From the NCBI RefSeq assembly GCF_021028975.2, contig NC_059439.1, positions 20,336,001 through 20,396,242 on the forward strand: 60,242 nt of DNA, in the 5' to 3' direction. Below, in pieces: positions 1-60,242 of the stretch; the stretch's first letter is position 1; each line of letters starts with the position of its first letter. Under the pieces are notes generated by a model. It saw nothing but the letters and a program-made list of their open reading frames with translations. It made no database searches and had not been told where the DNA came from. The stretch is from Sphaerodactylus townsendi. Taxonomy: Eukaryota. The position numbers were made by a program, and so were the translations under genes.

Positions 1-96
1 TAACAGTCCTCTCCTTTAGCACTTGGTCCTTATGTAAGTTGATTTTCAACACACTAAAGTACAGTTTATTTGACCTTTGCAGGTTTGAGCTGCAGC

Positions 97-1053
97 ATGG
101 GAAAAGTAGAAGAAGAAAATGAAACGACCGTGACTGAATTTCTTCTGCTGGGCTTTGGGGATCTTGGGGATCAGCAGTGGCTTCTCTTTTCGGTTTTCTT
201 AGTGATTTACATTGTGACGATGGTGGGGAACATCCTCATTGTAACGCTGGTTGTGGCTGACCACCACCTTCACACTCCCATGTACTTCTTCTTGGGCATT
301 CTGTCTTGCTTGGAGATCTGCTACAGCTCCAATATCCTTCCTGTGATGATGACTAATCTATTTCATGGGGGCCAAGGAACCATTTCCATTTGGGGCTGCA
401 AGACACAATATTACTTTTTTGGTCTCTTGGCAGCTTCAGAATGTTATCTCCTAGCAGCGATGGCTTATGATAGGTATGTAGCAATATGTAAGCCTTTGCT
501 GTATGTGGTCCTTATGAATGGTAAAGTGTGTCTCCGCCTAGCAGCTGGATCTTGGATAAGTGGTTTCTTGGGTATTAACACAACGCTATATATAATGCAC
601 CAACTCACCTTTTGTGGTCCCAATGAAATCAACCATTTCTTTTGTGATTTTAATCCACTCTTAAAGCTGTCCTGTGGTGATACACGTACCATCCAACTTT
701 TAACGTTCCCTCTAGCTGCTGTGTGTTCCCTCCTCCCATTTTTGTTGACCCTGACATCGTACGGCTACATCGTATCTGCCATTGTGAGAATCCCATCTTC
801 CGCTGGGAGGCAAAAGGCCTTTTCCACCTGCTCGTCTCACCTCATTGTGGTGTCCGTTTTCTACGGCACCATTGTGATCGTTTACATGGTGCCCAGGACA
901 GAGGCGCTGCAGGACCTCAATAAAGTTTTTTCACTTTTTTACACAGTCCTGACCCCTTTGTTCAACCCTCTGATATACAGCCTGAGGAACAGGGAGGTAA
1001 AGGTATCCTTCAGAAGAACTGTAGCTAAGTTTTGTTCATATAAAAGAATATAG
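97..1053 (+). CDS. Olfactory receptor OR1 (class II GPCR), 318 aa, single coding exon
   Basis: OR motifs LHTPMYFFL, MAYDRYVAIC, KAFSTCSSHL, NPLIYSLRN; N-glycosylation sequon NET; ATG at 97 follows an acceptor-like ttgcAG at 81-82 (the ORF track start at 70 is TTG). Confidence 0.95.
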   Translation: MGKVEEENETTVTEFLLLGFGDLGDQQWLLFSVFLVIYIVTMVGNILIVTLVVADHHLHTPMYFFLGILSCLEICYSSNILPVMMTNLFHGGQGTISIWGCKTQYYFFGLLAASECYLLAAMAYDRYVAICKPLLYVVLMNGKVCLRLAAGSWISGFLGINTTLYIMHQLTFCGPNEINHFFCDFNPLLKLSCGDTRTIQLLTFPLAAVCSLLPFLLTLTSYGYIVSAIVRIPSSAGRQKAFSTCSSHLIVVSVFYGTIVIVYMVPRTEALQDLNKVFSLFYTVLTPLFNPLIYSLRNREVKVSFRRTVAKFCSYKRI

Positions 1054-1920
1054 ACCTGTAGAAGTGTGTTCGCTTACTTATAGTCTAACATATTTCTCAT
1101 TCTGTTCAGGATAACATTTCATTCAAATTGATTGGATCCAATCATCTTTTTTACTTGTAAAACAAGAGGAGAGCATTTAACACCCCCCCCCCCAAAGCTG
1201 TACTAGGGATTATAGGACTGCATGGACCAAGACATGTGGGATGGAGGCTGTAATAAGGATAGGAATTAGGGAAGAAGAAAAAGAGTTGCTGCCTGAGGGT
1301 GGATCACTTCTTGTGCGAGGCCCCTCTATAATGATACACATCACACCATTGCTGGGGTAATAAATTGGCCATAGCCATTTTATTGAGCAGAAGCATGAGG
1401 CTAAGTATGGGTCTGGATCTGGTCATGTGGGTACATGCTGCAGCTCAGCAGGGCGGGTGCCCGGTCCCGAGCTTCGATCTACTGTGGGGCTCTGCTGGGC
1501 GGCCGCTCCTGGCCAGAGATGTTCCCTTTCGGCCCAGTTCAACAGGGCGGTCGCCTCTTGTCACTGTTGCCATTCCCAAGGGGAAGGCGCGGCTCCCTAG
1601 CCCCCTTCCCCTTGCCCTTCCAGATCAATACCCATGCGCCAAACTGCCGCGAACTAGGCTATGACATAACAGCATGCATTAAAATATAAAAGTAGGGTGA
1701 GGTGGGCGGGCAAATCGTCGGCCGGCAAGCACATGGCCTGAACAAAGGAGGGCAAACCCCTTTAAAGCCTCGGCTCGCTCCTCCTTTCTTCCGGTGATGC
1801 TGCCCCGTCCCACAGTGGCTCCCTTTCCAGTTTCGCCCTTGTCTGGGCAGTGCCAGCTGGGCTCGTTCCAATCCCCCACCCCAATCAGCAACTCCACCTC
1901 ATGGTAATTCACATGCGCCT

Positions 1921-2189
1921 TTTCTTATGCCCCACTTTTCTCTCCTGTAAGGCGACTCAAAGTAGCTTACAAACTCCTTTCCCTTCATCTCCCCACAACA
2001 GACACCTTGTGAGGCAAGTGAGAGTTCTGAACGAACTGTGACTGACCCAAGATCACCAAGCAGGAATGTAGGAGTGGAGAAATAAATCTGGGTCACCAGA
2101 TCAGAGTCCATCGCTCATGTGTTGAAGTGGGGAATCAAACTCCAGATTAGAGCCCACCTGCTCTCAACCACTACAATATGCTGGCTCTC
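1921..2189 (-). mobile_element. tRNA-derived SINE (Squam3-like)
   Basis: Reverse strand has a GAGAGCCAGC..GTAGTGGTT head, box B GTTTGATTCCC, GGGTGACCTTGGG-like core and GAGTCKCCTTACAGGAGAGAAA tail. Confidence 0.8.
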
Positions 2190-3155
2190 TGAAGGACTAG
2201 AAGGCTCTTCTGACTGGATCCAACCCTATAGCTTTAAATATAACTATAGCCACAAAGCATTTGTTTTTGCGTGCTTGCTTTGTAATGGCAACTCAGCCAT
2301 TACAATTAATTGTGCATTAATATATTTCCCGCATAAATGATTCATTTAATCTCAGCTTTCCTGTCAAATAGGATATGTAGTTTGTTAAGAGGAAGTGTCC
2401 ATGTCCATGTCTGTTGACTTATCCACTGATTACAGATGTCTTTCACTTTTAACATGAGCTTTGGACATAACATGAGCTTTGCGAGGAGACATAAATACAG
2501 ACATGAATACCAGGTAACATGTACTTCTTGGTTTCTAGTTTAGTTTGGGAAAATCATCAACCCATGCATGAAGTGTTTTCAGCACTGATCTGAACCGGTA
2601 CAATATGGTGGCTTGGGGTGGCCTTTTTTGGTATACACAGAAAAAACATAGCAGTCCATAGACAATGTCATACCATATTTTTTTGCTGTACACCTATATG
2701 AATTGCTATTGGTGGTGCCGGGAAAGATCACTGGCAGGCAACTTGTTCAACTCTACTCCTGACCTGGAATCTTCCCTGTCCAAATTACATCAGGTAGTCA
2801 ATTTGGTTAGGAACATGCCCAATTATCTTGTTAAAAGACATACTGTTTTGATTCCGTTCTTCTTAAGTAAGAATTGTTTTTCTTGAGTTTAGAATAGATT
2901 ATTGTTCTCCTGTGTACAATGATCTAGGGAGATTTTATCTTCCACCAAGAATTGTAACAGTTGATCACTCCAGAAGGGGTTTGTCCTTCTTTGAAGGTGG
3001 ATAAAGACAGTACAAAGAAGTTATGTATTTTGCAACAATTCAGACTGCTCAGATTGAGTTTTGTAGCTTCTTGTATCACCCCTCATGTTGACTTCTTGAA
3101 GCTCAAGTTGCAGATGTCAGCTGGACATTAGAATCCAGACAGCCAGACCTGTTTC

Positions 3156-3164
3156 ATGGTAAGT
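3156..3164 (+). other. Candidate 5' splice donor of an upstream exon for OR2 (ATG|GTAAGT)
   Basis: Perfect GTAAGT donor, conserved in the paralogous block at 8187-8195. Confidence 0.5.
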
Positions 3165-3945
3165 CAATATTTTCCCCTCGGTTTTGTATAATGAAAAAAA
3201 AGGCAGAGCCAATTATTCAACACAACAAGATTTTCATGTGACAGTTGGCATTTTTTACTTTGTAGCCCTTCCGTATATGATTATGACCGCATTTTAAGAT
3301 GCACAGGAAGGAGCTATACAACTGGAACCTGTACATTCCAAGTTTCTGAAAATATGTAGATATAGTAAATATTTTTTTCCCAAACCATTGTGTATATATA
3401 TGTATTCACTGCTTTTCTAGTCTGCCTTTTGTCACTGAGACTGGAAGCAGTTCACAAAGCAGATTCCACAGAGCTGATGACACTTTATATTGAGTATTGG
3501 TCAATACAATCCATATAAGTAACCATCTAATGAGCAAGATACTAAGACTAAGGTTATGAAAATCTAAATAAGCATAGCATATTTGGCATCATAGAGAATG
3601 TGGCTATAATGAAGAAACAGCTTTTTTTAAATAATAAAGATATTAGTTCACAATTTTGCATAACTGTAGAACAGGGCGTCTGATGAAAATAAAACCCTCA
3701 AATGTTAGTGTTTTACACAGTGAATGGGATCCAGCTAACTTTTCTGCTGGTGAGAATGGGAGCAGAGTTTTGCCTTGATCATCTCCCCAAAGTGCGCTCA
3801 GGATTTTAGGACCTGCACAGAGACCACACAGGATGGGGACAAGGAAGAATATTATGTTTGAGTGAAATAACTGGCCAGAGCAAAACAAGTTTATGTGAAT
3901 TAAACAGAACAGAAAAGCACTATGCAAATTCACTTAAGACTGCAA

Positions 3946-4055
3946 TAATGTACTTTAATGTATTTTATTTTAATGTGTTTTATTAATGTATTTTATGATA
4001 ATGTATTTATTTTAATCTGTATTTTAATGTATTTTGTTAATGTATTTTATTTTCA
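3946..4055. repeat. AT-rich minisatellite (TAATGTATTT)n; paralog at about 8996-9125
   Basis: Direct inspection. Confidence 0.8.
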
Positions 4056-4408
4056 TCTTGAATGTAAGCCCTGTAGGGGAGAGTGGCATATAAATTTGAT
4101 GAAATAAATACATAAATAGCCGTTACCATGAAATAGGATGACCAAGGTTTCCAATCCCTTTGAGCACACCAAAGTAGATAGATGCTGAAAGGTGAACATT
4201 ATTAGGGGGGACTGGAGTGGTTCCATATAGAATCACTATAATGTAGACTGTTGGATAAGCACAGTTGTCTGTCAAATACTGTCAGGAAGATATGAAAGGA
4301 AATAATCAGAGCAGACATTCAGTATCTCGGTATATCCTAAGAACAGGTACATTTCCGGGGTGCTGTCTGGTTTCCGGGCTGTATGGCCGTGTTCTAGCAG
4401 CATTCTCT

Positions 4409-4449
4409 CCTGACGTTTCGCCTGCATCTGTGGCTGGCATCTTCAGAGG
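4409..4449 (-). ncRNA. Minimal type I hammerhead ribozyme motif
   Basis: Reverse complement CCT-CTGAAGA-tGCC..GGC-GAAACGTC-AGG gives the CUGANGA and GAAA core, helices I and II, and a palindromic ACGT helix III. Confidence 0.75.
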
Positions 4450-4467
4450 ATCTTCAGAGGATCAGAT

Positions 4468-4508
4468 CCTCTGAAGATGCCAGCCACAGAAGCAGGTGAA
4501 ACGTCAAG
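4468..4508 (+). ncRNA. Minimal type I hammerhead ribozyme motif (slightly mutated)
   Basis: CCT-CTGAAGA-tGCC..GGT-GAAACGTC-AAG. Confidence 0.65.
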
Positions 4509-4879
4509 AGAGAATGCTACTAGAACACAGCCATACAGCCCGGAAACCACACAGCACCTCAGTGATTCCGGCCGTGAAAGCCTTCGACAACACAGGAACA
4601 TCTCCCATTATCTTTTCAGATGTCTGCTCTGCAGCCAGATTCAAAATGAGTTAATGAACCTAAAGTCTGATGCATGCTCACTTGAGCATAAGACCCTGTG
4701 AATTCTGTAGGACTTACTTGTGAGTAAGTCTGCCTAGGATGGAGCTGTAAAGAATGCACTGCACCTGCTTGCGTGGTCACTGAGATTTAAATCAATGCAA
4801 GAAAAGGTTCAGTGGAGATTACCCTGGGTTGGAACTTGTCAAATTTCACAAATTATCCACTTGGCCAAACAGTTTGGTC

Positions 4880-5312
4880 CTAGATACTTGAGAGACACCT
4901 ACCAATAAATTCCTGTCTGGATGCTGAGATTGGAGGGGGAAAGCTGCCTAGATGTCCTGCCCCTTTCAGAGGTGAGAGGGTGGGGGGTGGGGGCCCAGAG
5001 GATCTTCTCAGCAGTGGCTCCTGCATTGTGGAATGCCCTGCCACTGGAGCTCTGCCAGGCACCTACCCTCCTGAAGTTTTGGTGCTTGGTGAAGACTGGT
5101 CTTTTTGCCCAGGCTTTTGGCTGATTCCCCCCTGCTCGGATGGGGGCCTTCCTTGAGAGGTCCTGTGCACTCCATCCATTTTTGGGGTTGTTGGGGTGGG
5201 AGTTTTTACAATGTTCTATGGTTTTAGGATTGAATTTTCCAGGGTTTTTATTATGGTTTTAATTGTAACCCACCTGGAGAGTGTTGTAAAGGGTGGGGAA
5301 TAAATAAATAAA
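4880..5312 (+). mobile_element. L2-like LINE 3' fragment
   Basis: Encodes IFSAVAPALWNALP..FW..VKTGLF; (TAAA)n tail; paralog at 9690-10156. Confidence 0.7.
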
Positions 5313-5365
5313 TAGTCAGACCACACAGGTCCCATGATCCCGAATGATAAAGGGTAAGTTGATGG

Positions 5366-5660
5366 ATGAAGAGTTTGGATTTATATCCCACCTTTCTCTC
5401 CTTTATGGAGACTCAAGATGGCTTACAAGCTCCTTTCCCTTCCTCTCTCCACAACAGACACCTTGCGAGGTAGGTGGGGCTGAGAGAGTTCTGAGAGAAC
5501 TGTGACTAGTCCAAGCTGGAATGTAGTCCCAGATGGAATGTAGAAGTGCAGAAACACATCTGGTTCACCAGATAAGCCTCTGCCTCTCAAGTGGAGGAGT
5601 GAGGAATCAAACCCAGTTCACCAGATTAGAATCTACCTGCTCTTAACCACTATACCACGA
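5366..5660 (-). mobile_element. tRNA-derived SINE (Squam3-like)
   Basis: Same family signature. Confidence 0.85.
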
Positions 5661-6113
5661 CTGTACCATGCTGAGGCTAGAGAGTTTCTCTTCTGGCTCT
5701 CATAGTTATCAGTTTTGCCTTTATATTTTCAGGATCCAGCCAGCTTTCCTGCTCCATCTCACCAATTCTCTTCCTCACATTTTCCTCCTGGTATCCCACA
5801 TGCATATCCCATAATTTCCAACCTTTGAGGGGTATTCAAAGAAAATCACAGTTTCCTTTTTCAACAGCAGAAATGCAGGTTGGATCCAACCCATTGTATT
5901 TTACAGGGACCTCATTTGTTTTAAATTTGTTTTGCTGAAATCTTGGTGGCAATACCTACATCTTGTGAAAAATGGTTAGCAAAATGTTGCACAGCTTGCA
6001 TTACAAAATGAGACCTAGATATCTAGAAATTAAGTTCTTGATCTGCTTTGCTTCTCTGAATCTACCTCCTCCCTGCTTTATTTTCTCTCTCCAGTGTGCT
6101 GGATTTAGTCTGC

Positions 6114-7166
6114 ATGATTCCATGGCAAACACACCTTGGGGGAAATCAAACCAGCATTACAGAATTCATTCTCTTGGGGTTCGGGACTGGCCGAGAGGTC
6201 CATATTCCTCTCCTGTTGCTGTTTTTTGTGATCTACATAGCAACCATCAGTGGAAACATCCTCATTGTTGTTCTCGTTGTGTTTGATCAGCAGCTTCACA
6301 CTCCAATGTACTTCTTCCTGGGCAACCTATCATGCTTGGAGACCTTCTACAGCTCAGCCATCCTTCCCAGGGTATTGCATAGTCTTTTGACAGGGGACAG
6401 GTCTATTTCATTCACAAGTTGCATTGCCCAGTTCTATTTCTTTGGCATTCTTGTCACAACAGAGTGCTTCCTGCTAGCTGCCATGTCCATCGACCGCTAT
6501 TTAGCCATATGCAAGCCACTACACTACGCTGCTGTCATGAGCAACAAGCGATGTGCTCAGCTAGCTGCTGGTTCCTGGATGGGTGGCTGGCTGTCTATCT
6601 CTATTACAACCTCTTTTGTGTCCCAGCTTCTTTTTTGTGGTGCTAATGAGATGGACCACTTCTTTTGTGATTTTGCCCCACTGCTCACTCTTTCCTGTAG
6701 TGACACCAGGGTCGTAGACCTCGTCGGTTTTATATTGTCATCTATATGTGCTTTTCCACCTTTCTTCTTGACTTTGGCAACCTATGTTTGCATCATCACC
6801 TGTATCCTGAAAATCCCATCCACCTCTGGAAGGCAGAAGGTTTTCTCTACCTGCTCCTCTCACCTCCTAGTAGTGATCATTTTTTATGGGACTCTGATCA
6901 TTGTCTATGTCTTACCAAACTCCAGTACCTTGAGAAGTCTAAACAAGGTGTTTTCTGTTCTGTATACCATACTGACTCCTCTTGCTAACCCGCTTATATA
7001 CAGCCTAAGAAACAAAGAAGTTAAGGAAGCGATGAAGAAAGGGGCCAGGAAACTTTACAAAAATGTAAGGCTCATTCCGCACACGCAGAATAATGCAGTT
7101 TCAAGCTGCTTTCAGGGCTCTTTGAAGCTGTGCGGAATGGCAAAAACAGTTGTGAAAGCAGCTTGA
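6114..7166 (+). CDS. Olfactory receptor OR2, 350 aa, with altered N-terminus and MITE-derived C-terminal tail
   Basis: Full OR motif set; in-frame ATG at 6114; ancestral ATG at 6122 is out of frame because of an extra G; last 31 aa read through the insertion at 7069-7198. Confidence 0.85.
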   Translation: MIPWQTHLGGNQTSITEFILLGFGTGREVHIPLLLLFFVIYIATISGNILIVVLVVFDQQLHTPMYFFLGNLSCLETFYSSAILPRVLHSLLTGDRSISFTSCIAQFYFFGILVTTECFLLAAMSIDRYLAICKPLHYAAVMSNKRCAQLAAGSWMGGWLSISITTSFVSQLLFCGANEMDHFFCDFAPLLTLSCSDTRVVDLVGFILSSICAFPPFFLTLATYVCIITCILKIPSTSGRQKVFSTCSSHLLVVIIFYGTLIIVYVLPNSSTLRSLNKVFSVLYTILTPLANPLIYSLRNKEVKEAMKKGARKLYKNVRLIPHTQNNAVSSCFQGSLKLCGMAKTVVKAA

Positions 7167-7198
7167 AAGTGCATTATTTTGCGTGTGCGGAATGAGCC
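7069..7198. mobile_element. PIF/Harbinger-like MITE (130 bp) inside the OR2 CDS
   Basis: TIR GGCTCATTCCGCAC, TSD TAA, empty site in OR3 at about 12009. Confidence 0.9.
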
Positions 7199-7400
7199 TA
7201 AGAATATAAGAGGAGTTCTACTGAATATCACTGAAGACTCATAAGGAAGTGCAAGTAGCTGAAAGTTTCCTCCTCCAATTGCTCCACCAGGAAACTTGTA
7301 TCCAGAGATATCTGAACTGAGTCTGGCCACAAAGGTTAAATTTAGCAATTAAAGGAGTTAGAATACGAGATTGGTACTCTTACGAGATTGGTACTCTTAA

Positions 7401-7659
7401 TAACCTGGATAGCTTTAAAAGGGGCTTGGACAGATTTATGGAGAAGTTGATTTATGGCTACCAATCTTGATCCTCTTTGATCTGAGATTGCAAGTGCCTT
7501 AACAGTCCAGGTGCTCAGGAGCAACAGCCGCAGAAGGCCATAGCTTTCACATCCTGCATGTGAGCTCCCAAAGGCACCTGGTGGGCCACTGCGAGTAGCA
7601 GAGAGCTGGACTAGATGGACTCTGGTCTGATCTAGCTGGCTTGTTCTTATGTTCTTATG
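7401..7659 (+). mobile_element. CR1 LINE 3' fragment
   Basis: (TTCTTATG)n tail; absent from the paralog at about 12190; matches 31089-31631 in inverted orientation. Confidence 0.85.
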
Positions 7660-8186
7660 ACAATAAAATAACATTTTAGACATGAAGTTATATATTTTGT
7701 GAAAATGCAGCTAACAAATAAACATATTTTCCCTTTCCACTCATGCAACCCGTGCATATCTCAGCTGAGGGTGCATTGTCAGGTGCTGCTGCTGGTGGGA
7801 ATTCTTGGGTATATTGTTTACATGGAAACACAGTGTTTCCCTTCCAAACCGTGCTGCCTTCTGCCTCTGGGATCCCAGCGATCCCAGGGGCCCCCTGCTT
7901 CTTAAGTAAGCGTTGTTGTTTTTTCCTTAAGAATAGATTATTGTTCTTCTGTATACAATGATCTAGGGAGATTTTATCTTCCACTAAGAATTTTAAAATT
8001 GATGACCCTAGAAGGGGTTTGTGGATAAAGACTGTACAAAGAAGGTATGTGTTTTGCAACAATTCAGACTGCTCAGACTGAGTTTTGTAGACTCTAGTAT
8101 CACCTCTCATGTTGACGTCTTGATGCTCAAGATGCAGATATCAGCTGGACATTAGAATCCAAATCCTAGACTAACAGTCCTGTTTC

Positions 8187-8195
8187 ATGGTAAGT
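8187..8195 (+). other. Candidate 5' splice donor of an upstream exon for OR3 (ATG|GTAAGT)
   Basis: Paralog of 3156-3164. Confidence 0.5.
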
Positions 8196-9689
8196 CAATC
8201 TTTCCCCCTCAGATTTGTATAATGAAAAAAAAAGCAGAGTCAAGGATTCAACACAACAAAGTTTTCATGTGACAGTTGGCATTTTCACTTTGTAGCCCTT
8301 CCATCTATGATTATGATCACATTTCAAGATGCACAGAAAGGAGCTGTACAACTGGAACCTATACATTTCACGTTTCTGAATATGTGTGTGTATATATAGT
8401 AGATAGATGTCCATAAACCATTGCATATATGTCCACGAACCATATGTATGTATTCATTGCATTTCTAGTCTGTCACCAAGACTCGAAGCAGCTCACAAAG
8501 CAGATAACACAGAACTCATGACTCTTTATATTGATTATTGGTCAATACAATCCATATAAGTAACCATGTAATGAGCAAGATACTAAGACTAAGGTTATGA
8601 AAATCTAAATAAACATAACATATTTGGCATGATAAAGAATGTGGCTATAATGAAGAAAAAGTGGTCTTTTAAAAGGAATAGGGCATTAGTTTACAATTTT
8701 GCATAACTGTAGAACAGGGAATCGGATGAAAATTAAAATCCTCAAATTTTAGTGTTGCACAGTGAATGGGATCCAGCTAACTTTTCTGCAGGTGAGAAAA
8801 GGAGCAGAGGTATCCCTTGATCATCTCCCCCCCCCCCCCAAGTATGCAGGGGATTATAGGACTTGCACAGAGACCATACAGGATGGGGACAAGGAAGATT
8901 ATTAAAATTGAGTGAAATAGTTGGCCGGATCCAAACAATTAGATGTGAATTAAACAGAACAGAATAGCACTAGGCAAATTCACGTAAGGCTGCAATAATG
9001 TACTTTAATGTATTTTATTTTAATGTATGTAATGTATTTTATTTTAATGTATTTATGTTAATATATTGTATGGTAATGTATTTATGCATTTTAATGTATT
9101 TGATTAATGTATTTTATTTTAATCTTGAATGTAAGCCCTGTGGGGGAGAGTGGCATATAAATTTGATAAATAAATAAATAAATAGCCGTTACCATGAAAT
9201 AGAATGACCAAGGTATCCAATCCCTTTGAGCACACCAAAGTAGATAGATTCTGAAAGGTGAACATTATTAAAGGGGACTGGAGTGGTTCCATATAGAATC
9301 ACTATGATGTAGACTGTTGTCTGTCAAATACTGTCAGGAAGATATGGAAGGAAATAATCAGAGCAGAAATTCTACATCTCTGTATGTCCTAAGAACAGGT
9401 ACATCTCCCATTATCTTTTCAGGTGTCTGCTCTGCAGCCAGATTCAAAATGAGTTACTGAACCTAAAGTCTGATGAATGCTCACTTGAGCACAAGACCCT
9501 GTGAATACTGTAGGACTTACTTCTGAGTAAGTCTGCCTAGGATGGAGCTGTAAAGAATGCACTCTGCCTGCTTGCTTGGCTACTGAGATTTAAATCAATG
9601 CAAGCTGAGAGAAATGGTTCAGTGGACCCTGAGTTGGAACATGTCAACTCTCACAAATTTTCCACATGGCCAAATGGCTTTGGTCGTGG

Positions 9690-10156
9690 ATCCCTGAGAG
9701 ACGGCATCCACCAAAATATTCCTGTCTGAGTGCCGAGATTGGAGGGGGAGGGCTGCCTAGATGTCCTGCCTCTTTCAGAGGTGAGGAGGGGTGGGGTGGG
9801 GTGGGGTGGGATGGCCCAGAGGGTCTTCTCAACAGTGGCCCCTGCACTGTGGAATGCCCTGCCACTGGAGTTGTGCCAGGAGCCCACCGTCCTAGAGTTT
9901 TGGCGCTTGGCGAAGACTGGCTTCTTCGCCTAGGCTTTTGGCTGACTCCCCCCTGCACAGAATGGGCCTTGAGAGGTCCTGTGCACTCTGTTCATTTTTA
10001 GGGGTTGCTGGGGTGGGAGTTTTTATAACATTTCATGGTTTTAGGATTGGGTTTTCCAGGGATTTTACTACAGTTGTTAAAGGGCCTTATTATGGTTTTT
10101 ATTGTAACCCACCCTGAGACAGTTGTAAAGTGGGGAATAAATGTAAATAAATAAAT
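9690..10156 (+). mobile_element. L2-like LINE 3' fragment (paralog)
   Basis: Same signature as 4880-5312. Confidence 0.7.
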
Positions 10157-10295
10157 AGACAGACCACACAGGTCACATGATCCTGAATGATAAAGGGTAA
10201 GGAGATGGATAAAGCTAGAGAGTTTCTCTTCTGGCTCGATTTTGCCTTTATATTTTCATGTCTCATGAACCTGAGTGATAAAGGGTAAGGAGATG

Positions 10296-10581
10296 AATGC
10301 AGAGTTTGGATTTATGTCCCACCATTCTCACCTGTAAGGAAACTCAAGGTGGCTTAAAAGCTCCTTTCATTTCCTCTCCCCACAACAGGCACCTTGTGAG
10401 GTAGGTGGAGCTGAGAGAGTTCTGAGAGAACTGTGACTAGCCCAAGGTCATCCAACAGGAATGTAGGAGGCAGAAACACAATTGGTTCACCAAATAAGCC
10501 TCTGTCACTCAGGTGGAGGAGTGGGGAATCAAATCCGGTTCTCCAGATTAGAATCCACCTTCTCTTTACCACTACACCACC
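10296..10581 (-). mobile_element. tRNA-derived SINE (Squam3-like), paralog of the 5366 copy
   Basis: Same family signature and position in the duplication unit. Confidence 0.85.
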
Positions 10582-11065
10582 AATACACCACACTGAGGCT
10601 ACAGAGTTTCTCTTCTGGCTCTCATAGTTATCAGTTTTGACTTCATATTTTCAGGATCCAGCCAGCTTGCCTGCTCCATCTCACCAAATTGTCTTCCTCA
10701 CATTTTCCTCTTGATATTCCACATGCAGATCCCATATTTTCCAGCCTTTGGGGGTATTCAAAGAAGATCACAGTTTCTTTCCTCAAGAACAGAAATGCTG
10801 GGGGGATCCAACCTATTTTATTTTGTAAATAACACAATGTTCAGCTAGCTTTACTGGGACATCATTTGTCTTAAATTTGTTTTGCTAAACTCTTGGTGGC
10901 AATACCTACATTTTGTGAAAAAAACAGTTATCAAAATGATACACAGCTTGCATTACAAAGTGAGACCTAGATATCTAGAAATTAAGTTCTCGATTTGTTT
11001 TGCTTCTCCTCTGAATTCACCCCCACCCTGCTTTATTTTCTTTCTCCAGTGTGCTGCATGCTTCC

Positions 11066-12019
11066 ATGGCAAACCCACCTTGGGGAAATCAAACTAGGAT
11101 CACAGAATTCATTCTCTTGGGGTTCGGAACTGGCCGAGAGGTCCACCTTCCTCTCCTGTTGCTGTTTTTTGTGATCTACATAGCGACCATCAGTGGGAAC
11201 ATCCTCATTGTTGTTCTCATTGTGTCTGATCAGCAGCTTCACACCCCAATGTATTTCTTCTTGGGCAACCTATCATGCTTGGAGACCTTCTACAGCTCAG
11301 CCATCCTTCCCAGGGTATTGCATAGTCTTTTGACAGGGGACAGGTCTATTTCATTCACAAGTTGCATTGCCCAGTTCTATTTCTTTGGCATACTTGTCAC
11401 AACAGAGTGCTTCCTGTTAGCTGCCATGTCCATCGACCGCTATTTAGCCATATGCAAGCCGCTACATTATACTGCTGTCATGAACAACAAGCTATGTGCT
11501 CAGCTAGCTGCTGGTTCCTGGATGGGTGGCTGGCTGCCTATCACTATTACAACCTCTTTTGTGTCCCAGCTTCTTTTTTGTGGTGCTAATGAGATGGACC
11601 ACTTCTTTTGCGATTTTGCCCCACTGCTCACTCTTTCCTGTAGTGACACCAGGGTAGTAGACATTGTAAATTTTATATTGGCATCTATGTGTGCTTTTCC
11701 ACCTTTCTTCTTGACTTTGGCAACCTATGTTTGCATCATCACCTGTATCCTGAAAATCCCATCCACCTCTGGAAGGCAGAAGGTTTTCTCTACCTGCTCC
11801 TCTCACCTCCTAGTAGTGATCATTTTTTATGGGACTCTGATCATTGTCTATGTCTTACCAAACTCCAGCACCCTGAGAAGTCTAAACAAGGTGTTTTCCG
11901 TCTTGTATACCATACTGACTCCTCTTGCTAACCCGCTTATATACAGCCTAAGAAACAAAGAAGTTAAGGAAGCGATGAAGAAAGGGGCCAGGAAGCTTTA
12001 CAAAAATGTAAGAATATAA
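11066..12019 (+). CDS. Olfactory receptor OR3, 317 aa, recent tandem paralog of OR2
   Basis: MANPPWGNQT start, OR motifs, nearly identical to OR2; acceptor tttctccAG at 11048-11049. Confidence 0.95.
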   Translation: MANPPWGNQTRITEFILLGFGTGREVHLPLLLLFFVIYIATISGNILIVVLIVSDQQLHTPMYFFLGNLSCLETFYSSAILPRVLHSLLTGDRSISFTSCIAQFYFFGILVTTECFLLAAMSIDRYLAICKPLHYTAVMNNKLCAQLAAGSWMGGWLPITITTSFVSQLLFCGANEMDHFFCDFAPLLTLSCSDTRVVDIVNFILASMCAFPPFFLTLATYVCIITCILKIPSTSGRQKVFSTCSSHLLVVIIFYGTLIIVYVLPNSSTLRSLNKVFSVLYTILTPLANPLIYSLRNKEVKEAMKKGARKLYKNVRI

Positions 12020-12610
12020 GAGGAGTACTACTGAATATCACTGAAGACTCATGAGGAAGTGCAAGTAGCTGAAAGTTTCCTCCTCCAATTGCTCCACCAG
12101 GAAACATGTATCCAGAGATATCTGAATTGCCTCTGCCCACAAAAGGGTCCATTTAGCAATTAAAGGAGTTAGAATACGAGATTGGTACTCTGACAATAAA
12201 ATAACATTTTAGACATGAAGTTATATATTTCATGAAATCCAGCATATTTTCCCTTCCCACTAATGCAACCCATGTTTGTCTCAAGTGGGGGGGGGGATTC
12301 TTGGGGGTGGATTCTCAGGTGGGGAGATTCTTGGCTGCATTGTTCACAAGGAAACCCAGTGTTTCCCTTCCAAACCATGCTGCCTCCTGCCTCTGGGATA
12401 CCAGTGATCCCGGATGACTCCAGCAATGCCATACAAATGGCAGCAGAAGCAAAGGAAATGGGTTCCATGAACCCAAGTTGCCTGTGCATAATCGGCCCAA
12501 ACTCTTTTCTTATGAAACGTCCTAGGGGTCCCTAATTGCATACCCTAGACAGCCTAAATGCATACTGTATGTGGCCAGAGGATGCTAGACACTAGAGTAT
12601 GGATTATAAC

Positions 12611-12747
12611 CAGTGGTGGGATTCAAATAATTTAACATCAGGTTCCAGTGGTGGGATTCAAATAATTTAACAACTGGTTGTTTACAAGCACCATTTTAAC
12701 AACTGGTTTTTCTGAAGTTGGTGCGAACTGGCTGAATCTCCCCACTG
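12611..12747. mobile_element. hAT MITE
   Basis: TIR CAGTGG..GATTCA, 8-bp TSD ATTATAAC. Confidence 0.85.
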
Positions 12748-12824
12748 ATTATAACTATTAAATTCTCGTTGCACCTCCCCTCCCCTTCTAGCTATGTCTC
12801 TCAGGCTCTGACCTTCTTCATCTA

Positions 12825-13733
12825 CCGTATATACTCATGTATAAGTCGAATTTTTCAGCACATTTTTAATGCTGAAAAAGCTCCCCTCGACTTATATGTG
12901 GGTCATTAAAATTTTTTTGTGTGTTTTTACTTTGCCGGCCAGCAGGGGGTGCAGTTTTTATGCTAGCAACACCAAAATTTCAGGATACCCTCAGAAGTCA
13001 CTACTGATGATACCAGCCAAGTTTGGTAAAGTTTGGTTCAGGAGGTCCAAAGTTATGGACCCCCAAATGAGGTGCCCCCATTCCCCATTGTTTTCAATGG
13101 GAGCTATTAGTAGATGGGGCTACCCTTTTGAGGGTCCATAACTTTGGACCCTCTGAACCAAACTTCACCAAACTTAGTATCATCAGGAGAGTCTCTTTAT
13201 GATATCAGCCAGGTTTGGTGAAGTTCGGGTCAGGGGATCCAAAGTTATTGACCCCCAAAGGGGATGCCCCATCCCCCATTGTTTACAATGGAAGCTAATA
13301 GTAGATTTTCCATTACTGATAATATCCCTCTTAAAATCTAAGTTGGGTTACATTTGGACATACAGATGATGATGATGAGGAATCCAGTTTTGGAGCATTT
13401 TAACTCTTGTGTTTTAGCTTGGTTGCTGGTTGAGCTAAGGTTTTTGTACTTTTAGTTATTGTTGATACCATATTGTTCTTGTTGACCCTCTTTTCCACTT
13501 ACAGAGCCAGTTTACTGTTTTTCTTTGAAATAAATATTCAAAAACATTTAACCTACTGATGCCTCAATTGATGTAATTTTATTGGCATCTATTTTTATTT
13601 TTGAAATTTACCAGCAGCTGCTGCATTTCCCACCCTCGACTTATACGCAAGTCAATACGTTTTCCCAGTTTTTTGTGGTAAAATTAGGTGCCTCGACTTA
13701 TATGCGGGTCGACTTATACGCGAGTATATACGG
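12825..13733. mobile_element. Non-autonomous Tc1/mariner (Tc2/pogo-type) transposon
   Basis: TA|CCGTATATACTC...GAGTATATACGG|TA. Confidence 0.85.
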
Positions 13734-14060
13734 TAATTGTTTAGGTATAATTGACCACAAAATACAGTTAACTGGCATCTCCTATGACACTCTTTTTATG
13801 TCACAGGAAATGTGTGCCTCCAGATTATAAAGTCAAGTGCTAGATATTCAGAGACAGCAGTCTTTGTGCTTTAGCAAATAAAACTTGTTACCTACGTCTA
13901 ATGCTAGATACAGTTTATCTGTCTGTGTTTTGATCGTATTCTTGCTTTGAACATAACTAATGTCTGGTAACGTTCTAGAGCTTATTTTATATGCCTAATA
14001 AAAGTTGTTGTTGTTGTTAAACCTGTTACCTTTTCAGTTTTGGTATTACTCCTGCTCAGG

Positions 14061-14908
14061 CCTAACCCCCCAACAACAGTGCCATCAGATCATTCCATTC
14101 TAAATTTCTCCACAAATTATTTGGTGTACCGAATTGCATCCCGTATGCAGTTCTATGTTTAGAATCTGGTCAATACTCCATAGAGGCCACTATCTGGTTA
14201 AACATCATAAAATTGTGGCTGCATATCCATTACCAAAGCTCCGAAAACTCATTGACCCAACTCACCTTGAGCGAACTCCATCACTCCAAATGGTGTACAA
14301 CAGTTCTAGCAAAGATTGGGGAATTGGGCTATGATAGTGACTCCTTGAATATGTTAACTTTCACTGAGTCATTTGCTCTTATCAAAGAGTGGCTACTGGC
14401 AGTAGATTACCATGGCAGAGTTTGGCCAATAAATCCTGTTCGTCAATGAATGGGGCAATTCCATTTCTACAGGGTAACCCAGCCTACTATATTGCAGCGC
14501 TTACCAACCACACATATAGGAGAGCCTACATGACGGCTAGATTTAACATTATGCCATCCCTGCTTCATAGAGGAAGACTCAAGGGTCTACCGAGTGATAA
14601 GAGGCTTTGCCCCTGCAGTCCAGGGCAGCTGGACTCCATTTCGTACATCCTCCTCCACTGCCCATTTTATCAGAAACCAAGATCCAGCTTGTTATCACAG
14701 GTTATCGACTCTATGAAAACCCATACAGAGCTAGACAAAGTAATCATGCTTTTAAACTGCAACGATTTTAACTGTTGTCTCATAGTCGCAACATTCCTGG
14801 CTGAAATCTGTAAACTGAACTCATGATTCAATGTGAAGTTCTCTTTTATAATTTTAACTGTATTATATGCTGTTTTGTTTCATATGCCAATAAAGGCTTA
14901 CTGAACTG
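14061..14908 (+). mobile_element. Non-LTR retrotransposon 3' fragment with CCHC knuckle (RTE-X-like, tentative)
   Basis: RLCPC...ILLHCPFY ORF2 C-terminus, AATAAA plus short-repeat tail, 13-bp TSD ACTCCTGCTCAGG. Confidence 0.75.
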
Positions 14909-15538
14909 ACTCCTGCTCAGGGGACCTTAGCCTCCTATTTTCCAATCGTATTTCCCCTCAAACACAGCTATATTTTATGCTTGACAGTTGGGCAGCACAA
15001 TCCAGAGGGGAGGGCCGAATCCTTGAGAGCTCCCACCAATGTAAATGCCCTCTTTGGGGTACTTACACTGGTGAAGGGGCAAATCCACCAGTGCCCAGCT
15101 GCTGTGACCTCCAGCTGCTTGCACACTGCCCCCAGCTACACTGGCATTCCAGGGGTTATGTTGACCATAGTTCCTCCAGAACCATCTTGGTCCCCATCCT
15201 CTAGCAGAGTAGCCAGCTGAGATATGCTGTGATTTTCATGGCATATCTCTATTATCCTTATGAGGGAGTTGGAAGTTTGTTTTTTTAATAAACTTCTTCA
15301 GGCTTCCTGTGCTGTGGGAAAACCCTGTAGAGTGGGTAGACCGGTGCTCAAGTGGCACCTTTCCTGTGTACCTCAGCTCTGGATTGTGCTGTAAATATTC
15401 TTCCCTTGCAATTTTCTCAGGGAGATATGCCGGAACTCCTCCTCAAGAAAGATCTGTGCCTGTGGAAAGCAAAGTACTAAATCTATCCCACATGTTCTTT
15501 TCCATTGTGATCTCTATGTCAATTTATATAATTCCATA

Positions 15539-16102
15539 CCCTTTTTCATTGTGTAAGGTTTGCAAAAACCAGAATGTCGCAATCTGCACTTATCCCATTT
15601 CTGTATAATAATCTAACCGATGCTCTTAAGATACCTATGCTTTTGAACAACATGGATCCCACAGTGTGCGAGAATGTAGCAAAATTTCTGCTAAAGATAA
15701 TAGACGTAAGTCTAGATCAGGGGTCTTCAAACTATGGCCCTCCAGATGTTCATGGACTACAATTCCCATCAGCCCCTGCCAGCATGGCCAAGTGGCAGGG
15801 CTGATGGGAATTGTAGTTCTTGAACATCTGGAGGGCCATAGTTTGAAGACCCCTGGTCTAGATGGATACTAATCAATGTCTATGTATTATGACCACATAT
15901 AGCCAGCACTAATTTTTCTAGCTTCTGTAAGTATCCGATGACGTTTAAGTGAGTCAACTTAGTTGAAGGAAGGTTTTATAGTTACAGAAGGACCATGTAT
16001 ATATTTTAGTACCAGTGTCTATAACTGTGAGCAATAATGGGCAAATTTTGTATGCTTATTTTGTATGTTTATTTTATGCCAATAAAGGGTTGTTACTACT
16101 AC
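15539..16102 (+). mobile_element. LINE 3' fragment (RTE-X-like, tentative) with a nested hAT MITE
   Basis: TSD TAATTCCATA; AATAAA plus (ACT)n tail. Confidence 0.65.
15718..15855. mobile_element. hAT (Charlie-like) palindromic MITE
   Basis: Near-perfect 138-bp palindrome, TSD GTCTAGAT. Confidence 0.9.
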
Positions 16103-16574
16103 TAATTCCATAATTAATTCACCCTTGCTAGTTTCGGTAACTTTTCCAAGAAAATATGTTTGCCACTGCTTCTGGTGAATTGTTGCCATTATATTACTGG
16201 TGTGGTTGTGAAATTCATTTTAATCATTATGAATTTACGAGATTCCCAGATGTCTCATTTTAAATTCTGATTTTATTTTTTTATTGTATCATGACACTAA
16301 ATAAATGTTTGATGGATTGATAGATGTTTTCCTTGTTCATTCTATATATACATGAACAAAAAATATCTACAGCTAATGGAAAAAAGTCATACTGGCAAGT
16401 TCATTGGCAGCTTCCGTTCATCACTTGTAGGGAGAGGGGGAACCTAGCCTATCTGCTCGCAAATATTGTTGAAAGATTTTGATATAGCTGCTTGTTTTCC
16501 TTGTTCATTCTGTATACTCATGAAAAACCATGAAAAACAAATGGAATAAAGTCATACCAGCAAGTTTATTGGCA

Positions 16575-17450
16575 GTTTTATATAAGGCGTCCTTCCTTTC
16601 TCTGCTTCACAGACTATACATACAAGGATTCCATGGGTGTGAAAATAGTGTAAAATAAATTTATTTATTTATTCTTTCAACTTTTATACCGCCCCATCCC
16701 CGAAGGGCTCTGGGCGGTGTACAGTAAACCATCATATATAAAATAGAACAGCTAAAACCATTAAAAGCAGCGATAAGAGATAAAGGCTAAATATAATAAC
16801 AAATTACCATAGACAGAATGGCGTCCGATAGCTCCATTTTTAAATCCTCTTTCAGGAGGGAGGAACAGTATGTCCCAAGATGGCAAAAGGCACAGATGTA
16901 AAGGGCCGGGGGGGCACCATCAACGGCTGGTTTCTCCAAAGGCCCGGTGGAACAATTCCATCTTATAGGCCCTGCGGAATTCTGTAAGGTCCCGCAGGGC
17001 CCGGACAGCTGGTGGAAGAGCGTTCCACCAGGCTGAGGCCAGGGCCGTAAAGGTCCTGGCCCACGTGGAGGCCAGCTGTATCATCGAGGGGCCAGGGACC
17101 ACCAGTAAGTTGGCCTCCGCTGAATGAAGAGGCCATACAGGGACGAATGGGGTGATGCGGTCTCGAAGATACGAAGAAAAGGTTTTATGAAAACCCCTCA
17201 GAATTTTAGTCTGGAGGACAAAATGGACACAAATCAGAGACACGTAGAAAAATGTAAGCACAATGGGGTAGCATGAACAAATGGAGAATGCTTTCTGCCT
17301 CATAACTGTGGACTTCCTTTGGAGGATATTGATGAAAATACAAATGTAGGAAATTGGGGTAAGCAGAAACGGGGGTGGGGTATGGTGTCCCTAGAGGCCA
17401 AGATGAAAATTACAAGTTCCAATGAGGGAATATTGTTGCTGAAATTTTTT
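16575..17450 (-). pseudogene. Degraded OR pseudogene (TM5-TM7 region) split by an L2 insertion
   Basis: Minus strand reads RQKAFSICSCYPIVLTFFYVSLICV...FHKTFS, then the L2 insert, then a degenerate FYTIFTPM..VYSL with a stop at about 16600-16657; boundaries approximate. Confidence 0.8.
16658..17175 (-). mobile_element. L2-like LINE 3' fragment inside the OR pseudogene
   Basis: Encodes LASTWARTFTALASAWWNALP..LFHRAFG; (TAAA)n tail. Confidence 0.8.
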
Positions 17451-17554
17451 ACCCTTATTCATAATTTGTGGAGATCTTGCTTACTGGGCAGGTAGCAGCA
17501 GCTGAATGACAGCTTATTGAGTCTCAGCACCATTTCTCAAAGGTATTAAACATC

Positions 17555-18088
17555 TTATTTTTTTATTTTTTTATTTTTTTATTATTATATTTATATACCG
17601 CCCTATCCCCTGAGGGCTCTGGGTGGTGAACAACAAATTAATATTACATAAGCAATAAATAATTAATATAAATAACATCATTAAAAACATAAAATTACAG
17701 CGTTCTGCAAAAACCACTCGGCGTCCAGTATTAAAACTATCAATAAAACCCCTCCCAGAGAGGGGGACGGTAGATCCAGGTGTCACAGCTCCCAGAATGT
17801 TAAAAAGGGAGATGCAAAGAGGGCGCTCACCATCAATGGCTGGCCTCCCCAAAAGCCCAGTGGAACAACTCGGTCTTACAGGCCCTGCGGAACTCTCCAA
17901 GATCCCGCAGGGCCCGGACAGTTGGAGGAAGAGTGTTCCTCCAGGCAGGGGCCAGGGCCATAAAAGCCCTGGCCCGGGTGGAGGCCAGCCGTATCATTGA
18001 GGGGCTGGGAACCACCAGTAAATTGGCCTCTGCCGAATGCAGAGGCCGTGTAGGGACATATGGGGTAAGGCGGCCCCGAAGGTACGAT
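17555..18088 (-). mobile_element. L2-like LINE 3' fragment
   Basis: Encodes LASTRARAFMALAPAWRNTLP..KTELFHWAFG. Confidence 0.8.
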
Positions 18089-18396
18089 GAAGACCTTTGG
18101 CTCTTAGCCTCTCATAGCCTCACACGGGGAGCAGAAAATCTGCTATACCTTTTTCCACCAAAAGAACTAAGCAAAATTGTAACTTCATCCACCTCATGCT
18201 TGGTTGTCTTTGTTTTAGAATGTTCCTTTAATGTCTTTGCCCAATGATTAGATTTTTTTAAAAAATTCTGTTGCCCACCACCAAAACTGTACATAATAAT
18301 TATACAATATTTACATTAGACATATCACAGCAGTAAATAGTCACTGTTCTTGCAAGTCTTAGACATGTATAACTCCAATCATGGCTCTGTGGTAAG

Positions 18397-19756
18397 CAGT
18401 GGCGCAACTAGGCAAACTGGAGCCCTGGGCAAAACCTGAGTTTGATGCCCCCCCAGGCACATGCCCAATGCAATGCACACCCCTCCTTTGTAGCTACGCC
18501 CAGTGGCGTATCTAGGCAAACTGGAGTTTGGCACCCCCCCATGGGCAGCCACCTTCCCCCACTGTGACCAAGCAATGATTTTTTTACACCAGGTTGTTTC
18601 AAAGTCACCATCACATTATAGAACATGCCCCAACTCACAAATCTGAGCACAGCAATAAGCCATGCCACAGAGCAGAAATAATTTTTGAAAACATTTTTAA
18701 AATGCTTTCAAAATGTTTTATTACTGCTATGAAAACATTTTATGGTGTTGTATCCAGTACCCCCAACTGGGGGAAACAGCATCACTTTGAATGTTTCAAA
18801 GGAGAATCTGGGCTCCCTAGTTTAACAAGTGATGCTGGAATCCACCCCCAAACAGCATCATTTTCAATGGTGTTTAAACAAGGGAGCCCAGATTCTCCTT
18901 TTAAATCTACCTTAAAGGGAGAATCTGGGGTTCCCAGTTTAAACAACATTGGAAGTGATGCTATTTTGGGGCTGGATTCTCCCCCCACCCTGAAACAAAG
19001 CATCACCTTGCAATATTTAAACTGGGGACCTCAGATTCTCCCCTTTAAATCCATGTCAAAAGGGCGGTAGGATTTAAAAGGAAAATCTGGGGAAATTTGG
19101 GAGGTGCCTATAACTTTGGCAGGGGGTGCAAATTGTTAAGATAGCAGCACCAAACTCTTCAGGGGTATCTTTAGGAGACTTCTAATGATACCTTTCACCC
19201 TTGTTTGGTGAAGTTTGGTTCCAGGGCGAGTCCAAAGTTATGTGGACCCTCAAAGGTAGAAGCCCCCATGTCTCTGTTGTAGCTCCCATTGGAAACAATG
19301 GATGATGGGGCACCCCTTTGGGAGTTCATAGATTTGGACCCCCTGGACCAAACTTCACAAAACCTGGGTGGTATCAGTAAAAGATTCTCCTGATGATACC
19401 TCCCAGGTTTGGTGAAGTTTGGTTCAGGGGGTCCAAAGTTATCGACCCTCAAAGGTGTAGCCTCTTCTCCGATTGGCTCCCAATGGAAACAATGGGGGAT
19501 GGGGCACCCCCTTTGGGAGTCCATAACTTTGGACTCCCTGAACCAAACCTCACCAAACCTGGGTGATAGCATCAGGAGACTCTCCCAAAACATCCTTGAA
19601 ATTTTGGTGCTGCTAGCCTAAAAACTGCGCCCTCTGCAGGCCAAAAATGTAAAAACACTGAAAATACAAAAAATCCCACAAACAAAACCTAAGCTTCCCC
19701 CACAGGACTCTCAGGCCGGCAACTGCCCACTTTGCCCAATGGGAGGAACGCCTCTG
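18397..19756. mobile_element. Non-autonomous hAT element with internal repeat arrays
   Basis: TIR CAG(T/A)GGCG, 8-bp TSD GTGGTAAG. Confidence 0.85.
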
Positions 19757-19912
19757 GTGGTAAGAAATATATTCCTTCATGCAGGGCATAGCAATATTAG
19801 GCTATTCCAAAGTACATTGTAACTTTAAGCAATATTGAAATGTAGTGCTTCTGTACAGCCTGCTACTGCTTCTACTAGTACTACTAGTACTACCACCATT
19901 ACTAGTACAACC

Positions 19913-20869
19913 TTAACATAAGGAATTAGCTACTTCAAAAATTTTAGCAGTTATTCTGTAAACAGCTGCCTTGACCTCTCTATTCCTCAGACTGTATATA
20001 AGAGGGTTGAGCATCGGAGTGAAGACCGTGTAAAATAGGGAGAAGATTCTATGAAACTCTTTCATTGTTTTAGTTTCAGGAAGCAAATAGACACAAATCA
20101 GAGACCCATAAAAAAGTGTGACAACAATGAGATGGGAGGAACAAGTGGAGAAGGCCTTCTGCCTGGAAGCCTTGGTCCTCATTTGGAGGATGTTGATGAT
20201 AATAATCATATATGAGATGAGGGTAAGGAGGAATGGTGGTACAATGTCTATGGAGGAAAAAATGAAAATCACAAGTTCCACTAAGCGAATGTCACTGCAG
20301 GAAAGCTTCAACATAGGCGCTAGATCACAAAAGAAATGTTCAATTTCATTAGGACCACAAAATGATAGCTTGAATAAAAGGGATGTTACTACGCTGACAT
20401 TTGACAGACTAGCCATCCAACAGATGACAAGAAGCCAAAAGCAAATCCTGCCATTCATAAGGTATGTGTACCGCAGTGGTCTGCATATGGCTAGATAGCG
20501 ATCATAGGACATCACGGCCAGGAGGTAACATTCAGCACATCCTAAAGAAGCACAGAAGAAATACTGTACAATGCAGCCATGAACAGAAACAGTCCTATCC
20601 CCTGTCAGAAGACTAAAGAGCAATCTGGGCACCATGGTAGATGTGTAGCAGATCTCCAAGCATGACAGGTTCCCTAGGAAGAAATACATGGGGGTGTGGA
20701 GGTGGGCATCATTGACAACAAGCACAATGATGATGAGATTGCCAGACACAGTAAGGATGTAGATTATGAAGAAAGCTAGGAAGAGGAGAGTCTGAAGCTC
20801 TGGGTGGTCACTAAATCCCAGGAGAATGAAGACTGTGTTGATGGTGAGATTTGTCCCATTCTGTATTTG
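19913..20869 (-). CDS. Olfactory receptor OR4 main coding exon (no in-frame ATG before TM1)
   Basis: Open frame from 20869 (QIQNGTNLTINTVFILLGF...) to the stop at 19913 with full OR motifs; preceded by a pyrimidine tract and CAG, with an in-frame stop a few codons upstream. Confidence 0.88.
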   Translation of the reverse strand, partial: QIQNGTNLTINTVFILLGFSDHPELQTLLFLAFFIIYILTVSGNLIIIVLVVNDAHLHTPMYFFLGNLSCLEICYTSTMVPRLLFSLLTGDRTVSVHGCIVQYFFCASLGCAECYLLAVMSYDRYLAICRPLRYTYLMNGRICFWLLVICWMASLSNVSVVTSLLFKLSFCGPNEIEHFFCDLAPMLKLSCSDIRLVELVIFIFSSIDIVPPFLLTLISYMIIIINILQMRTKASRQKAFSTCSSHLIVVTLFYGSLICVYLLPETKTMKEFHRIFSLFYTVFTPMLNPLIYSLRNREVKAAVYRITAKIFEVANSLC

Positions 20870-21140
20870 CTGTAGGAAATAAAAAAGATTTTATGAAATA
20901 AAACTTGTGTTTGTAAAATATGATGAGGAATGGAACGTACACATCCAGTATGAAAAAACAAACAAACTGATGGGGACTGGATACATTTTTGTACTGTATT
21001 TGAAACTTGCAGTTAGAAGCAAGATGACATAATGGTTATAGAGGCCTGTTCCGTCAGGCCTACAGTTGGGGGCAGCAACAGGTACGTTTCCATCTTCAGT
21101 GGCCTCCCTTTCTTCCCCTTCCCTTGTTTAGTTATATTGA

Positions 21141-21518
21141 TCCAATCCAATCCAATCCAAAAACCTTTATTAGGCATAAACCAGAAGTACCATACATTCC
21201 AAATACAAAAACAGGATCATCGTTACATATCATGTAGAACATGGATTAAAAATGTAGCAACTGCTTTAGAAATTTCTACATTAGGGCTGTTCAATAGTTC
21301 AGACATTTTTTGTCTGTCTGAGAGAAACATAAATTCTAAAGGTAGTAAAGCTCCCAGATCGGTTCTAATATCATTATACCTCGAACAGTAAAGCAGGATA
21401 TGAGGGATTGAGTCTATAGCATTGGGACAGTACCGACAGCAATGCTTACTTTGTGGGATGTTAAGGAAACGACCTTGAAGATAGACAGAGGGGAATGAGT
21501 TGCACCTTGCTCTTGTCA
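21141..21518 (-). mobile_element. LINE 3' fragment with CCHC knuckle and (GGATT)n tail
   Basis: Encodes CRYC..HILLYCSRY; 12-bp TSD TAGTTATATTGA. Confidence 0.8.
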
Positions 21519-21619
21519 TAGTTATATTGAATTTGTTCAGTATATAGAGTTGGGGACTTTAGGACTCATTCCATCCTTGGTTGGGTGAAACACCATTCTT
21601 ATATATTTTATATGTCTCA

Positions 21620-22049
21620 GAGTCCAATCCAGAGTGGGGGGAGGCAAATCCCACATTGGACGTGGTGTGGACTCATGCCGATGGGGGTGCCCAACCGACC
21701 ATCATAAGAGGCATCCCAGCTGGCAGTGAGGGCACCCATGCCTCTGAGGATGGGTGGGTGCCTTGGAGTCCTATGCTGCCACACCCAGAAGTGCAGGTAG
21801 CTGTGGTATCATCTGGCATGGAATTGCGTGCCAATGGGAGAGGGGGCATTCCAGGGGTGGGACCAGGGATGGAGCCCACTGCAGGCAGCTTCCACCAGGT
21901 TTTCAGACCCTAGACATCACAGCAGTTGGCACTGAACTTGCACCATGATTTTCACCATGAGTTCCTTCCCACTATGGGGTTTTCTGCGGGAGGAGGATTT
22001 CAAGCTTTTCCTCTTGCTGTGCTCCCCCATCTCCATCTGGATTGGACTC
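21620..22049. mobile_element. Old TIR element
   Basis: 14-bp perfect inverted ends GAGTCCAATCCAGA; no clear TSD. Confidence 0.5.
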
Positions 22050-23319
22050 CCCGAGTACTATGGTTATGAACATTTTATGTCTGAATTATAATTTGTTTTT
22101 ATATTGTTGAGAGCCACTCTGAGACCGCTATGGATGGGGAGAGCAAAATAAAAATCAATCACTCAACTAAATAAATAGTGGTTCAAATCCCTATTCAGCT
22201 CTGAAGATTTGTGGGATACCTTGGACTAGTTATTTTTTTTCTCAATCTAACCGACCTTGTAAGTTATTGTGAGAGTAGAGGGGATAAGAGGGGAACCACT
22301 AAAGCACCCCAAACTCTGGAAAACGAGGGGTTTAGTCTACATGGATTCCTCTGCCCTTACTCTGCTATTGGGAGTTCAGGAGTTTAGGTCTGCACTGAAA
22401 ATCTGTTTTACGCCCAGACGTCTGATACTTCCTGCTATTTTTCCATCAATAATTGAGCTCAAATGGAAGTACATTTATATCTTTCCATACAATATATTCC
22501 TTACTGTTTAAAATATCCTTTTCTGTTTTATCTTCCTGTGACAGAATCCCCATGCTTTGATCCTTAGTGTGCAACAGCTTTGGTGAAAATGTGTGGTATA
22601 CAAATCACAGTAAAAAGGTGTAAACATAAACGCATACCTAAAGTCCATCTACATAAAAACCAACTATGCATTATGTTCAATCTCACACTTGATAGCCAGT
22701 GGTTTTTCATTAAAAAACGTTTTTGGGAGGAGATTACTTGGAGTGGGGGGCGGGGGGAGATCTTTTCCTGGATGCAATTTCATTACAATCCAAGTTGCTC
22801 CTCCATGGAAACTTAAAGAAAACTGCCCTGTAATACAGAACTCAACACAAGTTTCCCACACTGGGTGGGAATAGCTAGGATAAGGAACTGCAACATTTAA
22901 GGAGACAAAATATATCAATATTAAATGAACATCCAGTGTAAGCCTTTTTGCAAAACTGAAAATAGATTAACACCACTCATTATTGACCCAATGATTAATA
23001 AATATATCTGTAAAGTTCCTGCAGCCCATGTTATTACATTTGTAATAACATTTGTAATAACATGTTCCATACACAGCAAATCTTGTTTCTGCAATGAGCT
23101 CTGTAGGTGTCCTTATAAATTCATCTCTCCCTAAGGCTTTATATCTGCAGTGGAGGAATTACTTTTCCAACAGCACTACTTTACAGGGCTGTCATACAGT
23201 TTACACCCAAAAAAGTTAATGGCCGTGTTGGAGTGATGAGAAAAGATGTGATAATCAAGTAGGCCCACTGTAGGGTGCTGACAGAACAGAACTTGTGTGT
23301 CTAGCCTGTGAGGCAGGGG

Positions 23320-23790
23320 TGCCATTTTGGTTGTCTTCTCTAGACATGAGATGCTGCGCAGGCTGAAAAAGAAAGCTTAGCTAGTAGTTGAAACTGCTTT
23401 ACCTCCAAGTGAAATCCATTTGAAAGATGAGCATCGGATGTATTCCACCCGTTCCTCATTTCTGGGTTTGATGATTTCAAGGAACGCTCCTCTTTTCTCC
23501 TGTGTCCTTTGAATTTTCCAGCTCGTTCACTAAAGCACTTGGTCTTGTTGTGCCTGGGAATGCTGATTATTGAAGTGTTTCATCATTTCCAGACTCCCTA
23601 TTTATCTGCTTTACCTGTACTTCAATGCAGAGCAGTATCTTCACCCTTCTGAAAGGGAAAAGGCGACATTATCTTGGTTAAATTAAAATTCCTGCTCTGT
23701 TGGAGTCAAGCTTATCACAGTAATGAAGAGAGAACAGGCTCCTAACCTCTGGGGAGAATATGGAACCCAGAGAATTATAATGTTAGAGGG
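23320..23790 (-). promoter_or_regulatory. Conserved upstream block of OR4 (putative promoter/first exon)
   Basis: Homologous to 29860-30480, 35420-35900 and 39730-40350; conserved AG|GTAA donor; O/E(EBF)-like and TAAT motifs. Confidence 0.45.
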
Positions 23791-24508
23791 AAACAAGTTC
23801 AAGATTTTGGTGTCATTACTGTAATTCCACAAGGTGGCAGCAATATACCAAACTAAGTATAGACATTTTCAGAAGGCCGGGAAAATGAGCCGTTATTGAT
23901 TTTTATGTCTAATGTTTAGAGAAGTTCAATTCAAAATTGAGTCTTTCCCACGATGCTCTCAGTTTAGGAGGCTTGAAGAAAATATCTTGCAGTGGTGGCA
24001 AGTTGGATAGCTGCAAGTAGATTTCTCCACTTTCAGAGTACTGTACAGGCTTCAGCTTAACCAACTTTATTTCAGCATGAAGTTTTTACAAATAGATTAA
24101 TTACTTTAGGAGTCTCTTGTTATAATATAGCCATCATCCACATATCTTCATTCCAATTGGTGAATACAACTGGTACGATTGGTCTGATCTTTATCTTGTC
24201 TTATTTGTTTTAAGTCAACAGTTTATAATACTTTGGTATGCTGAGAGTCTTACTTTCTTTCCTTTTCCCCTAATATTGTACAAGTCCCAAAAGAGAAAAA
24301 AATATATAGTCCTTCAGAATGTTAAAAATCTTGCTTTTCCCTCTAAAGCAAAATTAGTGGGAAAAAAAATCTTAAAAGGAGACCAAGAATAAAAAAGAAC
24401 TGACATTTAATAGAAAAAAAACATACTGGGAAAATGAACCTTCTGAAAACCAAGAGTCTAGCACACACCTACTGATCCTGGATGTATCCCGAATTAGAGG
24501 GTTTAGGG

Positions 24509-25094
24509 CAGTGGTGGGATCCAAAAAATTTAGTAACAGGTTCCCATGGTGGTGGGATTCAAACAGTGGCGTAGCACCAATGGGAATGGGTGGGGCACGA
24601 TGGGGGTGTGGCAGGGCATTCCGGGGGCGGGGCATTAATACTTTCTCTGTTACTGTAAAAAACTCTTACTGTAAAAAAAAGTTCCTAATTTCCAGCTGGT
24701 ATCTTTCTGTCCATAATTTAAACTCATTATAGCAAGTCCTATAGTCTACTGCCAACAGAAACAACTGTTACAACTAATTGACTGCCTGTCAAATACTTAA
24801 TACTTTCAAATACTTAATTTTGTTTCTAGAAATCAAAAGAAGGATACTTTCCTTAAACAAGGAACTTTACCATATTTCTAAAACAAGTTTTTAAAACAGC
24901 CCAACAGGGAGAATTATCCTGTTTTCTACCTTCGCTAACCAGCCACATAGGAAACAACAGGACTTTATGATTTTTGGACCTAATGGAATTTCTAACGGAA
25001 AAGCAGACCCAATTAGTAACCCCCTCTCGGCACACACAAATAATTAGTAACCCACTCTTGGGAACTGGTGAGAACCTGCTGGATCCCACCTCTG
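24509..25094. mobile_element. Non-autonomous hAT element
   Basis: TIR CAG(T/A)GGTGGGATCCA, TSD GTTTAGGG. Confidence 0.9.
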
Positions 25095-25284
25095 GTTTAG
25101 GGGGGAAATGGCACTACTGAAGGGAGACTCAATTTCCTTCCTACTCTGTTCCTTTGGAAATATTAAAATAAAAGAACCTCTTATGAAATATTATCACCTA
25201 CAAAATGACGAACAAATTACCTTTTATAGCAGTGTTTCAAAATATTGATTTACTGACCTTTTATTCTCTGAAAGAAGATACATA

Positions 25285-25431
25285 GGCCCCTTACGCACAT
25301 GCAGAATAATGACTTTTAATCCACTTTCAGATTGTTTGCAAGTGAATTTTGCTATTTCGCAGTTAAATCCAGCTGCAAAGTGCATTGAAACTGGATTGAA
25401 AGAGCATTATTCTGCATGTAAAGAAGGGGCC
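25285..25431. mobile_element. Harbinger-like MITE (related family)
   Basis: GGCCCCTT..GCAGAATAAT TIRs, ATA flanks. Confidence 0.7.
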
Positions 25432-25829
25432 ATAGATATGTAAAAATTGTCACAAACTCACCCTGGATCAGTGTCTTCTCGCATGAATGTTGAATGATTG
25501 CCTTCATGTAAAAAACTGTGTTTCTCTTAATGCCACCATCCCAAATTACAAAACCCAGCTTATGATGTAACCACTGTCTTGAAGGCTGCATCTTGTAAAG
25601 GCTGCATCTGGGCAAGTACAAATGGCAGAGTTTTCCAGTTACTTTAAATCTCCCTCCATGTATGCATTATCTTAGTGTTCATGAAAAGCCTAGATGTGCA
25701 AGTTGGATTTGAATCAAAGTCTGCTTTCTTAAACATGAAATAAACTTTATTGCCTCAAATTAAGCGAGAGCACATACATGGAAAATTCCTAGTGAGGACA
25801 GATCCAAGGAAGCATAACATAAAAACATG

Positions 25830-26023
25830 TGTAAATTGCAGTGAAGTCTCAGCAACAATGACTCTGTACAGTTTGCAAGGCAAGAGACTAAGAGAAATGG
25901 TTTGCCACTGTTTTCCTCTGCATAATGACCCTGGTGGTCTTCCATATAAGTATTAATCAGGAACACCCTTACATAGTTTCTGATATTTGAGATCAGGCTA
26001 CCCTGAGTCATCCAAGTCAGGGC
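25830..26023 (-). mobile_element. Degenerate 5S-derived SINE with Sauria/RTE-type tail
   Basis: Reverse strand gccctgacttggatg...cctgatctc...ggcaaacca...tctcttgcc; paralog at 30970-31712 is interrupted by CR1. Confidence 0.6.
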
Positions 26024-26622
26024 TTTAAAAACATTAGTCTAGTTGAGTTACAAGATAGTTACAAAAATACCACCTCCTCCAACTTCCCACTGCCCCTTTG
26101 CAGAGGAACATTGGTCCCAGCAGATGGTTACAACATCTAGGCAACATAACTCAGCTAAGAAAAAAAAACTCTTCCCCAAATAGACGAGAAGTCATGTACT
26201 CTGTGCTTCTTAGTACAGATCATGGGTTACCACCTTCAAGCAAGTCAGATGGCTATAACAGAACAAAAATCTATTTTCTGTTTTCTCTGACCCTCTGGCA
26301 CATTTTACTTTCTGATTCTTGTGCAAATGAAATGTTGCCACGGTCATGGGGATTTCCCCAAGCACTTGAAAACATCCTCTATCTCTGAGTTAGTGACAAT
26401 AATTATATATCACATAACATTATATAATGACAATTTTTGCATATTTTATTTCCCATTCCACTTCTTCCTTTAGAGACCTCCAACATCTGCATTATATAAA
26501 AGAAAATGTTTTATTGGGGGAACATTTTAAGTAGATAGAGTCTCCCAGTACTGGTACAATTGAAATCATGTCAGCAATACTGAAAAGTGCAGGGATTGAG
26601 CTACAACCACATAAAAACACAC

Positions 26623-27624
26623 TCATTGTAAGGGTAGTTTGAGAGCAACACTGGCAATTTTAGCAGCGGTTCTGTAAACAGCTGCCTTGACCTCTCTGTT
26701 TCTCAGACTGTATATAAGAGGGTTGAGCATCGGAGTGAAGACCGTGTAAAATAAGGAGAAGATTCTATGAAGCTCTTTCATTGTTTCAGTTTCAGGAAGC
26801 AAATAGACACAAGTCAGAGACCCATAAAAAAGAATGACTACAATAAGATGGGAGGAACAAGTGGAGAAGGCCTTCTGCCTGGAAGCCTTGGTCCTCATTT
26901 GGAGGATATTGATGATAATAATCATATATGAGATCAGAGTAAGGAGAAATGGTGGTACAATGTCTATGGAGGCAAAAATGAAATTTACAAGTTCCACTAA
27001 GTGAATGTCACTGCAGGAAAGCTTCAACATAGGGGACAGATCACAAAAGAAATGTTCAATTTCATTAGGACCACAAAATGATAGCTTGAATAAAAGGGAT
27101 GTTATTGTACTGATATTTGACAGGCTAGCTATCCAACAAATGACAAGAAGGCAAAAGCAAATCCTGCCATTCATTAGATATGTGTACCGCAGTGGTCTGC
27201 ATATGGCTAGATAGCGATCATAGGACATCACGGCCAGAAGGAAACATTCGGTACATCCTAAAGTAGCACAGAAGAAATATTGCATGATACAACCATGAAC
27301 AGAAACAGCCCTATCCCCTGTCAGAAGACTAAAGAGCAATCTGGGCACCATGGTGGATGTGTAGCAGATCTCCAAGCAGGACAGGTTCCCTAGGAAGAAA
27401 TACATGGGGGTGTGGAGGTGCAGATCTGCAACAACAAGCACTACGATGATAATATTTCCAGCCACAGTGAGCACGTAGATTGTGAGGAAAGACCAGAAGA
27501 GGAGGACTTGCAGGTTTGGGTGGTCACTGAATCCCAGGAGAATGAAATGTGTGATGATCGTACGATCTGTTCTGTTATTGATATACTGTTGGAAATAAAG
27601 AATTTTATGAAACAAGGCTTGCAT
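26623..27624 (-). CDS. Olfactory receptor OR5 (ATG at 27624 may be intronic; exon may start at 27585)
   Basis: OR motifs intact; acceptor-like tctttatttccaacAG ends at 27586. Confidence 0.9.
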   Translation of the reverse strand: MQALFHKILYFQQYINNRTDRTIITHFILLGFSDHPNLQVLLFWSFLTIYVLTVAGNIIIVVLVVADLHLHTPMYFFLGNLSCLEICYTSTMVPRLLFSLLTGDRAVSVHGCIMQYFFCATLGCTECFLLAVMSYDRYLAICRPLRYTYLMNGRICFCLLVICWIASLSNISTITSLLFKLSFCGPNEIEHFFCDLSPMLKLSCSDIHLVELVNFIFASIDIVPPFLLTLISYMIIIINILQMRTKASRQKAFSTCSSHLIVVILFYGSLTCVYLLPETETMKELHRIFSLFYTVFTPMLNPLIYSLRNREVKAAVYRTAAKIASVALKLPLQ

Positions 27625-28367
27625 TTATAAAAAAAAACATTATATAGAATGGAGTTTATGTAAACTTATCCCATGGAGACTTGATTTATTTTTGCACAAT
27701 ATTTGAAGCCTGGATTTTGGATGAAGATGGCCTAATGGGTTGTATGGTTCAAATCTCTCCTCAGCCATGATGTTGTATGAGCAATTATGCCCAGTAGCTC
27801 TCTCTTGGTCCAACTTACCTTGTAGGCTTATTGTGAGGACTACAATAAGAAATAAAAGATGAGGAAGACTGTTTAAATTGCCCTGAACTTCTTGAAGGAA
27901 GTGCAAGGGTCAAAACAAACTGGAGCCTTGGCTCACATAGATTCCTCCAGCAATATTCAGGAAGACTGGGAGTTCAGGCAGGTGGCAAGCAATTATGACC
28001 ACATTAAGAAGGAGTTTTCCATCCTGACACCAATAGTTCTTTCCACCTTGAAACAAGACTTGAGTTTTAATCAATCACACAGAAAGTCTTCACTTGGCTA
28101 GACAATGGGGATATGATACTACCTTGTCATGTAATCTATCATTTCAGTTAACATCCTTATCCACATTACCTCATTTTGGTGTAATAGACCCAGACTTTTG
28201 ATTCTTGGTGTAGAGAAACCTAGAGCCAAGAAGGGGGAAATGTGTGGACCTATCCCTGTTGGTAGTTTTTCTATAGTCCACAGACTTTCTCCAACCCAGC
28301 TACAGAGCTGAAAGTCATAGGTTTGTCACACTGGCAGAGAGTTGAATGGGTTAATTGAATTGAGAGA

Positions 28368-28635
28368 GGGCCTTTCCCCACTTACCTTAAGCCCCGCGCT
28401 ACTTGAGGAGAGTAGCGCGGGGTCCCCGGGCACTCCCCACGACAGGGGCGGTGACAGTGCAGCTGCCGCGACTCTGCCGCTGTTGCGCCCCCTCAGCATG
28501 CAGCATCCCAGGCGCACTTCTTAATGGTGCCTTTTGATGACCCCATTCTGGGAGTGCCTGGGCGTGCGCCTGGGATGCTGCGCGCTGAAAGCAGCGCGCG
28601 GTATAGGGGGGATCAGGGTGAGTGGGGAAAGGCCC
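28368..28635. mobile_element. GC-rich palindromic MITE (Harbinger-like)
   Basis: TIR GGGCCTTTCCCCACTYACC, TSD AGA, empty site at about 34015-34025. Confidence 0.85.
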
Positions 28636-29320
28636 AGAGTTGAATGGGTTAATGAGAGTCAGTGTTGGGTAGTGGTTAAGAGCGGGTCGATTCTTTCTGA
28701 AAGCTATCAATGGAGTTATAATATACATACTAAAATTTTAAAATTTTTAATTGATCCCATATTTTAGTTAATTGAGAAGCATCATTTGGATTTGTTATGC
28801 ACCATATTTTAATGCAAAACCTACCAAAGTCTGTTCATAGAGTAATGGAACAAAAACAAGGGCAATTCATCATTCTCCTAACCTTGCTAGAATCCTGCAG
28901 GAACATGGATGGTCAATATTGAAAACGAGTCAATTCAGTACTTACAACAAGATATGGATTGGTTAAACAGCTTGGTTAAAAATCTGTCACTACTTCAGCA
29001 AGTAGTAATTCCATGAACTGCAATTTAAGCTCCTCATTTTATTGTCCACTGAAATTTCCATTGGTAGAAGTTTCAACCGATTATGCATGCAGACAGTGGA
29101 AATGAGTTGTGAGGATGTTTTTTTGGGACTCTTTTGGTTTGGTCAGATCAGTTCAGTACAAATACAAATGTGTAACTCATTTATTTTGTGTGACATCTAT
29201 GTAGGCAAGCTGTTTTGCCATAAAACCTGACCCCCATGGGTGGTCAATTGTCTAGTCAATCATCTCAGCAGGTATTGGTTGTGGTATCATGCAAAAAAAA
29301 TGAAAAGAGAGATGTAGTAT

Positions 29321-29503
29321 NNNNNNNNNNNNNNNNNNNNNNNNNNNNNNNNNNNNNNNNNNNNNNNNNNNNNNNNNNNNNNNNNNNNNNNNNNNNNNNN
29401 NNNNNNNNNNNNNNNNNNNNNNNNNNNNNNNNNNNNNNNNNNNNNNNNNNNNNNNNNNNNNNNNNNNNNNNNNNNNNNNNNNNNNNNNNNNNNNNNNNNN
29501 NNN
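29321..29503. other. Assembly gap (N run)
   Basis: Run of N, adjacent to a SINE 3' tail. Confidence 0.99.
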
Positions 29504-29782
29504 CCTCTTTCTCTCCTGTAGGAGACTCAAAAGGGCTTACAATCTCCTTCCCCTTCCCTACTCACAACAAACACCCTGTGAGGTGGTGGGGCTGAGAGAG
29601 CTCCGAAAAACTGTGACCAGCCCAAAGTCACCCAGCTGGCGTGTGCACAGGCTAATCTGAATTCCCCAGATAAGCCTCCTCACCTTAAGCGGCAGAGCTG
29701 GGAATCAAACCCGGTTCCTCTTAGCCTGCTCTTAGCGACTGCTCTTAGACACCACACCACTGCTGCTTAGACACTACGCCAC
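29504..29782 (-). mobile_element. Squam3-like SINE variant, tail lost in the assembly gap
   Basis: Family signature; matches the 52862 copy. Confidence 0.8.
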
Positions 29783-29859
29783 ATATTAATTTGTTTTGAT
29801 TTCCAAAATAAGTAGGGTAACTGTTCGGTGCCAACAGAATAAAACTTGTTGTTTTATTA

Positions 29860-30480
29860 CAGCACAACTAAAAGGTACCATTCTGTCACAGATGTCCATG
29901 AGCAAACACAAGATTCTCTATGGAGTGATGGAGAAAATTGAACACATACTGAAAAAAAATAGTTTTACCTCAAAATGAATTTCATTAGGAAAAGAAATAT
30001 TAGTCATATTCAATCTGCTCCCCATTCCTGGGTATCTCAGGGCACACCCTACTTGTCTTCCTGGCTCCTTCGCCAACTGGAATTCATTTCCTAAACAGCT
30101 TCCTCATGTTGGTTCTAGGAATTATTGACTGAATATTTAAATAGTTTTGTTTCCTTTGACTCCCTATTCATTTTCTCAACTGTCATACAAAGCACTCTCA
30201 TTACCCATTTGGAGGGAGAAAGCATCGTGGTGGTTGAGTTCAATTATTGCTGGAGTCAAGCTTCTCACAGAAGTGAAGACAGAATAAACACTTGTCCTCA
30301 GAGGAGTATAGGAAACCCAGAGGACTGTTACTTCTGAGGAAAATTTTCTTCATTAAAGATGTGAGAATTTAAATGAACACTTATCTGTGTCCAAAAGTGA
30401 ATGAAATTAAAGACTAGTTCTGCCCTTTTAACATAATCTAATCCTGTGAGAAAATGTCAACTTCAGAGAATGAACTGAAG
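29860..30480 (-). promoter_or_regulatory. Conserved upstream block of OR5 (putative promoter/first exon)
   Basis: Non-repeat sequence conserved among four paralogs; donor GT at 29968-29967. Confidence 0.5.
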
Positions 30481-31088
30481 GCAATCTATATGTATTACAA
30501 AATAGTGAAGAAGAAAAATGGAAAAAAGATAAGAAAGTGCATTATTCTGCATGTAAAGAAGGGGCCATAGATACTAATAGTTGTCACAAACTCACCCTGG
30601 ATGAGTGTCTTCTCACATGAATGTTGCATGATTGCCTTCATGTAAAAAATGAATTTCTCTTAATACCACCAGCCCAAATGACAAAACACAGCTTATGATG
30701 TAACTAACCAGTATCTTGAAGACACCCTTGTAAGGCTGCATCTGAGCAAGTACAAATGGCAGAGCTTTCCAATTACTTTAACCCTCCCTCTGTGTATGTG
30801 TGTTCTTAGGGTTTATGAAAAGCCTAGATGTGCAAGTAAGATTTGAATCACAGTCTGCTTTCTTAAACAGGAAATAAACTTTATTACTGCAAATTAAGCC
30901 ACAGCACACATATGGAAAATGGCTGTCATTCCTAGTGAGACCAGATCCAAGGAAACATAATATAAAAACATGTGTAAAGTGTGGTGAAGTCTCAGCAACA
31001 ATGATTCTGTACAGTTTGCAAGGCAAGAAGAGAAATGGTTTGCCATTGCTTTCCTCTGCATAATGACCCCGGTGGTCTCCCATTTAAG

Positions 31089-31631
31089 AACATAAGAACA
31101 TAAGAACATAAGAACAAGCCAGCTGGATCAGACCAAAGTCCATCTAGTCCAGCTCTCTGCTACTCGCAGTGGCCCACCAGGTGCCTTTGGGAGCTCACAT
31201 GTAGGATGTGAACGCAATGGCCTTCTGCGGCTGTTGCTCCTGATCACCCTGGTCTGTTAAGGCATTTGCAATCGCAGATCAAAGAGGATCAAGATTGGTA
31301 GCCATAAATCGACTTCTCCTCCATAAATCTGTCCAAGCCCCTTTTAAAGCTATCCAGGTTAGTGGCCATCACCATCTCCTGTGGCAGCATATTCCAAACA
31401 CCAATCACACGTTGCGTGAAGAAGTGTTTCCTTTTATTAGTCCTAATTCTTCCCCCTAGCATTTTCAATGAATGCCCCCTGGTTCTAGTAAAAATTTCTC
31501 TCTGTCAACATTTTCTACCCCATGCATAATTTTGTAGACTTCAATCATATCCCCCCTCAGCCGCCTCCTCTCCAAACTAAAGAGTCCCAACTGCTGCAGC
31601 CTCTCCTCATAGGGAAGGTGCTCCAGTCCCT
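31089..31631 (-). mobile_element. CR1 LINE 3' fragment
   Basis: (AAGAACAT)n at the left end, TSD CATTTAAG, empty site at about 25943. Confidence 0.9.
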
Positions 31632-32288
31632 CATTTAAGTATTAATCAGGAACAACCCTACGTAGTTTCTGATATCTGAGATCAGGCTACCCTGAGTCAT
31701 CCAGGTCAGGGCTTTAAAAACATTAGACTAGTTGAGTTACAAGATAGTTGCTTTAGTGACAAAAATATCCCCTCCCTTCAACTTCCCACTGCCCCTTTGC
31801 AGAGGAACATTGGTCCCAGCAGGTGGTTACAACATCTGGGCAACATAACTCAGCTAAGAAACAAAAACTCTTCCCCAAATAGACTAGAAGTCATGTACGT
31901 TGTGCTTCTTAGTAGAGATCATGGGTTACCACCATCAAGCAAATCAGATGGCTATAGCAGAACAAAAATCTATCTTCTGTTTTGCTTTCTGATTCTTGTG
32001 CAATTAAAACGTTGCCATGGTCAAGGTGGATTTTCCCATGCAATTGAAAACATCCTCTATATCTAAATTCAGAACAAGAATTATATATCACGTAAGATTA
32101 CACAATGACAATTTGTTCATATTTTATTTCCAATTCCACTTCTTCCAACATCTGCATTATATAAAAGAAAATGTTTTAATGGGAAAACATTTTATGTAGA
32201 CTCCTCTAAGATTAGCACGATCAAAAGCATGTCAGCAATACTGAAAAGGGCAGCGATTGAGCAACAACCACATAAAACACACTCATTG

Positions 32289-33284
32289 TTAAGGTAGTTT
32301 GAGAGCAACACTGGCAATTTTAGCAGCGGTTCTGTAAACAGCTGCCTTGACCTCTCTGTTTCTCAGACTGTATATAAGAGGGTTGAGCATTGGAGTGAAG
32401 ACCGTGTAAAATAAGGAGAAGATTCTATGAAGCTCTTTCATTGTTTCAGTTTCAGGAAGCAAATAGACACAAATCAGAGACCCATAAAAAAGAATGACTA
32501 CAATAAGATGGGAGGAACAAGTGGAGAAGGCCTTCTGCCTGGAAGCCTTGGTCTTCATTTGAAGGATGTTGATGATAATAATCATATATGAGATCAGAGT
32601 AAGGAGAAATGGTGGTACAATGTCTATGGAGGCAAAAATGAAATGCACAAGTTCCACTAAGTGAATGTCACTGCAGGAAAGCTTCAACATAGGCGACAGA
32701 TCACAAAAGAAATGTTCAATTTCATTAGGACCACAAAATGTTAGCTTGAATAAAAGGGATGTTATTGTACTGACATTTGACAGGCTAGCCATCCAAGAGA
32801 TGACAAGAAGCCAGAAGCAAATCCTGCCATTCATAAGATATGTGTACCGCAGTGGTCTGCATATGGCTAGATAGCGATCATAGGACATCACAGCCAGGAG
32901 ATAACATTCAGTACATGCTAAAGAACCGCAGAAGAAATATTGCATAATACAACCATGAACAGAAATAGTTCTATCCCCTTTCAGGAGACCAAAGAGCAAT
33001 CTGGGCACCATGGTGGATGTGTAGCAGATCTCTAAGCAGGACAGGTTCCCTAGGAAGAAATACATGGGGGTGTGGAGGTGCAGATCTGCAACAACAAGCA
33101 CTACGATGATAATATTTCCAGCCACAGTGAGCACGTAGATTGTGAGGAAAGACCAGAAGAGGAGGACTTGCAGGTTTGGGTGGTCACTGAATCCCAGGAG
33201 AATGAAATGTGTGATGATCGTACGATCTGTTCTGTTATTGATTTGCTGTTGGAAATAAAGAATTTTATGAAACAAGGCTTGCAT
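32289..33284 (-). CDS. Olfactory receptor OR6, tandem paralog of OR5 (exon may start at 33245)
   Basis: OR motifs intact, highly similar to OR5; acceptor-like AG at 33247-33246. Confidence 0.9.
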   Translation of the reverse strand: MQALFHKILYFQQQINNRTDRTIITHFILLGFSDHPNLQVLLFWSFLTIYVLTVAGNIIIVVLVVADLHLHTPMYFFLGNLSCLEICYTSTMVPRLLFGLLKGDRTISVHGCIMQYFFCGSLACTECYLLAVMSYDRYLAICRPLRYTYLMNGRICFWLLVISWMASLSNVSTITSLLFKLTFCGPNEIEHFFCDLSPMLKLSCSDIHLVELVHFIFASIDIVPPFLLTLISYMIIIINILQMKTKASRQKAFSTCSSHLIVVILFYGSLICVYLLPETETMKELHRIFSLFYTVFTPMLNPLIYSLRNREVKAAVYRTAAKIASVALKLP

Positions 33285-34036
33285 TTATATAAAATATCAT
33301 ATAAAATCGAGTTTATGTGAACTTGTCCCATGGAGACTTGATGTATTCTTGCACAATATTTGAAGCCAGCATTTAGGACCAAGATGACATAATGGGTTGT
33401 ATGGTTCAAATTTCTCCTCAGTCATGAAGCTATATGCGTAATTGTGCCCCAGTAGCTCTCACTTGATCTAACTTACCTTGTAGGCTTATTGTGAGGACTA
33501 CACAAAGAAATAAAAGATGAGGTAGACTGTTTAAGTTGCCCTGACCTTCTTGAAGGAAGTGCAAGGGTCAAAACAAACTAGAGTCCTGGCTCACACAGAT
33601 TCCTCCAGCAATATTCAGGTAGACTGGGAGTTCAGGCAGGTGGCAAACAATTATGACCAGATTAAAAAGGAGTTTTCCATTCAACACCTAATACTTCTTT
33701 CCACCTTGAAACAAGACTTGAGTTTTAATCACACAGAAAGCCTTCACTTGGCTAGACAATGGGAATTTGATATTACATGGCCATGCAATCTGTCATTTCA
33801 GTCAACATCCTTATCCACATTACCTCATTTTGATGTAATCGACCCAGACTTTTGATTCTCGGTGTAGAGAAATGTACAGTTAAGAAGGGGAAAATGTGTT
33901 GACCTATCCCTGATGGTAGTTTATCTACAGTTCACAGACCGTCTCCATCCCAGCCACGGAGCTGAAAGTCATAGGTTTGTCACACTGAGAGAGAGCGGAA
34001 TGGGTTAATTGAATTGAGAGAATTGAATGGGTTAAT

Positions 34037-34340
34037 GAGAGCCAGCGTGGTGTAGTGGTTAAGAGCAGGTGAATTCTAATCTGGAGAACCAAGTTTGATT
34101 CCCACTCCTTCAACTGAGTGGCAGAGGCTTATCTGGTGAATTAGATGTGTTTTCCCACTCCTACATTCCAGCTGGGTGACCTTGTGCTAGTGACAGTTCT
34201 TCCAAACTCTCTCAGCCCCACCTACCTCACAAGGTGTCTGTTTTGGGGAGACAAAGGAAAAGGAGCTAGTAAGCCACCTTGAGTCTCTTTACAGGTGAAA
34301 AATGTGGAATATAAATCAAATCTCTTCTCCTTCTTCTTCT
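34037..34340 (+). mobile_element. Squam3-like SINE, full length with (CTT)n tail
   Basis: Head GAGAGCCAGCGTGGTGTAGTGGTTAAGAGC and tail cttctccttcttct; the paralog at 28654-28694 keeps only the head. Confidence 0.85.
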
Positions 34341-35419
34341 TAATTTCAGTAAAGAAGTTGCAATATGGAAATGGTTGCCTACTTTCCCAAAGTGTTTTTC
34401 CACTCAAAACACACATCCATACACAGGCAAAGAAACAAATAAAACTTGTTTCTGAAAGCCATCTATTGAGTTATAATATAAGCACTAGTATGCCCACAGA
34501 GACTTAAAATTTTTAAATTTCAAAATGATCTCAATTTTTTTGTTTATTGAGAATCATCATTTGGATTTATTGTGTACCACATTTTAATGCAAAACTTTCC
34601 AAAATCAGCTTATAGACGAATCGAACATAAACAGGGGCAGGTCATCACTCTCCTTACCTTTCTAGAATCCTGCAGGAACATGGATGGCCAATATTGAAAA
34701 CAAGGCAATTCAGTACTTACTACAAGATATGGATTGGTTAAACAGCTTGGTTAAAAATCTGTTGCTACTTCAGCAAATAGTAATTTCATGAACTGCAATT
34801 TAAGATCCTCATTTTATTGGCCACTGAAATTTCCAGTGGTAGACGTTTCAACGGATTATGCATGTAGGCAGTGGAAATGAGTTGTGAGGATGTTTTTTTC
34901 AATTAAAAAAATCAGTAAGATCTAGACACTACTCCTCTCCAGAAATTAAGCCTTTCATGGCATGGAGGCAGATAATATCACCTAGTAAATAACATCCTAT
35001 GAAGCTTCTGTCAAAGGGACAGATCCTGTTTCATTAAGTTAGATCGCCAGTTTCGACCCAGCCCTCTTGGTGATATGGAAATAACTGATCACTCTGGAGC
35101 TAAGCAAGACTTTTTGGGACTCTTTTGGGTAGGTCAGATCAGTTCAGTACAAATACAAAAGTGCAACTCATTTATTTTGTGTGGCATCTATGTAGGCAAG
35201 CTGTTTTGCCACAAAACCTGACCCCCGTAGGTGGTCAGGTATCTAGTCAAACATCTCAGCAGGACCATCATGTTAAAAAATAATAATGAAAAGAGAGATG
35301 TAGTGTTCAAATGTAGAATCTCTCACCTTTTCACTTTTAAAAACAAATATTAATTTGCTTTGATTTTCAAAATATGCAGGGTAACTGTTAGGTGCCAACA
35401 GAATAAAACCTGTGTTTCT

Positions 35420-35900
35420 TTATGGCACAACTAAAAGGTACCATTCTAACACACATGTCCATGGGCAGACACAAGATTCTCTACAGAGTGATGGAGAAAT
35501 TTGAGCAAGTACTGAAAAAAATCGTTTTACCTCGAAATGAATTTCATTAGGAAGAGAAATATTAGTCATATTCAATTTGCCCCCCAATTCAGGGTCCACC
35601 CTACTTGTCTTCCTGGGTCCTTCGCCAACCGGAGCTCATTTCCTAAACAGCTTCCTCATGTTGGTTCTAGGAATTATTGACTGAATATTTAAATAGTTTG
35701 ATTTCCTCTGACTCCCTATTCATTTTCTCAACTGTCATACAAAGCACTGTTATTATCCATTTGGAGGGAGAAAGCGTTGTGGTGGTTGAGTTTTCAAGGT
35801 TCTCACAGAAGTGAAGAAAGAATAAACACTTGTCCTCAGTGGAGCATAGGAAACCCAGAGGACTGTTCCATTTGGAGGCACCTTCATTAAAGAAGTGAGA
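35420..35900 (-). promoter_or_regulatory. Conserved upstream block of OR6 (putative promoter/first exon)
   Basis: Same block as above; donor GT at 35530-35529. Confidence 0.5.
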
Positions 35901-36210
35901 ACCAACACCTTGCTCCAGTCCCAAAGTGCTGCCTGACCTGGTCTGCCTCAATATGGCCCATCCCAGTGAGAAAAGCGCAACTTCCGAGAATTTCAAGGTT
36001 CCATATCCTCACTGATCTACTTCCCTTCCCCTCCTCACCACCAACAGCCCGCCCCTGTCACAAATCCTGTGCAGCCTCCCCATCCAAAGGTGGCACCCCT
36101 GAAGTTGCCAAGCCCGCATCAGACACCATTTTAGAAGAATTGAGTCCTAATAAAAAATTAGACTGCACTAAAAAATTAAGAGAGTCTGCCATAGCCCTAT
36201 TTGTAACAAG

Positions 36211-36766
36211 GGCCCTTTCTGCACGAAGTGGAAAGGGCAGATTCTGCACCTGCAGATTCTGCCACGTGGAGGGATGGGGGCCGTTTGCATGAGAGTGAGA
36301 GCCACCCCTGAATGGGAGCCCAGACGCGAGAGAAGCTGCCCCTCACATGGAGCTGTTTCTGCCCTGATTACTCTCCCAGCCGCCACGACCGCCTTCGTCA
36401 CCCTGCTGGCCTCCTAAGACCCGCCCATGCTGCCCTCCGACCTCCAGGGGTCGGAGGACAGTGGGAGAGGGTCTTAGGAGGCCAGCAGGGCAACGAAGGC
36501 GACGAGGTGAGTGGGAGAGGGACGGGGAAAACAGCGTGTTCCCGGCGGTGCCGTTCGCACAGCGCCGCCGGGAATGCGCTGTTGTGCCAAAAACCTCCCT
36601 CCAGGAGGGAGGTTTTTGGAGGCTGCCTGACGCCGCCCTGGGGGTGGAGGAGAGGAGCCAGGTCGGCGCTGTTGCATTTTGGCAGCGCCGCCTGTGCGAA
36701 CGGCTCCCTGGGGACAGCGTTTTTGCCGTCCCCAGGGTGCCGTAAATGGCCCGTGCGGAAAAGGCC
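36211..36766. mobile_element. GC-rich non-autonomous Harbinger-like transposon
   Basis: TIR GGCCYTTTCYGCACG, AAG flanks, internal hairpins. Confidence 0.75.
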
Positions 36767-36869
36767 AAGGTTTTCTCTGAAGCTTGGACGAGAAAAGCAG
36801 TTGAAACTTCCCAGCCCCACTTTTAGAAATACAAACAGCTAAAGAGAAACCATTTCCACGCCACTGGAT

Positions 36870-37070
36870 TTGAAAATACCTGGAGATTTTGAGGGGTAGA
36901 GGCTAGGGAGAACAGAGTGTGGGGAAGGGAAAGACCTAAACATGACATAATACAATAGATTCCACCTTTCAAAGCAACCATTTTCTCCAGGGAACTGATA
37001 TTCACAGTTTGGAGATCAATTGTGATAATAGGAGATATCCAGGTGCTGCCTGGGGGTTGGCAACCCAACC
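36870..37070 (+). mobile_element. Old interspersed repeat ending in GGTTGGCAACCC (hAT-like end)
   Basis: Related diverged copies at about 47860-48010, 49735-49820 and 51690-51795. Confidence 0.55.
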
Positions 37071-37524
37071 CCCCAAGCTTTTTCTCTGTGGAAAAATTAA
37101 GAGAGCTCATTGACTGGCTGATTAGAAATTTCAGGATTTTTTCCCCCAAGTAAAGACACGGTACAAAACATTATGTCCTATGGAATGAGTAAAATGCTTT
37201 GAAAGGCAACCTTTCGAAATATTGATTTACGTTCCAGTAACTTCCTGAAATGTGTTGAATTATTCTGTCATCATTACATAAGATGTTCCAGAACAGTAGG
37301 TTAATACAATTCCTGTTTAATGTCAGAAAGTATGCATTGCAAATCCTCCCTCACACTTCAATTCTTTACTTGTCTGCAGAATGTAAACTAACTGAGCGTA
37401 CAGTGGGAAATCTATTGCTTCATGTAGAATGCCATGCTATTGCCAATGCTAAAACGTGGCACAAGGATTAGGCTGTAGCTCCTTGTTTCTCTTGTTAACA
37501 CAAATAAAACAAAACCAGCCATCA

Positions 37525-38481
37525 TTAAGGAAAGATGTATGCAATGTTGATTATTTTAGTGGCAGTTCGAAAGAAAGCGGCCTTGACTTCTCTGTTCCTC
37601 AGACTGTATATAAGAGGGTTAAGCATCGGAGTGAAGACCGTGTAAAATAGGGAGAAGGTTCTATGAAGCCCCTTCAGCATGGTAGTTTCCGGAAGTACAT
37701 AGACACAAATCAGAGACCCGTAGAAAAGAATCACGACAGTGAGGTGGGAAGAACAAGTGGAGAAGGCTTTCCGCCTGGAAGCCTTGGTCTTCATTCGGAA
37801 GATGGTGATGATAATATTCATATACGAGATCACGGTAAGTAGGAAGGGGAGGACAGTGTTTATGGAGGAAAAAATGAAAATTATGAGTTCTGCTATGTCA
37901 GTGTTGCTGCACGAAAGCTTTAACACAGGGGCTAAGTCACAGAAGAAATGCTCAATTTCGTTGGGACCGCAAAACATTAAGTGCCACAGCAGCGACGTGA
38001 CTATACTGACATTGAGCAGCCCAGTCATCCAAGAGATGGTAATAAGCCAAAGGCAGACTCTGCTATTCATGAGAGATGTGTACCTCAGTGGTTTTAATAT
38101 GGCTAAGTATCGATCGTATGACATCGCAGCTAAGAGATAACACTCCGCAACTGCTAAGGCGACAAAGAAAAGGTATTGTTTCATGCAGCCATGCACTGAA
38201 ATGGTTCTATCCCCTGTCAGTAGACTGAAGAGCAATCTGGGCAAAATGGTGGACGTGTAGCAGATCTCCAAGCATGACAGGTTCCCTAGGAAGAAATACA
38301 TGGGGGTGTGGAGATGCACATCATTGACAACCAGCACAACAATGATCAGATTGCCAGACACAGTGAGGATGTAGATTATGAGGAAAGCCAGGAAGAGAAG
38401 AACCCGAAGCTCTGGATGATCACTGAATCCCAGAAGAATGAAGATCGTGTTGGCAGTGAGATTTGTTCTGTTCTGTATTAG
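37525..38481 (-). CDS. Olfactory receptor OR7 main coding exon (no ATG before TM1)
   Basis: OR motifs intact; ORF track start is TTG; acceptor ttttatttgctacAG at 38483-38482. Confidence 0.88.
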   Translation of the reverse strand, partial: LIQNRTNLTANTIFILLGFSDHPELRVLLFLAFLIIYILTVSGNLIIVVLVVNDVHLHTPMYFFLGNLSCLEICYTSTILPRLLFSLLTGDRTISVHGCMKQYLFFVALAVAECYLLAAMSYDRYLAILKPLRYTSLMNSRVCLWLITISWMTGLLNVSIVTSLLWHLMFCGPNEIEHFFCDLAPVLKLSCSNTDIAELIIFIFSSINTVLPFLLTVISYMNIIITIFRMKTKASRRKAFSTCSSHLTVVILFYGSLICVYVLPETTMLKGLHRTFSLFYTVFTPMLNPLIYSLRNREVKAAFFRTATKIINIAYIFP

Positions 38482-38655
38482 CTGTAGCAAATAAAATAAA
38501 GCTTAGATTTTTTTTAAAAAATGCATGGAATGTGTAGTCTTACAGCAACGGAGACAGCATGTCGTTTCGGCAAGTGAGAGATGCAGGGGACAACTCTGCC
38601 GTCCTGTTTCTCCCCAAGCCCTTTTATTGACAGTTTACAAGAGGAAAAACAAACA

Positions 38656-38713
<58 letters not shown>
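38656..38713. repeat. (GGCA)n microsatellite
   Basis: Direct inspection. Confidence 0.95.
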
Positions 38714-38715
<2 letters not shown>

Positions 38716-39399
38716 GAAACACAATACAATGGACAGGGCAAAGAGCACGGGGGTTTGAGCAGAAGATTTGGTATTTGCACGTACACACATTGGAGCCAGA
38801 GGGTCTGCAATATCAGCAGTTTTCTCCGAAACCACATTTGGGAAGGAAAGGTCAGTTGCACGTGAGAGACCCTTTTTCCAGACAGTGTATTGCTGTACTC
38901 AGGTGCCCCCCCATGGGTGTTGGGGGACCCCTTTCCAAGCAATGTGCTGCCATACCCGGGAGCCTCCCGGGCCCTGTGAGACCCCTTTTCAAGCAGAATG
39001 GCTGCCATACTCGGGAGCGTCCCAGGCACTGTGCCCCCAACAGGAATGAAATTTGTACACACAATAGGCAAGAAAAGCACCTGACATATATTTCTGCAGC
39101 GAATACAAATACTTTAGCTAGATCCAGCAAAGAATCCAGGTTCAAATTCCTACTTGAGTTGTTCACTGGATGATTTTGAGCAAGGCATTTCCTTCAGATT
39201 AACCTAGCCCACAGAGCTATTTTAACAATAAAAAGGGAGTGCATGTGAACCATACAAGCCACCCTGAATTCCTTGGGACAGGATGTGCTAAAAGTGAGAT
39301 ACTTATTTTATGAGCTTGGACTCTTGCACCAAATATAAAATGAAATTGTTAAGTTAAAGGTATAAAGGATGGGGCAGCTGAGACCCTTGAAAAACTCTA

Positions 39400-39719
39400 T
39401 AATTCCCGAAGCCTAAAGAAAGCCCAAAATATTCTGAGAGACCCGTCTCATCCAGCACACTCTCTTTTTGAACTGTTACCATCCGGCAGACGATACAGGT
39501 CTATCAAACTAGGACAAAGAGGCTTAGAGACAGCTTCTACTCTAGAGTTGTGGCTATGCTAAACTCTGCGGCTTTGTGTTGATGTGTTTGGGGCTGTGTA
39601 GGGATGGGTGGAGGAAGGGGAAAGTGAGGATGGGGTATGAGTCTGAAATTGTGTGCATCGAGGAATGCTGCTGTAAATTTCATTGTGCGTGCACAATGAC
39701 AATAAAATGCTTATGCTTA
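39400..39719 (+). mobile_element. Rex1/Babar-like LINE 3' fragment
   Basis: Encodes DPSHPAHSLFELLPSGRRYRSIK..RLRDSFY; AATAAA plus tgcttatgctta tail. Confidence 0.75.
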
Positions 39720-39729
39720 AAAACCATGT

Positions 39730-40350
39730 CTGTCTTTTTAGCACAGCTAAAGGTACCATTCAATCACACATATCTATAAACAGACACAAGATTCTCCACA
39801 GGGTGATGGAGAAATTTGAGCAAAATGCTTTTACCTCAAAATGAATTTCATCAGAAAGATGAATATTAGCCAGATTCGATCTGCTCCCCATTCCTGGGTG
39901 TGGGATCTCAACTCACACTCCACTTTTCGTTCTTGATCCTTTGTCTACTTGAACTCATTTGTTAATAGCTCCCTCTTGTTGGCTCTAGAAATTCTTGGCT
40001 GAGTATTTTCCTGTTTTGACTTCTATTTATTTTCTAAACCTTCACATAAAGCAGTGTCATTTACTGTTCTGGGGGAAGAAAACATTGTGGTGGTTGAGTT
40101 CAAATACTGTTCTGCTGGAGTCAAGCTTCACATAAAACTGAAGGGAGAATAAACATTTGTCCTCAGGGGAGCATAGGAAACCCAGGCGACTGTTACTTCA
40201 GAGAGAAATTGCTTTAATTACAGATGTGAGGACTTAAATGAACACCTAACTGTGTACACATGAAAAAAAATTAAAGGCTAGTTTTGCCCTTTTAAAATAA
40301 TCTCGTCCCGTGAGAAAATGCCAGCGTCAGAGGATGGACTGAAAGCATCA
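39730..40350 (-). promoter_or_regulatory. Conserved upstream block of OR7 (putative promoter/first exon)
   Basis: Same block as above; O/E-like TCCTCAGGGGA at about 40160 and TCCCGTGAGA at about 40306; homeodomain-like TAATTA at about 40215. Confidence 0.5.
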
Positions 40351-40525
40351 CATCCTCGCCGATCTTCTTCCTCTCCCCAAACACCACCAGGCTCCAGACC
40401 CAAATTCCCAGAAATGTCCCTACTCAGATTTGTCAACTCTAGTTGGGAAGACCATCACCACAGGCCATTTTTAGCAGAAACAAGTCCTGATAAGAAATAA
40501 AACTGTACTAAATAATTAAACAGTA

Positions 40526-41891
40526 CTAGCGGGCCCGGCCACGCATTGCTTTGGCTTAGTCTGGTGAAGTGGAAAAGAAAGAAAAGGGGAAGCGAACGGT
40601 TCAAACATGTGTCGTTGCACAATGTTGCAAGGGAGGGGAGGGGCAAAGGGCCCCTCGCTCCCCTCCCTTTCTCCTGTTCCGTTGCATGCACCCTGCCCCA
40701 CGTCCCTCTCTAATGTACCCCTTTCTCTGCTAGGGTGGGTGGGCCATGTCCAGGTGGCTGAACCTGTCCCTTTCACTCCCTTCCCTTGCAGGCGGATTAC
40801 CTAGCTGAAAACACATTGGGAGGCATGAGCTACGTTGTGTTCAAATTTCATTTTTTAAATTTTTTTTATTGTATAGAGTATTTATACATTTGTTACATTT
40901 AGTATTTTTCTTTCATCTATACATTTTTTCCATTTTCACCCCCCTCCCCCTTCTCTTTATTGATTTTTTTCATGCAGGCAGCAGGAGGTTCATTCTTCTT
41001 ATTCTCTTTTTCCATGGCTCTTCGTTAAATCCGGCATCTTCAATCCATTCTTTATACACTGTCCATATCTTCTTAATATCTTCTATTTTTTCTTTCCATA
41101 AAATATTTCTTGTCAGTCTTTCAAATATCTCTAACTGTATTTGTTCCCATATATATTCCAACCATCTTGAAACTGTCCATTTTTATTATCTTTCCAGCCC
41201 AACGCCAACACTGCGTGTGCTGCTCTAATCATTATTTTATACATTGGTTCCAAACTTCTATTCACTCTAATGTCATCTATTATCCCCACAATTAATAATT
41301 CTTTATTTACATCAATTTTTACTTTTACCAGTAGTTCTACATATTTTAAAATATTCTCCCAAAACTTTTTCACTACTTTGCATTCTATCCACATATGTAT
41401 ATAATATGCTCCTTTTTCTCCACAATGCCAACACTTTGGGCTTAATCCTTTAATCATATAGGCTAGCTGTATTGGGGTTCTGTTGTGTTCAAATTTCAGA
41501 GCATTTGGTCTAGCAAACTCCCGGACCCTCCCTCATCTTCCCCTTCCTCCGCTAGGGTGGGTGAGCCATGTCCAGATGGCGGGACCCATTCCTTTCACTT
41601 CAGATGGCAGACGATTTTCAAGGAAGACATGGTTGTTTCCCTTGTATCAGAGGGTGTTGCTTTGATGGCCAGCAGATGGCGCTGTTGTGGAACAGAACTG
41701 TCACAGGTGTGGCAAGTGCACAATAACTGGCACAGTTGTGACATGTACACAACAGGAGGTGTGGAAACAGTATGGAAACCTGGCCACACGTGAATGCGAT
41801 GTTGTGTGAAAATTTCAAATCAATCGGTCCAGTAGTTTGGGAGGTTACCTGTCAGCAAAAAAACGCACTGATAGATTTTTATATATATAGA
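40526..41891 (-). mobile_element. Non-autonomous Helitron
   Basis: Minus strand begins A|TCTATATATA and ends gccaaagcaatgcgtggccgggcccgCTAG|T (subterminal hairpin, A/T target, no TSD). Confidence 0.75.
40851..41481 (-). mobile_element. L1-clade LINE 3' fragment nested in the Helitron
   Basis: CWHC..HMWIEC..V..FW zinc knuckle, A-rich tail, 17-bp TSD GTTGTGTTCAAATTTCA. Confidence 0.85.
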
Positions 41892-42454
41892 TGCCATGTC
41901 CCTCAAGGGGTAGCCACTTAGTGGATAAATGTTTGTAACGAGGCTTTCTCTGAAGTCAAGGAGAGAAAATAATGCAAGTCTGAAGGTCTATCACAAGGAA
42001 AGTTGGAATACATTTTACATTTCTTGAGAAGGCAACTGGAGAGGTAGCTTGAGTTTCAACATAGAGTACAGAAAAACGGGAAATGATTTCCCTCCTTTTG
42101 TGCGTATGACTGAAGACCTTCGTAGTGACATATGGTTCTTTTTCCATGTGCAGATGCCTCTGCAGATTTTGAGAGCCAGAAGAGAATTATGACTATATGA
42201 GTTATTTCAAATAAGCTCCTATTTATGCTTCAGGGGGTATAGCACTCTCTTCTGACAAGAATTAACAGAGGGACCACATTTCCATTTAGGAAGCTGTAAC
42301 TATAGGCCACATATGAAAATTTTTGAGTACACAGCAGTGGCACCAGATTTTGTCACTGGAAGGGATATTTCCTCTGTAGAAACATATGAGTTAAACCAAG
42401 GGAGCATCCCCTTCTTCTATTAATATGGCTTTTGAATCTCTCCCATGAGTCTCA

Positions 42455-42595
42455 GGCTCATTCCGCACATGCAGAATAATGCACTTTCAAACTGCTTTCA
42501 GTGCTCTTTGAAGCTGTGCGGAATGGCAAAATCCACTTGCAAACAGTTGTGAAAGTGGTTTGAAAACACATTATTTTGCGTGTGCAGAAGGGGCC
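42455..42595. mobile_element. Harbinger-like MITE
   Basis: Same family as 7069; TSD TCA. Confidence 0.85.
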
Positions 42596-43369
42596 TCAGT
42601 GTAGTTTTTTTGAGTCATCAAAGAGGACACTTCTCTTCTTCACCCACAGAAAAGCTGGCTGGATTCAACCCATTTTCTCTTACCTCTCTTACTAAATGCA
42701 GGGGTTGTTTGTAGGAAAGTCATGAGCAGCTTTGCTACAAATTTGATGCCTTAATTTTTTTTTTTTTAAAAAAACACCCCTTAGTGTCCCATATAATGAG
42801 AAGGAGGGTGGGACAGAGTGGTGTCTTTAACTGACTCATGCCCTGAGGAGATTTCTCCGTCCAAACAATTAATGGTCAATTATGATTTGACTGAGACACC
42901 CTTTTGTTCGTCAATATGCACTGCAGTAGCATAAATGTGGTAATTAAGACTTTGTGTATACACTTGATCCTATACACTTCTATGAATTAAATTAAACATT
43001 AAAATGATCTTTAGTTGCTCAACCAGAGCAGTTCACAGACAGGAAGATTAGCATCTGTGTAGGGACACCAAAATAATATTTTCCTTTCTGTCAGAAAATA
43101 ATAATAAATTGGCACCAAAGGCTTGTAAAGTTCAAAGAAGAATCAAGTTTGTGTTTACAAAAAAATAAATCAGGAAGTTTTTCTGGCAAAGCATAAAATT
43201 GAAATTATATACAAGAAGCTGGTTTCTTAGAGGTTTACTAGTTGTTTCAATATTTTTTACAATTGATTCAAGGTTCTAATATATCACTTTCTTAATGCCT
43301 TCAAGTTGTTTTCATCACTTCAAGTTCTTTGCAAACTTAGGACCAATCAGTATAGGTGTACTGTTATCT

Positions 43370-43461
43370 GTATGGTTTGCTAGTTCTAGTATGGTTTCAT
43401 GCACTAGTTCTAGTATGGTTTTCTAGTTCTAGTATGGTTTTCTAGTTCTAGTATGGTTTCA
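43370..43461. repeat. Minisatellite with CTAGTTCTAGTATGGTTT repeated 4 times
   Basis: Direct inspection. Confidence 0.85.
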
Positions 43462-44112
43462 TACATTAAAAAGATCTTAATTCTTACCCTCAGGTAATTG
43501 TAACCTACATAGTTCCTCAAGTTCCTTAGACTATATAGTTTTTCTAGTTCCTTAGACTACCTCTCCTCTTGAGTGTCTCTCACATGGTGCTTTTCAGAGA
43601 AGGACTTGCAGCTTTCCATGACTGGACCACAACAGGAGGTGAGCTGGGGCATTTCTGTGGGGGTTGGTGGAACTGACTTTAGTTGGCTTTCACCTGGGGT
43701 TTGTGGCTAGTTGCTGTGTGGCCCAGGTCCTGGACTTACTCCCTGTGCTACCAGAAGCCTTCTGGAGATGACATGGTGGTGCTGAAGTGGCAGCATCCCT
43801 GGCCGCCACGGGCTCTGAATTGGGCTGCCTGAGTATTTTCATGCAGTTGTAAACCTAAGTTGCATTATGGTTCCCTCCTTTCTACATGTATTTTGCTTCC
43901 TCTAGTGGTTGTTTCAATATTTCTCCAGCCTCATATAATAAACCAAGACCTACAGTGGTGAAATATCAAGGTGATCCCTGCAGGGAGTAAAACACATGTG
44001 GAAAAGTGGAAAAAAAACAATGCAATATGGCTGCACAAGTGAGGAAATAATACATGTGGAAAAGCCCTTGATTTAGACTTCCAAAGCAGTCCACTGATAT
44101 TAGTTAATAGTT

Positions 44113-44240
44113 GTTGTGGGTTTTCTGGGCTGTGTGGCCATGGTCCGGTAGATCTTGTTCCTAACGTTTCATCTTTATCTGTGGCTGGCATCTTCAGAGG
44201 TGTATCACAGAGAGAAGTCTGTTGCACACTGCGTCTAGTG
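44113..44240 (-). mobile_element. Penelope-like fragment (second subfamily) with a degenerate hammerhead at 44160-44200
   Basis: Reverse strand cctctgaagatgccagccacagataaagatgaaacgttagg; 11-bp TSD AGTTAATAGTT. Confidence 0.7.
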
Positions 44241-44916
44241 AGTTAATAGTTTTTGTTTTCAAGAAGCACAGCCAATTCATTCTGGTGGGAGAGAGCATAG
44301 AACATTATTCTGCTTTAAAAAATTCACATGTATTGTTGTCTTAGTGATTTTCTATTTTAAAAGATGAACAGTTCAATCCTGAGTGAAGGTACTATAGTCT
44401 AAGTCCACTGACTTCAGCATGAAGAAACTGAACAAATGATGCACCCCTATTATGAAACATGCACACTCTAGAACCTTCTAGATTTTTCACATCTTCCTGT
44501 CAGCGGACAGACTTGTCAATATGTTTGCTTTTGACACATTCAAATAAATAATGGCATGAGAATATGACAACAGAAGATACTTTCAAAGGATTTCTTTCCA
44601 TCGCAGGGTATACTTTATACTTTTCAGTTCTGCCCTTAAAAGAATTACACCCTTCTAAATCCATCTAATCTATCAATGAATTGTACTGTTAGAACCAGAA
44701 TATGGCTGGATTATTTCACTATATGCAAACTAACAAAACATAGTTCATCTTTTAAATTATTCCCGGATACTCATTCTATTTGAAAAATTCTCATCAGTTT
44801 TCTGAATTCAATAAATAGTGGGTAGGTTGACTGCTGTAATATATCTTTTATGCAGCAAGTAATTTTTTTTAAATGAAAGGCCTCTGATAAATTTGACATT
44901 GTTTTGGAGAATCTCA

Positions 44917-45044
44917 GGCTCATTCCGCACATGCAGAATAATGCACTTTCAAACTGCTTTCAATGCTCTTTGAAGCTGTACGGAATAGCAAACAGTTGTG
45001 AAAGTGGTTTGAAAACGCATTATTCTGCATGTGCAGAAGGGGCC
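44917..45044. mobile_element. Harbinger-like MITE
   Basis: Same family; TCA/TTA flanks. Confidence 0.85.
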
Positions 45045-46202
45045 TTAGTTATGGTGGCCTGATGTCCAAAGGATACAAGATTTGTGGTGGGGTACTATTT
45101 GTTAGGCTTAAAAAAACCCCTATTATAGTGCTACTTAATGCCAAATAGAATTGTTATCTATTAAGGAAAAACTACTGAAGTTAGTATCAACAGTGAAGTT
45201 TCTGAGGTCTGGAATTTATTCCCTTCTTTTTTTCCCTTCCTCCTTGTACTTTCAACAGATATAATTGTCAAATATAATGGTTATCTATTAGGGGGGAAAA
45301 GTTACTACTGAAGTTAGTATTAACAGTGAAGTCTCTGAGGTCTGAAATTTCTTCTTTTCTTTTTGTTCTTTCCTGTACTTTCAACAGAGAAAGGTTAATT
45401 AACACTGGCAAAGTTCTAACAAACGACAAACTCCTCCCCCCACTGCCAGTACTCAGACTTTATTCCATTTCGTTTCTTCATGTAGACTCTAACTACATAG
45501 GAAAACAAACTACTGTCATTTTGCTCTTGAATAAATGAATGTTAAGGAGAGCAGCAGATCTAAAGCATGGATGGGTGCATAAGGACAACAAACTGGAGGA
45601 ACTTGTATCTAAGGAATGGGACATCAATGGAATACATCAGAGATTCCACCCACAGTCATTTTAGAGGTAAATACCAAGCTCCATTCACTAAGCCCAAGAT
45701 AGGATGATTTAATTTTTATTTCATGCCTGTTTGAAAGTGAAACTTTTTCAAAAAAAAATAATCTGGACATTGTATTCTTTTTAACAGTAATAATCCTCTA
45801 TAAAAGAGATATATCTGGAAGCCCTAAGTTTGTTGGAACTAGCTGGCTTAGACTGGAGTAACAATGTTGTAGGACTGTATCAAGCACTGTACCACATTTT
45901 TGGCATGCAAGCTCTGGGTTGGCCAATTGTAGCTACATGTTCCCTACATCTGGCATTAATCTGGATTCTCGTGGGTGGGTCAGATTAACAGCTGGAACTG
46001 GAGATTACTCACTGAAGTTGATAGAAGATAGATATGCTATTTTCTGTAGGATGGTCTTAATTCAAGAACTGCAGCATACTTCAAATATTCCTTTTATGTT
46101 AACTCTGACTGTAGGATGGTCCCATGGTTTACCAGGAAAGGATTAGACAATTCAATCTTTTTTTGAGCTAACCATACTGGAAGCATGCTTTTGAATGGTA
46201 TA

Positions 46203-46350
46203 GGCTCATTCTGCACATGCAGAATAATGCACCTTTCTAAACTAGTTTTCAGTGCTCTCTTTAAAGCAAGGAATAGCAAAATCCAATTTGCAAACAGCTG
46301 TGAAAGTGGCTCAAAATGCATTATTTTGCAAGTGCAAAGTGAAGGGGGCT
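46203..46350. mobile_element. Harbinger-like MITE (diverged)
   Basis: Same family. Confidence 0.7.
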
Positions 46351-46649
46351 GGTGGTGGAATAATTTTTCTGAAAGTAGCTGTTCTAGGCAAAAAAAAAAG
46401 AGAGGTCATTTTTAAAGCATGGATTTGTCCTTAGTTATGATACTATGGAGCTGAGAAATATCTCTGAAATGTGTGTGGCCTATTGAAGAAAAGGTCAGGA
46501 CCTACTTTTATTCCCATATATTCTGATTTGTAGTTCACAACCTTGAAAATTTTCTTGATTACGTTTGCATTTCCCTTAGTGACTTCCCCACCAGCAAATC
46601 TGATCCTGAGTATCACAACTTGTTTTTCTGTTCCTAACCTCAAAGTGCA

Positions 46650-46900
46650 GTTTTGGTGGTTATATAGAGGGGTTCTAACTTAGTGAACTGGATTCGTTTG
46701 TCCGCTTTTTTCCCTATTACGTAGTTCGTTGGTGACCTGTTGAGCCAGTCATACCCGTCCGAACTCTCTCATCCAACCCAGAGGCACACAACAACAAACC
46801 ACCCTGAATGACTCTTGCCTTCAAAATCCTATAGAGTCACCATAAGTCAGTAGTGATTTGATGGCGAATGCATGCATGCACGCATGCACACACACACACA
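46650..46900 (+). mobile_element. Degenerate SINE with Sauria-type tail ending in (CA)n
   Basis: ggtgacc..gccagtca core, then aaaccaccctgaatgactcttgcc...gtcaccataagtcag...cacaca. Confidence 0.55.
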
Positions 46901-46999
46901 GAGCGAGAGAGAGAGAGAGAGAAAGAGAAAGCCTCATATGTATGTCAGCCTAGAGAGGATGCATTCCATCCATGTGATAAAAAATACTGTAGTTCAATG

Positions 47000-47150
47000 T
47001 ATTGTTGAAGGCTTTCACGGCCGGAATCACTGGGGTGCTGTGTGGTTTCCGGGCTGTATGGCCGTGTTCTAGCAGCATTCTCTCATCAGATCCTCTGAAG
47101 ATGCCAGCCACAGATGCAGGCGAAATGTCAGGAGAGAATGCTGCTAGAAC
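47000..47150. mobile_element. Penelope-like fragment with partial inversion; + strand hammerhead at 47092-47132
   Basis: Same sequence family as 4353-4591. Confidence 0.75.
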
Positions 47151-48142
47151 CACGCGCCGCAAGCAGCTCCGAAACCAATAATAGCACTCCCAGTGGCCAG
47201 GGGCTTTGCAAAACGAGCATGCTACAATAAAAATGTGGAAGGTTCCACAAGGCCCCTGTTGATTTTTCGGCATTAGATGCAAACAGCTACCCCTCTCAAA
47301 CAATTTCCACTGCTTTCTGACGCTAAATGGACCTCATGAAAGACCCCAGTTAATATATTGGGTGGCTAGAAACTTGTTTACAGCATTCCAAGATCTGTGT
47401 CTAGAGTCACTGCTATAAATCTATGGACTATTCTAGAGTGGCAAAGCGAAAGCCACCGAAATGGTCCCCATGCTCGCAGAATGTTTTGGATTAATTACTG
47501 AAGAGGGGCTTTCACTTTTTTTTAGAACTGACAGTTTATGCCATATTAGTTTGCAGTTTTCACTGAGTGCAACAGTGCCAAAGAGTAAGGAATGAAAGTA
47601 GATTCTCCCCTCATCCTCATGTGCATTTTTGGCCTTCCTCATTATAAAACGTGCAGCGTGGAAAGGCAAAGTAGCCAGAAAGCAGAGACATGCCGAACAT
47701 GATTCCAGATTAATCCTTCTGCTTCTATCTCTCAAACTCAAAATCATGTACAGCAGTTCCTTACACTCATGTTTATTTTTATCTTCATAAAATCTTCTAG
47801 AGATGCAGTCATTGGGTTTTCTTTTCCCCTGTACAGAAGGTGGTCTATGAAATACCTTGAGATTTGGAGGCAGTGCCTATGAATATGTGGTAATTTGGGA
47901 TGTGATCTATGGCATACCATAGAAGGTGTCCTCCGAAGCTACCATTTTTGCTATTTTTCCTGGGGAACTGTACTCTGGATGTCCATTGTAATTCCACCAG
48001 AATATCACAGGCCAAACTAAAGTATAAAATCCTACATAACCCCCCACTCTTTCACTCGGCTCTCTTTTGAATTGCTTTTCCCCTTTCCCAATTCTATGCA
48101 ATAAATTATTCTATGCTCAGAACAAACTCTGGAAGTTAGTAT

Positions 48143-48180
<38 letters not shown>

Positions 48181-48212
48181 GAGAGAGAGGAGAGAGAGAG
48201 AGAGAGAGAGAG
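48143..48212. repeat. (GA)n microsatellite
   Basis: Direct inspection. Confidence 0.95.
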
Positions 48213-48224
48213 CACATGTTTGGA

Positions 48225-48535
48225 TAGGCTGACCAGACGCCCTGCTTTTGGCGTGACAGTCCCGGCTTTAAACAATTTATCCCACATCCCTGGTTCTTCC
48301 ACTTGTCCCGATTTTAGGGAGGCCAGTCGCACTCGCCTCTCTGGGGCTGCAAGGCAAAAGCGGCAGCCTCCCACACGCGCGGCCGCAGGAGCGCACGGCC
48401 TTCTGGGGCTTGCCGTTTGCCGCCCATCACAGGGCGGCAAACGGCAAGCCCCAGAAGGCCGTGCGCTCCTGCAGCTGCGTGTGCGGCCGCCTCCCCCCCA
48501 TCCCAGATCACAAAGGTGACCATCTGGTCACCTTA
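48225..48535. mobile_element. hAT (Blackjack/Tip100-type end) MITE with a perfect internal hairpin
   Basis: TIR TA(G/A)G(C/G)TGACCAGA, TSD YGTTTGGA. Confidence 0.8.
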
Positions 48536-48608
48536 CGTTTGGACCAAAATTATCTTGTGAGCTTCATAGATGAACTGGGATTTGAACTTGGTCATTCAGA
48601 TTCTAGTC

Positions 48609-48808
48609 CAGGGGTCTGCAACCTGAGGCTCTCCAGATGTTCACGGACTACAATTCCCATCATCCCCTGCCACCATGGCCAATTGGCCACTGAAATTTTC
48701 TCCTCCCTCTAATCCCTCCACCCCCACACTCCAATTGACCATGGTGGCAGGGGATGATGGGAATTGTAGTCCATGAACATCTGGAGAGCTTCAGGTTGCA
48801 GACCCCTG
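48609..48808. mobile_element. hAT (Charlie-like) palindromic MITE with a central insert
   Basis: Related to the 15718 element; TSD TTCT(A/G)GTC. Confidence 0.85.
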
Positions 48809-49441
48809 TTCTGGTCTCTCTCTCTAGCATTACTAGCCTTCCCCTCACCCTCCCTATGCATGGGAGGTCTCTCTGTCCATTAGCTTTACCTGCTGTGGGG
48901 GTTATGTCATCTATACAGTTTCATAGCAACAAACATATCCTTAATGGTGCGTAAATATGTACTAATTGCCATAGTAACAATGGGGGGGGGGCATAGGAAA
49001 TTTTCTGTCCACTCATGTTCTATGCTGCTGAGAGTCACCACCAGCCCCCAAAACAACAAATGAAAACAAATTGCATGGGTTTGCTTGACTTTCATGGGGC
49101 TTCAAGATGAACAGGGCCACTGGAATTTTCTCCTCCCTCTAATCCCTCCACCCCCCCACCCCCCCACTCTCCGTGGTCCTGCTGTTCCTAAACCAACTTC
49201 TACTTTTTTTAAAAAAACCACTAATTTTAAGAAATTATTCATATGTGTAACTTGTGAAGAAGATGACCTCAAAATATTTGATTTAAAAAAAAATCAAAAC
49301 TGTTCTTTTCATAGAATTTTTTGAATGTCCACATTGCATTTTTATAGGAATTTTTATGCACTATAAAGACAAAAACAAAACACCACACACACACATAAAA
49401 ATCAGCAGCATAACACACGCACGCACGCACGCGCGTGCTCA

Positions 49442-49444
<3 letters not shown>

Positions 49445-49490
<46 letters not shown>
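49445..49490. repeat. (AC)n microsatellite
   Basis: Direct inspection. Confidence 0.95.
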
Positions 49491-49491
<1 letters not shown>

Positions 49492-49611
49492 GGTCTAGCC
49501 TTATCTATTTATTTAGTGCATTGTTATCCTACTGTTCTTCCATGGAACTGACAGAGACACACATTGTTCTTTTTTTCTTATATTTTATGCTCAGAACAAC
49601 CCTGGAAGTTA

Positions 49612-49663
<52 letters not shown>

Positions 49664-49999
49664 GGGGGGGAGAGGGGGGGCTTATGGGTTAACTCAAAAA
49701 GAGTTTTCCCTAACAAAATTAGAAGTGTTTGTCATCCAGGGGAGCTGATTTCTGTCATCTGGAGATGAGTTGTAATTCCAGAAGATTTCCAGGACCCACC
49801 TGGAGGTTAGCAATCCCAGCTCCTAGCCACACCATAAAATATCAAAATTATAATCTCGGCCTTCCTGTCATCCAAAATTGTGCTCCACCTTAATTCAAGA
49901 ACTGCAGCATACTTCAAATATTCCTTTTATGTTAACTCTGACTGTTTAATTGCTTCCTTATTTCGTAACAAACGTGGGTTCAGCTGCCAGTCTTTAAAA

Positions 50000-51099
50000 C
50001 AGTGACGTAGGTATAGATATTTTTATGGAGGGGGTTTGAAGGTGGGGCCATGACCCCATGCATCACCAAGCCCCACCCCTGGCTGCAGTGCTTATAAAAG
50101 TAGCTATCCAAGGCTAGAGACGGCAGACTCCCCTGCCCTGCCCACCCCCCCCCCAGCAGCTGGGCTCCCAGCTGGCAGCCAGCAGTCCCTTCTGCCCTCC
50201 CCTCTGGGAAGAGGTGTAGCTAGGGAAAATGGAGCCCGGTGCAAAATCTGAGTTTTGGGGGGGGGGCCTCCAATGGGCGGTCACTGTGATGCTGGAATCC
50301 ACCCCCAAACAGCATCACCTTCAATGGTGTTTAAACTAGGGAGCCCAGATTCTCCTTTTAAATCCATCTTAAAGGGAGAATCTGGGGTCCGCAGTTAAAA
50401 CAACATTGAAAGTGATGCTTTTTTGGGGTGGATTCTCCCTCACCCTGAAACAGCGTCACTTTCAATGTTTAAACTGGGGACCTCAGATTCTCCCTTTCAA
50501 TCCATGCTGAAGGGGGTGGATTTAAAAAGAGAATCTGGAGAAATGTTGGGGGTTGCCTGCTGTCAGGGGTGCAATTCTAATCCAATCCAATCCAATCCAA
50601 AAACCTTTATTAGGCATAAAACTAGAAGTACCATACATTCCAAGTACAATAACAGGATCATTGTTACACATTATGTAGAAAATGGATTAAAAAAAGTGGC
50701 GGGTGCAATTGTTAAGCTAGCAAAACCAAACTTTCAGGGTATCTTTAGGAGACTCTCCTGATGATATCACCCCAGTTTGGTGAAGTTTGGTTTGGACCCC
50801 CAAATGTGTAGCTCCCATCTCCTATTAGCTCCCATTGGAAACAATGGGGGATGGGGCACCCCCTTGGAAAGTTCATAACTTTGGACCCCCTGACCCAAAC
50901 CTCACCAAACCTGGGTGGTATCATCAGGAGAGTCTCCCAACAAATCCCTAAAATGTTGGTGCTGCTAACCTCAAACCTCACCCCCTGCAGGCCATAAACC
51001 AAAAAACATGTAAAAACACAAAAAACCACAAACGGGGGTGGAGCTTTGGACATGTAATGGGGGGGTTGAACCCGAGAACCCCCCTTACCTATGTCCTTG
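50000..51099. mobile_element. Non-autonomous hAT element with internal repeat arrays
   Basis: TIR CAGTGACGTAGGTA / CAAGGACATAGGTA, TSD CTTTA(A/C)AA. Confidence 0.75.
50577..50700 (-). mobile_element. Short 3' end of the same (GGATT)n-tailed LINE, nested in a hAT element
   Basis: Matches 21141-21260; TSD GGGTGCAATT. Confidence 0.8.
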
Positions 51100-51192
51100 C
51101 TTTACAACCTTCTTTTCCTTGCAGTCTCTATTGAATAACAATAGGAACACAATCCACAAGCTTCATTGAATCACTCTCTATTTTCTGTCTTT

Positions 51193-51491
51193 GAGAGCCA
51201 GCATGGTATAGTGGTTAAGAACAGGTGGATTTTAATATGGAGAACTGAGTTTGATTCCCTACTCCTCCACTTGAGTGGTGGAGGCTTATCTGGTGGATCA
51301 GATGTGTTTCCGTGCTCCTACAGTCCTGCTGGGTGACCTTGGGCTAGTCACAGTTCATTCAAAACTCTCTCAGTCCCACCTACTTTACAAGATGTATGTT
51401 GTGGGGAGAAGGGAAAGGAGCTTGTAAGCCACCTTGAGTCTCCTTACAGGAGAGAAAGGTGGGATATAAAACCAAACTCTTATTATTATTA
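51193..51491 (+). mobile_element. Squam3-like SINE, full length with (ATT)n tail
   Basis: Family signature. Confidence 0.85.
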
Positions 51492-52382
51492 TACTTTGAA
51501 GTACCTCCATTGGTAATGCTGGAAAAAAATCCATTCTTGAGGGGGAGCAAAAAATGGCTTGCTAGGAAGAACTGTCAAGTCACAGTCAACTTATGGCACC
51601 CCCACTGGGTTTTCAAGGCAAGTGACCATCAGAGGAAATTTGCCATTGCCTGTCTGTGTAGCAACCGTGAACTCAGCAGGAATGTGATACCATAGAGTCC
51701 ACCTTCCGAAGCTGCTATTTGCTCCAAGACAGCTAATTCTTGAAGTCTGGAGATCACCTGTAATTTCAGGAGTGTACCTTGTAGTTGTCAACCCGAACTC
51801 ATACTATTAAATACAATGCAGAGTTGCTGCATTTACACATATTTATAATTTTATTTTCTGCTTCTGGGATAGTGTACTAGTCTGAATTATGTTAGATGGA
51901 TAGTGGGGGAGCGCATATCATCAGTAAGGCTCTTCCTTGTATGTAGATTATAATTTCATGTCTGGATGGAAAAGCTGGCGACAAGATTCTGAGCAAATAA
52001 TGGGATGTGGTAAGAGAGGTAAGAAGGAAAGTATGGAACTTCACTACCCCTACACAGGCAGGGAACCAAATCACATTTTACAGTCTTTCGGGATCTGTGA
52101 GGATCATTGGATCTGTGGTGCGGTGAGTTCGGGAGGGGGGAAAACCTGTGTGTAACAGAAAATCTGCACTGAAGGGAATGTACATTTGCTATGGGGCAGG
52201 CCACTAATACATAACAGACTATAATCCTCTGCCTTCTCACCCCTTTCTCATGCCTTTTTTCAGCAGAGGTGTACCAGCCAGGATTGAAGCCCCCAAACTG
52301 TGGCAAAATATGCCATTTGGCTCCGAGTCCGCCATCCAAATCCTTGGCTAGAGCTCTCTTAGACATTTTTCCTATATCTATT

Positions 52383-52523
52383 GGCTCATTCCGCACATAC
52401 AGAATAATGCACTTTCAAACTGTTTTCAGTGCTCTTTAAAGCTGTGTGGAATAACAAAATCCACTTGCAAACAGTTGTGAAAGTGGTTTGAAAACGCATT
52501 ATTTTGCGTGTGCGGAAGGGGCC
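52383..52523. mobile_element. Harbinger-like MITE
   Basis: Same family. Confidence 0.8.
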
Positions 52524-52861
52524 TATAGTTTCTATATTCAGAATCGTTTCTATGTTCAAAATATCTGGCTTTCCATTAAAAACGTCCCATAGCAAGCCAT
52601 AGATTTCTGTGCATGGTGCCCATGTAAAAATATGCTCCTGACACATCCACTTCCTGTGTCTCTCTGTTTGACATGTGCAATTTTTTCCTTTATGAACATT
52701 TGTCTCAACTGTGAGGAAGGATGCAAATTTATGATTTCTCTATTTGCATTCTCCAGGACTCCTGGAGACTCCTGTTTCTTTCCTGACTACTGAAGCCTGT
52801 ACACAGCCTGTGTCAGCAGCCTGTATTAATGGGAGAACAGGAGGAGAAAATGGGAGAACAG

Positions 52862-53370
52862 GAGCAGCAGTGGTGTACTGGCTAAGAGCAGTGGCTAAGA
52901 GCAGGTGCACTCTGATCTGGAGGAACCGGGTTTGATTCCCAGCTCTGCCGCTTGAGTTGTGGAGGCTTATCTGGGGAATTCAGATTAACCTGTACACTCT
53001 CACACATGCCAGCTGGGTGACCTTGGGCTAGTCACAGCTCTATGGCGCTCTCTCAGCCCCACCCAGCTCACAGGGTGTTTGTTGTGAGGGGGGAAGGGCA
53101 AGGAGATTGTAAGCCCCTTTGAGTCTCCTGCAGGAGAGAAAAGGGNNNNNNNNNNNNNNNNNNNNNNNNNNNNNNNNNNNNNNNNNNNNNNNNNNNNNNN
53201 NNNNNNNNNNNNNNNNNNNNNNNNNNNNNNNNNNNNNNNNNNNNNNNNNNNNNNNNNNNNNNNNNNNNNNNNNNNNNNNNNNNNNNNNNGGTGTGGGGGG
53301 GGGGGGGGGTGGGGGGTCTTCTTCTTCTTCTTCTTCTTCTTCTTCTTCTTTTTCTTCTTCTTTTTCTTCT
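52862..53370 (+). mobile_element. Squam3-like SINE variant spanning an assembly gap, with (CTT)n tail
   Basis: Head and body at 52862-53145, (CTT)n at 53318-53370. Confidence 0.75.
53146..53289. other. Assembly gap (N run)
   Basis: Run of N, adjacent to a SINE 3' tail. Confidence 0.99.
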
Positions 53371-53423
53371 TCCTTTAATTGACTAATGGTATTCAAACTC
53401 TATTTCAGAATGATATTTGCCAG

Positions 53424-54371
53424 CAAACAGAAACTGGGGGAAATGAGTCGAGCCCTATTTCATTCATCCTTCTAGGATTTGGGAATCACCTTGAACTACG
53501 AATTATCCTCTTTATGCTATTCTTAACCATCTATGTTTTGGCTCTTATGGGAAACCTTCTAATTGTTCTACTAGTTGCAGCTGACGAACACCTTCATACT
53601 CCCATGTATTTCTTCCTCATGAATTTGTCCTGCTTAGAGACGTGCTACAGTTCAACCATTCTGCCCAGGATGCTGACCAGTTTCCTAACTGGCGACAGAT
53701 CCATATCTGTTGGGGGCTGCATCACACAATGTTATTTCTTTGGTATCTTTGCAGCCACTGAATGTTACCTTCTGGCCATGATGTCTTACGATCGTTATTT
53801 GGCAATCTGCAAACCTCTCCATTATACATCTCTTATGACTCGGAGGCTCTGCATGCAACTAGCGTCTACATCTTGGTTGAGTGGCTTCCTTACCAACACT
53901 ATTATAACCTCCTTTATGTTACAGTTAACATTTTGCGGACCCAACAAGATTGACCACTTCTTTTGTGACATCTACCCTGTCTCAAACCTCTCCTGCAGCA
54001 ATCCTTATTTTGTGAAACTTGCAACTTTCATTCTTGGCCTGATAGGAACGGCTCTTCCTTTTGGGTCAACCCTGACTTCCTATATCTGCATTATTCTCAC
54101 CATCTTGAACATTCAGTCCAAAAGTGCCCAGAAGAAGGCTTTCTCCACTTGCTCTTCCCATCTCGTTGTTGTGACCCTCTTCTACGGGTCGATATTCCTT
54201 GTCTATATTGTGCCTGAAACAGTATCTCTGAAGGAGCTTCACAAAACTTTTTCTCTGTTATACACAGTTCTGACTCCGATGCTCAACCCGCTCATTTATA
54301 GCTTGAGAAACCGAGAGGTGAAGGAAGCTCTTTGCAGATGTATCAGGAAATTTAGCAACAGAGTTTCCTAA
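53424..54371 (+). CDS. Olfactory receptor OR8 main coding exon (no in-frame ATG before TM1)
   Basis: OR motifs intact; ORF track start is TTG; branch-like gactaat at 53381 and phase-0 acceptor candidates at 53407-53408 and 53422-53423. Confidence 0.88.
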   Translation, partial: QTETGGNESSPISFILLGFGNHLELRIILFMLFLTIYVLALMGNLLIVLLVAADEHLHTPMYFFLMNLSCLETCYSSTILPRMLTSFLTGDRSISVGGCITQCYFFGIFAATECYLLAMMSYDRYLAICKPLHYTSLMTRRLCMQLASTSWLSGFLTNTIITSFMLQLTFCGPNKIDHFFCDIYPVSNLSCSNPYFVKLATFILGLIGTALPFGSTLTSYICIILTILNIQSKSAQKKAFSTCSSHLVVVTLFYGSIFLVYIVPETVSLKELHKTFSLLYTVLTPMLNPLIYSLRNREVKEALCRCIRKFSNRVS

Positions 54372-54897
54372 TGTCAGGATGTCAAGAAGGATCAAATGAA
54401 GTGTTGAGAAAGGACTTGTTACCTAGAAATTACTGATCCTTCTCAGGGCAAATTACTAACTTGTGTTGTGTATAACAGAATGTGTGCCATGCTCATTTAT
54501 CAGGCAAAAATAATAATAATAATTCCCATACCAGATAGGGGATCTCTCACTTTTTAATTGATTTTTTTCCATCTTGACATAAATAAAAATTAAAATGCTG
54601 ACTTGAATTTTCTTTCAAGGAGGCTTATTACATCACTATTTACCCCATCCTGTGAATAACACATCTGTCAAAAAGTCACCACTAGAAAGTATTGTATATA
54701 CTAGTTTGGAAGATCCTCTTTATTGAAGAAGTCAGAATTGGATTAAAGTTATCGTCATTGTTTTCATTCTCATTGTTTTCATCGTCATTGTTTTCATTCT
54801 CATTCTACCTTATAGTTTTCTACTATGTAAATTCATTAAAGGATTTCATTCTCTCTGTGTGTTTAACCTAATATACCTGAGCAATTTTTTTGGTCAA

Positions 54898-54902
<5 letters not shown>

Positions 54903-54937
<35 letters not shown>
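54903..54937. repeat. (TG)n microsatellite
   Basis: Direct inspection. Confidence 0.95.
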
Positions 54938-54939
<2 letters not shown>

Positions 54940-55832
54940 ATGTATATATCTCTCTCTCTGTGTGTGTAGGGATATGAGCCCTCTGGGGGTAGGGCGGTTT
55001 ACCAAGTTGAATGAATGAATGAATGAATAAATAAATAAAAATAAAAAATAAAAATATATATCCCTAAAAAAGATGCTGGTTCTCAGTACTGTTGAGTACT
55101 GTCCCCCCCCCTCAGACCCTGTACACCTGAAATGTAATATGTGGATTTCTTCAATAAATCATAAGAAATAGAATATTGACGATAATGATTATCTAGAAAA
55201 CCTTCCTCAGTGGCTCTATGTAGATGTCAAACAATTCAAGGGAGAAGACCGTATTAATCAATACTTCAAAATGAAAAAAAAACCCACCAAAAACAAGGAA
55301 AAATATATATAAAAAGACAGAGAATTCCACATTTTACTCATGGATCATATAATGCAAAGGACTAGCTTGGTACATGAAGGCGAGGATAGGTACCGTAATA
55401 TCTGTTTTGACTTTCGTTGCTGTCCCATTTCTTATCTCCCTTTTTACGCCTTTAGCCACTGAAGTACTGAGGTTCATATTGCTCAAGATTTTTGTATGGG
55501 TGTTGGAATGTGGCCTTTTTACTATTGTGGACACTAACATACTGGAACATTACTTTGTTTTGGTGCGCTAACCTCTGTTCCCCCTAATAAACTTGATTAC
55601 TCTACTGTTTATAGTTTCAAACACCAGTGAAGCAAAACTCCCTGTTTTCAACTTCAACATGTTTATTTAATGGGGGTAGCAAAAAGAGCCGTGGGTTGAA
55701 GGGTTTAAAATCTTGAGTTCAGTTCAAGCCATAATAATTTACAACTCTCAATGTTCAGTACTGGTTCCGATGCCAAGTTTGTAGCATGTTTTGATGACCA
55801 CCAATTCTGAACCATTTGAGACATATATCAAA

Positions 55833-56362
55833 GGCCGTTTTCGCATGGGCGGAATATGGCGGCCTGGGGACGGCAAAAACGCTGTCCCCAGGCCGCCATT
55901 CGCACAGGGGGCGCAGCTGCATCGCAGCCGCACCGCCCTCGTGCCGCCCTCGCGCCGCCCTCGCGAAGCCGGCGTTTCCCCAGAGCGCTCCGAAGTGCTC
56001 TTTTTGGGGAAACGCTGCCTCGAAGCCGCTGCCGAGCCAACGGCAGCGGCTTCGAGACGCCTCCCCCACCCTCCTCGCACCCGGCACTTACCTTGTCCCC
56101 GGTCCTCCGGCACGTCGCTGAGGCCTGGGGACACGCCCCCTGCCCTGCGCCGCTGGAGCAGGCGCGCAGGGCTAGGGGGCGTGTCCCCAGGCCTCGGCGA
56201 CGTGCCGGAGGCCTGGGGACACGCTGGGTCGGCCGGGTGCCGGTGCTCCATGGCGCCGGCTGCCTGGCTCTTTCCAGGACCGTCCGTGCAGATGGTCCCA
56301 GCGTCGTCGGGTCGGCGCGAAATGCGCGACCTAGCCGCTTCCGCCTCCGTGCGGAAATGGCC
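55833..56362. mobile_element. GC-rich non-autonomous Harbinger-like transposon
   Basis: TIR GGCCRTTTYCGCA, AAA flanks; left end matches the right end of the 36211 element inverted. Confidence 0.75.
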
Positions 56363-56570
56363 AAATACATTATCACAGTTGTGTATAACTTGTGACCTCT
56401 CAAGCTGAAGGGCAGAGCATCATCCCTCATTTTTGCAGTCTTTGGTTGAAAGGGGAGCTGTTCCTTGAATGACTTCTTTGTGTTGCCAGGTCTGGATTAT
56501 TGCAAATGTGAAGTAATGTTGCAAATGCTTACGATTGCTCTTGGTTCTAACCTTCAAGGCCATTACTTTC

Positions 56571-56913
56571 ACCCTGACCTGAATAGCTTCAAGTTAGCCT
56601 GCTCTGGTCAGATCTCAGAAGTTAAGCAGGGTCAACTTTGGTAAGAATTTGGATGGTCAACCTCCAAGGAATGCCATGATTATGATAGAGAAGCATTAAA
56701 TGGCAAACCACCTCTGGATGTCTCCTGCTCCTACACATGAAGCCTGCTGGGTGACCTTGACCTAGTCACAGTTCTCTCAGAACTCTCTCAGCCCCACCTA
56801 CCTCAAAAGGTTTCTGTTGTGGGGAGAGGAAAGGAAAGGAAAGGAGTTTGTAAGCTGCCTTGAGTTTCTTTACAGGACAGAAAGGCAGGGTATAAATCCA
56901 AATTTTTCTTCTT
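56571..56913 (+). mobile_element. 5S rRNA-derived SINE head joined to the 3' part of a Squam3-like SINE
   Basis: gtcagatctcagaagttaagcagggtc is 5S-like, followed by ggcaaaccacctctg; Squam3-like body from about 56727. Confidence 0.65.
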
Positions 56914-56915
56914 TT

Positions 56916-57082
56916 GTATTGTTGAAGGCTTTCATGGCCGGAATCACTGGGGTGCTATGTGGTTTCCAGGCTGTATGGCCGTGTTCTAGCAGCATTCTCT
57001 CCTGACGTTTCGCCTGCATCTGTGGCTGGCATCTTCAGATGCCAGAGGATCTTCAGAGGATCTGATGGATTCTTCAGAGGAT
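56916..57082 (-). mobile_element. Penelope-like fragment with hammerhead at about 57001-57040
   Basis: Same family; repeated tcttcagagga at the junction. Confidence 0.75.
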
Positions 57083-58801
57083 TTTTCTTTTTCTGGCATG
57101 TTTTTCACGCAGCATTTGAGCAGTGTGTCGCGTGCAGTTGCAATTTATGATGGATCTCCAAACATAGATCTCAGTTTCCTTGTATCTTTGTCCTGCAAAG
57201 TAATTTCTTCCATCTAGTTTATGATTAATCTTCATTGTGAAAGCACATGCATATAAAAGTATATTATTATTGGAGGTAACTTTTATTACAGAACATTGGG
57301 GAAATCTAGCCTAACAAAAACATTGGATGCACACAGGTTTCACTCATAAAAGTTTATGATGGAATAAATTTGGTTAATGTATCAGATGCTGTTAAATTCT
57401 TATTTTTTACCCGCCTGCTACAGACTCGGGTATTTTCCACACACTGGAGTTACTCCTAATTTTCTTGAGTGTTAGAATCAGCATTAAAATTCCATGCGCA
57501 TTAGAATCAGTTTGGGCTGCATTCTTCCACACGTCTGCCCTCATGTGCATTTTTACAGTTGTCGAGCCAGTTTGTTTTCTATTGCACATAGATTAAATAA
57601 TAAGGGTTTTCAAGGAAGGGTGCTGATGTCACTAGTGTCATTATTGGTGGCATCAGATCACTCCCTTGTTTGTTTTTTTTAAATGGTTCCAGAATAGTAG
57701 TGTAATGGTGCGGTGTTGCTGTAGTTTCAGCAGATTCCAAGAATGTTTTAAAATAACAGTCACTAACACCTTTCATCATATGCCCCTTTTCTTATATTTC
57801 CATGGGGAAGAGGATAGAGACTTACTTTAAAAAAAAGAAAGTTGGGAATTCAGAGAACCTGCTTAAACACTGCAGGATCACATCATTATTTTAGGGGATT
57901 TTTTAATGGAAACTATTTGCCAGAAAAGAAGGAGTGGTTTAACAACGACGACAATCCAGTTATTGAAAAGTGAACTGGATGTGGGTAAAACAAAGAAAAA
58001 TGATAAAAAATTCACTGGGAAAAGTGGTCTCACAAGAACTGGAGAACACGGGGGAAGGAAGGGGACAAAAACTGAAGTAAAAATTAAAAGTATAAAATAG
58101 CATGCAGAAATCAGAAAATAAACAAAAATAGTACAGAGTCCAAGTTGACATACACAAAAAGATTTAAAATGTGAAAAAGCTCTAACACAGTTACATGTGG
58201 AATTTTCTTAAAACTATATTCCTGAAAAGATTTTTATATATCCTATGTATGCTTCGTGTAATGAAGGCATAGTGTGCCTGCCTGCCTAATATAACCTGTT
58301 TATGAAAAAAAACTGAAACCTGATTGAAATGTTTATGTACTTTAGAGCATTGAAACCCCATCTTTCTACTAAAAATACCAGCAGTCACATTACACAATAA
58401 AATAATAAACAGCATATTAAAGAACTATATTTGTCACAGTCTTTAGAACGACAACAGAGCAGTGTCACAATTAAAAAGTAGCCACACCAGTGAGCCATAC
58501 AAGATTATCTTGTATCCCAGAATTTTGGAAGTAAACATGTCTTGAGTCAGTGGGAGGGCAGAAGTGTTAAACTCATTCACAACATGACACAAATCAAGAG
58601 AGTTTCGAAATCAACCACAATAATGAGAAACCAGGATTTTGCCAACAAAACTTCTTTAGAAACAAATCTTACAAAACAACATTGCACAAATAGGAAAAAA
58701 TGTAGATCACATAACAAATGGTAACAAAGCATGATTTATCAGCCTTGTCAGCTTCTTTTGCTGTGCACAACTATTATTGTTGGGTAAAATGCCCTCTGAG
58801 A

Positions 58802-59265
58802 TTTGTTTGTTTATTAAATTTTTAGACCACCCTCCCCTGAAGGGCTCAGTGTGGTGAACAATAATCATTTTTAAAAATCACAATTTGATATACAAATATA
58901 AAAAAGATATACTTAAAAAACAGACTGGTTCAGATGGTAACAGTTTCCCACCCCCTTACCATACCCACGGGAGGCCTAGATGTTCTAGGGATCTACTAAT
59001 CAACCCGGCTGGCCAAACGCCAGGTGGAACAGGTCCATTTTACAAGCCCTGTGGAAACTTTATAAGACCCGCAGGGCCCTGGTCTCTTTGGGGAGAAAAA
59101 GCCGTGGCCCTCATCGAGGCCAGCCGGACATCTTTTGGGCTAGAGGACCTCTAGTAGGTTGTCCTCCGAGGAGCAGAGGGACCTAATGGGGCAATATGGG
59201 GAGATGCAGTCACTGAGGTACGTAGGGCCAAGGCTGCTAATGGTCTTGAAGGTTAGAACCAACAC
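58802..59265 (-). mobile_element. L2-like LINE 3' fragment
   Basis: Similar to the 16658 and 17555 copies. Confidence 0.7.
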
Positions 59266-59274
59266 TTCAAACAA

Positions 59275-60200
59275 TATTTTATTTCGGTCAAAGACCAGAA
59301 AATATCAGATATAAAATATAAAATCCAGATAGTACATTTCCAGACCAGATACAAAATACAACTGAGGTAACCAGTTTCCAAAGACTGTTTGTCCAAACCA
59401 TAATATAAGTTCAAGTTAAAAACTGGAATAAAATTTGAATAAAAGATAAAATCATGGATCCAAAGTTCCTATTTTTATTGCCCTACTTGTCCACACCTTT
59501 TAACCACATAAGCACTGGTGCCACCTCTCTGGTTATATTCAGTTAGCAGCATCTTCTAATGAATGCTTTCCATGGCACAATCCTCAGGGCCAAGAAAAAT
59601 TGATGTTGGAAGAGAGTCAAACAGTTTTGCCCTCATTTCTTTGTGAGTGGGGCATCGTAAAAAAATATGTCTCAGGGTCTCTATTTCCCCCATATCACAT
59701 GGACAAAGCCTGTCGATATAAAGAATTTTTTTATATCTGCCCTCAAGCATTGCTGAGGGAAGAGCATCACATCTAGTGAGTGTGAAAGCCCTCCTAAGTG
59801 ACTGGCTGTCCAAGTTATATAGAGGGAGGGGCCCAAAGTGTATTTAATGTATGGTTTGAGATTAAATTTGGGGAATGCTGTTATATCTTGTTGACAAGCC
59901 ATATCTTGAACTCTCAGCTTGACTGTAGTCTTAGCTGAGGACAAGTCTTGTGTCAAGAGAGCACTAGGTGATATGCCTCTCTTGTGCAGGCCTTCCCTAA
60001 CTTCACACATCCATCTAGGTTGGAAAGAGTCTTGGGCTATTAGGGGCCAAAGTCCTTTAGGGTTTGTATAAACATTAAGCCATTGATAAACTGATAGTAA
60101 GAAAATTCTGTCAGCAACTTTCATTTGACCCGTCTCTAACCTTACAAAGGTATTCGGTACACCAGGCGGAACCTGTAGAATGGCTCTCAAGTATTTACTT
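59275..60200 (-). mobile_element. LINE 3' fragment (RTE-X-like, tentative), frameshifted
   Basis: RAILQVP..PN..RLETG and RRAFTLTR..LPS..RLCPC..HIFLRCP in two frames. Confidence 0.75.
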
Positions 60201-60242
60201 TACTCTTTAATGATATTGTTTGCCACTGTTTTTTGTTGTAAT

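What the first reader, a model, noticed from the sequence alone, without database searches (positions are those of the whole stretch)
19913..54371. Five ORs carry a splice-acceptor CAG exactly where the start ATG should be: probable split-CDS OR subfamily
Seen: in OR1 and OR3 the Met lies 14 codons before the F of F(I/L)LLGF. In OR4, OR5, OR6, OR7 and OR8 that same codon is CAG, preceded by T-rich pyrimidine sequence, giving phase-0 acceptors at 20870-20871, 27586-27587, 33246-33247, 38482-38483 and 53422-53423. OR4, OR7 and OR8 have no in-frame ATG before TM1, yet their 7TM frames and N-glycosylation sequons are intact. The ATG of OR5 and OR6 lies in the intron-like tract and is absent from the homologous OR4 sequence. 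Known: vertebrate OR CDSs are normally intronless, although a minority of split-CDS ORs has been described in mammals. Inference: a reptile OR clade receives its initiator from an upstream exon, and standard pipelines would call these genes truncated or pseudogenes.
Basis: partly seen in the sequence, partly recalled or inferred. Interest (0 to 1): 0.8.

Follow-up and report, generated by a model that had tools for sequence, protein, structure and literature searches.

The report
Gecko smell receptors with split start
Five of the eight olfactory receptor genes in this gecko cluster almost certainly take their start codon from a small conserved exon 1.4-7.7 kb upstream, an arrangement shared by a large lizard and snake receptor clade, so gene counts that assume one-exon receptors will misread them.

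Summary
The window is from the gecko Sphaerodactylus townsendi and holds eight class II olfactory receptor (OR) genes. OR4-OR8 have CAG at codon -14. OR4, OR7 and OR8 have no in-frame ATG before TM1.

Each of the five genes has, upstream on its own strand, a 17-19-codon mini-exon: ATG, open frame, then GAG|GTAAA, a phase-0 donor that matches the phase-0 acceptor. OR1-OR3, which have their own ATG, have none.

The same two-exon structure, with the same junctions, is present in Gekko, Podarcis, Elgaria, Paroedura, Thamnophis and Rhineura DNA. The mini-exon peptide heads 22 of about 200 fetched database proteins, from at least 15 squamate species. All of them fall in one squamate-only clade.

Main exons evolve at dN/dS 0.2-0.3.

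Two corrections:
- OR8's acceptor is at 53407-53408, not 53422-53423.
- NCBI already models these genes as multi-exon, but with non-conserved upstream exons.

Both assembly gaps lie inside introns.

No RNA data could be reached, so splicing is inferred. Split-CDS ORs are known in mammals, so this is a new member of a known kind. Another first-stage note reports a similar OR elsewhere in this genome.

The parts
23403..23459 (-). OR4 first coding mini-exon, 19 codons (MRNGWNTSDAHLSNGFHLE); donor GT at 23402-23401
   Evidence: tblastn; alignment; translation and nhmmer E 3.5e-19; TNGAGGTAAA hit; same-species contig identical over it
20870..23402 (-). OR4 intron (2533 nt), GT..AG; holds a high-copy repeat and the exon used by NCBI model P0001 (21938-22030)
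19913..20869 (-). OR4 main coding exon (318 codons plus stop), no in-frame ATG before TM1
   Evidence: 100% match to NCBI P0001 from residue 32
29969..30025 (-). OR5 first coding mini-exon, 19 codons (MGSRLNMTNISFPNEIHFE)
27586..29968 (-). OR5 intron (about 2.4 kb, includes assembly gap 29321-29503); holds a lineage-specific in-frame ATG at 27624-27622
26623..27585 (-). OR5 main coding exon (320 codons plus stop)
35531..35587 (-). OR6 mini-exon; the first ATG is lost through a small deletion and substitution, and the in-frame ATG at 35569-35567 gives MTNISLPNEIHFE
33246..35530 (-). OR6 intron (2285 nt); holds the exon used by NCBI model P0003 (34658-34681) and an in-frame ATG at 33284-33282
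32289..33245 (-). OR6 main coding exon (318 codons plus stop)
39835..39891 (-). OR7 first coding mini-exon, 19 codons (MGSRSNLANIHLSDEIHFE)
   Evidence: tblastn E 1.9e-11 against the Euleptes P0008 N-terminus
38482..39834 (-). OR7 intron (1353 nt), GT..AG
37525..38481 (-). OR7 main coding exon (318 codons plus stop), no in-frame ATG before TM1
45616..45666 (+). OR8 first coding mini-exon, 17 codons (MGHQWNTSEIPPTVILE); donor GT at 45667-45668
   Evidence: sequence; tblastn E 3e-11 against the Paroedura P0181 N-terminus
45667..53408 (+). OR8 intron (about 7.7 kb, includes assembly gap 53146-53289 and NCBI's alternative exon 52033-52122); the acceptor AG is at 53407-53408
53409..54371 (+). OR8 main coding exon (320 codons plus stop), starts NDICQQ, no in-frame ATG before TM1
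97..1053 (+). OR1, contrast case: own ATG, ordinary 5'UTR acceptor (cctttgcag) 15 nt upstream, no mini-exon. OR2 (ATG 6114) and OR3 (ATG 11066) are the same.

Best explanation
OR4-OR8 are two-coding-exon olfactory receptor genes.

Structure (shown). A mini-exon 1.35-7.7 kb upstream carries the initiator ATG and 17-19 codons, and ends in GAG|GTAAA, a phase-0 donor. It would splice to the phase-0 acceptor at the head of the main exon. For OR8 it is the tttcag at 53408.

Product (inferred). The protein would be an ordinary 7TM OR with an extracellular N-terminus lengthened by 13-19 residues. In four of the five genes the extension adds a further N-x-S/T glycosylation sequon; OR7's has none.

Origin (inferred). 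The intron is the usual OR 5'UTR intron, which OR1-OR3 still have. In this clade the start codon moved onto the upstream exon and the ATG of the main exon was lost. The arrangement is inherited. It is shared by a squamate-only OR clade that includes geckos, lacertids, anguids, skinks, amphisbaenians, iguanians and snakes.

OR5 and OR6 (inferred). They have also gained an in-frame ATG inside the intron, so an unspliced or proximally started transcript could give a single-exon isoform. OR6 has lost the first ATG of its mini-exon.

Shown: the sequence anatomy, its conservation and the selective constraint. Inferred: that the splice is actually used and that translation starts on the mini-exon.
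For: 1. Association. TNGAGGTAAA occurs 5 times in the window against 0.72 expected, with no shuffle reaching 5. Each hit ends a mini-exon upstream of, and on the strand of, one of the five CAG-type ORs. nhmmer finds exactly these five and none for OR1-OR3.

2. Coding signs. The ATG is aligned in 10 of 11 copies. Frame 0 is stop-free in 11 of 11, against 4 of 11 and 2 of 11 for the other frames. All indels inside the exon are 3 or 6 nt. Donor and acceptor are both phase 0.

3. Conservation of structure. Gekko, Podarcis and Elgaria and Paroedura, Thamnophis and Rhineura all have the mini-exon ending (G/A)AG|gtaaa and a main exon starting right after ...(c/a)ag.

4. Spread. Of about 200 fetched proteins, 22 from at least 15 squamate species start with the mini-exon peptide. 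All of them, together with OR4-OR8, sit in one squamate-only clade of 101 sequences with support 1.0. A turtle relative is single-exon.

5. Constraint. Main-exon dN/dS is 0.2-0.3 among the paralogs. The first 45 codons after the acceptor give 0.06-0.36. Listed differences from related species are 14 synonymous to 8 nonsynonymous.

6. Assembly. Same-species contigs are identical over the OR4 acceptor and mini-exon, and organism B shows no change at the acceptor.
Against: No RNA evidence. No RNA run holds the locus, so no junction read was seen.

Protein-level constraint on the mini-exon is weak and noisy. dN/dS is 0.13-0.96, and OR5 against OR7 shows 8 nonsynonymous and 0 synonymous differences. 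Part of its conservation may therefore act on the nucleotide sequence (promoter, UTR or splicing signals) or come from gene conversion.

NCBI's models for these same genes use other upstream exons with canonical splice sites. I cannot tell whether reads support those.

OR6 lacks the first ATG. OR5 and OR6 have an alternative intronic ATG.

The sequences in the tree were picked as best hits to OR4 and OR8, so the clade picture is sampled, not exhaustive.
Confidence: 0.8

Rival explanations
1. The split CDS is real, but the initiator exon is the one in NCBI's S. townsendi models: 21938-22030 for OR4, 34658-34681 for OR6, 42019-42159 plus 43584-43652 for OR7, and 52033-52122 for OR8. On this view the conserved mini-exon is skipped or non-coding.
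For: These exons map exactly to the window and supply in-frame ATGs. Four of the five have canonical, fairly strong GT donors.
Against: Their peptides share no similarity with each other or with any other species' N-terminus. NCBI's own models for Euleptes, Gekko, Podarcis, Elgaria and others use the conserved mini-exon. P0001's donor (CAA|gttcag) is weak. One contig of organism C carries a 1-nt deletion at 22024, inside that exon. They look like ab initio fillers chosen to obtain an ATG.
Confidence: 0.08
2. The mini-exon is conserved as a promoter, 5'UTR or regulatory element, and its open frame is incidental. The receptors would then start at a non-AUG codon or from an unrecognised start.
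For: Synonymous sites in the mini-exon are unusually conserved between OR5 and OR7: dS is 0 there against 0.79 in the main exon. The 100-200 nt on both sides are also conserved among the gecko copies.
Against: The aligned ATG, the stop-free frame in 11 of 11 copies, the frame-preserving indels and the matching phase across roughly 200 My are not needed for a non-coding element. Cross-species pairs show dN below dS: Podarcis-Elgaria 0.13, OR8-Paroedura 0.21. No ATG is available in the main exon of most clade members.
Confidence: 0.07
3. OR4, OR7 and OR8 are start-less pseudogenes, and the CAG is only the ordinary 5'UTR acceptor seen in most OR genes.
For: Most vertebrate ORs have a 5'UTR intron whose acceptor lies just before the ATG, as OR1-OR3 do here. 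A lost ATG is a common pseudogene lesion.
Against: The frames are intact over 318-320 codons, with all OR hallmark motifs. dN/dS is 0.2-0.3, including the stretch right after the acceptor. The ATG-less state is shared by orthologs across squamates.
Confidence: 0.05

Closest known systems
Mammalian 'split OR genes' (Barnes et al. 2020, BMC Genomics 21:196, PMC7055050): 13 human and 41 mouse ORs with the CDS split across two exons
   Same: The initiator Met and a few N-terminal residues lie on an upstream exon. The intron falls in the extracellular N-terminal domain. Intron size is a few kb, like the normal 5'UTR intron. Some loci were formerly taken for pseudogenes because they lack an ATG. Some genes have both a split and a single-exon isoform, as OR5 and OR6 might.
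   Different: The mammalian cases are scattered over many chromosomes and rest on RNA-seq junctions. Here a whole squamate-only clade shares one homologous first coding exon, and no RNA evidence was available. The mammalian namesakes NCBI gives these genes (OR10A7, OR11A1, OR6B1, OR2AP1, OR5AP2, Olfr1020) are absent from the supplementary file of that paper that lists the split ORs, file 3. An independent origin is therefore likely; this is an inference.
Ordinary class II OR gene structure: non-coding 5' exon(s) plus a single coding exon
   Same: Same family (Pfam 7tm_4). An intron ends just upstream of the N-terminal coding region. OR1-OR3 in this window are of this ordinary kind.
   Different: In OR4-OR8 no ATG follows the acceptor, and the upstream exon carries an in-frame ATG.
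NCBI RefSeq (Gnomon) predicted proteins of other squamates, for example P0042 Elgaria, P0033 Podarcis, P0008 Euleptes, P0181 Paroedura and P0154 Thamnophis
   Same: They already encode the mini-exon peptide joined to the main exon at the same junction.
   Different: They are unpublished automatic models. For S. townsendi itself the models (P0001, P0003, P0015, P0121) use other, non-conserved exons.
[quoted passage not shown] 2014, as cited in PMC10869828)
   Same: A further non-mammalian precedent for multi-exon OR coding regions.
   Different: I did not read that paper. It concerns a different vertebrate class, and any relation in intron position is unknown.

Membership tests
Class II olfactory receptor (Pfam 7tm_4, PF13853) | 7TM rhodopsin-type fold with OR motifs (PMYFF, MAYDRY-type, KAFSTC, PMLNPxIYSLRN) | tested here: met
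   The motifs are visible in all eight ORFs. Database proteins 100% identical to the main exons carry PF13853 and PF00001.
Split OR gene (criteria of Barnes et al. 2020) | Intact ORF of at least 300 aa with seven TM domains once two exons are taken together | tested here: met
   Read exon by exon: 13-19 codons plus 318-320 codons, both open, and both junction sides in phase 0.
Split OR gene (criteria of Barnes et al. 2020) | Initiator Met and splice junction conserved in orthologs or closest paralogs | tested here: met
   The ATG is aligned in 10 of 11 copies. The donor (G/A)AG|GTAAA and the acceptor position are identical in six other squamate genomes.
Split OR gene (criteria of Barnes et al. 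2020) | [quoted passage not shown] | tested here: met
   No ATG lies between the acceptor and TM1 in OR4-OR8. The ATG of OR5 and OR6 lies upstream of the acceptor and is absent in OR4, OR7 and Gekko.
Split OR gene (criteria of Barnes et al. 2020) | Transcript evidence (RNA-seq junction) for the split ORF | not testable with these tools
   The only run search returned six holders, none on record as RNA. The contigs laid were DNA-like and showed no exon-exon joint.
Split OR gene (criteria of Barnes et al. 2020) | Expression in olfactory sensory neurons at the level of coding ORs | not tested
   No expression data were reachable.
Canonical U2-type intron | GT donor, pyrimidine tract and AG acceptor | tested here: met
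   GAG|GTAAA at all five donors. Pyrimidine-rich tract followed by CAG at all five acceptors.

The most novel reading that the evidence does not exclude
An old OR subfamily, with an origin no later than the gecko versus other-squamate split, has an obligate two-exon coding region. In this sample it has 101 members in two subclades. Its homologous first coding exon of 15-20 codons lengthens the extracellular N-terminus and often adds a second N-glycosylation site. The literature searched here does not describe it. Single-exon OR mining would therefore misclassify or mis-start a sizeable share of squamate ORs. The peptide may matter for receptor trafficking or glycosylation.
Probability: 0.55. 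Interest if true: 0.55.

Novelty: new member of a known kind. Interest (0 to 1): 0.5.

Why it matters
Published reptile OR repertoires assume an intronless coding region and require a start Met (PMC2758906, PMC4825420). The largest recent survey falls back on exon prediction only where no ORF is found (PMC10869828). A clade-wide split start means that intact squamate ORs can be scored as truncated or pseudogenes, or be given wrong N-termini.

In this genome the public models for OR4, OR6, OR7 and OR8 probably carry wrong first exons.

The conserved mini-exon gives a simple marker (ATG, 15-19 codons, GAG|GTAAA) for re-annotating such genes. It also gives a defined peptide to test for a role in OR surface expression.

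This extends the mammalian split-OR finding to reptiles as an inherited, subfamily-wide trait.

Tried and rejected
1. RNA evidence. These were useful for checking the assembly and close-species differences. In the coding exon, however, many 'differences' equal the OR5/OR6 state, so paralog contigs are mixed in and the 14:8 synonymous to nonsynonymous count is rough. Differences inside the OR4 mini-exon were cut from the listing.

2. N-terminal protein census. Searching residues 1-40 of P0042 returned only the query itself. I replaced it with an HMM scan of the roughly 200 proteins already fetched.

3. Turtle origin. A turtle protein with a long N-terminus (P0079) proved to be single-exon.

4. 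Promoter motifs. A scan for O/E-like sites upstream of the mini-exon was uninformative, because half of random 260-nt pieces also score. I make no promoter claim.

5. Mammalian homology. The mammalian namesakes of these genes are not in the Barnes et al. split-OR list.

The joined (spliced) protein was neither built nor searched, and the gaps were neither filled nor looked up.
Full report
**Source and layout.** A protein search with the OR4 frame returned a 100% identical NCBI protein of Sphaerodactylus townsendi. The window therefore comes from this gecko. It holds eight intact class II OR frames: OR1-OR3 and OR8 on the + strand, OR4-OR7 on the - strand. There is also one OR fragment at 17109-17408.

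**The observation.**
CAG sits 14 codons before the F of FILLGF in OR4-OR8, and Met sits at that codon in OR1 and OR3.
- In-frame translation upstream of the acceptors meets a stop after 7-11 codons in OR4, OR7 and OR8. No ATG lies between that stop and TM1.
- OR5 and OR6 have an ATG 12 codons upstream of the CAG. The homologous triplet is ACA in OR4 and ATA in Gekko. OR4 differs from OR5 there by a 2-nt indel, as expected of non-coding sequence.

**Assembly gaps.**
- Gap 29321-29503 lies in the OR5 intron. Sequence on both sides aligns in order and orientation with the gap-free OR6 intron.
- Gap 53146-53289 lies 119 nt upstream of the OR8 acceptor, also in an intron.
- Neither gap touches a frame.
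- Both gaps abut the same end of copies of one SINE-like repeat. This suggests an unassembled simple-repeat tail.

**What public annotation says.** NCBI's proteins for OR4, OR6, OR7 and OR8 (P0001, P0003, P0015, P0121) are longer than the main exon. Their extra N-terminal residues map to upstream exons at 21938-22030, 34658-34681, 42019-42159 with 43584-43652, and 52033-52122. All four models enter the main exon at an AG. For OR8 it is 53408. These N-terminal peptides resemble neither each other nor any other species' N-terminus.

**The conserved mini-exon.**
- Gecko orthologs from Euleptes and Gekko start with a shared peptide (MGSRWNITNIHLPNEIHFE and similar), followed by the same residues that follow the CAG here.
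- A tblastn of those short N-termini against the window found matches on the - strand upstream of OR7 (39891-39835, E 1.9e-11), OR5 (30025-29969) and OR6 (35572-35531). A weaker match lies upstream of OR4 (23447-23403).
- The four copies align over about 290 nt. Each has an open frame of 19 codons ending in an invariant GAG|GTAAA.
- OR8-type orthologs carry a related peptide (M.xEWNTSEIP...ILE). Its match lies at 45616-45666 on the + strand and again ends GAG|GTAAAT.
- The pattern TNGAGGTAAA occurs five times in the window against 0.72 expected. The five hits are exactly these sites.
- A nucleotide HMM finds these five copies and none near OR1-OR3.

Five mini-exons therefore pair with the five ATG-less or CAG-type genes, and none pairs with the three ATG-bearing genes. 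Donor and acceptor are both phase 0, so each pair reads through in frame. I checked this exon by exon and did not build or search the joined sequence.

**OR8 correction.** Orthologs and NCBI's own model start exon 2 with N-D-(I/L/F). In Paroedura, Thamnophis and Rhineura DNA the acceptor is ...tttcag|AAT or ...tttaag|AAT. In the window this corresponds to ctctatttcag|AATGAT, with the AG at 53407-53408.

**Conservation elsewhere.**
- Genomic loci were fetched for Gekko japonicus, Podarcis raffonei and Elgaria multicarinata, and for Paroedura picta, Thamnophis elegans and Rhineura floridana. All show a mini-exon ending (G/A)AG|gtaaa, an intron of 1.7-2.9 kb, and a main exon starting directly after the AG.
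- A turtle relative with a long N-terminus is single-exon.
- An HMM of the peptide finds it at the N-terminus of 22 of about 200 fetched proteins. These come from at least 15 squamate species, including skink, iguanians and five snakes. No turtle, crocodilian, bird or mammal protein has it.
- In a FastTree of the 7TM cores, every carrier and OR4-OR8 fall in one clade of 101 sequences, all squamate, with support 1.0. OR1-OR3 group with turtle sequences outside it.
- The sample was drawn as best hits to OR4 and OR8, so the clade's true size and limits remain open.

**Is the mini-exon coding?** In favour:
- The ATG is aligned in 10 of 11 copies.
- Frame 0 has no stop in 11 of 11 copies. The other frames are stop-free in 4 and 2 of 11.
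- The three indel events inside it are 3, 3 and 6 nt, while 1-nt indels occur just upstream.
- Cross-species pairs give dN below dS: Podarcis-Elgaria 0.13, OR8-Paroedura 0.21, OR5-Gekko 0.32.

Less clear:
- Within the window, dN/dS for OR4 against the others is 0.7-0.96.
- OR5 against OR7 has eight nonsynonymous and no synonymous differences, although dS in their main exons is 0.79.
- The peptide is thus loosely constrained, and part of the conservation may act on the DNA or RNA or reflect gene conversion.

The strongest argument is indirect. The main exons evolve at dN/dS 0.2-0.3. The 45 codons directly after the acceptor evolve at 0.06-0.36. They are therefore translated, and most clade members have no ATG there.

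**Close relatives' DNA.**
- Contigs of the same species are identical to the window over 20675-21167 (acceptor and start of exon 2) and over 21498-23700 (intron and mini-exon).
- In organism B, all six differences and the one indel of the contig that spans the acceptor lie elsewhere.
- The indels listed for organism B upstream all lie outside the mini-exon.
- A 1-nt deletion at 22024 in one contig of organism C falls inside NCBI's alternative OR4 exon.
- Listed differences in the coding exon are 14 synonymous to 8 nonsynonymous for organism B. Many of them equal the paralog state, so this count is rough.

**Origin.** OR1-OR3 have a normal acceptor 15-19 nt before their ATG. The intron is therefore the usual OR 5'UTR intron. 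In the split clade an ATG on the upstream exon came into frame and the downstream ATG was lost. This is an inference.

**Open points.**
1. No RNA run was available, so use of the splice is inferred.
2. In 10 of 11 copies an AG preceded by a pyrimidine-rich run lies 0-2 nt before the mini-exon ATG. The mini-exon may therefore be an internal exon with a further non-coding exon upstream. Alternatively, the AG may only reflect a purine at -3.
3. OR6 has lost that AG and the first ATG by a small deletion. It keeps an in-frame ATG at codon 7 and shares with OR5 the intronic ATG. It may therefore be shifting to another start.

**What is known.**
- Split-CDS ORs are established in human (13) and mouse (41), with RNA support, and were often former 'pseudogenes' lacking an ATG (PMC7055050).
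- Reptile OR surveys assume intronless coding regions (PMC2758906, PMC4825420).
- The large vertebrate survey treats ORs as single-exon, with an exon-prediction fallback (PMC10869828).
- Four literature searches found no description of a squamate split-OR clade. That library is incomplete, so this is absence of a hit, not proof.
- The structure is implicit in automatic RefSeq models of other squamates.

**Verdict.** This is a new member of a known kind. Interest is moderate. A first-stage note elsewhere in this genome reports another candidate split OR (s1-751641). I did not test it.

Noticed in passing
window 21938-22030(-), 34658-34681(-), 42019-42159(-), 43584-43652(-), 52033-52122(+): NCBI's S. 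townsendi models for OR4, OR6, OR7 and OR8 take their ATG from these exons. The exons are not conserved among the paralogs or in other species. They lie inside the intron I infer, or (for OR7) upstream of it. They are probably ab initio fillers.
   Followed up: partly
window 32328, 30587-30616, 28169-28210 (-): NCBI model P0003 (OR6) replaces the last 13 residues of the OR6 frame with a tail that maps to two pieces upstream of and inside the OR5 gene. I saw no canonical splice sites at the boundaries I could map. It is either a read-through or chimeric transcript, or a modelling artefact.
   Followed up: partly
window 29321-29503 and 53146-53289: Both assembly gaps abut the same end of copies of one SINE-like repeat (…gggcttacaatctcc…), in opposite orientations. 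The second gap is followed by a G-run and (TCT)n. This suggests an unassembled simple-repeat tail.
   Followed up: partly
window 39892-39915, 30026-30044, 23460-23484 (-), 45590-45615 (+); same place in L001-L005, L007: An AG preceded by a pyrimidine-rich run lies 0-2 nt upstream of the mini-exon ATG in 10 of 11 copies. The mini-exon may therefore be an internal exon of about 60 nt rather than the first exon.
   Followed up: partly
window 35585-35600 (-): Relative to OR5, OR6 has a deletion of about 11-16 nt plus a substitution. Together these remove the first ATG and the AG just upstream of its mini-exon. An in-frame ATG at codon 7 remains.
   Followed up: partly
window 29969-30025 vs 39835-39891 (-): The OR5 and OR7 mini-exons differ at 8 sites, all nonsynonymous, and at no synonymous site. 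dS between their main exons is 0.79. Possible causes are gene conversion, nucleotide-level constraint or diversifying change; I could not tell which.
   Followed up: no
window 17109-17408 (-): An OR pseudogene fragment matching roughly residues 207-305 of an OR, at 41-49% identity.
   Followed up: no
window 19700-19833 and 21040-21575: Very high word depth (10^5) in all four runs marks high-copy interspersed repeats just downstream of OR4 and inside its intron. Organism C contigs skip 390 nt at 21128-21519, so that repeat insertion may be absent or different there.
   Followed up: no
window 6096-6160 (+): OR2's N-terminus is out of register with its near-identical paralog OR3. Its ATG lies 17 codons before FILLGF and a 1-nt difference restores the frame, so its start region has been remodelled.
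   Followed up: no
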